Notes: generated by a model not told the origin, from the letters alone. A DNA stretch of 37,189 nucleotides from Nitrospirota bacterium (GCA_040758355.1 JBFLWF010000022.1:1-37189); one strand, 5' to 3'; shown: positions 1 through 37,189, counted from the stretch's first letter. Numbers and translations: made by a program.

Positions 1-97
1 TTTTTTCCCATACGGTAATCATACGGATTTTCTCGCCCCTTTGAAAGCTCTTTCCCCATTATTTGAAGCCATGTTATACCGCTTCAAGTCCATCGGT

Positions 98-646
98 TTA
101 CCCACTCTCTTCCACGATGAGCCCAAAATGTTTTGCAATGTAATTGGCAAGAATAGCACCAGAAACGCCAACGGTGGCAACAATCATAGTGCCATAGCCC
201 CGTGAATGTTTCGGAAGGTTTTCGAGCACAAGTGTTACCCCTGCTCCAAGCTCTCCAGCCAGCCCGATTCCTGCAATGAATCTCCATACAGCATAGCTTT
301 GGATTGAATCAACAAAGCCATTGGCAATATTTGCTATGGAATACAGAAATATCGAGCCGAACAGTATTTTCACCCTTCCTTTTTTGTCTCCGAGTATTCC
401 CCATAAGATGCCGCCGAGGAGCATGCCAGCCATCTGCATATTCAGAAGGAAAACCCCTTTATCGAGAATATCCTGTCCTGCAAGTCCTATGGATTTAAGG
501 CTCTGAACCCTCACAATGCTGAAGAGTATGAGGTCATAGATATCGACAAAATATCCGAGGGCAGCAACTATGACAGGGACAGAGAGCAGATCTCTGCTGA
601 AGCTCACCCTTTCTTCAGGCAATGCAGAAATTTCAAAATCTTTCAT
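98..646 (-). pseudogene. MFS transporter, C-terminally truncated (N-terminal half only)
   Basis: MFS motifs ALGYFVDIYD, GILGDKKGR (motif A) and WRFIAGIGLAGELG. The ORF ends after about 182 aa (KHFGLIVEESG*), whereas MFS proteins are about 400 aa. Confidence 0.7.
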
Positions 647-829
647 CTCGAATATCTCCATATATAGCAGCAGGATTGGGTTGACTTGAAGCAAAATTTC
701 TGAGTTCTCCGAGGGGCAAAGTAACGACTGCCCCTTACCTCTGCACTGAGAAAACTTTTATATTCTATTCCACTTTTCATAAAGCACAAAGAACTAATTA
801 ATTTTGCGAAAGTCGGCACAACCCTGCTG

Positions 830-1651
830 CTACTGCTCCAGCGATTTATCATAAAGCTCTTTTTTGCTGAGGCCGTAAGCCTCCGCAACCATCTTGACAG
901 CCTCTTTCCTGCCCTTTCCCCTCTTCATAAGGGACTTAATCTCTTCAAGTGCCTCGTCCATTGTCACGCCTTCCCTCTTTTTACCTTCGACTATTATTAC
1001 ATATTCCCCTGCAATAGTCCTGTTTTCAAGAATATTGAGGATTTCGGATATAGTTCCTCGCAATATCTCCTCGTGCATCTTCGTGATTTCCTTTGCAAGC
1101 ACTGCATTTCTTTCCGCAAATATCTCTTTCATATCCGAAAGCATGTCCAATATCCTATGAGGCGCTTCATAAAATATTAGGGTTCTCGGCTCAAGCGCAA
1201 GCTCATTTAACCTTTTCTGTCTCTGTGCAGTCTTTGGAGGCAGAAAGCCTATAAATGTGAACTCCTCTGTTGAAAGCCCTGATGCAGAAAGGGCTGCGAT
1301 GGCTGCAGACGGCCCAGGGATCGGCACAACATCTATTCCTTCATCTATCGCCCTTTTTATAAGCACCGCACCCGGGTCTGATATGCCGGGAGTCCCTGCA
1401 TCCGAGATAATGGCAATAGATAATCCTGAGCGCAGCTTTTCTATCATCTCTTCTGACCTGACCTTCTCTTTTTCAGACCAATAACTGATCATGGGCTTTG
1501 TTATACCGTAATGGGTGAGGAGCTTACGGGAGTGCCTCGTGTCCTCTGCGGCAATAACATCAACCTCTTTTAAAACCCTTATCGCCCTTAGGGTTATGTC
1601 CTCAAGGTTTCCAATTGGAGTCGAGACAATGTATAGCTTTCCGTAAGGCAT
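830..1651 (-). CDS. rsmI: 16S rRNA (cytidine1402-2'-O)-methyltransferase
   Basis: LYIVSTPIGNLEDITLRA, AAEDTR, SDAGTPGISDPG, YEAPHR and ITKMHEE motifs. Confidence 0.95.
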   Translation of the reverse strand: MPYGKLYIVSTPIGNLEDITLRAIRVLKEVDVIAAEDTRHSRKLLTHYGITKPMISYWSEKEKVRSEEMIEKLRSGLSIAIISDAGTPGISDPGAVLIKRAIDEGIDVVPIPGPSAAIAALSASGLSTEEFTFIGFLPPKTAQRQKRLNELALEPRTLIFYEAPHRILDMLSDMKEIFAERNAVLAKEITKMHEEILRGTISEILNILENRTIAGEYVIIVEGKKREGVTMDEALEEIKSLMKRGKGRKEAVKMVAEAYGLSKKELYDKSLEQ

Positions 1652-1662
1652 TCATCATAAGC

Positions 1663-1689
1663 CGTAAGGGGGACTTTGTCCCCCTTACG
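1663..1689. repeat. Perfect 12-bp GC-rich hairpin (REP-like or terminator) just upstream of rsmI
   Basis: CGTAAGGGGGAC-TTT-GTCCCCCTTACG. Confidence 0.7.
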
Positions 1690-1755
1690 AAATCCCCCTT
1701 TTATAACTTCCTGTCACTGCTTGATTTTCTATTATTTCCTATGGATTAAAGGCAC

Positions 1756-2229
1756 CTATTTGGTAAAAGTGCCTTTAAAACAGACAAGCCATTTGATATG
1801 TGCCTTTTCCTCATTAATAATATCTTCTACAATCTCTTTTTCTTTCACTGCATCCTTTATCCCGTGGAAATAAAGCAGTGTCTCTTTTTCAAAACCGATC
1901 GCAAAATCCACTGCATCGTTCGCTGTTTTTATCTTTTCCATGGATGGAAGTGATTTGTTTTTGCCAAGAAAGAATTCCGATTCCACAACTGCCCTCATAT
2001 ACTGGGATATATCTTCCCATCCCTCGGGCTCGTTGTCTCCGAGAAGTCCTAAAAGTTCCGAGAATGTCTTTTCGTGATTCAACTCTTTTTCCGCAAGGGT
2101 CGTGAAGAGCTTATACAGGTCTTCATTTTCCTTCCTGAATTTCTCCGCCATCGTGGTATAAAACTGATAGCCCAGCTTCTCTGTCTGAACTGCCTGCCCG
2201 ACAACCTCTCTGATCGAAAATTTCTCCAT
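1756..2229 (-). CDS. Ferritin-like / rubrerythrin-family protein
   Basis: ExxGxxFY, EKELNH, AIGFEKETLLYF and EEKAH diiron-type motifs. GGAGG RBS precedes the ATG at 2229. Confidence 0.85.
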   Translation of the reverse strand: MEKFSIREVVGQAVQTEKLGYQFYTTMAEKFRKENEDLYKLFTTLAEKELNHEKTFSELLGLLGDNEPEGWEDISQYMRAVVESEFFLGKNKSLPSMEKIKTANDAVDFAIGFEKETLLYFHGIKDAVKEKEIVEDIINEEKAHIKWLVCFKGTFTK

Positions 2230-2246
2230 AATAGTCCTCCATCTTG

Positions 2247-2285
2247 TCATTAAGTTATTAAGCAATTAAGTTATTAAGTTATTAA
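2247..2285. repeat. Degenerate tandem 8-mer repeat (TAAGTTAT)n
   Basis: tcattaagttattaagcaattaagttattaagttattaa. Confidence 0.8.
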
Positions 2286-2287
2286 AA

Positions 2288-2387
2288 ACCCAAGCTGAGC
2301 GATTCTAATCTCAGAGTTATATGTCAGGTGCTGCGAAAAGAGGCGGCTTTGAGCAGTGCCTGACATATAAAATCGCTCAACTTAGGT
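2288..2387. repeat. Bulged-hairpin element, copy A (no core)
   Basis: Outer stem TGAGCGATT/AATCGCTCA, 12-nt one-sided bulge, inner stem TTATATGTCAGGTGCTGC/GCAGTGCCTGACATATAA, apex AAAG-AGGCGG-CTTT. Confidence 0.85.
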
Positions 2388-2390
2388 AAA

Positions 2391-2657
2391 TTACTCTATT
2401 TTTAATAGTTTTCTCAAGCGCCTGTCTGCCTGAAACACCTCATCTACATTGTCTCCTGTCATTTCCCAAGAATACTCGCCCTTTGCATTTCTGTGGAGCT
2501 TTATCCTGACAGGCTTCTTCGGCTTTACCTGCTGGATCTGCGAGTCTTTGCTGAACTGGAACTGCTGGCTTTTCTCAGCACCTCCAGCATGGTAAGGCAA
2601 TGTAAAAATCAGAAGACAGACGATTGAAGTCAGAACACAGACATATTTAAAACCCAA
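2391..2657 (-). CDS. Small exported hypothetical protein
   Basis: Hydrophobic N-terminus followed by KPKKPVRIKLHRNAKGEYSWEMTGDNVDEV. Start uncertain: TTG at 2657 follows AGGAG; ATG at 2690 is the alternative. Confidence 0.65.
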   Translation of the reverse strand: MGFKYVCVLTSIVCLLIFTLPYHAGGAEKSQQFQFSKDSQIQQVKPKKPVRIKLHRNAKGEYSWEMTGDNVDEVFQADRRLRKLLKIE

Positions 2658-2867
2658 ATTAAGCGCTCCTAAACTATGAATATATGTCATGCATGGCGAA
2701 AAGACTTTAAACCCCGCACTTGTTAAAACATTTATCTTGTATCCGTCATCTACTACATTGGATATTTGTTGGATGATGCATTTATTATCTCTCATATTCA
2801 CTTGAACCAACACTTTTTAAAGTCTTTGAGCCGTGCCTGACATATATAAAATCGCTCATTTTATGTT
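2650..2867. repeat. Bulged-hairpin element, copy B, carrying a 128-bp core (2700-2827)
   Basis: Arms align with copy A. The core is bounded by AAAGACTTTA/TAAAGTCTTT and is homologous to 28805-28932. Confidence 0.85.
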
Positions 2868-2878
2868 TAATTTTGCTA

Positions 2879-4618
2879 TTACCAGCTCCTGTACCTGTTC
2901 GTTATCGGGAATCTCCTGTCCCTGCCGAATGCCCTCGGAGTTATCTTTATTCCCGGTGGAGACTGCCTTCTCTTGTATTCGCTGGTATCCACCATCTTGA
3001 TGACCTTTCTTGCACACTCCTCTTCGCAGCCGAGATTGACTATCTCGTCAAAGCTCCTGTCTTCTTCTATATATGCCTTTAGTATAGGGTCGAGAATTTC
3101 ATAAGGAGGTAAGGTATCGGTATCCTTCTGACCTGGTTTTAATTCAGCAGATGGCTCTTTCAATAAAACCCTTTCGGGTATTATAACCCTTCCTTCCTTC
3201 TGGTTTTTCCATTTGCATATCCCGTACACCAGTGTCTTTGGAACATCTTTAATTACAGCAAATCCACCTGCCATATCCCCATAGAGGGTTGCGTATCCCA
3301 CGCTCATCTCAGATTTATTCCCTGTTGTCAGTACGAGCCACCCGAATTTATTGGAAAATGCCATGAGGATATTCCCTCTTATACGCGCCTGAAGGTTTTC
3401 TTCTGTTGTGCCAACCGGCATATCCTTGAATTCCGGTTTTAATGTATTCAGATAGGTCTCAAAAATATTATTGATATGCACCTCAATCACATTTATTCCG
3501 AGATTCTTTGCAAGCCCATATGCATCCTCCCTGCTCTCCTTTGAGGTATACGGTGAAGGCATGAATACTCCTGTAACATTGTCCTTACCTATGGCATCTA
3601 CAGCAATGGCAGCAACCAGAGAAGAATCTATTCCTCCGCTTAAACCAATGCACACCTTTTTAAATCCGTTCTTGCAAACATAATCCCTTGTGCCGAGGAC
3701 AAGGGCATTATAGACCTCTTCTTCCAAAGAGTAAGGAAGCGCAGTAGTGCAGAGATGCGGAAACGACTTCCGTGCTCCTGCACTTCCGATCTCCCGCTCT
3801 ATGGTTATCCTTTCCACCATCCCCTTTCCCAGTGCAATAACCTGCTGTCTCCTGCGCGGGTTGTGCAGCCTCTTCATGAATACCGCATCCAGATCCAGAT
3901 CAACGATGATCAAATCCTCGTCAAATTGCCTGGCTGAAGCAATGACCTCTCCATCATGGTCAACTACAAAACTCCGCCCGTCAAAGATAAGTTCGTCCTG
4001 TCCTCCAATGGTATTCAAATAAGCCACAATGACGCTGCTGTCGGATGCACGCGTGGATAACATCTTCTCCCTGAAGCAGGTCTTTCCGATATGATAAGGG
4101 GAGGCATTGATATTGATTATAAACTCTGCGCCTGATAATGCCTGAATGGTAGCAGGCCCCTCAGGATACCAGATATCCTCGCAGATATTGACGCCGAAAA
4201 TTACGCCATCCATCTTATATACGGGATACCTCGTCCCTGCCTGAAAATACCTGTATTCATCGAACACGCCGTAATTAGGCAGGTGCACCTTATGGTAAAC
4301 ATCGATAATCTCTTTTTTGTGGATAATTGCAGCGGCATTGTATATGTCGTCCTTTTTATCCACGAACCCCACGATTACGACAAAATCATCTACCCTCTCC
4401 TGAATCTCCCTCAGGGCATTTAAGTTGTCTTCTATGAACTGGGGTTTTAAAAGCAGGTCTTCAGGCGGATAGCCTGTGATGGCGAGCTCTGGAAAGGCTA
4501 TTATATCGGGATTGTATTTGCCGGCATCCCCGATGAACTTGATTATCTTTTTAACATTCCCACTAAAATCGCCGACTGTCGGGTTAATCTGGCAAAGGGC
4601 AATCCTCGCTGTTTTCAT
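2879..4618 (-). CDS. nadE: Glutamine-dependent NAD+ synthetase
   Basis: Nitrilase domain ([20 protein letters not shown]) plus synthetase domain ([29 protein letters not shown]). Confidence 0.95.
3735..3788. repeat. Head-to-head degenerate 8-mer repeats forming a hairpin, in frame within the nadE interdomain linker
   Basis: ggaagcgcagtagtgcagagatgcggaa ... ttccgtgctcctgcacttcc, encoding [18 protein letters not shown]. Confidence 0.6.
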
Positions 4619-4635
4619 GTAATGATTTTACCACA

Positions 4636-5298
4636 CTACTCTACCCATTTCACTATTTCATTGATATCGATCCTGTCGGTCCTGAAGCTGTTTGCCTTAT
4701 CTGCAAGGTCTGGATAACCAATAGATATGCCTAAAACAAGCCTCTTTGATTCTGGTATGCCGAGGAATTCCTTAACAACAAAGGAATAATCGGTAAGAAA
4801 TGCCTGCGGCACAGTTCCAAGACCATTTGCATGGGCTGCAAGCATAAGGCCATGTGCAAACAGACCCATGTCGAACAATGACCAGAGCGGAAGGGAAGCA
4901 TCCTGAAAAAGAAATATGCCATGGGGAGCTCCGTAAAACCTGAAATTCGCTATCTTTGCCTTCTTTATGTATGCCGGCTCGCTAAAATCTATACCGAATT
5001 TCTCGCTCCTCTTCCTGAAAAGCTCCCGTATCCTCAGGTCGATATGAGAAGGCCATGATTCAGGTTCGGGGATATCGGGCTTTGGTTTTTCACCACTTTC
5101 GAAAATATCCACAAGCCGCTTTGATAGTTCATCTTTTTTTGCGCCGGACACTATTACAGCCTCCCATGGCTGTGTATTCTTATAAGAAGGGCTCCTCTTC
5201 GCTGTATCAAAAACATCCATGAGTACTTCCTTCGGTACAGGCTCAGGCTTGAACTTTCTGATGCTCATCCTCGTCTTAATGCATTCAACCGCGTCCAT
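4636..5298 (-). CDS. Nitroreductase family protein
   Basis: RMSIRKF, SPSYKNTQPW and GLGTVPQ...GYP motifs. Confidence 0.9.
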   Translation of the reverse strand: MDAVECIKTRMSIRKFKPEPVPKEVLMDVFDTAKRSPSYKNTQPWEAVIVSGAKKDELSKRLVDIFESGEKPKPDIPEPESWPSHIDLRIRELFRKRSEKFGIDFSEPAYIKKAKIANFRFYGAPHGIFLFQDASLPLWSLFDMGLFAHGLMLAAHANGLGTVPQAFLTDYSFVVKEFLGIPESKRLVLGISIGYPDLADKANSFRTDRIDINEIVKWVE

Positions 5299-5359
5299 AA
5301 CTCCTCCTATAGTTCTGATAGTATGGCAAGGCTGTTTCGATGCAAAACTTCTGGGTTCT

Positions 5360-5881
5360 CTAAGGGCGAAGAATGCTAAGCAGCCTTCTCGCCATCATAA
5401 AGATTCTCAAATATTTTTCGTCCTGATAATCTTTATATGTATTTATGTGCGGAATAAATTGACCTTTTTTAAAGATCAATGTCACCTCTGCATAAATACC
5501 GTCCTTAAGATATATTCTGTGGGAATAATCCTTTGTAGAGGCAAGTACGATCTTTGCCGGCGTCAGATAACCGGGATCAAGATTAATATTCCTTTTTCCA
5601 TCAGATGAAAGATTTTTCTCTATCTCATTCGTTGTCAGTTTTATTGTGGAGAGGTTTTCCTGTTCCATCAGGTTTTTGAAAAATATAAACCTCCTGTAGA
5701 CAGGCTCGCCCAGTTCATCTTTATAATAGTCTGAGAATTCCCACCTTATTACAGGAGTCTCCATAACAATCTCTCCGAATATCCTTTCCAGTGATTGTCG
5801 TGCCTCAATGTAATAATCTTCGTTTGAAAAGAGGGTGCCTATAAAGAGAAGTGCTTTCTCAGGAGGGGTTGGGGATCCCAT
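5360..5881 (-). CDS. DUF4416 family protein
   Basis: DYYKDELG, RNINLDPGYL and ASTKDYSHRIYL..GIYAEVTL motifs. Confidence 0.8.
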   Translation of the reverse strand: MGSPTPPEKALLFIGTLFSNEDYYIEARQSLERIFGEIVMETPVIRWEFSDYYKDELGEPVYRRFIFFKNLMEQENLSTIKLTTNEIEKNLSSDGKRNINLDPGYLTPAKIVLASTKDYSHRIYLKDGIYAEVTLIFKKGQFIPHINTYKDYQDEKYLRIFMMARRLLSILRP

Positions 5882-5889
5882 CTACTCAT

Positions 5890-6414
5890 TCACTCATTAA
5901 CAAGCTTAGCAATGAATGCCCTTACATCAGGTGAGCCCCAATTGATAGGGCCGACTACCTTTTCCTTTATTATTCCATTCTTGTTTATCACAAAGGTCTC
6001 GGGAACGCCTGTAATTCCGTATTCCCGCGATACATTTTTATCATCGATCAGCACAGGGAAGTTAAACCCGTTCGCCTTCATATATTCCATCACACTTGAA
6101 GGATTGTCTTTGTATAGCACAGAGATAAAAACAAGATTGCTGTTTCCCTTTTCGGCCTCCACGAGGCCCTGAATGGATGGGTTCTCCATCCGGCAGGTGT
6201 CTCACCACGACGCCCAGAAATGAAGGAGAACAGTCTTCCCCTTCAAATCAGACATCCTCCATATTTTGCCTTCCATATCTTTCAACTCAAACGCAGGCGC
6301 ATCGAGTCCTTTAGCTGCGTGTTTCTGCGGATGCTCTCCGGTTCTTGCAAGAAAAAGCACCGCTGCTATGCCCACAGCAAAAACAACCGCCAATACAAAT
6401 CCTTTGCTCTTCAT
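5890..6414 (-). CDS. TlpA/ResA-family thiol:disulfide oxidoreductase, selenoprotein (Sec at UGA 6202-6204, UxxC)
   Basis: ORFs 6202..6450 and 5890..6189 are in the same frame: TTC TGG GCG TCG TGG TGA GAC ACC TGC = FWASW-U-DTC, with cis-Pro motif GVPET downstream. Total 174 aa from the ATG at 6414, which has a GGAG RBS. Confidence 0.88.
6163..6201 (-). promoter_or_regulatory. Putative bacterial SECIS hairpin
   Basis: Upper stem GGAUGG-AGAAC-CCAUCC begins 10 nt after the UGA; lower stem CCUG/CAGG; G in the apical loop. Confidence 0.7.
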
Positions 6415-6429
6415 ATAATCTCCATGAAA

Positions 6430-6480
6430 TAAGTCATTGCAGTTACTCAATTACTTAATTTCTTAATGACTTAATGACTT
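6430..6480. repeat. Degenerate tandem 8-mer repeat (TGACTTAA-type) with one inverted unit
   Basis: taagtcatt ... ttactcaa ttacttaa tttcttaa tgacttaa tgactt. Confidence 0.75.
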
Positions 6481-8933
6481 TAATTGACCGATACCAGCAT
6501 CGATTCTTCTGCTTCCACAAAAACAGGCTTATCATGTTCGAGGTTTACCTTTACCACAGGCGTATTCTTGAACCTGCCCTTTATCAGTTCCTCGGAGAGG
6601 TAATCCTCTATTTCGCGGGCAATGGCCCTTCTCATCGGCCTTGCGCCATAGGCGGGCTGATAATATTTATTGAGCAGCCATTCTTTAACCTCGGGAGATA
6701 CATCTATGGTCAATGCATGCTCTGTAAGCTTCTTATTTGTCTCTGTCAGCAGGAGATCGACAATCGACAACAGGTGCTCCTTTTCCAGCGGATGGAAGAC
6801 TACTGTCTCATCGACACGGTTAAGGAACTCCGGATTAAAGGTCTTCTTCAACTCGGACAGAACATTGTCCTTCATCTTGTTGTATGCATCTTCTGACGAT
6901 GCCCTGTAAAATCCAAGCGGTGTTGCCTTTTCGATAATCCTCGCACCCAGATTGGATGTCATAATGATTATGGTATTCCTGAAATCCACTTTTCTGCCGT
7001 AACTGTCCGTAAGCACTCCTTCATCCAGTATCTGGAGGAGCATGTTAAAGACATCCTGATGCGCCTTTTCTATCTCGTCAAAAAGGATTACCGCGTATGG
7101 CCTTTTGCGAATCTTCTCTGTAAGTTGTCCACCCTCTTCATAACCCACATAGCCTGGAGGTGCGCCTGTCAGGCGTGATACATTGAACCTCTCCATGTAC
7201 TCTGACATGTCGAGCTTCACGAGTGCGCTTTCGTCATTGAACATGAACTCTGCAAGGGTCTTTGCAAGCTCTGTCTTTCCAACGCCTGTCGGGCCGAGGA
7301 AGAAGAATGAGCCGATTGGCCTGTTCTTGCTCTTCAAGCCCGCCCTTGACCTGCGGATTGCCTTTGCCACAGCCTTTATGGCATCGTCCTGTCCGATTAT
7401 CCTCCTGTGCAGGGTCTCTTCCATTTTCAAAAGCTTCTCCGACTCTGCCTCTTCAAGCTTATAAAGCGGTATACCTGTCATCTTCGAAACAGTGTATGCT
7501 ATGTCTTCCTCTCCCACAACAGGAACTTCCTTGTTCAAAGAATCCTTCCACTTCTTGTACTGAAGTTCATAGGTTTTTTTGAGTCTGTCTTCCTGAGCCC
7601 TGATAGCCTGGGCCTTTTCTATATCGTGCAGTCTCACATAGAGGCTCTTTTCCTTTGCAAGTTGAATCAACTCGGTTTCCATATCCCGCAGATCCTGAGG
7701 GGTTGTTGCCCTTTTGAGCTTAAGCCTCGAACCTGTTTCATCAATCACATCTATCGCCTTATCAGGCAGGTATCTGTCTGTTATATACCTGTCAGAGAGC
7801 TTTGCTGCGGCCACAACTGCTTCGTCGCTGATCTTCACCTTGTGGTGGCTCTCATACTTGGGCCTTATGCCTTTTAAAATCTCGATAGTCGTATCTTCGC
7901 TCGGCGCCTGGATATAAATGGGCTGGAATCTCCTCTCAAGGGCGCCGTCCTTCTCTATATATTTCCTGTATTCATCGGGTGTAGTCGCACCTATGCACTG
8001 CAGCTCTCCCCTTGAAAGTGCAGGCTTCAGCATATTGGATGCGTCAACAGATCCTTCTGCAGCACCGGCTCCGATAAGGGTATGAAACTCGTCGACAAAC
8101 AGGATGATATTCTTGTCAGACTGCAGTATCTCGCGCATTACTGCCTTAAGCCTCTCCTCAAACTGGCCCCTGTATTTTGTACCGGCAATAAGGGCGCCGA
8201 GGTCAAGGGATATTATCCTTTTCCCTATGAGGCTGTCGGGCACGTCTCCCACAATTATCTTCTGTGCGAGCCCTTCTACAATGGCGGTCTTTCCGACACC
8301 CGGCTCTCCGATTATGGCAGGGTTGTTTTTCAGCCTTCTGCCAATGACCTGAATTACACGCTCTATTTCGTCCTCCCTGCCTATAACAGGATCGAGTTTT
8401 CCCTCGACAGCAAGGAGTGTGAGGTCCCTGCCGAATTCATCGAGGGCAGGCGTGTTTGTCTTCCTGCGCTCTTTCTGGTGTGTCTGCTGGAATTGCGGTT
8501 TAATGGCAAGGTTTATGGTCAGCTGTCTTGCACCGAGCAGATTCGCACCAAGATTTCTGAGTATCTTGCCCCCAATGCCTTCGTCTTCCCTGATAAGGCC
8601 TAAGAGGAGGTGTTCGCTTCCTATGTAGTTGTGGCCTAAAAGCCTTGCCTCTTCTATGGAGAGCTCAAGGACCTTCTTTGCCCTTGGGGTAAAGGGAATA
8701 TCCCCGAATGTCAAAAGGTTGCTGCCGACAGGCAGGTTTCTTTCCACTTCAAATCTTATTTCATCTATGGACAGCCCCATCTTTTTAAGTATGGTGATGG
8801 GAACGCTGTCTTCTTCCCTTAATATAGCCAGAAGGAGATGCTCTGTGCCCAAGTAGTCGTTATTTCTTCTCTCGGCCTCTTCTTTGGCGTATATTATTAT
8901 CTTTCTTCCTCGTTCTGTAAATTTCTCAAACAT
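6480..8933 (-). CDS. clpC: ATP-dependent Clp protease ATP-binding subunit ClpC
   Basis: Two Clp-N repeats (EHLLL), two AAA+ modules ([16 protein letters not shown]), short middle domain, ClpP-docking LGF loop. Confidence 0.93.
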
Positions 8934-8992
8934 CTCTATTCTCCTTGGATAGTCTCTATAAAAATATTACTCGTTTTAAATAAAGGTTGTCA

Positions 8993-9027
8993 ATCTTGTA
9001 TCCTTAATCCGTTATCCTGTATCCTTT
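8993..9027. repeat. Degenerate tandem 7-mer (ATCCTGT)n in the clpC/priA divergent intergenic region
   Basis: atcttgt atcctta atccgtt atcctgt atccttt. Confidence 0.7.
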
Positions 9028-9032
9028 CTATT

Positions 9033-10955
9033 ATGTATGCCGATGTTGTTTTCCCGTTAAAGCTTCCGCCCCTCACTTACAAAGTGCCTGAAGATGCACC
9101 GCATGATTTAAAAGGCAGGATAATAAAGGCTCCGCTCATGGGCAAAAGCCATTACGGCCTTGTTGTATCGGTAACAAATGAATCACGGTTAGAGAAAAAA
9201 AAGAATATTAAAGAGATTCAGGGAATACACCATCATTTCGCCTCAGAATCAACTCTTTCATTCCTGAGATGGCTCTCCGACTACTACCTCAGTCCTATGG
9301 GGGTTGCGCTGAAAAGCAGCTTTTTTGAAGAGGCAGTAAAGACAGCAGTCAGCCCCGTTAGAAAGAAACTTTCTAACGGGGTCAGAGTAAAGAATAATGA
9401 ACAAAAAACAGAAGCTGAAAATTCTGAACTCTCGCTTGTTTATGACTGCATTAAAAACAAGAATTACAAATCCTTTCTCTATCATGCCTCGTCAATATCC
9501 CATGAATATTCTTTGTTTAATGAGGTTTTGAATAAATCCCACTCCGACATGCACGGTGCTATAATCCTCGTACCCGAGATCGGTCAGATCGAAAGACTTG
9601 CCCAGATGCTTAAAAATATTTTTGGTGAAAGGGTGTGCATCATCCACAGCAATCTAACAAAAAAGAAACGGATAGACTCTATTGCACGGATTATTGCAGG
9701 CCAATCCGATGTGATATTGGGCACAAGGTCTGCGATACTTGCACCCCTCAGGGATGTCTCTCTTATTGCTGTCCTGAATGAACACAGCCCTTCTTATAAA
9801 GGGGAAGAAGGGCTCAGGTATAATGCAAGGAATGTGGCTGTAATGAGGGGATTTATGGAAAAGTCTTGCGTGCTTTTGTCCTCTGTTTGTCCATCCGTAG
9901 AATCCATTTATAATGCAAAGACAGGCAAATACAACTCCATCACTCCATCACTCCATCGCTCCATTGAGAAACATCCTAAAATAAAAATTAGTGATATGAA
10001 AAAGGAGAAGACCGCAACTATATCCAGAGATATTCTTAAAGAGGCAAAGGTTACCACTTCAGAAAATGGAAGATTTCTATTCCTCGTCAACAGAAAGGGA
10101 TATTCCCTTATAAGATGTGAGGATTGCGGGAATATAGTCCAATGCAAAAAGTGCAATGTTCCACTTGTCTTTTATAAAGGTAAAAATACGGTCAGATGTC
10201 ATTATTGCGGCCACGAAGAGATAGTCCCTGAAAACTGCGAAGAATGTAAGGGGTTCAATATAAAACCATTCGGTGCAGGCACAGAAAGGATAAAGGAAGA
10301 ACTGGAAGAGGCATTAAAAACAGAGGCGATCTTGGTAGAAAAGGGGCCTGGGTCATGGGGCATGGGGCAAGACCCCGATATAACCTCTTTCGTAATCGGA
10401 ACGCCTTATGCAATAAAAAAACTCATGGATGAAAAATTCGATGCCGTCGCCCTTTTTAACATAGACGGGCTTCTTGCACAGCCTGATTTCAGGGCATATG
10501 AGAGGGCATTTCAGGAAGTGATGCAAATTTCTCAGATGGTAAAAACAGAAGGCTCTCTTTATGTTCAGACATACGCACCAAAAAATAAAATATTAAGATT
10601 TATCAAAAACTACGACTTTCAGGGTTTTTATGGCAATGAACTATCTCAACGAAAAACGCTTGATTATCCTCCATTTTCAAGGATAATTCTCTTTAATATT
10701 TTTATGAAAAGGGACGTCGAGAAGTTTTTACATGACATACAGAAAATCATCTATGATGCTAATACAAATGGATTAGAACTTTTAGGCCCTGTGGAAATAC
10801 CATCTTCCATGAAGTCATATAAACACTGCATCCAGATATTTTTGAAATCAAAGGACAGAAGATTGATGCATAATGAGGCCGGAAATCTTTTAAAGAAACT
10901 CGAAAAATTAAAAGGGATTAAAATAAATGTGGATGTGGACCCGTTAAAGATATAG
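9033..10955 (+). CDS. priA: Primosomal protein N' (PriA) with degenerate helicase motifs
   Basis: N-terminal 3'-binding domain (LTYKVP, WLSDYY), LVPEI, GTRSA, NRKGY, 8-Cys Zn region, PDFRAYE, YPPF and C-terminal VDVDP. Start set at ATG 9033. Confidence 0.88.
   Translation: MYADVVFPLKLPPLTYKVPEDAPHDLKGRIIKAPLMGKSHYGLVVSVTNESRLEKKKNIKEIQGIHHHFASESTLSFLRWLSDYYLSPMGVALKSSFFEEAVKTAVSPVRKKLSNGVRVKNNEQKTEAENSELSLVYDCIKNKNYKSFLYHASSISHEYSLFNEVLNKSHSDMHGAIILVPEIGQIERLAQMLKNIFGERVCIIHSNLTKKKRIDSIARIIAGQSDVILGTRSAILAPLRDVSLIAVLNEHSPSYKGEEGLRYNARNVAVMRGFMEKSCVLLSSVCPSVESIYNAKTGKYNSITPSLHRSIEKHPKIKISDMKKEKTATISRDILKEAKVTTSENGRFLFLVNRKGYSLIRCEDCGNIVQCKKCNVPLVFYKGKNTVRCHYCGHEEIVPENCEECKGFNIKPFGAGTERIKEELEEALKTEAILVEKGPGSWGMGQDPDITSFVIGTPYAIKKLMDEKFDAVALFNIDGLLAQPDFRAYERAFQEVMQISQMVKTEGSLYVQTYAPKNKILRFIKNYDFQGFYGNELSQRKTLDYPPFSRIILFNIFMKRDVEKFLHDIQKIIYDANTNGLELLGPVEIPSSMKSYKHCIQIFLKSKDRRLMHNEAGNLLKKLEKLKGIKINVDVDPLKI
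9353..9381. repeat. In-frame palindromic insertion in priA
   Basis: CCCCGTTAGAAAG-AAA-CTTTCTAACGGGG (13-bp stem). GTCAG occurs at 9348-9352 and 9381-9385, 33 bp apart. Confidence 0.85.
9934..9965. repeat. Tandem 8-mer (ACTCCATC)x4 in priA
   Basis: actccatc actccatc actccatc gctccatt. Confidence 0.85.
10343..10376. repeat. Tandem 7-mer (GGGGCAT)x4 in priA
   Basis: ggggcct gggtcat ggggcat ggggcaa gacccc. Confidence 0.8.
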
Positions 10956-11900
10956 CGGGTCTTTTCTCTTTGATAGGATTTCTTTTGCCTTTTGTATATC
11001 TTTCTTTATCTGCTCTTCAAGTTCGCCGATTCCTGAAAATTTCTTTTCATCCCTTATCCTGTCGATAAAGTGTATTTTTATTTTTTCTCCAAGAAGGTTT
11101 TGATTGAAGTCAAAGATATGCACTTCATAGCTCATAGGCATATTTCCGAATGTAGTGGCGAATGTGGGATTCTTGCCTATATTAGCAACACCATCATAAA
11201 CCTCCTTCTGAATAGAAACTCTTACAGCATAAACTCCTTCTTTTGGTACAAGCTCATTGGGAGTGGTAATATTGGCAGTAGGGGTATGGAGTAGAGACGT
11301 GCCCCTTCCAGCACCTTTAATTACTGTCCCTTCAATATGATATGCCCTTCCGAGCATCTTTGATGCCTCACAAACTCTTCCCCTTAAAAGAAGGCTCCTT
11401 ACCCTGCTGCTGCTCACAATATCGTCATACACCTTCGCATATCTGACAACACTCACGCCGAACCCGTATTTTTTCCCTCTTCTTCTGAGCAGTGAGGTAG
11501 TGCCTTTCTTGCCCTTTCCAAAGGCATAGTTATGACCTACAGTCACCCATTTAACGCCCAGTTTATTACCAAGCATGTCCTTAATAAATTCGTCAGGATC
11601 GGTCTTTGCGAACTCCTTGCTAAAGCCGATGCATATGAGAACTTTTATGCCCGCGCTTGATATGAGATTTGCCTTGTCTTCAAAGGTCGTGAGTATCTTC
11701 AACCCCCTTTCAGGGGCCAGAACACGCACGGGGTGAGGGTCGAAGGTTATAGCCATTGGTGTACCGTGAATTTCCTTTGCCTTTTCCACAACACGCCTGA
11801 ATATCTTCTGATGGCCAATGTGCACACCATCGAAATTTCCGATTGTGACAACCGGATTAGGATAATCCAATCCGTTAGGCAATTCCCTGATTATTCTCAT
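10944..11900 (-). CDS. ribF: Bifunctional riboflavin kinase / FAD synthetase
   Basis: IGNFDGVHIGH, TFDPHP, VSSSRVR, PTANI, GVYAV, NPTF, EVHIFDF and IRDEKKF motifs. Confidence 0.95.
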   Translation of the reverse strand: MRIIRELPNGLDYPNPVVTIGNFDGVHIGHQKIFRRVVEKAKEIHGTPMAITFDPHPVRVLAPERGLKILTTFEDKANLISSAGIKVLICIGFSKEFAKTDPDEFIKDMLGNKLGVKWVTVGHNYAFGKGKKGTTSLLRRRGKKYGFGVSVVRYAKVYDDIVSSSRVRSLLLRGRVCEASKMLGRAYHIEGTVIKGAGRGTSLLHTPTANITTPNELVPKEGVYAVRVSIQKEVYDGVANIGKNPTFATTFGNMPMSYEVHIFDFNQNLLGEKIKIHFIDRIRDEKKFSGIGELEEQIKKDIQKAKEILSKRKDPLYL

Positions 11901-12493
11901 AACCTGCTGTAAATCTCCTCAACCTGTCTTCTCGTATTTTCAAGGTCCCTGCTGTTGTCTATTGCAAAATCAGACTTGCTGATCTTCATTTCTATGGGAA
12001 ACTGGCTTTTCAGTCTTTTCCTTGCATCTTCTTCGGATATTCCTTTCTCTTTAAGACGGTTGATGGCAATCTCCTCCGATGCATATACAGTTATTATTTT
12101 ATCAAATCTGTTCTGATAACCCCTTTCAAATATCACAGGCGCCTCCACTATAACAATGGCAGCGGAATCTGTTATTTTAGCAATTTCTTCGTCAACTTTT
12201 TTGAAAACCCTCGGATGCAGAATGTTTTCAAGGGAAATCCTGAGATGGGGATGTTCAAATACAATTTCAGCAAGCATCCTTTTATTTATTTCTGACGGCT
12301 GACCGCTGATGGCTGACTGCTGAATTATATCTTCTCCAAATGCCTTTTTAATCTCATAAATTACCGTAATGTCCTTAAGGAGTTCGCGAACTATGTCGTC
12401 TGTGTGAATGACAATAGCGCCAAGATCCCCGAACATCCGGGCCACCGTGCTTTTGCCCATTCCGTAATTTCCTGTGAGGCCTATAATTATCAT
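11897..12493 (-). CDS. coaE: Dephospho-CoA kinase
   Basis: GLTGNYGMGKSTV P-loop, LENILHPRV, EAPVIFE. Confidence 0.93.
   Translation of the reverse strand: MIIIGLTGNYGMGKSTVARMFGDLGAIVIHTDDIVRELLKDITVIYEIKKAFGEDIIQQSAISGQPSEINKRMLAEIVFEHPHLRISLENILHPRVFKKVDEEIAKITDSAAIVIVEAPVIFERGYQNRFDKIITVYASEEIAINRLKEKGISEEDARKRLKSQFPIEMKISKSDFAIDNSRDLENTRRQVEEIYSRL
12292..12323. repeat. Tandem 7-mer (CAGCAGT-type on the minus strand) in coaE
   Basis: ctgacgg ctgaccg ctgatgg ctgactg ctga, encoding QQSAISGQPS. Confidence 0.8.
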
Positions 12494-15069
12494 GCCACCC
12501 CTTCTGCCTTTTTCCTCAACTCCACAATCTTCCTCAATGCCTTTTGAGGCGTGAGATTTTCAATATCAAGACTCAACAATTCACGTGTAATCGGGTCGCC
12601 TGCAAAGAAAAGGTCCATCTGAGCTGCACGCGGAACCAAGGTGTTGGCCTCCTTTTTTTCGAGCTTATCTAAAACATCCTTTGCACCCTCTATAACATTA
12701 TCAGGCAGGCCTGCAAGCCGCGCAACCTGAATACCATAGCTTTTGTCAGCAGGGCCCTTCTCGATCTTCCTCAGGAATATGACCTCATCTCCCCATTCTT
12801 TGACAACTACATTGTAATTTTTGACCCCATCCATCGTTAAAGCAAGGTCTGTGAGCTCATTGTAATGGGTTGCAAACATGGTGCGTGCCTTAACATTATT
12901 TACAAGATAATCTGCCACTGCCCACGCAATGCTGATGCCGTCAAAGGTGCTTGTACCCCTTCCAACTTCATCGAGGAGGATAAGGCTCCTTTCGGTTGCA
13001 TTATTCAGGATATTTGCCGTCTCTATCATCTCCACCATGAATGTGCTCTGCCCCTTTGTGATGTAATCGGATGCGCCTATCCTCGTGAATATCCTGTCAA
13101 TGATCCCTATTGATGCGCTCTCCGCAGGGACAAAAGAGCCTATCTGTGCCATCAACACAATCAATGCTGTCTGACGCATGTATGTAGACTTGCCAGCCAT
13201 GTTAGGGCCTGTGATAATCAAAAGCCTGCTATCCTCACAGTCGATGTGTGCACTGTTGGGTATGAATTTTTCGTCCATGGAAGAAATATTATGCGTGCTT
13301 ATCAGCCTCTCGATAACAGGATGCCTTCCGTCAACTATCTCGATTACATCATCATCGGAAATAACAGGCCTTACATAATCATATCTCTTTGCAACAGTTG
13401 CCAGTGAAAGGAGAAAATCTATCATGGCTATCTGTGCCGATGTTTCTAAAAGCTGGTTTGTATATTTCTGCATCTTTTCGAGTATGTTCATATATATCTC
13501 ATATTCGAGTTCCTTGAGCCTGTCCTCTGCACCGAGCACCTTTGTTTCGTATTCCTTTAAATCCTGGGTTATGAACCTCTCGCAATTTGCAAGTGTCTGT
13601 TTCCTTATGTAATCATCAGGGACAAGATTGAGATTAGGCTTTGTGATCTCAATATAATAGCCGAATACCTTATTGAAGCCGACCTTCAATGACGATATGC
13701 CTGTCCTCTGCTTCTCTTCCGCCTCAAGCCTTGCTATAAAATCCTTTCCGCTTATTGAAATATTCCTCAATTCATCGACTTCCCTGTTAAAGCCCTTTCT
13801 GATTATTCCGCCGTCCTTTGGATTGACAGAAGGACTCTCAACAATGCTGAAGTCTATCAGATCCTTTAGATCAACAAACTCCGAGATGCTGTTTCCAATC
13901 TCCTTTATGTATGCATTTGTTGAAGATGACAAAAGCCTCTTTATCTTCGGCATGTATTCGACAGAGCCTTTCAGGGCGATTAGATCCCTCGGGCCTGCGG
14001 ATTTGGAGATAATCCTCGATGTCAGCCTCTCTATGTCCTGTATCTTTCTGAGGGTTGTGCGCAGCTCTTCCATGAGTTCGTAATCCTCAATTATCGCCTC
14101 AACAGCATCCTGCCTTTTTATTATCTCAGGAGATGAAAGTAATGGCTTTGTAATGGCATTTCTCATAAACCTGCCGCCCATGGGCGTCAAGGTCTCATCC
14201 AGAACCCATAGCAGAGAGCCTTCCGGAGAATTATTCTTCTGATCGGCTTTTAAATTATGGATGAGTTCGAGGTTCCTCTTTGTGGCTGAATCAAGAAACA
14301 TGTATGATGTCTGGCTTAAAACGGAAATCTTCTTAAAGGTGAGTATCTTCTGCGAATCCTCAAGATAGCTTATGAGCGCACCTGCCGCTGAAATGGCTGC
14401 ATTCATGCCGCTGCATCCGTATCCATCGAGGGATGACACCTTAAAATATCTCAGGAGCATTTTATACGACTCTGTATAATCAAAATACCAGTCGTCATAA
14501 TACGATACATAAAAACCTCTGAATGCCTCCTGATAATGGATATTGTCCTCTGTGCTTTTGGGACATAGTATTTCTCTCGGCTCATGCCTGCCTATCTCGT
14601 CTTCTATGGGTTTGTCTGTCTCGTAAACAACAAATTCTCCTGTTGAAAGGTCGGCCACTGTTATGCCTGTCAAACCCTGATACGGGAATATGCTCATTAT
14701 GTATGCATTTTCCTTTGGCTGCTCTGGAATATGGGTTCCCGGGGTTATTACCTTCACGACCTCTCTCTGGACAATTCCTTTTGCAAGCTTAGGGTCTTCC
14801 ACCTGCTCGCATATGGCTACTTTATGGCCTGCCTTGATAAGCTTTGAGATATAACCATCCACAGAAAAATATGGAACGCCGCACATGGGCATAGGGTCAT
14901 CCTTGCTCTTATCCCTGCTCGTAAGGGCTATCTGCAATATATTAGACGCTATCTTTGCATCCTCGCCGAACATCTCATAGAAATCTCCGAGCCTGAAAAG
15001 AACAATAGCATCGTGATATTTTTCCTTAATGCTGAAATACTGCTTCATCAAAGGGGTAAGTTCAGACAC
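12490..15069 (-). CDS. mutS: DNA mismatch repair protein MutS
   Basis: TPLMKQY, GDFYEMF, TGPNMAGKST, DEVGRGT, ATHY, SYGIQVA and QMDLF clamp motif; GTG start. Confidence 0.97.
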   Translation of the reverse strand: MSELTPLMKQYFSIKEKYHDAIVLFRLGDFYEMFGEDAKIASNILQIALTSRDKSKDDPMPMCGVPYFSVDGYISKLIKAGHKVAICEQVEDPKLAKGIVQREVVKVITPGTHIPEQPKENAYIMSIFPYQGLTGITVADLSTGEFVVYETDKPIEDEIGRHEPREILCPKSTEDNIHYQEAFRGFYVSYYDDWYFDYTESYKMLLRYFKVSSLDGYGCSGMNAAISAAGALISYLEDSQKILTFKKISVLSQTSYMFLDSATKRNLELIHNLKADQKNNSPEGSLLWVLDETLTPMGGRFMRNAITKPLLSSPEIIKRQDAVEAIIEDYELMEELRTTLRKIQDIERLTSRIISKSAGPRDLIALKGSVEYMPKIKRLLSSSTNAYIKEIGNSISEFVDLKDLIDFSIVESPSVNPKDGGIIRKGFNREVDELRNISISGKDFIARLEAEEKQRTGISSLKVGFNKVFGYYIEITKPNLNLVPDDYIRKQTLANCERFITQDLKEYETKVLGAEDRLKELEYEIYMNILEKMQKYTNQLLETSAQIAMIDFLLSLATVAKRYDYVRPVISDDDVIEIVDGRHPVIERLISTHNISSMDEKFIPNSAHIDCEDSRLLIITGPNMAGKSTYMRQTALIVLMAQIGSFVPAESASIGIIDRIFTRIGASDYITKGQSTFMVEMIETANILNNATERSLILLDEVGRGTSTFDGISIAWAVADYLVNNVKARTMFATHYNELTDLALTMDGVKNYNVVVKEWGDEVIFLRKIEKGPADKSYGIQVARLAGLPDNVIEGAKDVLDKLEKKEANTLVPRAAQMDLFFAGDPITRELLSLDIENLTPQKALRKIVELRKKAEGVA

Positions 15070-15109
15070 GATTTAACCTCTCAGCTAAAATTGATAACCT
15101 GAAATTATA

Positions 15110-15694
15110 CTACATACAGGGCAGATAAACCCAAACCCGACCTTCAGCCCTTGATTCTGTAATCCTCTTCGCAAGTTTCTTCTTATAGAGATTCAATAAC
15201 CTTGTCCCGCTTGTATTTGCAGGGAGTTTTAATTCTTCTGAAAGCTCGCCTGCTGTAATCTTGCCTTTGCTGAATATCAGATTAATAGTTTCCTGTAGAT
15301 AGTTATGGAGTGTGCCAATGATGGTTCTCCTTCCATCCCTCATCTCAGCCATTACAGCAAGGTCTTTCCTCTCAAGGGCAACCTCAATGTTCTCCTTCTG
15401 GTTTTCGTTCAACCCTTTCAGAACAATATATTTGTCCCCATATTCACCGCTTACAAGCCTCGATATGAGCTTTGCCACAATCTCATCAGCACAAGAATAA
15501 TCGATTATTCCAATCTTTGAGAAATCGAGGGCAATAACCTCCCCATCCTTCTCCTTTGCAATATCCCTCTCGATCCGCTCCCTTATCGCCTGTCCCGACT
15601 GCCTCGTAACAAGATCGCTTGAGCCGTTTTTAAGCTCTTCCTTGAGGAGTTTATAAAGATTGTAGATTGTCACACTCAAATTCATATCTCTCAA
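15110..15694 (-). CDS. STAS-like (DUF4325-type) domain plus C-terminal winged-HTH protein
   Basis: TRQSG..IRE, LDFSKIGIIDYSCADEIV (STAS-like with Ser), ITAGELSEELKLPANTSGTRLLNL (HTH). Confidence 0.65.
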   Translation of the reverse strand: MRDMNLSVTIYNLYKLLKEELKNGSSDLVTRQSGQAIRERIERDIAKEKDGEVIALDFSKIGIIDYSCADEIVAKLISRLVSGEYGDKYIVLKGLNENQKENIEVALERKDLAVMAEMRDGRRTIIGTLHNYLQETINLIFSKGKITAGELSEELKLPANTSGTRLLNLYKKKLAKRITESRAEGRVWVYLPCM

Positions 15695-16149
15695 TGAATA
15701 ATGTTTGATCCTTTTATTAGCCTTAAATTGCTTAATCCATTCTCTTCAAATTCTTTTCCATACGCATCAAGAAAAGGCTGCTCCTTGTTAATTCTTTCCT
15801 CAAACTCCATTTTTCTGACAGTATCCTCACCATATTTTTCTATCAAATCCCTCTCTGCCATCCTGTACATTAATTCATCCCAGAATGTGTCATTGTCATA
15901 TTCATCAATAAGTTCCTCAACGCCAGACTCATCCAGAAATTCTCCTGTCAGGAAAAACATCTTGAGATCTTCAGCGTATTCGACAGAATCATCCATCCCG
16001 AAATCCTTGCAAAAAGACAGGATATACTGCTCAAGTTCATCAAACTCCTCAATCCTGTCATCAGTGCGATGGGCATTAGCCATCCAGGTGCCGAGGTGAA
16101 GAAGCTTAATAAGTGTCTTATACTGTTTTTTTGTAATGTTAATCTTCAT
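15691..16149 (-). CDS. Hypothetical acidic protein
   Basis: 152-aa ORF with a GGGGG RBS; its stop overlaps the next start (ATGA). Confidence 0.75.
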   Translation of the reverse strand: MKINITKKQYKTLIKLLHLGTWMANAHRTDDRIEEFDELEQYILSFCKDFGMDDSVEYAEDLKMFFLTGEFLDESGVEELIDEYDNDTFWDELMYRMAERDLIEKYGEDTVRKMEFEERINKEQPFLDAYGKEFEENGLSNLRLIKGSNIIH

Positions 16150-16163
16150 AAATTCCCCCTGTT

Positions 16164-16412
16164 TTATTCTTCCAAAAGCTGCCATTCTGCATAGCCGTCT
16201 TTCCTTTCAATGAGTTTTTTGCCTTTTAAAATTACCTTCTTAATCGTTGGATGAGTCTTAACAGTGGTATAAGCCCGCACAAGATTAGCAATCGTCGCCT
16301 CCTGAAATATAAGCTCCGTGCCGTCCTGAAGGACTATCGTAGTCCTCAGGTGCTTATGCCCATCAGGAATCTCAGTGATCAATTCTTTTATGTCTTCGTT
16401 ACGGAGGATCAT
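16164..16412 (-). CDS. Hypothetical protein
   Basis: 82-aa ORF coupled to the upstream gene by an ATGA overlap. Confidence 0.7.
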   Translation of the reverse strand: MILRNEDIKELITEIPDGHKHLRTTIVLQDGTELIFQEATIANLVRAYTTVKTHPTIKKVILKGKKLIERKDGYAEWQLLEE

Positions 16413-16591
16413 AAAGAGATGTTTTCATTAATTGCTGCGAGTATCGCTTCATGCCAATCTATATAGTCGCCGATTTTATCCTCAACAATCTTCAACTCAT
16501 TACGATTTAATTTTCTGCCTAACTCCTCTTCAGCAACAGTTTGAACATCTTCAATGTTGATTGAATAAATAATTTTTGAGGTATCAATCAT
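16409..16591 (-). CDS. Small hypothetical protein
   Basis: 60-aa ORF with a strong GAGGAGG RBS. Confidence 0.7.
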   Translation of the reverse strand: MIDTSKIIYSINIEDVQTVAEEELGRKLNRNELKIVEDKIGDYIDWHEAILAAINENISL

Positions 16592-16633
16592 ATATCCTCC
16601 TCGTTTATTGCCCTCTTTAACACCTCGTGCATT

Positions 16634-16921
16634 TTATGATGCCTCCAGTTTATCTGTATGGCTCAACCTCACATATCTATTCTCTGTCCACCGCCATATA
16701 GAGACATCATAATAGCCGGACTTATTTACAGTTTCAGGCTCGCAGCCATGATCACTTGCAATTTCATCTAATATCTGCTTGGCATCTTTGAAAGAACCAA
16801 AATGGTTGATCTCGACAACCTTATCGCCCTCTGCTGCCACTATCAAAAATTTTGCATCGCAAGATTGGGGCAATTTGTAATAAATGATTCCAGTATTTTT
16901 ATCTACATAATTTTTATTCAT
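16634..16921 (-). CDS. Hypothetical protein
   Basis: 95-aa ORF with a GGAGG RBS. Confidence 0.7.
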   Translation of the reverse strand: MNKNYVDKNTGIIYYKLPQSCDAKFLIVAAEGDKVVEINHFGSFKDAKQILDEIASDHGCEPETVNKSGYYDVSIWRWTENRYVRLSHTDKLEAS

Positions 16922-16954
16922 CGCTTATCCTCCATTTCACACGCCATTAGAAAT

Positions 16955-17920
16955 TCATTTATACAAAAACAAATGATCATTCTCTTTTTGTTTGAAAGTC
17001 CGTTTCCCATTACCATTTCCTCTAATTTCAGGAGGACAGAATTCCTCAAATCTAAAACGTGATCCTTTCAAATACTCTTCTACGAGTTCAAAAGCTATCC
17101 AGCGTCTATTTAATTTTTCTGCAACTTCACCTGTTACATTTGACCCTGCAAATGGATCAAGAACAAAGTCATTAGGTTCTGTCAGAAATTTTATAAAGAA
17201 CTCCGGAACACCAGCAGGATACCTGGCTGGATGAGGTTTAAGTCCAAATTGGCGGCAAGCCCTCAAATATTTACTATTTGATTCTGTATTTGCTATTTCG
17301 AGTAAATTAGGAGGTATAGATCCTCCATTATCCCGACTGAATTTTGTTGAAATATCATGACCACTTGGTCTAAGTTTAGCTTTATACCCTCGTTTGAGTA
17401 ACCCCTGCATACTATCGCTGTAAGGCTGCAATACTTTACGATTATTAGCCTTAGGATGCGGATCCTTTGAAAGCCACCATATACAATCAACAGCATCTTT
17501 TACACGCTCTCGCCTGACATTTACCCATTCTGCTGGAGTTGGTAGTCGGGCAGGATTATACCAAAAGAATTCTTGTGCTAAATAAAATTTACGGACAGGC
17601 ATCTTGCAAAGAGCAAGAAGTAGCTCATAATGATACAGACTTCTTACAGGTTTCCCTGGTATCCAACTCCCGCCTATATCAATAACCAAACTACCATTAG
17701 GTTTAAGAATGTCATAAAATTTTTCTGCAAACGGTAAAAACCACTCAATATACTTTTCAGCATCAACATTGCCATATTCCTTTTTTCGTCTCAAGGCAAA
17801 AGGAGGTGAGGTCATTATTAAATCAACAGTACCATCTTCAAAAATATCAAACAATTCAATCGCATTCCCCAAATATGCTAAACCACATTTTGTTTTATAA
17901 TACGGCTTATATTTCTTCAT
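16955..17920 (-). CDS. Beta-class DNA methyltransferase, M.PvuII-like (probably N4-cytosine)
   Basis: TSPPFAL.RKKEYGN, WVN.R..RVKDAV, RPSGHDI...FS.DNGGSIPPNLL, HPAR and DPFAGSN, all recalled as closely matching M.PvuII. Confidence 0.9.
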   Translation of the reverse strand: MKKYKPYYKTKCGLAYLGNAIELFDIFEDGTVDLIMTSPPFALRRKKEYGNVDAEKYIEWFLPFAEKFYDILKPNGSLVIDIGGSWIPGKPVRSLYHYELLLALCKMPVRKFYLAQEFFWYNPARLPTPAEWVNVRRERVKDAVDCIWWLSKDPHPKANNRKVLQPYSDSMQGLLKRGYKAKLRPSGHDISTKFSRDNGGSIPPNLLEIANTESNSKYLRACRQFGLKPHPARYPAGVPEFFIKFLTEPNDFVLDPFAGSNVTGEVAEKLNRRWIAFELVEEYLKGSRFRFEEFCPPEIRGNGNGKRTFKQKENDHLFLYK

Positions 17921-17926
17921 ACCTAT

Positions 17927-19291
17927 TCAAATCTCCAACTTTTTAATTTGCATAGCTCTTTTTGCTTCTCTATCAAGAACTGTAGAAATATACATAGGAT
18001 TTCCCTTTATCTTTTCAAGATCATTCCTATCGACAAGTATAATATCCAGATTTGTGGTATTCATTACATGATTGGCAAACCTGCGTGCATCGTCACTTAT
18101 ACTGCCCGTAGACACAACCATTATTACATTTGATTTAAGCTGATGGGTAAGCCCAACTTCTTTTGCAACATCATCAAGGGAGACTATACGAGTGTTTTTG
18201 CACTGTATTTGCCATCTACTGAAAATAAACCGCGTACCTTCAAATATTAAATCTATTTCTGCGCCTCCGGTAGTTTCTCCTCGCAAACGAGTAGCAATAT
18301 AGGTTAAATCTACCAATCGCATCAAATAGAATGCTAAAGCCTCAAGGGCCAATCCTTTAATATGTTTGCTCTTATGGGTAAGGTCTTTTAAAATATCTTT
18401 TAATGGTTTTCTTAACATCGGTCTCAAATCAGATACAGCCTGTTTTTCTAAAGCTTCAAGTAGTGGTGCTATCACCTCATTTTTCAGCTTTTCGGTTGGT
18501 TTAACTATGAATGACTTGGCTCCACGTCCTCCTGTTGGTTTTGTGATTTTAATATATCCAATATCTTGTAAAGGATATAAAACCTGTTTAGGCAGCATCT
18601 TCTCATTGTATTTAATGCCGTAAAGTTGGGTAGCCAATCGTTCAATTTCGTTTGCAGGAAAAGATTTCTCACCGGGAATATTTGCTAAGGCTTTTAGATA
18701 TGCCTTCTGTTCTTGTGAAAGCACCGCAAGGATATCAATTTCCGTTGTTCCAACACCTAAAAGGGATTCTAATATAGAATGGTCAATCTGCCAATCGGTT
18801 GATATAACAAGACCTGCCTTTTCCAACCATAATCTCATACTGCTCATACCAACAGAACCACGGGGAACATGAATCCCCCTTTCTTCAAGCCATTGACGAA
18901 ATTTTACAAGATCAAAGCGCTCAGCTCTTGCTTGCATATCCTGTGCTGTCTGGACTAAATCCAATCCTCTCAGGTTGAGTAGAATATGCTGAGCAAAACG
19001 TTTATAAAGTTGTGGGGGATTATCTTTTAATGATAGAAGTTCTTTTCCTAACTCGGTTAAGTTACCCTCTCTGTCTATAATTCCATAGGCAATCATTCCA
19101 AGAGCAGTATTCATTGCGAGCTTTGCTTGATTATAAGCATCTTTGCCCTTGGCACTGAAAAATTCTCGCTGTATTACTGCCTCCAATTCTTTTCGATCGC
19201 CCTCGTGTTTTTCACATAAATCAAGCAATTTGGGTAAATCAATCTGGCTGGGTGAAAACTGAGCGCCAAAAGGAATATCGCTTCTTTCCAT
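17927..19291 (-). CDS. Restriction endonuclease with a C-terminal Mrr-type PD-(D/E)xK domain
   Basis: LALEALA..., EIDLIF...WQIQCKN, VAKEVG, VVSTG, IILVD; 6 nt from the methylase gene. Confidence 0.8.
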   Translation of the reverse strand: MERSDIPFGAQFSPSQIDLPKLLDLCEKHEGDRKELEAVIQREFFSAKGKDAYNQAKLAMNTALGMIAYGIIDREGNLTELGKELLSLKDNPPQLYKRFAQHILLNLRGLDLVQTAQDMQARAERFDLVKFRQWLEERGIHVPRGSVGMSSMRLWLEKAGLVISTDWQIDHSILESLLGVGTTEIDILAVLSQEQKAYLKALANIPGEKSFPANEIERLATQLYGIKYNEKMLPKQVLYPLQDIGYIKITKPTGGRGAKSFIVKPTEKLKNEVIAPLLEALEKQAVSDLRPMLRKPLKDILKDLTHKSKHIKGLALEALAFYLMRLVDLTYIATRLRGETTGGAEIDLIFEGTRFIFSRWQIQCKNTRIVSLDDVAKEVGLTHQLKSNVIMVVSTGSISDDARRFANHVMNTTNLDIILVDRNDLEKIKGNPMYISTVLDREAKRAMQIKKLEI

Positions 19292-19323
19292 AAAATATCT
19301 CCTTTATATTTTTGATGCGTTTA

Positions 19324-19503
19324 TCAAATCTGTTCAATTTCAAGCTTCCAGCAACATCCGTATCGCTTCTCTTCATCGTTTTTGATCTCTGAAATCCAAT
19401 CGAACCCGCCTTCTTCAGCATGTCTAAGCTCGACATATTCTTTTAATTCCTTAATGGCCTTAAATTTTTCAGTATGTCCCATTGTATCGCACAAGAAAAA
19501 CAT
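19324..19503 (-). CDS. Small hypothetical protein, 59 aa (absent from the ORF track)
   Basis: Hand translation MFFLCDTMGHTEKFKAIKELKEYVELRHAEEGGFDWISEIKNDEEKRYGCCWKLEIEQI*. AGGAG lies upstream and the ORF fills the Sir2-REase gap. Confidence 0.6.
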   Translation of the reverse strand: MFFLCDTMGHTEKFKAIKELKEYVELRHAEEGGFDWISEIKNDEEKRYGCCWKLEIEQI

Positions 19504-19546
19504 AAGTTACTCTATTCTCCTACTGTCGGCGATAAGCATAGTGGGG

Positions 19547-20662
19547 TTAGAATTTAATTCCATATTTTTCATAGGCATTTAAATTGCCCGGATAATCTTT
19601 GAAATTTTCATATAAAATTATTGAATCTTTCTTTAATTTGCCTTTAAAAATGTTTGTAAAATGATTTACAAAGGCTTTATTTATCTTTTTCTCTTTTTCA
19701 CCTTTTATAACAGAAGGGTTAATTAATGTGAGTCTTTCTATACTTTGTCTGGCATTCCTGAGTAGCCATGCACTATAAAAATCAGTTTCCGGAAGGCTGT
19801 AGCCCCAAATGATTATTTCATTTGCTGTTTCAACTTCTTTAAAAGCGGTATTCCAAATTCGTCTTATCAAATGATATTTGCGATATTGTTTATTTAACAC
19901 AGGAGGAATAAGAAGCGGATGCATCATTTCATGACAGCTTGCACAGTAATATTCATCACCTATTTCTTTAACAGGCAGACCTTCGCCAAAGGCTCTGCAC
20001 AAATCATTATTACAGAATACCCAGTCGATAGAGCCATGTAGTTTCAAAAAATATCCATTTTTATTATCCCACGCAGTATAAGGTGGCTTTAACGCAATTT
20101 CACTTATAAGACCTCTCCCGAATCCTGACAGCCTTGCTATAAATGTATGATAAATATTTGGAATGTCTTTAGATATATCTTCGTCTTTATAATTATATGC
20201 CCATCTTAGAAACTTTTCGCGAGATAAAATGTTATCAAGAAGCACATCCCAGTTAAAAGTTATAACTGTATCCTTGGGATCTAATCGTTTAGCGAATTGA
20301 CTTAAGTCGCTTTCCTTGTCTCTAATTTTTTCTATAAGTTTTATAAGCACGGATTGAATTAGTTTTAAAATCTGGAGTCTGATTGTTTGCAAAGAAGCTT
20401 CCTGTGTCCGTTCTATGTCAATCTCTAAGCTGGTAAATACTATTTCAATATTTATTTTGTCTTTTGCAGAATTTGTATCTATACCAAAATTTTTTAATAT
20501 ATATTTATGAAGCTCCGGATGCTCCTTTTTTACATCTATGCCAAGCTCTTTTGCTTTAGAGAAAAAAACATTTATGGACGGAAACGAGTCGTCGTGACTT
20601 ATCGAACTTCCAGCACCTAAAATAAAAATGCGCTTTGAATTATTCAGATTTTGATTTGTCAT
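19547..20662 (-). CDS. SIR2-like (SIR2_2) protein with a Zn-ribbon insert
   Basis: FILGAGSS, ITFNWD, LKLHGS, CNNDLC...CASC, IPP, WGYS..ETD. Confidence 0.85.
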   Translation of the reverse strand: MTNQNLNNSKRIFILGAGSSISHDDSFPSINVFFSKAKELGIDVKKEHPELHKYILKNFGIDTNSAKDKINIEIVFTSLEIDIERTQEASLQTIRLQILKLIQSVLIKLIEKIRDKESDLSQFAKRLDPKDTVITFNWDVLLDNILSREKFLRWAYNYKDEDISKDIPNIYHTFIARLSGFGRGLISEIALKPPYTAWDNKNGYFLKLHGSIDWVFCNNDLCRAFGEGLPVKEIGDEYYCASCHEMMHPLLIPPVLNKQYRKYHLIRRIWNTAFKEVETANEIIIWGYSLPETDFYSAWLLRNARQSIERLTLINPSVIKGEKEKKINKAFVNHFTNIFKGKLKKDSIILYENFKDYPGNLNAYEKYGIKF

Positions 20663-20835
20663 GTCGTAATTGTCTCCTCAGAATACACAATATTATTCGG
20701 CTTGTTTCCAATTCATATTTCCACATGCAATATCTTTACTTTAATTTCTATTTTTCTTCAACTGAATCAATTGAATCATATTTTTAAGCTGTTTGTCAAG
20801 CAAAAAGATAGTTCCAAACAATCCAATGGATTGCA

Positions 20836-20870
20836 TTGACCAAAGATATTTGGTAATATTATGTATTACC
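20836..20870 (+). promoter_or_regulatory. Putative promoter and palindromic operator of the TA operon
   Basis: TTGACC -35-like hexamer; GGTAATA-ttatg-TATTACC inverted repeat (20852-20870) covers the -10 region. Confidence 0.55.
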
Positions 20871-20887
20871 TTTTTAGAGGCAATGCT

Positions 20888-21163
20888 TTGAGAATAAGAG
20901 ATTTCAAATGGGATGACGGCAATGTGCTGCACATTGAACTCGGACACGGGGTTAAGCCTGAAGAAGCAGAGGAGGTATTTGCAGTAAAACCCCTGTTTCG
21001 CAAAACAAAAAAGGGACATTATGTTGCAATGGGGCCAACTCTTGACGGTAGATACCTTACAATAGTTTTTGAACTAAAAAATAACGGTATCGCCAGAATA
21101 ATTACAGGCTGGGACATGACCCACGCAGAAAAGGGGTTTTGGAGTAAACATAAACACAAGTAA
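20888..21163 (+). CDS. BrnT-family toxin
   Basis: F.WD..N..H....HGV..EAEEVF, GRYLTIVF, RIITG. TTG start at 20888 follows GAGG. Confidence 0.8.
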   Translation: MRIRDFKWDDGNVLHIELGHGVKPEEAEEVFAVKPLFRKTKKGHYVAMGPTLDGRYLTIVFELKNNGIARIITGWDMTHAEKGFWSKHKHK

Positions 21164-21169
21164 TTCATT

Positions 21170-21475
21170 GTGGAGGAACAAAAAATGAAGACAACAAAAA
21201 TAAAAAAAGAAATAACCGATGAACAGTACTATGACACTCATGGCGTACTCACAGACATGATTGATGAGGATATTGACCTTAGCCTTGACGAAGAACTCAG
21301 ACAGGATATTTTGAAAGGAAAAAGAAAGAGAAAGCTCAGGAATATCTCAATAAAGATAGATCCCCTGTACCTTCAATTTATTAAAAAAATTGCCACATCA
21401 AAAGGCATTCCTTATCAGACACTCGTGAGATTGTGGCTTACCGAAAAAATCGGAAAGGAATTAAAAATAGCTTAA
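21170..21475 (+). CDS. BrnA/CopG-like ribbon-helix-helix antitoxin
   Basis: Acidic N-terminus and C-terminal ISIKID...IKKIA..KGIPYQTLVRLWL; directly after the toxin. Confidence 0.8.
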   Translation: MEEQKMKTTKIKKEITDEQYYDTHGVLTDMIDEDIDLSLDEELRQDILKGKRKRKLRNISIKIDPLYLQFIKKIATSKGIPYQTLVRLWLTEKIGKELKIA

Positions 21476-21481
21476 TAAAGT

Positions 21482-22393
21482 CTATACCTCCGGCAGCAAT
21501 ATATTTATCTGTGAGCCGGGGAAGTAGGAAAGTTTAGTTTCTTTTGATTTTCCCCAAGACCAATCTGGAATGATTGAGAGCTTTGCCGTTCCTGAGCGGA
21601 TTGATATTTTGCCGTTCCATTGGTTGACAAAACGCCTTACTGCGGCAAGTCCGTGTCCCCTTCCCTCATCCGCATATCTCGAAGCGCCATGAAGCAATGC
21701 CTTTTCTATTGCCTCAAAATCATTTTTTAATGAAAAACGCTCTGACAGAGATTTTTTAAAGCCAACACCAATATCCATAACAGCAATCTTAACGACATTC
21801 TTATTCAAATTCTGAAAATGGTATTTCTGTATGCCAACAAATCCCTTTTTCTCGCTGTGTTCGATGATATTCTGGCATACCTCTGAAAGGGCTACTATAA
21901 AGCCGTTTATTGCCCTTTCATCATAATGGAGATGTTTTTTAAGGATTGCATTTGCACGTTCTTTAACCTTGCCCACGATAAAATGGATGTCATCCGACTT
22001 CTCTATGGGCGTAATCTCAAGCAGTACATCGGATACGGGGACTGTCCCTATTCTACGACTTCGCTTTGCTGCGTCCGTAAATAGGGACAGTCCCCTATCC
22101 AGACATTTTTCTGATATTTCAGGCTTTAATGGTTCAAGGGCAAAGTAGTTATCGGCAAACTTGAAAAAGTCCATCCTCTCAAGGTATTTCAGGACTTCTT
22201 CTGATGCAGGGAGATGGATAGTCTTTTGAATATAATTTGATTTTAGAAGTTCTCCGAGCTCAAGTATGCCTACCATTCCATAAGGGTCTATAAAAGAAAC
22301 TTCACGGAGGTCAATAATGGATGTATCATTAAAAACCTGCAAAACATGTTCAAATGTATCCTCTGTTATCTGGATAATTGCTTGCGCTGGCAT
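21482..22393 (-). CDS. STAS-like plus HATPase_c (anti-sigma/Ser kinase-like) ATP-binding protein
   Basis: IIDLREVSFIDPYG, N-box SEVCQNIIEHS, G1 DIGVG, G2 GRGHGL, IRSG, FPGSQI. ATG at 22393 follows GAGG. Confidence 0.8.
   Translation of the reverse strand: MPAQAIIQITEDTFEHVLQVFNDTSIIDLREVSFIDPYGMVGILELGELLKSNYIQKTIHLPASEEVLKYLERMDFFKFADNYFALEPLKPEISEKCLDRGLSLFTDAAKRSRRIGTVPVSDVLLEITPIEKSDDIHFIVGKVKERANAILKKHLHYDERAINGFIVALSEVCQNIIEHSEKKGFVGIQKYHFQNLNKNVVKIAVMDIGVGFKKSLSERFSLKNDFEAIEKALLHGASRYADEGRGHGLAAVRRFVNQWNGKISIRSGTAKLSIIPDWSWGKSKETKLSYFPGSQINILLPEV
22031..22100. repeat. In-frame REP-like palindrome in the HATPase gene
   Basis: GGGGACTGTCCCTATT (22037-22052) / AATAGGGACAGTCCCC (22080-22095), extended by GGATA/TATCC. 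Confidence 0.9.
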
Positions 22394-22452
22394 ATTTCCT
22401 CTCGCTTTATTATATAATAAACAAATTTTCCAACTTCCCGAAAATATATGTA

Positions 22453-22962
22453 ATGATGGTAAAAAGAATAATATCCTTAACCGCCATATCGATATTAAGC
22501 TGTTTACTCTTTTCCTCAATCACGTTGGCAACATTGCCCAAGGCCGATAAGATAATTGTTATCAAAGGCAAGAGAGTCCTGATATTATTGAAAGACAGTG
22601 AAATAATAAAAACATATAGGATCGCTCTCGGTAAAAGTCCAGATGGCCGCAAGACTCAAACAGGAGACCAGAAAACCCCTGAAGGAAATTACATCATAAC
22701 TTCGAGAAACCAGCACAGCAAGTATTATAAGGCAATCAACATATCGTATCCCAATGAATCCGACATACAAAATGCCAGAAGGCTCGGCGTGTCTCCGGGC
22801 AACAGCATAGCGATTCACGGCCTGCCAAAGGATCTGGAAGATATTGATAAATTTCACAGACGCCTTGACTGGACAGACGGGTGCATTGCTGTTACGAATC
22901 ACGAGATAGATGAAATCTGGCAGCTCGTTTCAGACGGCACGCCAATAGAGATTCGTCCTTAA
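22453..22962 (+). CDS. L,D-transpeptidase (YkuD family)
   Basis: Signal peptide, GD.KTPEG.Y, ISYPN..D, catalytic IAIHG...WTDGCIA. Confidence 0.9.
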   Translation: MMVKRIISLTAISILSCLLFSSITLATLPKADKIIVIKGKRVLILLKDSEIIKTYRIALGKSPDGRKTQTGDQKTPEGNYIITSRNQHSKYYKAINISYPNESDIQNARRLGVSPGNSIAIHGLPKDLEDIDKFHRRLDWTDGCIAVTNHEIDEIWQLVSDGTPIEIRP

Positions 22963-23038
22963 AACAATTTTGTAAGGCAGGCACTGCGGAAAGCAGCACC
23001 TGCCTTACAAATCTGAATATAGATTCGCTTAGTTTAGA
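22963..23038. repeat. Bulged-hairpin element, copy C (inverted relative to A, no core); may also terminate the convergent genes
   Basis: Reverse complement ctaagcgaat-ctatattcagat-ttgtaaggcaggtgctgc-tttcc-gcagtgcctgccttacaa aligns with copy A. Confidence 0.8.
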
Positions 23039-23044
23039 TTAGAG

Positions 23045-24061
23045 TTATCTATAAATCAGATCGAACAAGTCTTCCGCACGCCTTGCATCAAGCTTATTCA
23101 GGATTATGTATTCTTCGTATGCAGCATCCTTGTCTCCGTTTAAATAATAGGCAATGCCCAGATTAAAATGAGTATCTGGATTTCTTGAGTCGATGCCTAT
23201 GGCCTGCTCAAGGGTGTCGAGTGCTGCCGAATACTTGCCGGTAACGATGTAGATAGTGCCGAGCTTATTGTAAATTGCCTGAAAATCCGGCTTAATCTTT
23301 ACGGCATGTTTATAAGCATCGATGGCATCGGAATATTTGCCGAGCTTGTAATAAACCGCACCTAAATTCACATAGGCATCCATGTAGTCAGGTTTAATCT
23401 TTAAAGCCCTTTTGTATGCCTCTGCAGCATCGGTATATTGGTTTGATCTCTCATACTTCAGGCCTTTCATAAAATATTCTTCGGCATTGTCTCTTTTCAC
23501 TTCTGATTTTTTTGCTGGTTTCCTGATTTCAACAGGCATTTCCGGCTTTTGTGGTTCTATTAGCTGTTTTGGTGCTTCAATCAATGGTTTTTGAGGCAAT
23601 TCTTTTTTTGCAAGTTTCTTATGTAATGCAATCTGCCTTTTGATATATTCTGAAGACCTGTAATCAGGGGGAAGCTGGACAGCAGCAAGCCCTTCTGCCT
23701 TTATCTCGAACAATGCTATATCATGCCTGCGGTTGTAAGATATTAATTTATTGATAGGATAAGAGCCTTTCCCTTCAGTCCTTACAATAAGCGCATATCC
23801 CACATCTTCGAGCCATTGAGAGATTATTTTGCAGTTCGTTGCTACTATTCCGTTACTGTCGACAATAAAGCCGCTTCCGGAGGCAACCTCGTTTCCATTC
23901 CTGTCATGGATTGAAATAACAACAACCGCCTTCTTCTGTTTCTGTGCGAAGTCGGGTATTCTGGCTTCTGCCAAAACAGCGAAGGAGGCTGTAAAAAAGA
24001 ATGAAACAAGAATGATAAGAACTATCCCTGAAAAACTTCTCTTCACTTCCATCCGTGACAT
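23045..24061 (-). CDS. Exported TPR protein with a degenerate N-terminal trypsin-like half domain
   Basis: GSGFIV...G.VATNCK, DIAL, a Pro/Lys linker, then about 4 TPR repeats. Confidence 0.8.
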   Translation of the reverse strand: MSRMEVKRSFSGIVLIILVSFFFTASFAVLAEARIPDFAQKQKKAVVVISIHDRNGNEVASGSGFIVDSNGIVATNCKIISQWLEDVGYALIVRTEGKGSYPINKLISYNRRHDIALFEIKAEGLAAVQLPPDYRSSEYIKRQIALHKKLAKKELPQKPLIEAPKQLIEPQKPEMPVEIRKPAKKSEVKRDNAEEYFMKGLKYERSNQYTDAAEAYKRALKIKPDYMDAYVNLGAVYYKLGKYSDAIDAYKHAVKIKPDFQAIYNKLGTIYIVTGKYSAALDTLEQAIGIDSRNPDTHFNLGIAYYLNGDKDAAYEEYIILNKLDARRAEDLFDLIYR

Positions 24062-24651
24062 CCGTAGCAGAATGTGCTTCTGTCATTATGTCTCAAAAAG
24101 AATTGATTATCGCTTACGTGAGGGTCATGACAGCTCGAACATTCAACCCTGCCGTTCCTTAGCAGATCGGCTATGATGCCTGCACCTTTCCATCCCGAGA
24201 GCGTCGCACCCCTCGGCTTCAGGTGTCTGCTGCGCTCATTATAGGCAATGGATACCGTATGATGATTACGCGTGCTGCCTATTTCATCAGCAGACTGGAT
24301 TATCTGCGAATGTGTCAGATTACTTTTTTGCCATGCCTTTTCGTCAATGTTCAGGTTATACGCCTGTGTTCCGTCATGGCAGGAAAGGCATACCTTTGAC
24401 AGCGTATTAGGGGATGTATCTTCGGTTACTCCAGCCATGCTCGTTCCATATGTGGAATAGACTGCCGGTTTGGCCTCCTTGTTCCAGGTCTGAACGCTGC
24501 TTAGCTCTGTATGCGGGGTATGACACCAGATGCAGACCTCCACCTGATGTTTGTGTGAAAGATTATGCTTTGTGTTTTCGATTCCTGCAAATGCTACACA
24601 GGCATATAAAAGCAATGCCGCTGATATCGCAACCTTGATTTTCCTGTTCAT
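24043..24651 (-). CDS. Tetraheme c-type cytochrome, OmcE-like
   Basis: Signal peptide; CIWCH, CLSCH, CSSCH, CYGCH; IENTKHNLS, CHTPH, CHDG and FLR motifs. Confidence 0.85.
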   Translation of the reverse strand: MNRKIKVAISAALLLYACVAFAGIENTKHNLSHKHQVEVCIWCHTPHTELSSVQTWNKEAKPAVYSTYGTSMAGVTEDTSPNTLSKVCLSCHDGTQAYNLNIDEKAWQKSNLTHSQIIQSADEIGSTRNHHTVSIAYNERSRHLKPRGATLSGWKGAGIIADLLRNGRVECSSCHDPHVSDNQFFLRHNDRSTFCYGCHGWK

Positions 24652-24722
24652 AATATAATCCCAGATCCAGCGATAAGGATGGGTCTCTGTAGTGAATAGC
24701 TTAACATGCCGGCATAAAAATT

Positions 24723-26819
24723 TTATATTCCTAAAACAATCTCCCTTTCCTCCATATCAACCCTGTCGATCCTTACCTTCAATTCCTTGCCTATTGTGAA
24801 TCTCTTTTTCCTGTGAACTCCGTGAAGGCTCAGGCTCTTTTCATCATACTGATAAAAATCATCGGCCATATACGATACATGGAGAAAACCCTCTACATAA
24901 TAGTCCTTAAGCCTTATCTTCAGGCCGTATGGCGTAACAGAGACGACCTTTCCTTCAAATTCCTCTCCTACCTTATCCCTCATAAACCATACCCTCATGG
25001 CACTCAGAACAGCCCTCTCTGCCTCATCCGCCTGCCTTTCCATCCTCGATGAATGGAATGCAATATCAGGCAAAAGGGATTCCAGTTCCTTGATTCTCTT
25101 ATCACCGAGATGTTTTTTAGTTAAAACCTCCCTCAATATCCTGTGTACAACAAGGTCAGGATACCTTCTGATAGGCGAGGTAAAATGGCTATAGCTTTTG
25201 GAGGCCAGTCCAAAATGTCCTACGTTCACTGCAGAATACCTTGCTTGTTTCAGGCTCCTCAGTATCATGTGATTTATTATCTCCTCTTCAGGAGTGCCCT
25301 GAATCTGCTTGATCAGGTCAGAGAAGTCTTTTGGAGCTATAGTCTTTGTCCTTTTCAGAATTCTCAGAGAGCTTATGATTTTCATAATGCCTTCGAGCTT
25401 CATTGGATCAGGCTCTTCGTGTATCCTGTAAAGGCTTGGAATATTAAGGGCTTCGAGATGCCCTGCAACAGCCTCATTTGCAGCGATCATGAACTCCTCT
25501 ATTATCATGTGTGCAAAATTTCTCTCTGCCCTTATTATGTTCTCAGGATTTCCCTGAATATCCAGAAGCACCTCTGGCTCTGGCAGGTCGAAATCGAGGC
25601 TCCCCCTTTTAAGCCTGCGTGATTTCAGGATATTGCACAACTCTCCCATCATCTCAAAATCCTGAAGCAGATAATCGTATTTTTGTCTTTCCTTTCGGTC
25701 TTCATCCACGAGTATCTTCTTCACAGATGTATATGTCATTCTCTCATTGCTGTTGATAATGCTGGGATAAAATCTTGCATCGGTCCGCTCGCCATGCATG
25801 TCAAAATCCATCTCAACGGTGAAGGCCATCCTTTCCACTTTTGGTCTTAAACTGCACAAGTCCTCCGAGAGTTCCTTTGGAAGCATGGGGATCACCCTGT
25901 CAGGAAAATAAACGCTCGTCCCCCTTTTCCTTGCCTCCTTATCTATTAAGGAATCCCATCCCACAAAAAAACCTACATCTGCTATGTGCACCCACAGCCT
26001 GTAACCATCATCTGTTCTTTTGATTGATATGGCATCGTCAAAGTCCTTTGCCCTTTCGCCATCGATGGTTACTGTGGGAAGGCTGCACAGGTCTTTCCTT
26101 TTATGCTCTCTGTTTTTAAGCCCCTTTGCATAAAGGCTTTTCGCCTCTTCAATGACATTGTGGGGGAATCTTCTCGGCAGGTTGAATTCATCTATTATGC
26201 CTTCCACTTCATCGAGCGGTGTTTCCGGCTTTTCTAATATTTTTATTATCCTGCCCGCAGGCGGCCTTTTGTCAGATGGGTAGCTTATTATCTCTGCAAT
26301 TACGCTGTCTCCGTCCTTTGCCTTGCCTTTTTCTTTCGGGGCAATATAGAGGTCAAAGGGAACGGACCTGTTTTTAGGCCTGACATAAAATCCAGCCCTT
26401 CCGGCCTCGAATGTCCCGACCACGCGTGTATGCGCCCTTTCAAGTATTCGGATTATGGCGCCTTCCCTGCGGCGTCTGTTCTCGATCCTCGCAATAACCC
26501 TGTCGTTGTCCATTGCACCGAGGGTTGCCCTTGCAGGGATGAATACATCCCTCTCTCCAGGTTTTTCGAGTATCACGAATCCATACCCGTCCCTGTGCGC
26601 CTCAAAGTAGCCTGTAATAAGGTTCATCTCCTCGGCAGGGCCATAAAGGCCTTTCCTTGTCCTGACAATATCGCCGTCATTGACCATTTCCCTGAGAAGC
26701 CTTTTGAGTTTGCGCCTTTCGGGAGGGGTGAGATTTAAGTTATAGACGACCTCCATGAAGCTGAGGGGTTGTGTAACCCTTTCTTTAAAGAATGATATTA
26801 ACGAATCCTTTGTAATCAT
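24723..26819 (-). CDS. rnr: Ribonuclease R
   Basis: Cold-shock domains (HRDGYGFV), RNB domain (TIDGERAKDFDDAIS, HFTSPIRRYPDL), C-terminal S1. Confidence 0.95.
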   Translation of the reverse strand: MITKDSLISFFKERVTQPLSFMEVVYNLNLTPPERRKLKRLLREMVNDGDIVRTRKGLYGPAEEMNLITGYFEAHRDGYGFVILEKPGERDVFIPARATLGAMDNDRVIARIENRRRREGAIIRILERAHTRVVGTFEAGRAGFYVRPKNRSVPFDLYIAPKEKGKAKDGDSVIAEIISYPSDKRPPAGRIIKILEKPETPLDEVEGIIDEFNLPRRFPHNVIEEAKSLYAKGLKNREHKRKDLCSLPTVTIDGERAKDFDDAISIKRTDDGYRLWVHIADVGFFVGWDSLIDKEARKRGTSVYFPDRVIPMLPKELSEDLCSLRPKVERMAFTVEMDFDMHGERTDARFYPSIINSNERMTYTSVKKILVDEDRKERQKYDYLLQDFEMMGELCNILKSRRLKRGSLDFDLPEPEVLLDIQGNPENIIRAERNFAHMIIEEFMIAANEAVAGHLEALNIPSLYRIHEEPDPMKLEGIMKIISSLRILKRTKTIAPKDFSDLIKQIQGTPEEEIINHMILRSLKQARYSAVNVGHFGLASKSYSHFTSPIRRYPDLVVHRILREVLTKKHLGDKRIKELESLLPDIAFHSSRMERQADEAERAVLSAMRVWFMRDKVGEEFEGKVVSVTPYGLKIRLKDYYVEGFLHVSYMADDFYQYDEKSLSLHGVHRKKRFTIGKELKVRIDRVDMEEREIVLGI

Positions 26820-28744
26820 TGTTTCCTTTTAAACGCCCTTATCCTCTCCATTGCCCCATCCTGGTTGTGGAGAACTATTCCTTTGAGTTCTTTAAACCGT
26901 TTTTGCATTTTCTTATCCTTACCCTTAAGATAATTATCGAGGATTTTGAGTTCGTTATCAATTTTATTTGCAAACATCAGATATTTGTTGTATTTCTCCC
27001 TTTCTGCTTTTATGGAAAAATCACCTGGCATCTGCCACTTATCCTTAAGGAATATCCATGATGCAAAGTCCTCTAATTGATAGCCTTCGAGCAATTTAAT
27101 AGGGGTTGTATTTTTCATATCCACAACCCTTAACCCGTCCCTGTCAGCTATGATCTTATGCCCTCCCTTAAATGGCTCTGCTCCCTGATAATCCATGAAC
27201 TCCCATGTGGAGACCGCTGACTGCTGACTGCTGACCACCGGCTTTTTATGGCAGCTTTCACATTTCCTCGCCTTTCCGTATGGGTGGGCTGCCTGCTCAA
27301 TCTCAAACCATAATAAGTGTTTATTATTAGCAGTGGCATTAAAAGTCCCCACCACATAATATGCATCCCTTGTCTCTCCATTAGGCCATCTGAACATAAG
27401 TTTTTCAGATGGTTTGACATCCGGTTTGATATTGCCCACACTGTGGGGCCAGATCTTCACCGGCATCCATTTACCCTTCTGGTCTTTCATGAGTATGGGA
27501 GGGCCCTGAATGCCGTAATAAAGGGAATACTTCTTGAACGGGTTCTCCTTTCCTGCAATCAAACCCGGCCCCCATATGGTAATCTGATAACCCCTCAATT
27601 CACTTATATGACACGTTGCACAGTCCATATTCTTATGAATGCTCTTTTCATGGGCCTCCTCTATCTCTATGTGGCAGTCCTGACAATTGGCCTTTCTCTG
27701 CATGTCGCCCATTCCCTTTTCGCCTGTGGTATGGCAGTCAACGCAATGTATATCTTTTTTATAATGAACATCCGGGTTCATGCCTGTCGGTATCGAGTAA
27801 TCGCCTCCGATATAGGTCTCTCCCCGTCTGCTCTGCATCGCACCTGGATGGCAGATGCTCGTCCCCCTTCCGTATCCCGCACAGCTTATCGATGTGGGCT
27901 TGTTGGTAAAATTGTGAACTCCTTTTTTCCTGTCAGGTTCGTAGTGGCAGTCCAGACAGCCGGCATGACAGACATTGCAGAATTTCTGTTTCGCCACCGC
28001 CTGTTCTCTTGAAAAAGGGACATTAAGTTCTTTTCTTATATCTTCCGTATTTTTGAATTGAAAACCTGCGTTCCTTAAAACCTCCATTGGCGGCAGGTCG
28101 GCAAATGACGGCCCGCAGTTGTGAGGCCCGTATGGCTCAAGCCATGTCCTCATTGTCCTCTGCCTGAAATTTGTTGCCATGATGGTTGTCTTGAATTGCT
28201 TGAGCTCTTCTGGATGGCATCCTGATTTGCCGCAGGTCTTTTTTGCAATATTCGGATCAAAATTAAATGTCTTGGGATTCCTGTCGTGCCAGAGGACATT
28301 CCTTACATCCGGATGCGGCAAGAGTTCTCCGTCCTGCTCTATTTTCGGCAGCATCTGCCTTATCATGTCATTTCCTGACGGCAGCAGCGAATTTGGATAA
28401 ACTTCCTTTCTCTTAAGCACATTGCCATCGTCGTCTATTAACAAGACAGCAAGCATTCCCTTGTGAGCATTGTCCGGTTCCTTTGCCCTTCCATTGCCGA
28501 GGTGGCATTCATGGCACTTTACATTGGGATGTTTAGATTCCCTTTCAACCATCTCATGGGTCACATAAAACTGGGGATAGCCCAGTCTGGTCATCTTTTC
28601 TTTGTCAGAGTGGCATCTTATACATTCCACACTGGTATCCTTCCATGCCTTATAACTCAGAACGGTTATGACCAATAGAAATTGAACAACAAAAATAATG
28701 ACCGTTTTTTTATTGATATAATCGCTGATAGTCCCTATCTTCAT
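26816..28744 (-). CDS. Membrane-anchored multiheme cytochrome c
   Basis: N-terminal TM helix; 8 CXXCH (CIRCH, CHECH, CNVCH, CLDCH, CVDCH, CQDCH, CATCH, CESCH) plus CX4CH and CX9CH. Confidence 0.9.
   Translation of the reverse strand: MKIGTISDYINKKTVIIFVVQFLLVITVLSYKAWKDTSVECIRCHSDKEKMTRLGYPQFYVTHEMVERESKHPNVKCHECHLGNGRAKEPDNAHKGMLAVLLIDDDGNVLKRKEVYPNSLLPSGNDMIRQMLPKIEQDGELLPHPDVRNVLWHDRNPKTFNFDPNIAKKTCGKSGCHPEELKQFKTTIMATNFRQRTMRTWLEPYGPHNCGPSFADLPPMEVLRNAGFQFKNTEDIRKELNVPFSREQAVAKQKFCNVCHAGCLDCHYEPDRKKGVHNFTNKPTSISCAGYGRGTSICHPGAMQSRRGETYIGGDYSIPTGMNPDVHYKKDIHCVDCHTTGEKGMGDMQRKANCQDCHIEIEEAHEKSIHKNMDCATCHISELRGYQITIWGPGLIAGKENPFKKYSLYYGIQGPPILMKDQKGKWMPVKIWPHSVGNIKPDVKPSEKLMFRWPNGETRDAYYVVGTFNATANNKHLLWFEIEQAAHPYGKARKCESCHKKPVVSSQQSAVSTWEFMDYQGAEPFKGGHKIIADRDGLRVVDMKNTTPIKLLEGYQLEDFASWIFLKDKWQMPGDFSIKAEREKYNKYLMFANKIDNELKILDNYLKGKDKKMQKRFKELKGIVLHNQDGAMERIRAFKRKQ
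27212..27238. repeat. Tandem 7-mer (CAGCAGT on the minus strand) in the cytochrome gene
   Basis: gaccgct gactgct gactgct gaccac, encoding VVSSQQSAVS. Confidence 0.8.
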
Positions 28745-28758
28745 TTTGAGGCTTCAAC

Positions 28759-28968
28759 CAAAATTACGAAAGTATCACCTAACATACAACAGCAGGTGTT
28801 CATCAAAGACTTTACACTTTGAAATATTGCAAAACATTATCTTGAATCCGTCATCTACTACATTGCTCACTATTTGGATGAGACATTTATTATCTCTAAT
28901 ATGCATAAAGAATAACACTTTGTAAAGTCTTTGATGAACACCTGCTGTTGTATCATTCGTAATTTGAG
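28759..28968. repeat. Bulged-hairpin element, copy D, with a perfect 33-bp inverted repeat and the 128-bp core (28805-28932)
   Basis: ATACAACAGCAGGTGTTCATCAAAGACTTTACA (28784-28816) has its exact reverse complement at 28921-28953. Outer stem AAATTACGAA/TTCGTAATTT; 13-nt bulge. Confidence 0.9.
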
Positions 28969-28970
28969 CT

Positions 28971-29921
28971 TTAAAGATTTGAGGAATTGGAGGGCTGAGG
29001 TGGTTGAGGGGTTGTAGAAGGGAGACTCAGTTTTATTACCTGTCCTTTTTCTCCGAGTCCTTCGAACTCTTTGCCGTTAAATTTCAGCTTCACACCGGCA
29101 GCATTCCCTATTAATACATCAATGGACTGGTTAGCCTCATAATTCACCTTTTCTCCGGGATTCAGGAGCACTTCCTTTTTATCAGCGCCATCGATGATTA
29201 TCTGTATCCATGTCTTATCTACAGCGGTAATATCGAGATTGTGCATCTTCTTTTGGACTGTCTTATTTTTATCTCCTGATTTATCAGGCGGTGTCAGAGG
29301 AGCATTGGATATCCCTGCTTGGCCTGCTGGAGTTGAATGGATTGTTTTTTCCTGTTTGGCATCCTGTACCGGCACCGGCGGAGTGACATCGGGGATTTTA
29401 TATTGCACTCCGGGCTCCGTCTTCTGCTGCACTGGTGGTGCACTCTTTCCGCCGGGGAGCAGTAGATATATTAAAAGAGCTATCCCGGCTATGGAAACAG
29501 CCACTAATATTCTTTGAGAAAAACCTCTAACACCGGAAACACCTTTTTCGATAGATATTTCCTGAGATTCTTGAGAATAATCCAATGATTCTGATTTAGA
29601 GGAAGGTATTTTTTTTATGCTCTCTAATAGGGTGTTGTCTGAAGTTTTTTCATCGGATGGGATGTTCGCTATCTCCTTTTCTTTCCCACCTTTTATCTCT
29701 TCAAGATATGCCTCATATGGAGCAATTGCTGCATCGGAAGGGTATCCGAGGAATTTTGCATACTCCCTGATATATCCCTTTGTATATACCTCAACAGGTA
29801 ATTTTGCAAAATCATCTTCCTCTATTGCCTTAAGATAGCTTGCCTTTATACGGGTTATCCTGGCAACATCCTTAATATCTTTGCCCAGTTTCTCTCTTTG
29901 TTCCTTAAGGGACTTTGCCAT
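28971..29921 (-). CDS. rodZ: RodZ-like protein (HTH, TM, DUF4115)
   Basis: N-terminal HTH (YLKAIEE...YTKGYIREYAKFLG), TM helix, C-terminal WIQIIIDG...IGNAAGV. Confidence 0.8.
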   Translation of the reverse strand: MAKSLKEQREKLGKDIKDVARITRIKASYLKAIEEDDFAKLPVEVYTKGYIREYAKFLGYPSDAAIAPYEAYLEEIKGGKEKEIANIPSDEKTSDNTLLESIKKIPSSKSESLDYSQESQEISIEKGVSGVRGFSQRILVAVSIAGIALLIYLLLPGGKSAPPVQQKTEPGVQYKIPDVTPPVPVQDAKQEKTIHSTPAGQAGISNAPLTPPDKSGDKNKTVQKKMHNLDITAVDKTWIQIIIDGADKKEVLLNPGEKVNYEANQSIDVLIGNAAGVKLKFNGKEFEGLGEKGQVIKLSLPSTTPQPPQPSNSSNL

Positions 29922-30006
29922 ATATATGGTATAAATTTACCACAATTTCGAAATAAATGAAAGAGTTAATCGTTTTGTAAACCAATTATGTTACTATAGG
30001 TTTACA

Positions 30007-31278
30007 ATGAGAAGGATAGTGATCACAGGCATAGGTGCAGTCACGCCATTGGCAAATAATTTTTTTGATTCATGGTCTCTTGTCAAGAAAGGCATTTCCG
30101 GCATAAGCAGGATTTCAAAATTCGACACGACGGGTTTGTCATGGACAATGGCAGGAGAAGTTAAGGGATTCAATCCTGAATTGTATCTTTCCAAAAAAGA
30201 AATTTTAAAACTCGACCCCTTTTTGCACTATGCGGTTGCAGCAGCAACAATGGCTGCTGAAGATGCAGGATTAACAAGCAAGCAGTCAGCAGTCAGCAGT
30301 CAGCAGTCAAAAGAACAAAAAAACTCTGAATTATTAAACTCTGCCGGTGTAATAATTGGTTCAAGCAGGGGAGGCATTACTACAATAGAGAAAGAATTCC
30401 AAAAATTATACTCCTCATACCCATCGCCTATCGCCTATCGCCTATCGCCATATTTAATGCCCTCAACAACAATAAGCATGGCTGCATCTTACGTGGCGCA
30501 GAAACTGGGCACTAAAGGTCATTGTTTAGGAATTTCCAATGCCTGTGCATCAGGAACAAATGCCATTGGAGAGGCATACAGGCTGATAAAGCATGGCTAC
30601 GCAGATATAGTGATTGCAGGCGGAACAGAGGCGCCGATATGCAGGTTTTGTGTTGGGGGATATGGCATTTCTGGTGCGTTATCAAAAACAGATAATCCCT
30701 CTGCAAGCAGGCCGTTTGACACAAAAAGGGACGGTTTTGTCCTTGCAGAGGGTGCGTGCATACTGGTGCTTGAGGAGTATGCATCTGCAATAAAAAGGAA
30801 CGCTGAAATCTATGGCGAAATTATTGGCTACAGCAGTACAACAGACGCATATCACATAACAAGACCTGACATCGAAGGCGAAATAAGGGCTATACATTCC
30901 TCCCTTGAAGATGCAGGCGTTTCACCTGAGGATGTCGATTATATCAATGCCCACGGCACATCAACGCCAATCGGAGACATGGTGGAGGCAAATGCAATAA
31001 AGAATATCTTTAGAAGCAATATTCCGGCCCCGGTAACTTCAATAAAATCCATGACAGGACACATGCTTGCAGCATCAGGCGCATTTGAGGCAGCATGCAC
31101 TGCCATGAGCATCAAAGAAGAAATCATCCCGCCGACAATCAATATTACCCAAAAAGACCATGAATGCAATATTAATGTAATAACAGAAAAAAAAGAGGCA
31201 GACATAAAAATTGCTATAACAAATTCATTCGGATTTGGGGGAGTCAATGCGGTGATTGTTTTAAAGGCAATAGATTAA
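30007..31278 (+). CDS. fabF: Beta-ketoacyl-ACP synthase II
   Basis: RRIVITGIG, Cys-His-His triad (NACASG, AHGTST, GHML), SRPFD..RDGFV, NSFGFGG. Confidence 0.9.
   Translation: MRRIVITGIGAVTPLANNFFDSWSLVKKGISGISRISKFDTTGLSWTMAGEVKGFNPELYLSKKEILKLDPFLHYAVAAATMAAEDAGLTSKQSAVSSQQSKEQKNSELLNSAGVIIGSSRGGITTIEKEFQKLYSSYPSPIAYRLSPYLMPSTTISMAASYVAQKLGTKGHCLGISNACASGTNAIGEAYRLIKHGYADIVIAGGTEAPICRFCVGGYGISGALSKTDNPSASRPFDTKRDGFVLAEGACILVLEEYASAIKRNAEIYGEIIGYSSTTDAYHITRPDIEGEIRAIHSSLEDAGVSPEDVDYINAHGTSTPIGDMVEANAIKNIFRSNIPAPVTSIKSMTGHMLAASGAFEAACTAMSIKEEIIPPTINITQKDHECNINVITEKKEADIKIAITNSFGFGGVNAVIVLKAID
30281..30343. repeat. Tandem 7-mer (AGCAGTC)x4 plus a degenerate tail in fabF
   Basis: agcagtc x4 at 30281-30308, encoding KQSAVSSQQSKEQKNSELLNS. 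Confidence 0.85.
30423..30449. repeat. Tandem 7-mer (ATCGCCT)x4 in fabF
   Basis: atcgcct atcgcct atcgcct atcgcc, encoding SPIAYRLSP. Confidence 0.85.
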
Positions 31279-31291
31279 TCGATAAAGACAG

Positions 31292-31320
31292 GGAGCGGCT
31301 GGATTTCAGGCAGACGCTCC
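31292..31320. terminator. Hairpin between the convergent fabF and GNAT genes
   Basis: GGAGCG.CTG ... CAG.CGCTCC; no U-tract, so only a weak terminator call. Confidence 0.4.
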
Positions 31321-31327
31321 ATGGCAA

Positions 31328-32431
31328 CTACAATCTCTTCTCATAAATCCTGTATCTCTTATACAGCCTCGCCCCGAACATCTCGCAAATTCTTATTACC
31401 TGAATGTTGTCTTCAAGAATCCACGAAAACTCTATCCTCTTATACCCGCCTTTTTTAATGTTCTTATGTCCCACTTTAAACAGAAGTGCATCGACACCCC
31501 TGTTGCGGTATTCGGGTTTAATGCCATAAAGCAACAGCCTCAGGTCAGTGATCTTTTTGGAATAATAAATCGCCTTGAATATCGTCAACGGATTAAGCCT
31601 GCCCTTCATCTTTTTCAAAACAAAATTATAATCGGGAATTAGCCCGAGAAATCCTATCGGCTCCCCATCCTTCTCAGCAATAAGTGTGAGTTCAGGGACT
31701 GCGAGGGGTTTCAGTCTTTTGGCACTGTAAGAAAGCTCTTCATCGGTAATGGGAATGAAGCCCCAGTTATTTTCCCATGCAGAATTATAGACGTCCTGGA
31801 AAATCTTCATATCAGCCATGAAATTCTTTTTATCAACATGTCTGACTGTTATTCCTTTTCTTTCAGCCAATGCGGCTACCCGCAAAACCTTCTCCGGCAA
31901 TTCCTCCTGCATATCGTAAATATATGCATGGAGGTCTTTCGATTTTGACATGCCGAAGACAGTTGCCAGATCATTGTAATAAGGAGGATTATGAGGCATC
32001 ATGAGCATGGGAGAACTGTCAAATCCATCGATAAAAAAACCGCATTCCTCGTTCGTGGAAAAATTCATGGGCCCGCGCATTATCTCCATGCCATGACTTT
32101 TCAATTCATCCTTGACCCTGCTTAACAGAGCATCAGAAATCTCTTTTTCATTAATGCAATCAAAAAAACCGAAAAATCCTGCCCTCTCTTTCTGAACCTT
32201 AATATGATCAGGATTAAGAATAGATGCTATGCGGCCAACAATATTGCCATCCTTTAATGCGAGAAAAAATTTTACATCTGCATGTCTTAAGAAAGGGTTT
32301 TTCTGAGAGAAGTGCGTCTTCATGTCCATAGTCAACTGAGGGACATAAAGACTGTCGTTCTTATAAAGCTCAAGAGGGAATTTTATAAAAGAATTGATCT
32401 CTGATTTTGTTCTAACTTCTATTATCTCCAC
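31328..32431 (-). CDS. GNAT-fold N-acyltransferase, bacterial ceramide synthase (bCerS)-like
   Basis: FIKFP..LY, GRIA, GFFGFFD, GPMNFSTNEECG, HNPPYY, NWGF.P, SWILEDN; directly downstream of spt. Confidence 0.75.
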   Translation of the reverse strand: MEIIEVRTKSEINSFIKFPLELYKNDSLYVPQLTMDMKTHFSQKNPFLRHADVKFFLALKDGNIVGRIASILNPDHIKVQKERAGFFGFFDCINEKEISDALLSRVKDELKSHGMEIMRGPMNFSTNEECGFFIDGFDSSPMLMMPHNPPYYNDLATVFGMSKSKDLHAYIYDMQEELPEKVLRVAALAERKGITVRHVDKKNFMADMKIFQDVYNSAWENNWGFIPITDEELSYSAKRLKPLAVPELTLIAEKDGEPIGFLGLIPDYNFVLKKMKGRLNPLTIFKAIYYSKKITDLRLLLYGIKPEYRNRGVDALLFKVGHKNIKKGGYKRIEFSWILEDNIQVIRICEMFGARLYKRYRIYEKRL

Positions 32432-32437
32432 TTCTAT

Positions 32438-33649
32438 TTATATCAGCCCCATCGCCTTGCCGACCTTCTTGAATGCATCAAGCACCTTGTCGAGATGCTC
32501 ATCCGTATGAGTTGCCATGTAGCTCGTCCTTATGAGCGCCTTTCCCGGAGGGACTGCAGGCGAGACAGCGACATTTGCAAATACTCCCTCTTCCTGAAGC
32601 ATCATAACAAACTTAAATGCAGTCTCATCCTCTCCCACAATAATGGGGATAATAGGAGTCTCGCTCGGGCCCAAATCAAACCCAAGCTCTTTAAAGCCCT
32701 TGAGCATCTTCTGTGTATTTTTCCATAGCCTTTCTATCCTTTCGGGCTCGTTCTCGATTATATCCACTGCCGCACTGACTGCTGCTATAGATGCAGGAGG
32801 CGGACTTGCACTGAATATCAATGCCCTTGCAAAGTGCTTTATGTAATGAATGACATCTGCATCGCCTGCTATAAAGCCTCCTATGGATGCAAGTGATTTG
32901 CTGTAAGTGCCCATTATTAAATCAACTTCATTCTCCAGACCAAAATGCTCTGCAGTGCCCCTGCCTGTCTTGCCTAAGACACCGATTCCGTGCGCATCAT
33001 CGACAAGAAGCCTTGCCCCGTATTTCTTTGTTATCTTCAATACTTCGGGAAGATTGATAACATCTCCTTCCATGCTGAATACACCGTCCACTACCACAAG
33101 TTTTCCCCTGCCGTTATTCTCATTGAGGATTCTTTCGAGGTCGGACATGTCATTGTGCTTGAACCTTTTGACCTCGCCATATGAGAGCCTGCATCCGTCA
33201 ACAATGCTTGCGTGATCCATCTTGTCGATAATGACCGCATCATCTTTTCCAACAAGGGCGGATATTACGCCAAGATTAACCTGAAACCCCGTCGAGAAGA
33301 CAAGGGCAGCCTCCTTCCTCATGAAACTGGCAAGCTTCTCTTCCAGTTTCACATGGATGTCGAGAGTGCCGTTGAGGAACCGTGAGCCTGCGCAGCCCGT
33401 GCCGTATTTTTTTACAGCCTCTATCGCTGCCTCTTTCACCTTTGGATGATTTGTAAGGCCGAGGTAATTGTTCGAACCAACCATTATCATTTTTCTGCCG
33501 TTTATTACTACCTCGGGGTCCTGTGCGCTCTCTATTACCCTGAAGAAAGGATAAACTCCTGCCTTCTGCAATGCCTTTGCGGTATTAAATTTAAAACATT
33601 TTTCAAAAATATCTGTCATCTGTCTTCTGTTTTCTGTCTTCTGATTCAT
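32438..33649 (-). CDS. spt: Serine palmitoyltransferase (alpha-oxoamine synthase family)
   Basis: [29 protein letters not shown] and PLP-Lys motif [12 protein letters not shown]. Start at 33649 overlaps the upstream stop (ATGA); 33619 is the alternative. Confidence 0.8.
33612..33644. repeat. Tandem 7-mer (CAGAAGA on the minus strand) at the spt 5' end
   Basis: tctgtca tctgtct tctgttt tctgtct tctga, encoding [11 protein letters not shown]. Confidence 0.8.
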
Positions 33650-34620
33650 AGCCATTGATGTATCCTGTACCAGTCTGCTGTCCATTTTGCTCCTTCCTTT
33701 ATTTTTACCTTCGGCTCAAACTTCAGCCTCTCTGCTGCCCTTGTCGTGTCGCAAATCCAGTGGGAATGCCTCATCTCTTTTATCTTATCCGTATTTATTA
33801 TATTTATTCCTTTTCTGGCCCCTTTTGCCTTCTCAGAGATGAATCCGAGCAGCGGCATAACAAATTTAGGGATATTCAGTCTCACCGGCCTCTTCTGCAG
33901 GGCATCGGATATTGCCTCAATAATATCATCAGTGGAATAAATATTACCATCTGACACGAAAAAAATCTCTCCCTCTGCATCCCTGCTCAGCGCAGAGAGT
34001 ATTATACCATTTATCAAGTCTTCCACATATAAAAAGGAGTAATAACATTTACCCCAATAAGGAATCAAGCCCGATTTTACCATTTTAAAAAAAATCAGCA
34101 GGTCTCTGTCCCTCGGCCCATAAACAGCAGGAGGTCTTATGACAGTTACAGGCATATTCTTTTTATTCGCTAAGACTATCTTCTCTCCTTCAAGCTTTGT
34201 CTTTCCGTAAACGGATACAGGAGATGGTTCGCTATCTTCCTTAAGAGGCCTGCCATCACAGCTCGGCCCTGCTGCAGCAAGACTGCTCAGATAGACAAAT
34301 CTCTTAATATGGGAATTATTTTCGAGCACTGCCTGCACGATGTTCTCTGTGCCTTTAACATTTGCATTAAAAAAATCCGCTTCGGAGCACGCCTTTGTCA
34401 GTCCTGCAAGATGAAAGACATAATCAACACCCTTAACAGCATCAGTAAGTGATTCCCTGTCCGTGCAGTCTCCCTTTATTATTCCGGCATTGATATCTTC
34501 AAGAAATCTCAGGTTTGCAGGGTTTCTTACAAGACAGGCAACATCAAAACCTTCACGGATAAGGGCGCCTGCAAGATGGCTCCCTATAAAACCTGTTGCA
34601 CCTGTAATGAGGGCTTTCAT
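33646..34620 (-). CDS. NAD-dependent epimerase/dehydratase (extended SDR), candidate ceramide/3-keto reductase
   Basis: [33 protein letters not shown]; coupled to spt. Confidence 0.8.
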
Positions 34621-34738
34621 AAGTTAGTTATTGAGATATTAAGTTATTGAGTCACTGAGTCATTGATACGAATTACAAATGTATTATAAATATAAACCGT
34701 CCAATTACTCAATTACTTAATTACTTTATTACTTAGTT
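34621..34738. repeat. Head-to-head arrays of degenerate 8-mers
   Basis: Left: gttattga gatattaa gttattga gtcactga gtcattga. Right: caattact caattact taattact ttattact. Confidence 0.8.
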
Positions 34739-36034
34739 ACTTTTCTTAACCTTCACCCTGAGTCCCTTGACATCCTCAACAATTACCCTTTCTTCTTTCT
34801 GTATAACATCATCCGAATATGCAGACCAGAATTCGCCGTGCACTACAACCATTCCACCGCCGTGTGTAATATCCGTTTTTGCAACTCCCTCAAGGCCTAT
34901 CAGTCCTTCCGCCCCTGTCACAGGCTTTCTCTTGTATGCCTTATAAGCAAGTCTGAAGGTAAGGACAAAAAACAGGGCGGTGACAATGGCAGCAGGAATG
35001 ATTACGGAAAGGGAGAGCTTTAAAAACGGCAATGGCGATTCGAAGAGCATCAATGAGCCGAGGACTATGGATACTATCCCTCCGATGGTCAGCATTCCGT
35101 ATGATGTGACCTTTACTTCGAGTATGAATAGTATAAGGCCGATGATAATAAGCAGAAGTCCTGCATAATTCACAGGAAGGGTCTGGAATGAGTAGAAGGC
35201 AAGGACAAGGCATATGCCCCCGATAACACCAGGGAATATCGCACCCGGATTCGTCAACTCAAAAAACAGGCCGTAAAAACCGAGCATCATGAGTATATAG
35301 GCCACATTGGGATCGCTTATTAAATTGAGAATCTTGTGCCTGAAGCTCATCTCGTGCCTGATGATTTTTGCGCCTGCGGTTTTTAATGTTTTATCTCCAT
35401 AAGCTGTAGTTATCTTTTTTCCGTCTATTTCGGAAAGAAGTGCGCTTATATCCTTTGCAATCAGGTCAATGATATTGTTCTTCAGTGCCTCTGTCTCTGT
35501 TGCGGAAACGCTCTTTCTCACAGCATCCTCTGCCCATTTGACATTCCTGCCCCTGCTCTCTGCAATGGACTTAATATAAGCTGCCGCATCATTTGTGGCC
35601 TTTTCTGCTATCACCTTATCCATCTTCTCTCCCACTGCAACTGGATGCGCAGCGCCTATATTTGTGCCGGGCGACATTGCAGCAACATGGGCAGCCATCG
35701 TTATGAAGACACCTGCAGACGCAGCCCTCGCACCGCTTGGAGAGACATAAACCACAACAGGAACACTGCTTCCGATAATATCCTTCACGATGCTCCTCAT
35801 GGATGTATCGAGTCCGCCGGGAGTATCCAGTTCGATAATCAGCGCCTCTGCATTCATCTCCGAAGCCTTTTTAATGGATTTGCCTATATACTCTGAAGCA
35901 ACGGGATTGATGACGCCGTTTACGGTAATGACGAGCACTTCTGATTTTTTGTTTTCGACAGAATAAAGCGAGGTGCTTAAAAAGAGAACAATCGAGATAA
36001 AAATAAGTGCAAGAAAAACAAACTTCCTATTCAT
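34733..36034 (-). CDS. nfeD: NfeD-family membrane-bound serine protease (long form)
   Basis: LDTPGG, GARAASAG, TNIGAAHPV, TM bundle, C-terminal OB fold (GEFWSA). Confidence 0.9.
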   Translation of the reverse strand: MNRKFVFLALIFISIVLFLSTSLYSVENKKSEVLVITVNGVINPVASEYIGKSIKKASEMNAEALIIELDTPGGLDTSMRSIVKDIIGSSVPVVVYVSPSGARAASAGVFITMAAHVAAMSPGTNIGAAHPVAVGEKMDKVIAEKATNDAAAYIKSIAESRGRNVKWAEDAVRKSVSATETEALKNNIIDLIAKDISALLSEIDGKKITTAYGDKTLKTAGAKIIRHEMSFRHKILNLISDPNVAYILMMLGFYGLFFELTNPGAIFPGVIGGICLVLAFYSFQTLPVNYAGLLLIIIGLILFILEVKVTSYGMLTIGGIVSIVLGSLMLFESPLPFLKLSLSVIIPAAIVTALFFVLTFRLAYKAYKRKPVTGAEGLIGLEGVAKTDITHGGGMVVVHGEFWSAYSDDVIQKEERVIVEDVKGLRVKVKKSN

Positions 36035-36095
36035 GTAGAATTATAACATGAAAAATAGCACCTGAAGCGAAAGCCGGTTATGCTTGTCACAGATA

Positions 36096-36974
36096 TTAGC
36101 GGAAAAGCACAATCAGCACAAAACCTGTAAGCATCAAAATAGTCCCAAGCATTCTTTCCTTTATCCCCGACTCCTTAAAGAACAGATATCCATAAAATAT
36201 ACCTATTAGAAGACTCAATCTCTTAACCGAGATCATATATGCGACCTTTGTCATGCTCATTGCTATCATATGGGAAATAACCATAACGGATTGGAGAAAT
36301 CCTGGAAGAATGGACGTTCGCAATGCGCCGTTATTAAATATAAATCTCAACTCATCCCTTCCCTTATATAGAGCTATCGGCGTTAGAACAATAACAAGCA
36401 ATGTAATATAAGTGGCGCCGAAAAATATGGGGGAAGAATGCTCAATAGCCCTCTTGCCGAGGGAGGATGTGAAACTGTAAATAAGGGCGACAACAATCAT
36501 AAATATAGAACCTTTCTCTTTTTTGATAGCAATAAACGGCTCGAAAACGCCCTTTTTAAATTCCTTGATATTGAGCGTATAGCCTCCAACTGCAATAAAC
36601 AGAACACCCAATGCGCCTATGACCGAAACCTTCTCTCCAAGAATAATGTATGGAACTATTATGAGAAATACTGGCGTAAGGGAAAGAAACGGCAGTGTCA
36701 GACTTAATGGAGAAACCTTTAATGCCTTTATATAAAATATGATTGCGACTATCTCGAGGGGCAGTGCTGTTAGAAATGCTCTGTAGAAATGATTATCAAG
36801 AGGAGGGACAGGAATAAAGAAAAGAGTGCTGATAAGAAGGGGCAATGAAAACAAGAGCCTGAGCCATGCAATAAGATACTCATTATGAACTGACAATGCC
36901 TTTTTGGTGAGCGCATCGCTTGTGGCGAGCGTAAAGGCAGAAATAAGGGCAAATAGTATCCAAAGATTTTCCAT
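36096..36974 (-). CDS. EamA/DMT family transporter
   Basis: About 10 TM helices in two repeats; LGEK.S..G and LFFKE motifs. Confidence 0.85.
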   Translation of the reverse strand: MENLWILFALISAFTLATSDALTKKALSVHNEYLIAWLRLLFSLPLLISTLFFIPVPPLDNHFYRAFLTALPLEIVAIIFYIKALKVSPLSLTLPFLSLTPVFLIIVPYIILGEKVSVIGALGVLFIAVGGYTLNIKEFKKGVFEPFIAIKKEKGSIFMIVVALIYSFTSSLGKRAIEHSSPIFFGATYITLLVIVLTPIALYKGRDELRFIFNNGALRTSILPGFLQSVMVISHMIAMSMTKVAYMISVKRLSLLIGIFYGYLFFKESGIKERMLGTILMLTGFVLIVLFR

Positions 36975-37189
36975 TCATTAATTTTAACTTAAATTCAGTG
37001 AGAAAATATTTTCCAAAATGTGTAAAATAATAGCTCGTTATTCTTAAATAACAAAACAAACCAAAGGCTGTTCAATAACAGCGAATAGTTTTTGACAAGG
37101 AGTTAACAAACTGGGCAAATCAGACAACAAGGCAATGCAAACCGCAACTACAGCACATAATAACCTCAAACAACGCGGCTTCAAGTCCG

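Follow-up and report, generated by a model that had tools for sequence, protein, structure and literature searches.

Two 128-bp cores in a Nitrospirota contig as probable apical cassettes of a superfamily of long-hairpin intergenic repeats

Results

The window analysed here, a stretch of 37,189 nucleotides from a Nitrospirota genome, contains elements in a long form with a 128-bp core (B and D) and in a short form that lacks it (A and C; Table 1). Element A begins 3 nt past the stop codon of an upstream minus-strand ORF and is absent from the equivalent site in four relatives (G001-G004). The site of element B is occupied in G002 and G004, and the element is absent in G001, G003 and G022. For the site of element D no equivalent was found in G001, G003 and G022, and G004 retains the right half only. 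The termini of element B are located 48 nt to the left and 39 nt to the right of its core. Arms and termini of element D differ from the B type, with compensating changes.

Table 1. Repeat elements in the window and their parts
Feature	Position	Strand	Remarks
Element A	2293..2392	+	Short form, no core; B-type termini and arms; apex GAAAAG-AGGCGG-CTTTGAG
Element B	2652..2866	+	Full long form: left terminus ACCCAAATTAAGCGCTC (diverged), left arm, 128-bp core, right arm, right terminus AATCGCTCATTTTATGT
Left arm, B outer stem	2680..2711	+	Includes GA/AAAG neck; 32 nt, 88% complementary to 2816-2847
Core-1 cassette of element B	2700..2827	+	B-like subfamily; 96/128 identical to D core
Block ATCCGTCATCTACTACATTG in B	2741..2760	+	Most conserved core-1 block (information profile, 128 distinct copies)
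Right arm, B outer stem	2816..2847	+	Pairs with 2680-2711
Element C	22963..23035	-	Short form, no core; GTAAGGCAGG arm type
Element D	28757..28970	+	Full long form, D-like subfamily; termini located; z = -9.5
Left arm, D outer stem	28784..28816	+	33 nt, 100% complementary to 28921-28953
Core-1 cassette of element D	28805..28932	+	96/128 identical to B core
Block ATCCGTCATCTACTACATTG in D	28846..28865	+	Shared with B
Right arm, D outer stem	28921..28953	+	Pairs with 28784-28816

A first-pass annotation had drawn attention to the two cores, and most of its description holds. Both are 128 bp long with the boundaries AAAGACTTTA...TAAAGTCTTT, their ungapped identity, put there at about 96/128, is exactly that, and ATCCGTCATCTACTACATTG, TGGATGA and CATTTATTATCTCT are common to both. 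The differences do cluster in the three blocks it had marked, which make up 32 of the 128 core positions and hold 23 of the 32 differences (hypergeometric P = 2.6e-11, for blocks chosen post hoc). All 32 together fall at core positions 11, 14-16, 18, 20, 22, 23, 25, 26, 30-32, 41, 62-64, 66, 68, 69, 78, 79, 94, 99, 102-106, 108, 109 and 118. Both cores lie within long hairpins, as had been stated, and each full element folds as DNA into one long hairpin, with z-scores of -4.2 for element B and -9.5 for element D. Copies A (2317-2340/2347-2370), which keeps AAAG-n6-CTTT, and C are indeed without a core.

What did not survive is the notion of a feature confined to this pair. The source genome (2.77 Mb; an assembly of 93 contigs that is 99% complete, in which insertion sequences may be missing) has 60 core-1 matches, 57 of them near full length, on at least 40 contigs, together with 18 short forms, A and C among them. 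Instead of forming an array, the elements are spread out between housekeeping genes. Core length is roughly constant (123-132 bp among near-full copies). The spacing between arms, counted beyond the 10 core bases contained in each arm model, is bimodal at about 0-11 or about 100-113 nt; there is no longer spacing, and larger arm-pair spacings in this genome belong to neighbouring elements. Core-1 was found in nine of the 40 relatives searched (ten of 41 genomes with the source genome), all from the same family of Thermodesulfovibrionales: nine of 24 same-family relatives, one of them by a single weak match, and none of 16 from other families. Its hosts are named as Thermodesulfovibrionales or Nitrospirota MAGs and represent several genera of the one family. 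A second cassette, core-2, occurs in 11 of the 41 genomes, a set differing from that of core-1; G016, for instance, has core-2 without core-1.

The repeat unit measures about 215-230 bp, and conservation spans ACCTAA... to ...TTAGGT. Its ends are inverted termini (B type: ACCTAAATTGAGCGATT ... AATCGCTCAATTTAGGT), its arms are about 45 bp each, and its neck, kept in every lineage, combines a GA mismatch pair with AAAG/CTTT (GA/AAAG...CTTT/GA). The apex takes one of two forms. Short forms, seen with B, D and E arms, have a loop of 6-8 nt there, and long forms have a cassette of about 105-128 bp. The three cassettes, core-1, core-2 (at least 15 copies) and core-3 (two copies), are mutually unrelated, yet each is bounded by AAAGNCTTTA...TAAAGNCTTT and holds the same position at the apex, and CCATAATCCGTAA-type termini accompany core-1 in some copies and core-2 in others. 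The outer arms are conserved as parts of the repeat and do not constitute hairpins of their own. In G003 and G000:C46, core-2 copies carry additional inserts nested at their centre.

The outer stem is well maintained. Canonical combinations fill 96.4% of cells over its 26 consensus pairs, 17 of which occur with at least two Watson-Crick types; at pair 11/118, for instance, 93 copies have A-T and 29 have C-G. Inside the core, beyond the outer stem, no conserved secondary structure or covariation was found, and the internal hairpin TCATCTA/TGGATGA proposed earlier is poorly maintained, with pair 48/76 paired in just 47% of copies. The ATCCGTCATCTACTACATTG block is asymmetric, its primary sequence is kept across subfamilies and genera, and no structure-type covariation was found around it. 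Arms and cores have diverged together: their distances correlate with a Mantel r of 0.79, a value reached in 0 of 999 permutations, and arm clusters map nearly one-to-one onto core clusters. The alternation of conserved and variable blocks is correct across all 128 distinct copies, where the three blocks reach 0.84-1.08 bits against 0.51 elsewhere, but for blocks 1 and 2 the values in the main subfamily (95 copies) are 0.43 and 0.37 against 0.42 bits. As these two blocks are unremarkable there, much of the pattern is divergence between subfamilies and not hypervariability. No conserved ORF was detected: 97 of the 128 copies lack the candidate ATG, and few have an open frame. The plus strand has only a slight folding advantage over the minus strand, being the better of the two in 35 of 56 copies. 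The hairpin-friendlier strand (245 G-T against 44 A-C cells) lies antisense to the majority of flanking genes.

Flanking genes of the 57 long copies are arranged as '--' in 35 cases, '++' in six, divergent in nine and convergent in four; two copies lie at a contig edge and one inside an ORF. For the 18 short forms the setting is '--' in 14, '++' in one and other in three, and in 12 of these 14 '--' settings the distance of the upstream stop from the element end is between -4 and +8 nt. Units occupy the spacer right after stop codons, 5-47 nt ahead of the next start. Where gene direction and GC skew conflict, four copies follow the gene and three the skew, so that the orientation bias is inseparable from replication direction. 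In the consensus, read on the gene-sense strand, a run of T follows the B-type hairpin; D-type arms are without one. Contigs from two RNA libraries span positions 2802-3128, where element B joins nadE, and positions 2448-2662; this is weak evidence for transcription, since the contigs carry no strand information and such libraries may contain DNA. Simple scans revealed no terminator-like site, and promoter-like sites were no commoner than in shuffled sequences.

Between sister species, whole units are what come and go. At 24 syntenic sites with an element in G002 or G004, the source genome lacks the whole unit of about 200-225 bp at eight, has a core-1 element at 11, a short form of another arm type at one and other sequence at four, three of which hold a different repeat family. 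Not one of these 24 comparisons showed the same arms with and without a core. No matching direct repeats surround the 32 copies with recognisable termini, and the polymorphic sites gave no target-site duplication, except for one possible imperfect 9-mer (L065), and no clean, reproducible junction; hence some 'empty' sites could be palindrome deletions instead of never-filled sites. One of them, L066, retains about 10 nt resembling an element end. The closest paralogue within the source genome is at most 93.9% identical, and as no pair of copies reaches 95%, recent copying lacks support. In five orthologous pairs, selected for an identity of at least 0.94 and thus after identity had been seen, the pooled elements are identical at 1047 of 1084 positions (96.6%), compared with 1252 of 1553 four-fold sites (80.6%) and 97.1% at codon positions 1+2. 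Over all 11 shared sites, mean element identity is 0.862 versus 0.845 at third codon positions.

That no cognate enzyme lies in the window had been noted before and is true, and the search of the source genome likewise identified none. Two Y1_Tnp (IS200-like) loci are present there, one of them frameshifted, each with its own unrelated 22-bp inverted repeats. The frameshifted one, with an element about 600 bp away, is the only one of the Y1 loci scanned that has one; none was found at the second locus or at nine homologue loci in relatives. Close Y1 homologues occur in G009, G016 and G023, all without core-1, and Y1 spread does not track the element. A cognate RAYT (Y1_Tnp) gene, flanked by the repeats and co-occurring with them, was accordingly not found. 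Searches for IS110 and TnpB genes gave no PF01548 or PF07282 match in the 99%-complete genome, and an autonomous long version, with the same termini around a transposase, was not found in its 93 contigs, from which insertion sequences are possibly missing. Against Rfam 15 the window gave no match at gathering scores; eight loci with core-1 and core-2 gave four chance-level matches (E = 0.76-2.2), all below gathering scores. The 8-mers of the variable blocks match their own flanks less often (mean 0.79) than the flanks of other copies (1.16), the own-flank value is reached in 185 of 200 shuffles, and at k = 7-10 there is no excess of variable-block matches to own flanks over those of other copies.

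Discussion

Several families of short bacterial repeats invite comparison. The ERIC or IRU sequences of enterobacteria are imperfect palindromes of about 127 bp, with shorter and longer variants through internal deletions and insertions, and no transposase is known for them. The Nitrospirota elements are likewise imperfect palindromes in intergenic regions, which are probably transcribed, and here too the size classes reflect whether one internal segment, always at the same place, is there or not; they differ in their unrelated sequence, their hosts, their three different cassettes and their conserved neck motif. BIMEs of Escherichia coli are mosaics of REP with other conserved motifs, some of which bind IHF. 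Both are mosaics in which palindromic units stand in inverted orientation on either side of a conserved motif, both have alternative internal modules, and both lie between co-directional or convergent genes, within transcripts that are putative in the case of the Nitrospirota elements. Yet sequence and phylum are unrelated, the Nitrospirota arms are much longer and build one long hairpin with a 128-bp apex, and the conserved 20-mer fits the IHF consensus poorly.

REPINs, as described by Bertels and Rainey (2011; PMC3116915), are REP doublets that form hairpins and are mobilised by RAYT tyrosine transposases. As described there, they are non-coding extragenic hairpin units of roughly 100 nt and longer in tens to hundreds of copies, with predicted folding in ssDNA or mRNA, no ORF, persistence in lineages and compensating arm changes (PMC3116915). 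The Nitrospirota elements, too, are extragenic, multicopy, hairpin-forming and non-coding. Set against REPINs in that description, their arms are no REP palindromes with a GTAG/CGTC tag but pair as a single long, continuous stem that has an asymmetric internal loop, no RAYT gene is flanked by them, the Y1 genes having inverted repeats of their own, and most copies bear a conserved asymmetric apex cassette of 105-128 bp. The GTAG/CGTC-tagged REP families and RAYT-associated TIR families of Di Nocera et al. (2013; PMC3733652) are palindromic repeats with units of 20-40 bp. Most lie 3' of coding regions, where the ORFs on either side run in one direction, and transcription is plausible; some families have no dedicated transposase. 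Our elements share this location and the plausible transcription. Another common trait is RAYT genes whose flanking long inverted repeats are unrelated to the abundant ones (PMC3733652). In contrast to the tag so described, which is unpaired at the foot of a small hairpin, CGTC and CTAC are found in the Nitrospirota elements only inside the core-1 apex block. Of the features of classical DDE-type MITEs, inverted termini are present and a target-site duplication of fixed length is not.

We consider it probable that the two 128-bp cores are apical cassettes in a superfamily of intergenic repeats that are specific to this lineage, are non-coding, form long hairpins and are REPIN/BIME/ERIC/MITE-like. 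The superfamily would be new, yet of a familiar kind of bacterial miniature repeat. A trans-acting enzyme would have copied whole units, short or long, into new spacers, reading the hairpin with its termini and neck, probably on single-stranded DNA. The apex may be a permissive site at which passenger cassettes were captured rarely. Inserted copies would then have been retained by selection because, as we propose, they serve the host or its transcripts, possibly as intercistronic RNA hairpins or terminators or, via the conserved 20-mer, as binding sites.

Such a service could also be the main role of the elements, their spread being secondary. They would then be host RNA-level parts, either 3'-end or intercistronic hairpins that end, stabilise or process transcripts, or cis-regulatory or small RNAs with a binding site in the 20-mer. 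The strong preference for one orientation with respect to neighbouring genes (35:6 among long forms, 14:1 among short ones), the placement directly after stops and close to the next start, the T run of the B type, an identity of orthologous copies far above that of four-fold sites (in the five pairs picked for identity) and, weakly, the RNA-library contigs all point this way. We nevertheless regard this explanation as rather unlikely. The core shows no conserved structure or covariation outside the outer stem and no Rfam match, the scans gave no terminator-like sites and no promoter-like sites above shuffles, D-type arms lack the T run, the hairpin-friendlier strand is antisense to most flanking genes, and three unrelated cores in one architecture are unexplained by a single RNA function. 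The same three cassettes, sharing one place and one pair of boundaries, could instead be separate miniature elements that insert specifically into the short-form apex (AAAG-loop-CTTT), each a parasite of a parasite. The first-pass annotation had voiced a related idea, a MITE targeting hairpin apices, of which the multicopy, polymorphic, non-coding palindromic repeat, the alternative apex cassettes and the cassette-less short forms are borne out. That short forms exist for three arm types, that one terminus type bears core-1 or core-2 and that nested inserts are central in core-2 copies would suit it as well. The jumping of cores into ready-made hairpins is unsupported, however, since arms and cores co-diverge and whole units are gained and lost, with none of 24 syntenic sites showing the same arms in both states. 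Nor are the boundary 9-mers a target-site duplication, as they are inverted and not direct repeats and pair 5/124 is A-T in 91 copies and A-G in 30 but never A-A; moreover, simple insertion does not convert the short-form loop into the long form. Separately inserting cores are thus decidedly unlikely.

That the elements are attC-like integron sites in dispersed positions, or cassettes without an ORF, and are moved by the genome's integron integrase appears very improbable. The source genome does have an integron integrase well above the curated cut-off together with a cassette-like array, and the elements are imperfect hairpins directly 3' of stop codons in fixed orientation. At the foot of an attC hairpin lie boxes of the consensus 5'-RYYYAAC ... 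GTTRRRY-3', which the terminal heptamers ACCTAAA/TTTAGGT fit at six of seven positions; most copies, however, do not have the conserved G/C of the GTT/AAC triplets. The element-rich G002, G003 (one contig, 100% complete), G004, G006 and G018 yielded no IntI, which many genomes without elements do have, and the elements form no array among the housekeeping genes. Box sequence and intI distribution thus speak against attC identity. Scarcely credible is the reading first favoured for the two cores, a guide/bridge-type RNA or multi-subsite recombination site with target-specifying variable blocks. An asymmetric core with one very conserved block, and conserved blocks alternating with more variable ones, had made it attractive, but the variable blocks track subfamilies and match their own flanks without excess at k = 7-10, no internal fold is conserved, no Rfam family matches, and no IS110 or TnpB family gene was found in the 99%-complete genome. 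Of about 60 copies none adjoins a recombinase, and the cores sit between housekeeping genes; the attC-like sites in the genome's own array, for their part, look different from the elements.

Two window copies of a large hairpin family

The two cores in the window are of equal length (128 bp each), carry the same bounds, AAAGACTTTA...TAAAGTCTTT, and are identical at 96 of 128 ungapped positions, in line with the first-pass annotation, which had also assigned the differences to three blocks; these blocks (32 positions in total) contain 23 of the 32 differences. Both cores lie within long inverted repeats, and the regions of the respective elements, B and D, form single long hairpins that fold far better than shuffled sequences (z = -4.2 and -9.5). 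The copies A and C are hairpins of the same kind lacking the core, as had been proposed. The surroundings are ordinary chromosome with genes for MutS, a ClpB-like protein, PriA, NadE, RNase R, an FAD synthetase, multihaem cytochromes and a restriction-modification pair. Neither tRNA nor tmRNA genes were found in the window, and Rfam gave no match at gathering scores and only chance-level hits at eight loci with E values up to 5.

The genome to which the window belongs as contig C22 (2.77 Mb, 93 contigs, 99% complete) contains 60 matches to the core, hereafter core-1, of which 57 are near full length, on at least 40 contigs (BLAST and core profile). As sequence conservation extends into the flanks in an alignment of 55 copies with 130 nt on either side, the actual unit measures approximately 215-230 bp, with the consensus ACCTAA-ATTGAGCGATTCTAA-TnTAAAA-ATATATGTCAGGTGCGGCGA-[AAAGACTTTAAAC ... 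TTTTTAAAGTCTTT]-GAGCCGTGCCTGACATATA-AAATCGCTCAAnTTAGGT. The unit termini are inverted repeats, and the left arm exceeds its counterpart by about 10 nt. Several arm types exist, among them type B (ATATGTCAGGTGC), type D (GGCAGCAGGTGTGC) and a further one (GTAAGGCAGGTGC), and each type carries matching changes on the opposite arm. Profiles of both arms revealed a spacing of approximately 0-11 nt in 18 short forms and 100-113 nt in the long forms. Wider spacings in this genome were confined to pairs of neighbouring elements, so that arm-pair spacing revealed no long version with an ORF between the same termini in the 93 contigs; nor was a conserved ORF found within the element. At one locus, a single minus-strand ORF lies between a pair of core-1 elements of like orientation.

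Locations of elements, repeats and candidate genes (G000, the genome containing the window; C, its contigs)
Feature	Location	Remark
Core-1 of element B	window 2700-2827	
Outer arms of B	window 2680-2711/2816-2847	88% complementary
Core-1 of element D	window 28805-28932	
Outer arms of D	window 28784-28816/28921-28953	100% complementary
Short form A	window 2317-2340/2347-2370	
Short form C	window 22963-23035	
Two core-1 elements around one ORF	G000:C5:84711-85883	ORF at 84917-85657
Palindromic insert	G000:C46:8947-9086	in place of core-2 centre
Y1 transposase gene, intact	G000:C10:9216-9881	own inverted repeat AAATAGGGACAGCGAC...
Y1 transposase gene, frameshifted	G000:C21:12713-13383	own 22-bp inverted repeats ATTAGGGACACATCCCCTATTT; element ~600 bp away
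Integron integrase and array	G000:C3:122521-129324	small same-strand ORFs, attC-like inverted repeats, to contig end
Further palindromic repeat family	G000:C8:13931-14110, C1:115562-115913, C12:9213-9542	29-nt fragment at window 24672-24700
CAGAAGACAGA-like arm	window 2607-2652	46 nt; pairs with distant copy 33601-33646
N6/N4 DNA methylase gene adjoining gene with Mrr-type restriction endonuclease domain	window 16955-19291	
8-bp-period arrays	window 2245-2287, 6440-6497, 34626-34660, 34694-34751	TTACTTAA / TTATTAAG and variants; intergenic
7-nt unit arrays	window 12280-12323, 27212-27248, 30272-30322	GCTGACT and variants; in or near coding sequence

Conserved fold and exchangeable apex

When 128 distinct copies of this genome and its relatives were aligned, the consensus fold consisted solely of the outer stem and a 12-bp stem at the core ends. 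It comprises 26 pairs with 96.4% canonical cells, and 17 of these pairs occur with at least two Watson-Crick types; at pair 11/118, for instance, 93 copies have A-T and 29 have C-G. No structure is kept in the core interior. The internal hairpin TCATCTA/TGGATGA postulated for the window copies is not maintained, one of its pairs being formed in only 47% of copies, and neither it nor GTATCC/GGATAC persists across subfamilies. High mutual information between core columns is a subfamily signal. Conservation of core-1 resides in its primary sequence, chiefly in CTTG-ATCCGTCATCTACTACATTG and TTATC; AGAGATAAT is a conserved block. The supposed variable blocks are indeed more variable over all 128 copies (0.84-1.08 versus 0.51 bits), but in blocks 1 and 2 this excess over the rest of the core vanishes when only the 95 B-like copies are considered.

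Core-1 is one of three cassettes found at the apex. Core-2, reached via arms lacking an adjacent core-1, is approximately 125 bp long, unrelated to core-1 and present in at least 15 copies, and core-3 measures 112 bp and occurs twice. The two have the bounds AAAGNCTTTA...TAAAGNCTTT in common and occupy the apex of outer stems in which the GA/AAAG neck recurs. Depending on the copy, either core-1 or core-2 lies between termini of the type CCATAATCCGTAA/TTACGGATTATGG, and short forms are known for the arm types B, D and E. The neck is thus the sole feature common to all members. The 9-mers at the core boundary are inverted rather than direct repeats, as exemplified by pair 5/124 (91 A-T, 30 A-G, no A-A), and therefore do not represent a target-site duplication. 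Nested inserts were also encountered: the orthologue of element B on contig C74 of the related genome G004 has a tandem small palindrome in its right arm, several core-2 copies on contig C1 of G003, another relative, are enlarged by about 75-100 bp at the centre, and one core-2 centre in the window's own genome is replaced by a palindromic insert.

Placement between genes

Positions were assessed against crude ORF calls (2462 ORFs, 90% coding). Among the 57 long copies, 35 have genes on both sides that are directed against the orientation in which the first-pass annotation reads the core, and 6 lie between genes running with it; the remainder are divergent (9), convergent (4), at a contig edge (2) or inside an ORF call (1). 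The 18 short forms behave similarly (14 opposite, 1 with, 3 other). In 12 of these 14, the stop codon of the upstream gene lies at -4 to +8 nt relative to one end of the element, and 5-47 nt separate the opposite end from the following start codon; the elements thus fill the space that is left between a stop codon and the ribosome-binding site of the gene that follows. As genes follow the GC skew in 73% of cases, the orientation bias could also stem from the direction of replication, and the seven informative cases, four siding with the gene and three with the skew, leave the two causes inseparable. In the same orientation, the alignment contains 245 G-T versus 44 A-C cells, largely owing to one inherited tandem wobble, and the two strands are close in folding energy, the plus strand having the advantage in 35 of 56 copies. 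Promoter- and terminator-like sites around A/B and D were no more frequent than in shuffled sequences. Contigs of two RNA libraries (X19 and X20) cover 2802-3128 and 2448-2662 of the window; these few contigs, which may include DNA, carry no strand or end information and thus fall short of showing transcription of the elements, and stretches without cover are uninformative.

Turnover and constraint between species

Site B is occupied in the window's genome and in the related genomes G002 and G004, all three copies sharing the same diverged arms; it is empty in G001, G003 and G022. At its site, the short form A is absent from G001-G004, and at site D no equivalent element was found in G001, G003 or G022. 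A wider comparison comprised 24 elements of G002 and G004 with syntenic flanks in the window's genome (three without synteny and one duplicate row were left out). Here, the whole unit was missing at 8 sites, a short form of another arm type occupied 1, other sequence 4 (in 3 cases belonging to a further palindromic repeat family) and a core-1 element 11. Identical arms with and without a core at one site were not found among the 24. The 32 copies with recognisable termini had no flanking direct repeats and no consistent target-site duplication. Junctions at polymorphic sites are not sharp, and some absences may be deletions, because one apparently empty site retains about 10 nt resembling an element end.

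The further palindromic family, with ends like CCCATAGATAAGGATAAGTCTCT and 37 BLAST pieces in the window's genome, occupies there spacers whose counterparts in G002 contain a core-1 element. At the empty site B, G001 has a full local hairpin of CAGAAGACAGA-like units, of which the window keeps only the left arm beside element B.

Element identities at 11 shared sites were 0.986, 0.963, 0.954, 0.954, 0.879, 0.861, 0.845, 0.786, 0.778, 0.776 and 0.703, with 0.81-0.89 for third codon positions of the flanking genes; the low values represent different subfamily members at the same site. In five pairs selected post hoc for an identity of at least 0.94 (four shared sites and site B versus G002), 1047 of 1084 element positions (96.6%) were identical as compared to 1252 of 1553 four-fold degenerate sites (80.6%; Fisher P = 2.5e-38, subject to that post hoc choice) and 7761 of 7992 codon positions 1 and 2 (97.1%). 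Recent re-insertion of a common master copy fails to explain these values because the closest paralogue in the genome is at most 93.9% identical (median nearest neighbour, 87.4%). We read the sequence comparison as purifying selection probably acting on at least some copies. Slow evolution of orthologues together with strict placement and orientation suggests that many copies are used by the host.

Core-1 occurs in 10 of the 41 genomes searched, including that of the window: in all four other genomes of the genus and in five further genera of the family, one of the latter showing a lone, weak match. All 16 genomes from other families of the order lack it. Core-2 is present in 11 of 41 genomes, a set that overlaps with the former but differs from it; G016 has many core-2 and no core-1 copies, G019 shows the reverse and G001 is almost devoid of core-2. 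The family persists across several genera. Scanning one genome per species with a degenerate form of the conserved 20-mer gave many matches in Thermodesulfovibrionales, Nitrospirae and Nitrospirota metagenome-assembled genomes; single matches in unrelated phyla are compatible with chance (by our own estimate, about 35 expected over 596 Gb). Plasmid and phage collections had no match to the element, and the one viral contig matching the degenerate 20-mer fails the core model and is ascribed to chance.

Search for a cognate enzyme

Two Y1 (IS200-like) transposase genes of approximately 220 codons were found in the genome, and a RAYT-like role in mobilising the elements was considered. Each gene is flanked by inverted repeats of its own. 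Only the locus on C21 has an element nearby, none of 10 homologue loci does, and close homologues, widespread in the order, occur in genomes free of core-1; Y1/RAYT was therefore rejected as the cognate enzyme. The genome also contains an integron integrase (TIGR02249, 423.5 bits versus a cut-off of 265), after which comes an array of small ORFs with attC-like inverted repeats. The integrase exceeds the cut-off in 15 of the 41 genomes and was not found in G002, G003 (a complete genome), G004, G006 or G018, all of which have many elements. Since its spread among relatives does not follow that of the elements, it was discarded as mobiliser, and the elements lack defining features of attC sites. 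TnpB and IS110 had no family match in the window's genome. The first-pass annotation had favoured a guide- or bridge-type RNA or a recombination site. Defining features of a guide RNA are wanting, and k-mers of the variable blocks showed no excess of matches to the flanks of their own copies; the elements are something other than the guide-RNA-like system hoped for.

Interpretation

The elements are probably best described as a superfamily of long-hairpin, non-coding intergenic repeats acting like REPINs, BIMEs and ERIC elements. They are multicopy, lineage-restricted and polymorphic between species, lie in presumably transcribed spacers, have an internal module that sets the size class and lack a transposase of their own. 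Much work has been devoted to miniature palindromic repeats of Proteobacteria, Neisseria, pneumococci and cyanobacteria; a narrow keyword search of the literature retrieved no account of them in Thermodesulfovibrionales, and one on ERIC structure yielded typing studies only. REPINs and related repeats (PMC3116915, PMC3733652) served for comparison. Membership in the REPIN/RAYT system fails on two of its defining features.

The family has a clearly modular build: a scaffold, a neck that is conserved, and three cassettes as alternatives for the apex. To judge from the conservation of neck and termini, the absence of duplications and the bias in strand, the units would be copied by an enzyme that reads a folded single strand. 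Conservation of some orthologous copies is roughly on a par with that of non-synonymous positions, a hint at host use. An extended proposal, which we think improbable, is that the hairpin is a scaffold with an exchangeable apical cassette whose copies were taken into host use. The invariant 20-24-nt block of core-1 and the differing blocks of core-2 and core-3 would then serve trans-acting factors, whether protein or RNA, as docking sites. About 60 intergenic sites, each located directly behind a stop codon and all oriented alike, would thereby be linked in a shared network of control or genome organisation. If true, such a network would explain why orthologues evolve as slowly as amino-acid-changing positions. 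In a related and similarly tentative idea, the conserved GA/AAAG...CTTT/GA neck would be the recombination site of a hairpin-specific enzyme that exchanges cassettes. As no RAYT, IS110, TnpB or integron integrase accompanies the elements, the family is a tractable case for studying repeat spread and function. The repeats also explain contig breaks and may be used as lineage markers in metagenomes.

Other short repeats in the window

The window also contains short arrays with an 8-bp period and others built from 7-nt units. One of the former adjoins the short form A in the leader of a rubrerythrin gene and is absent at that position from G001-G004.
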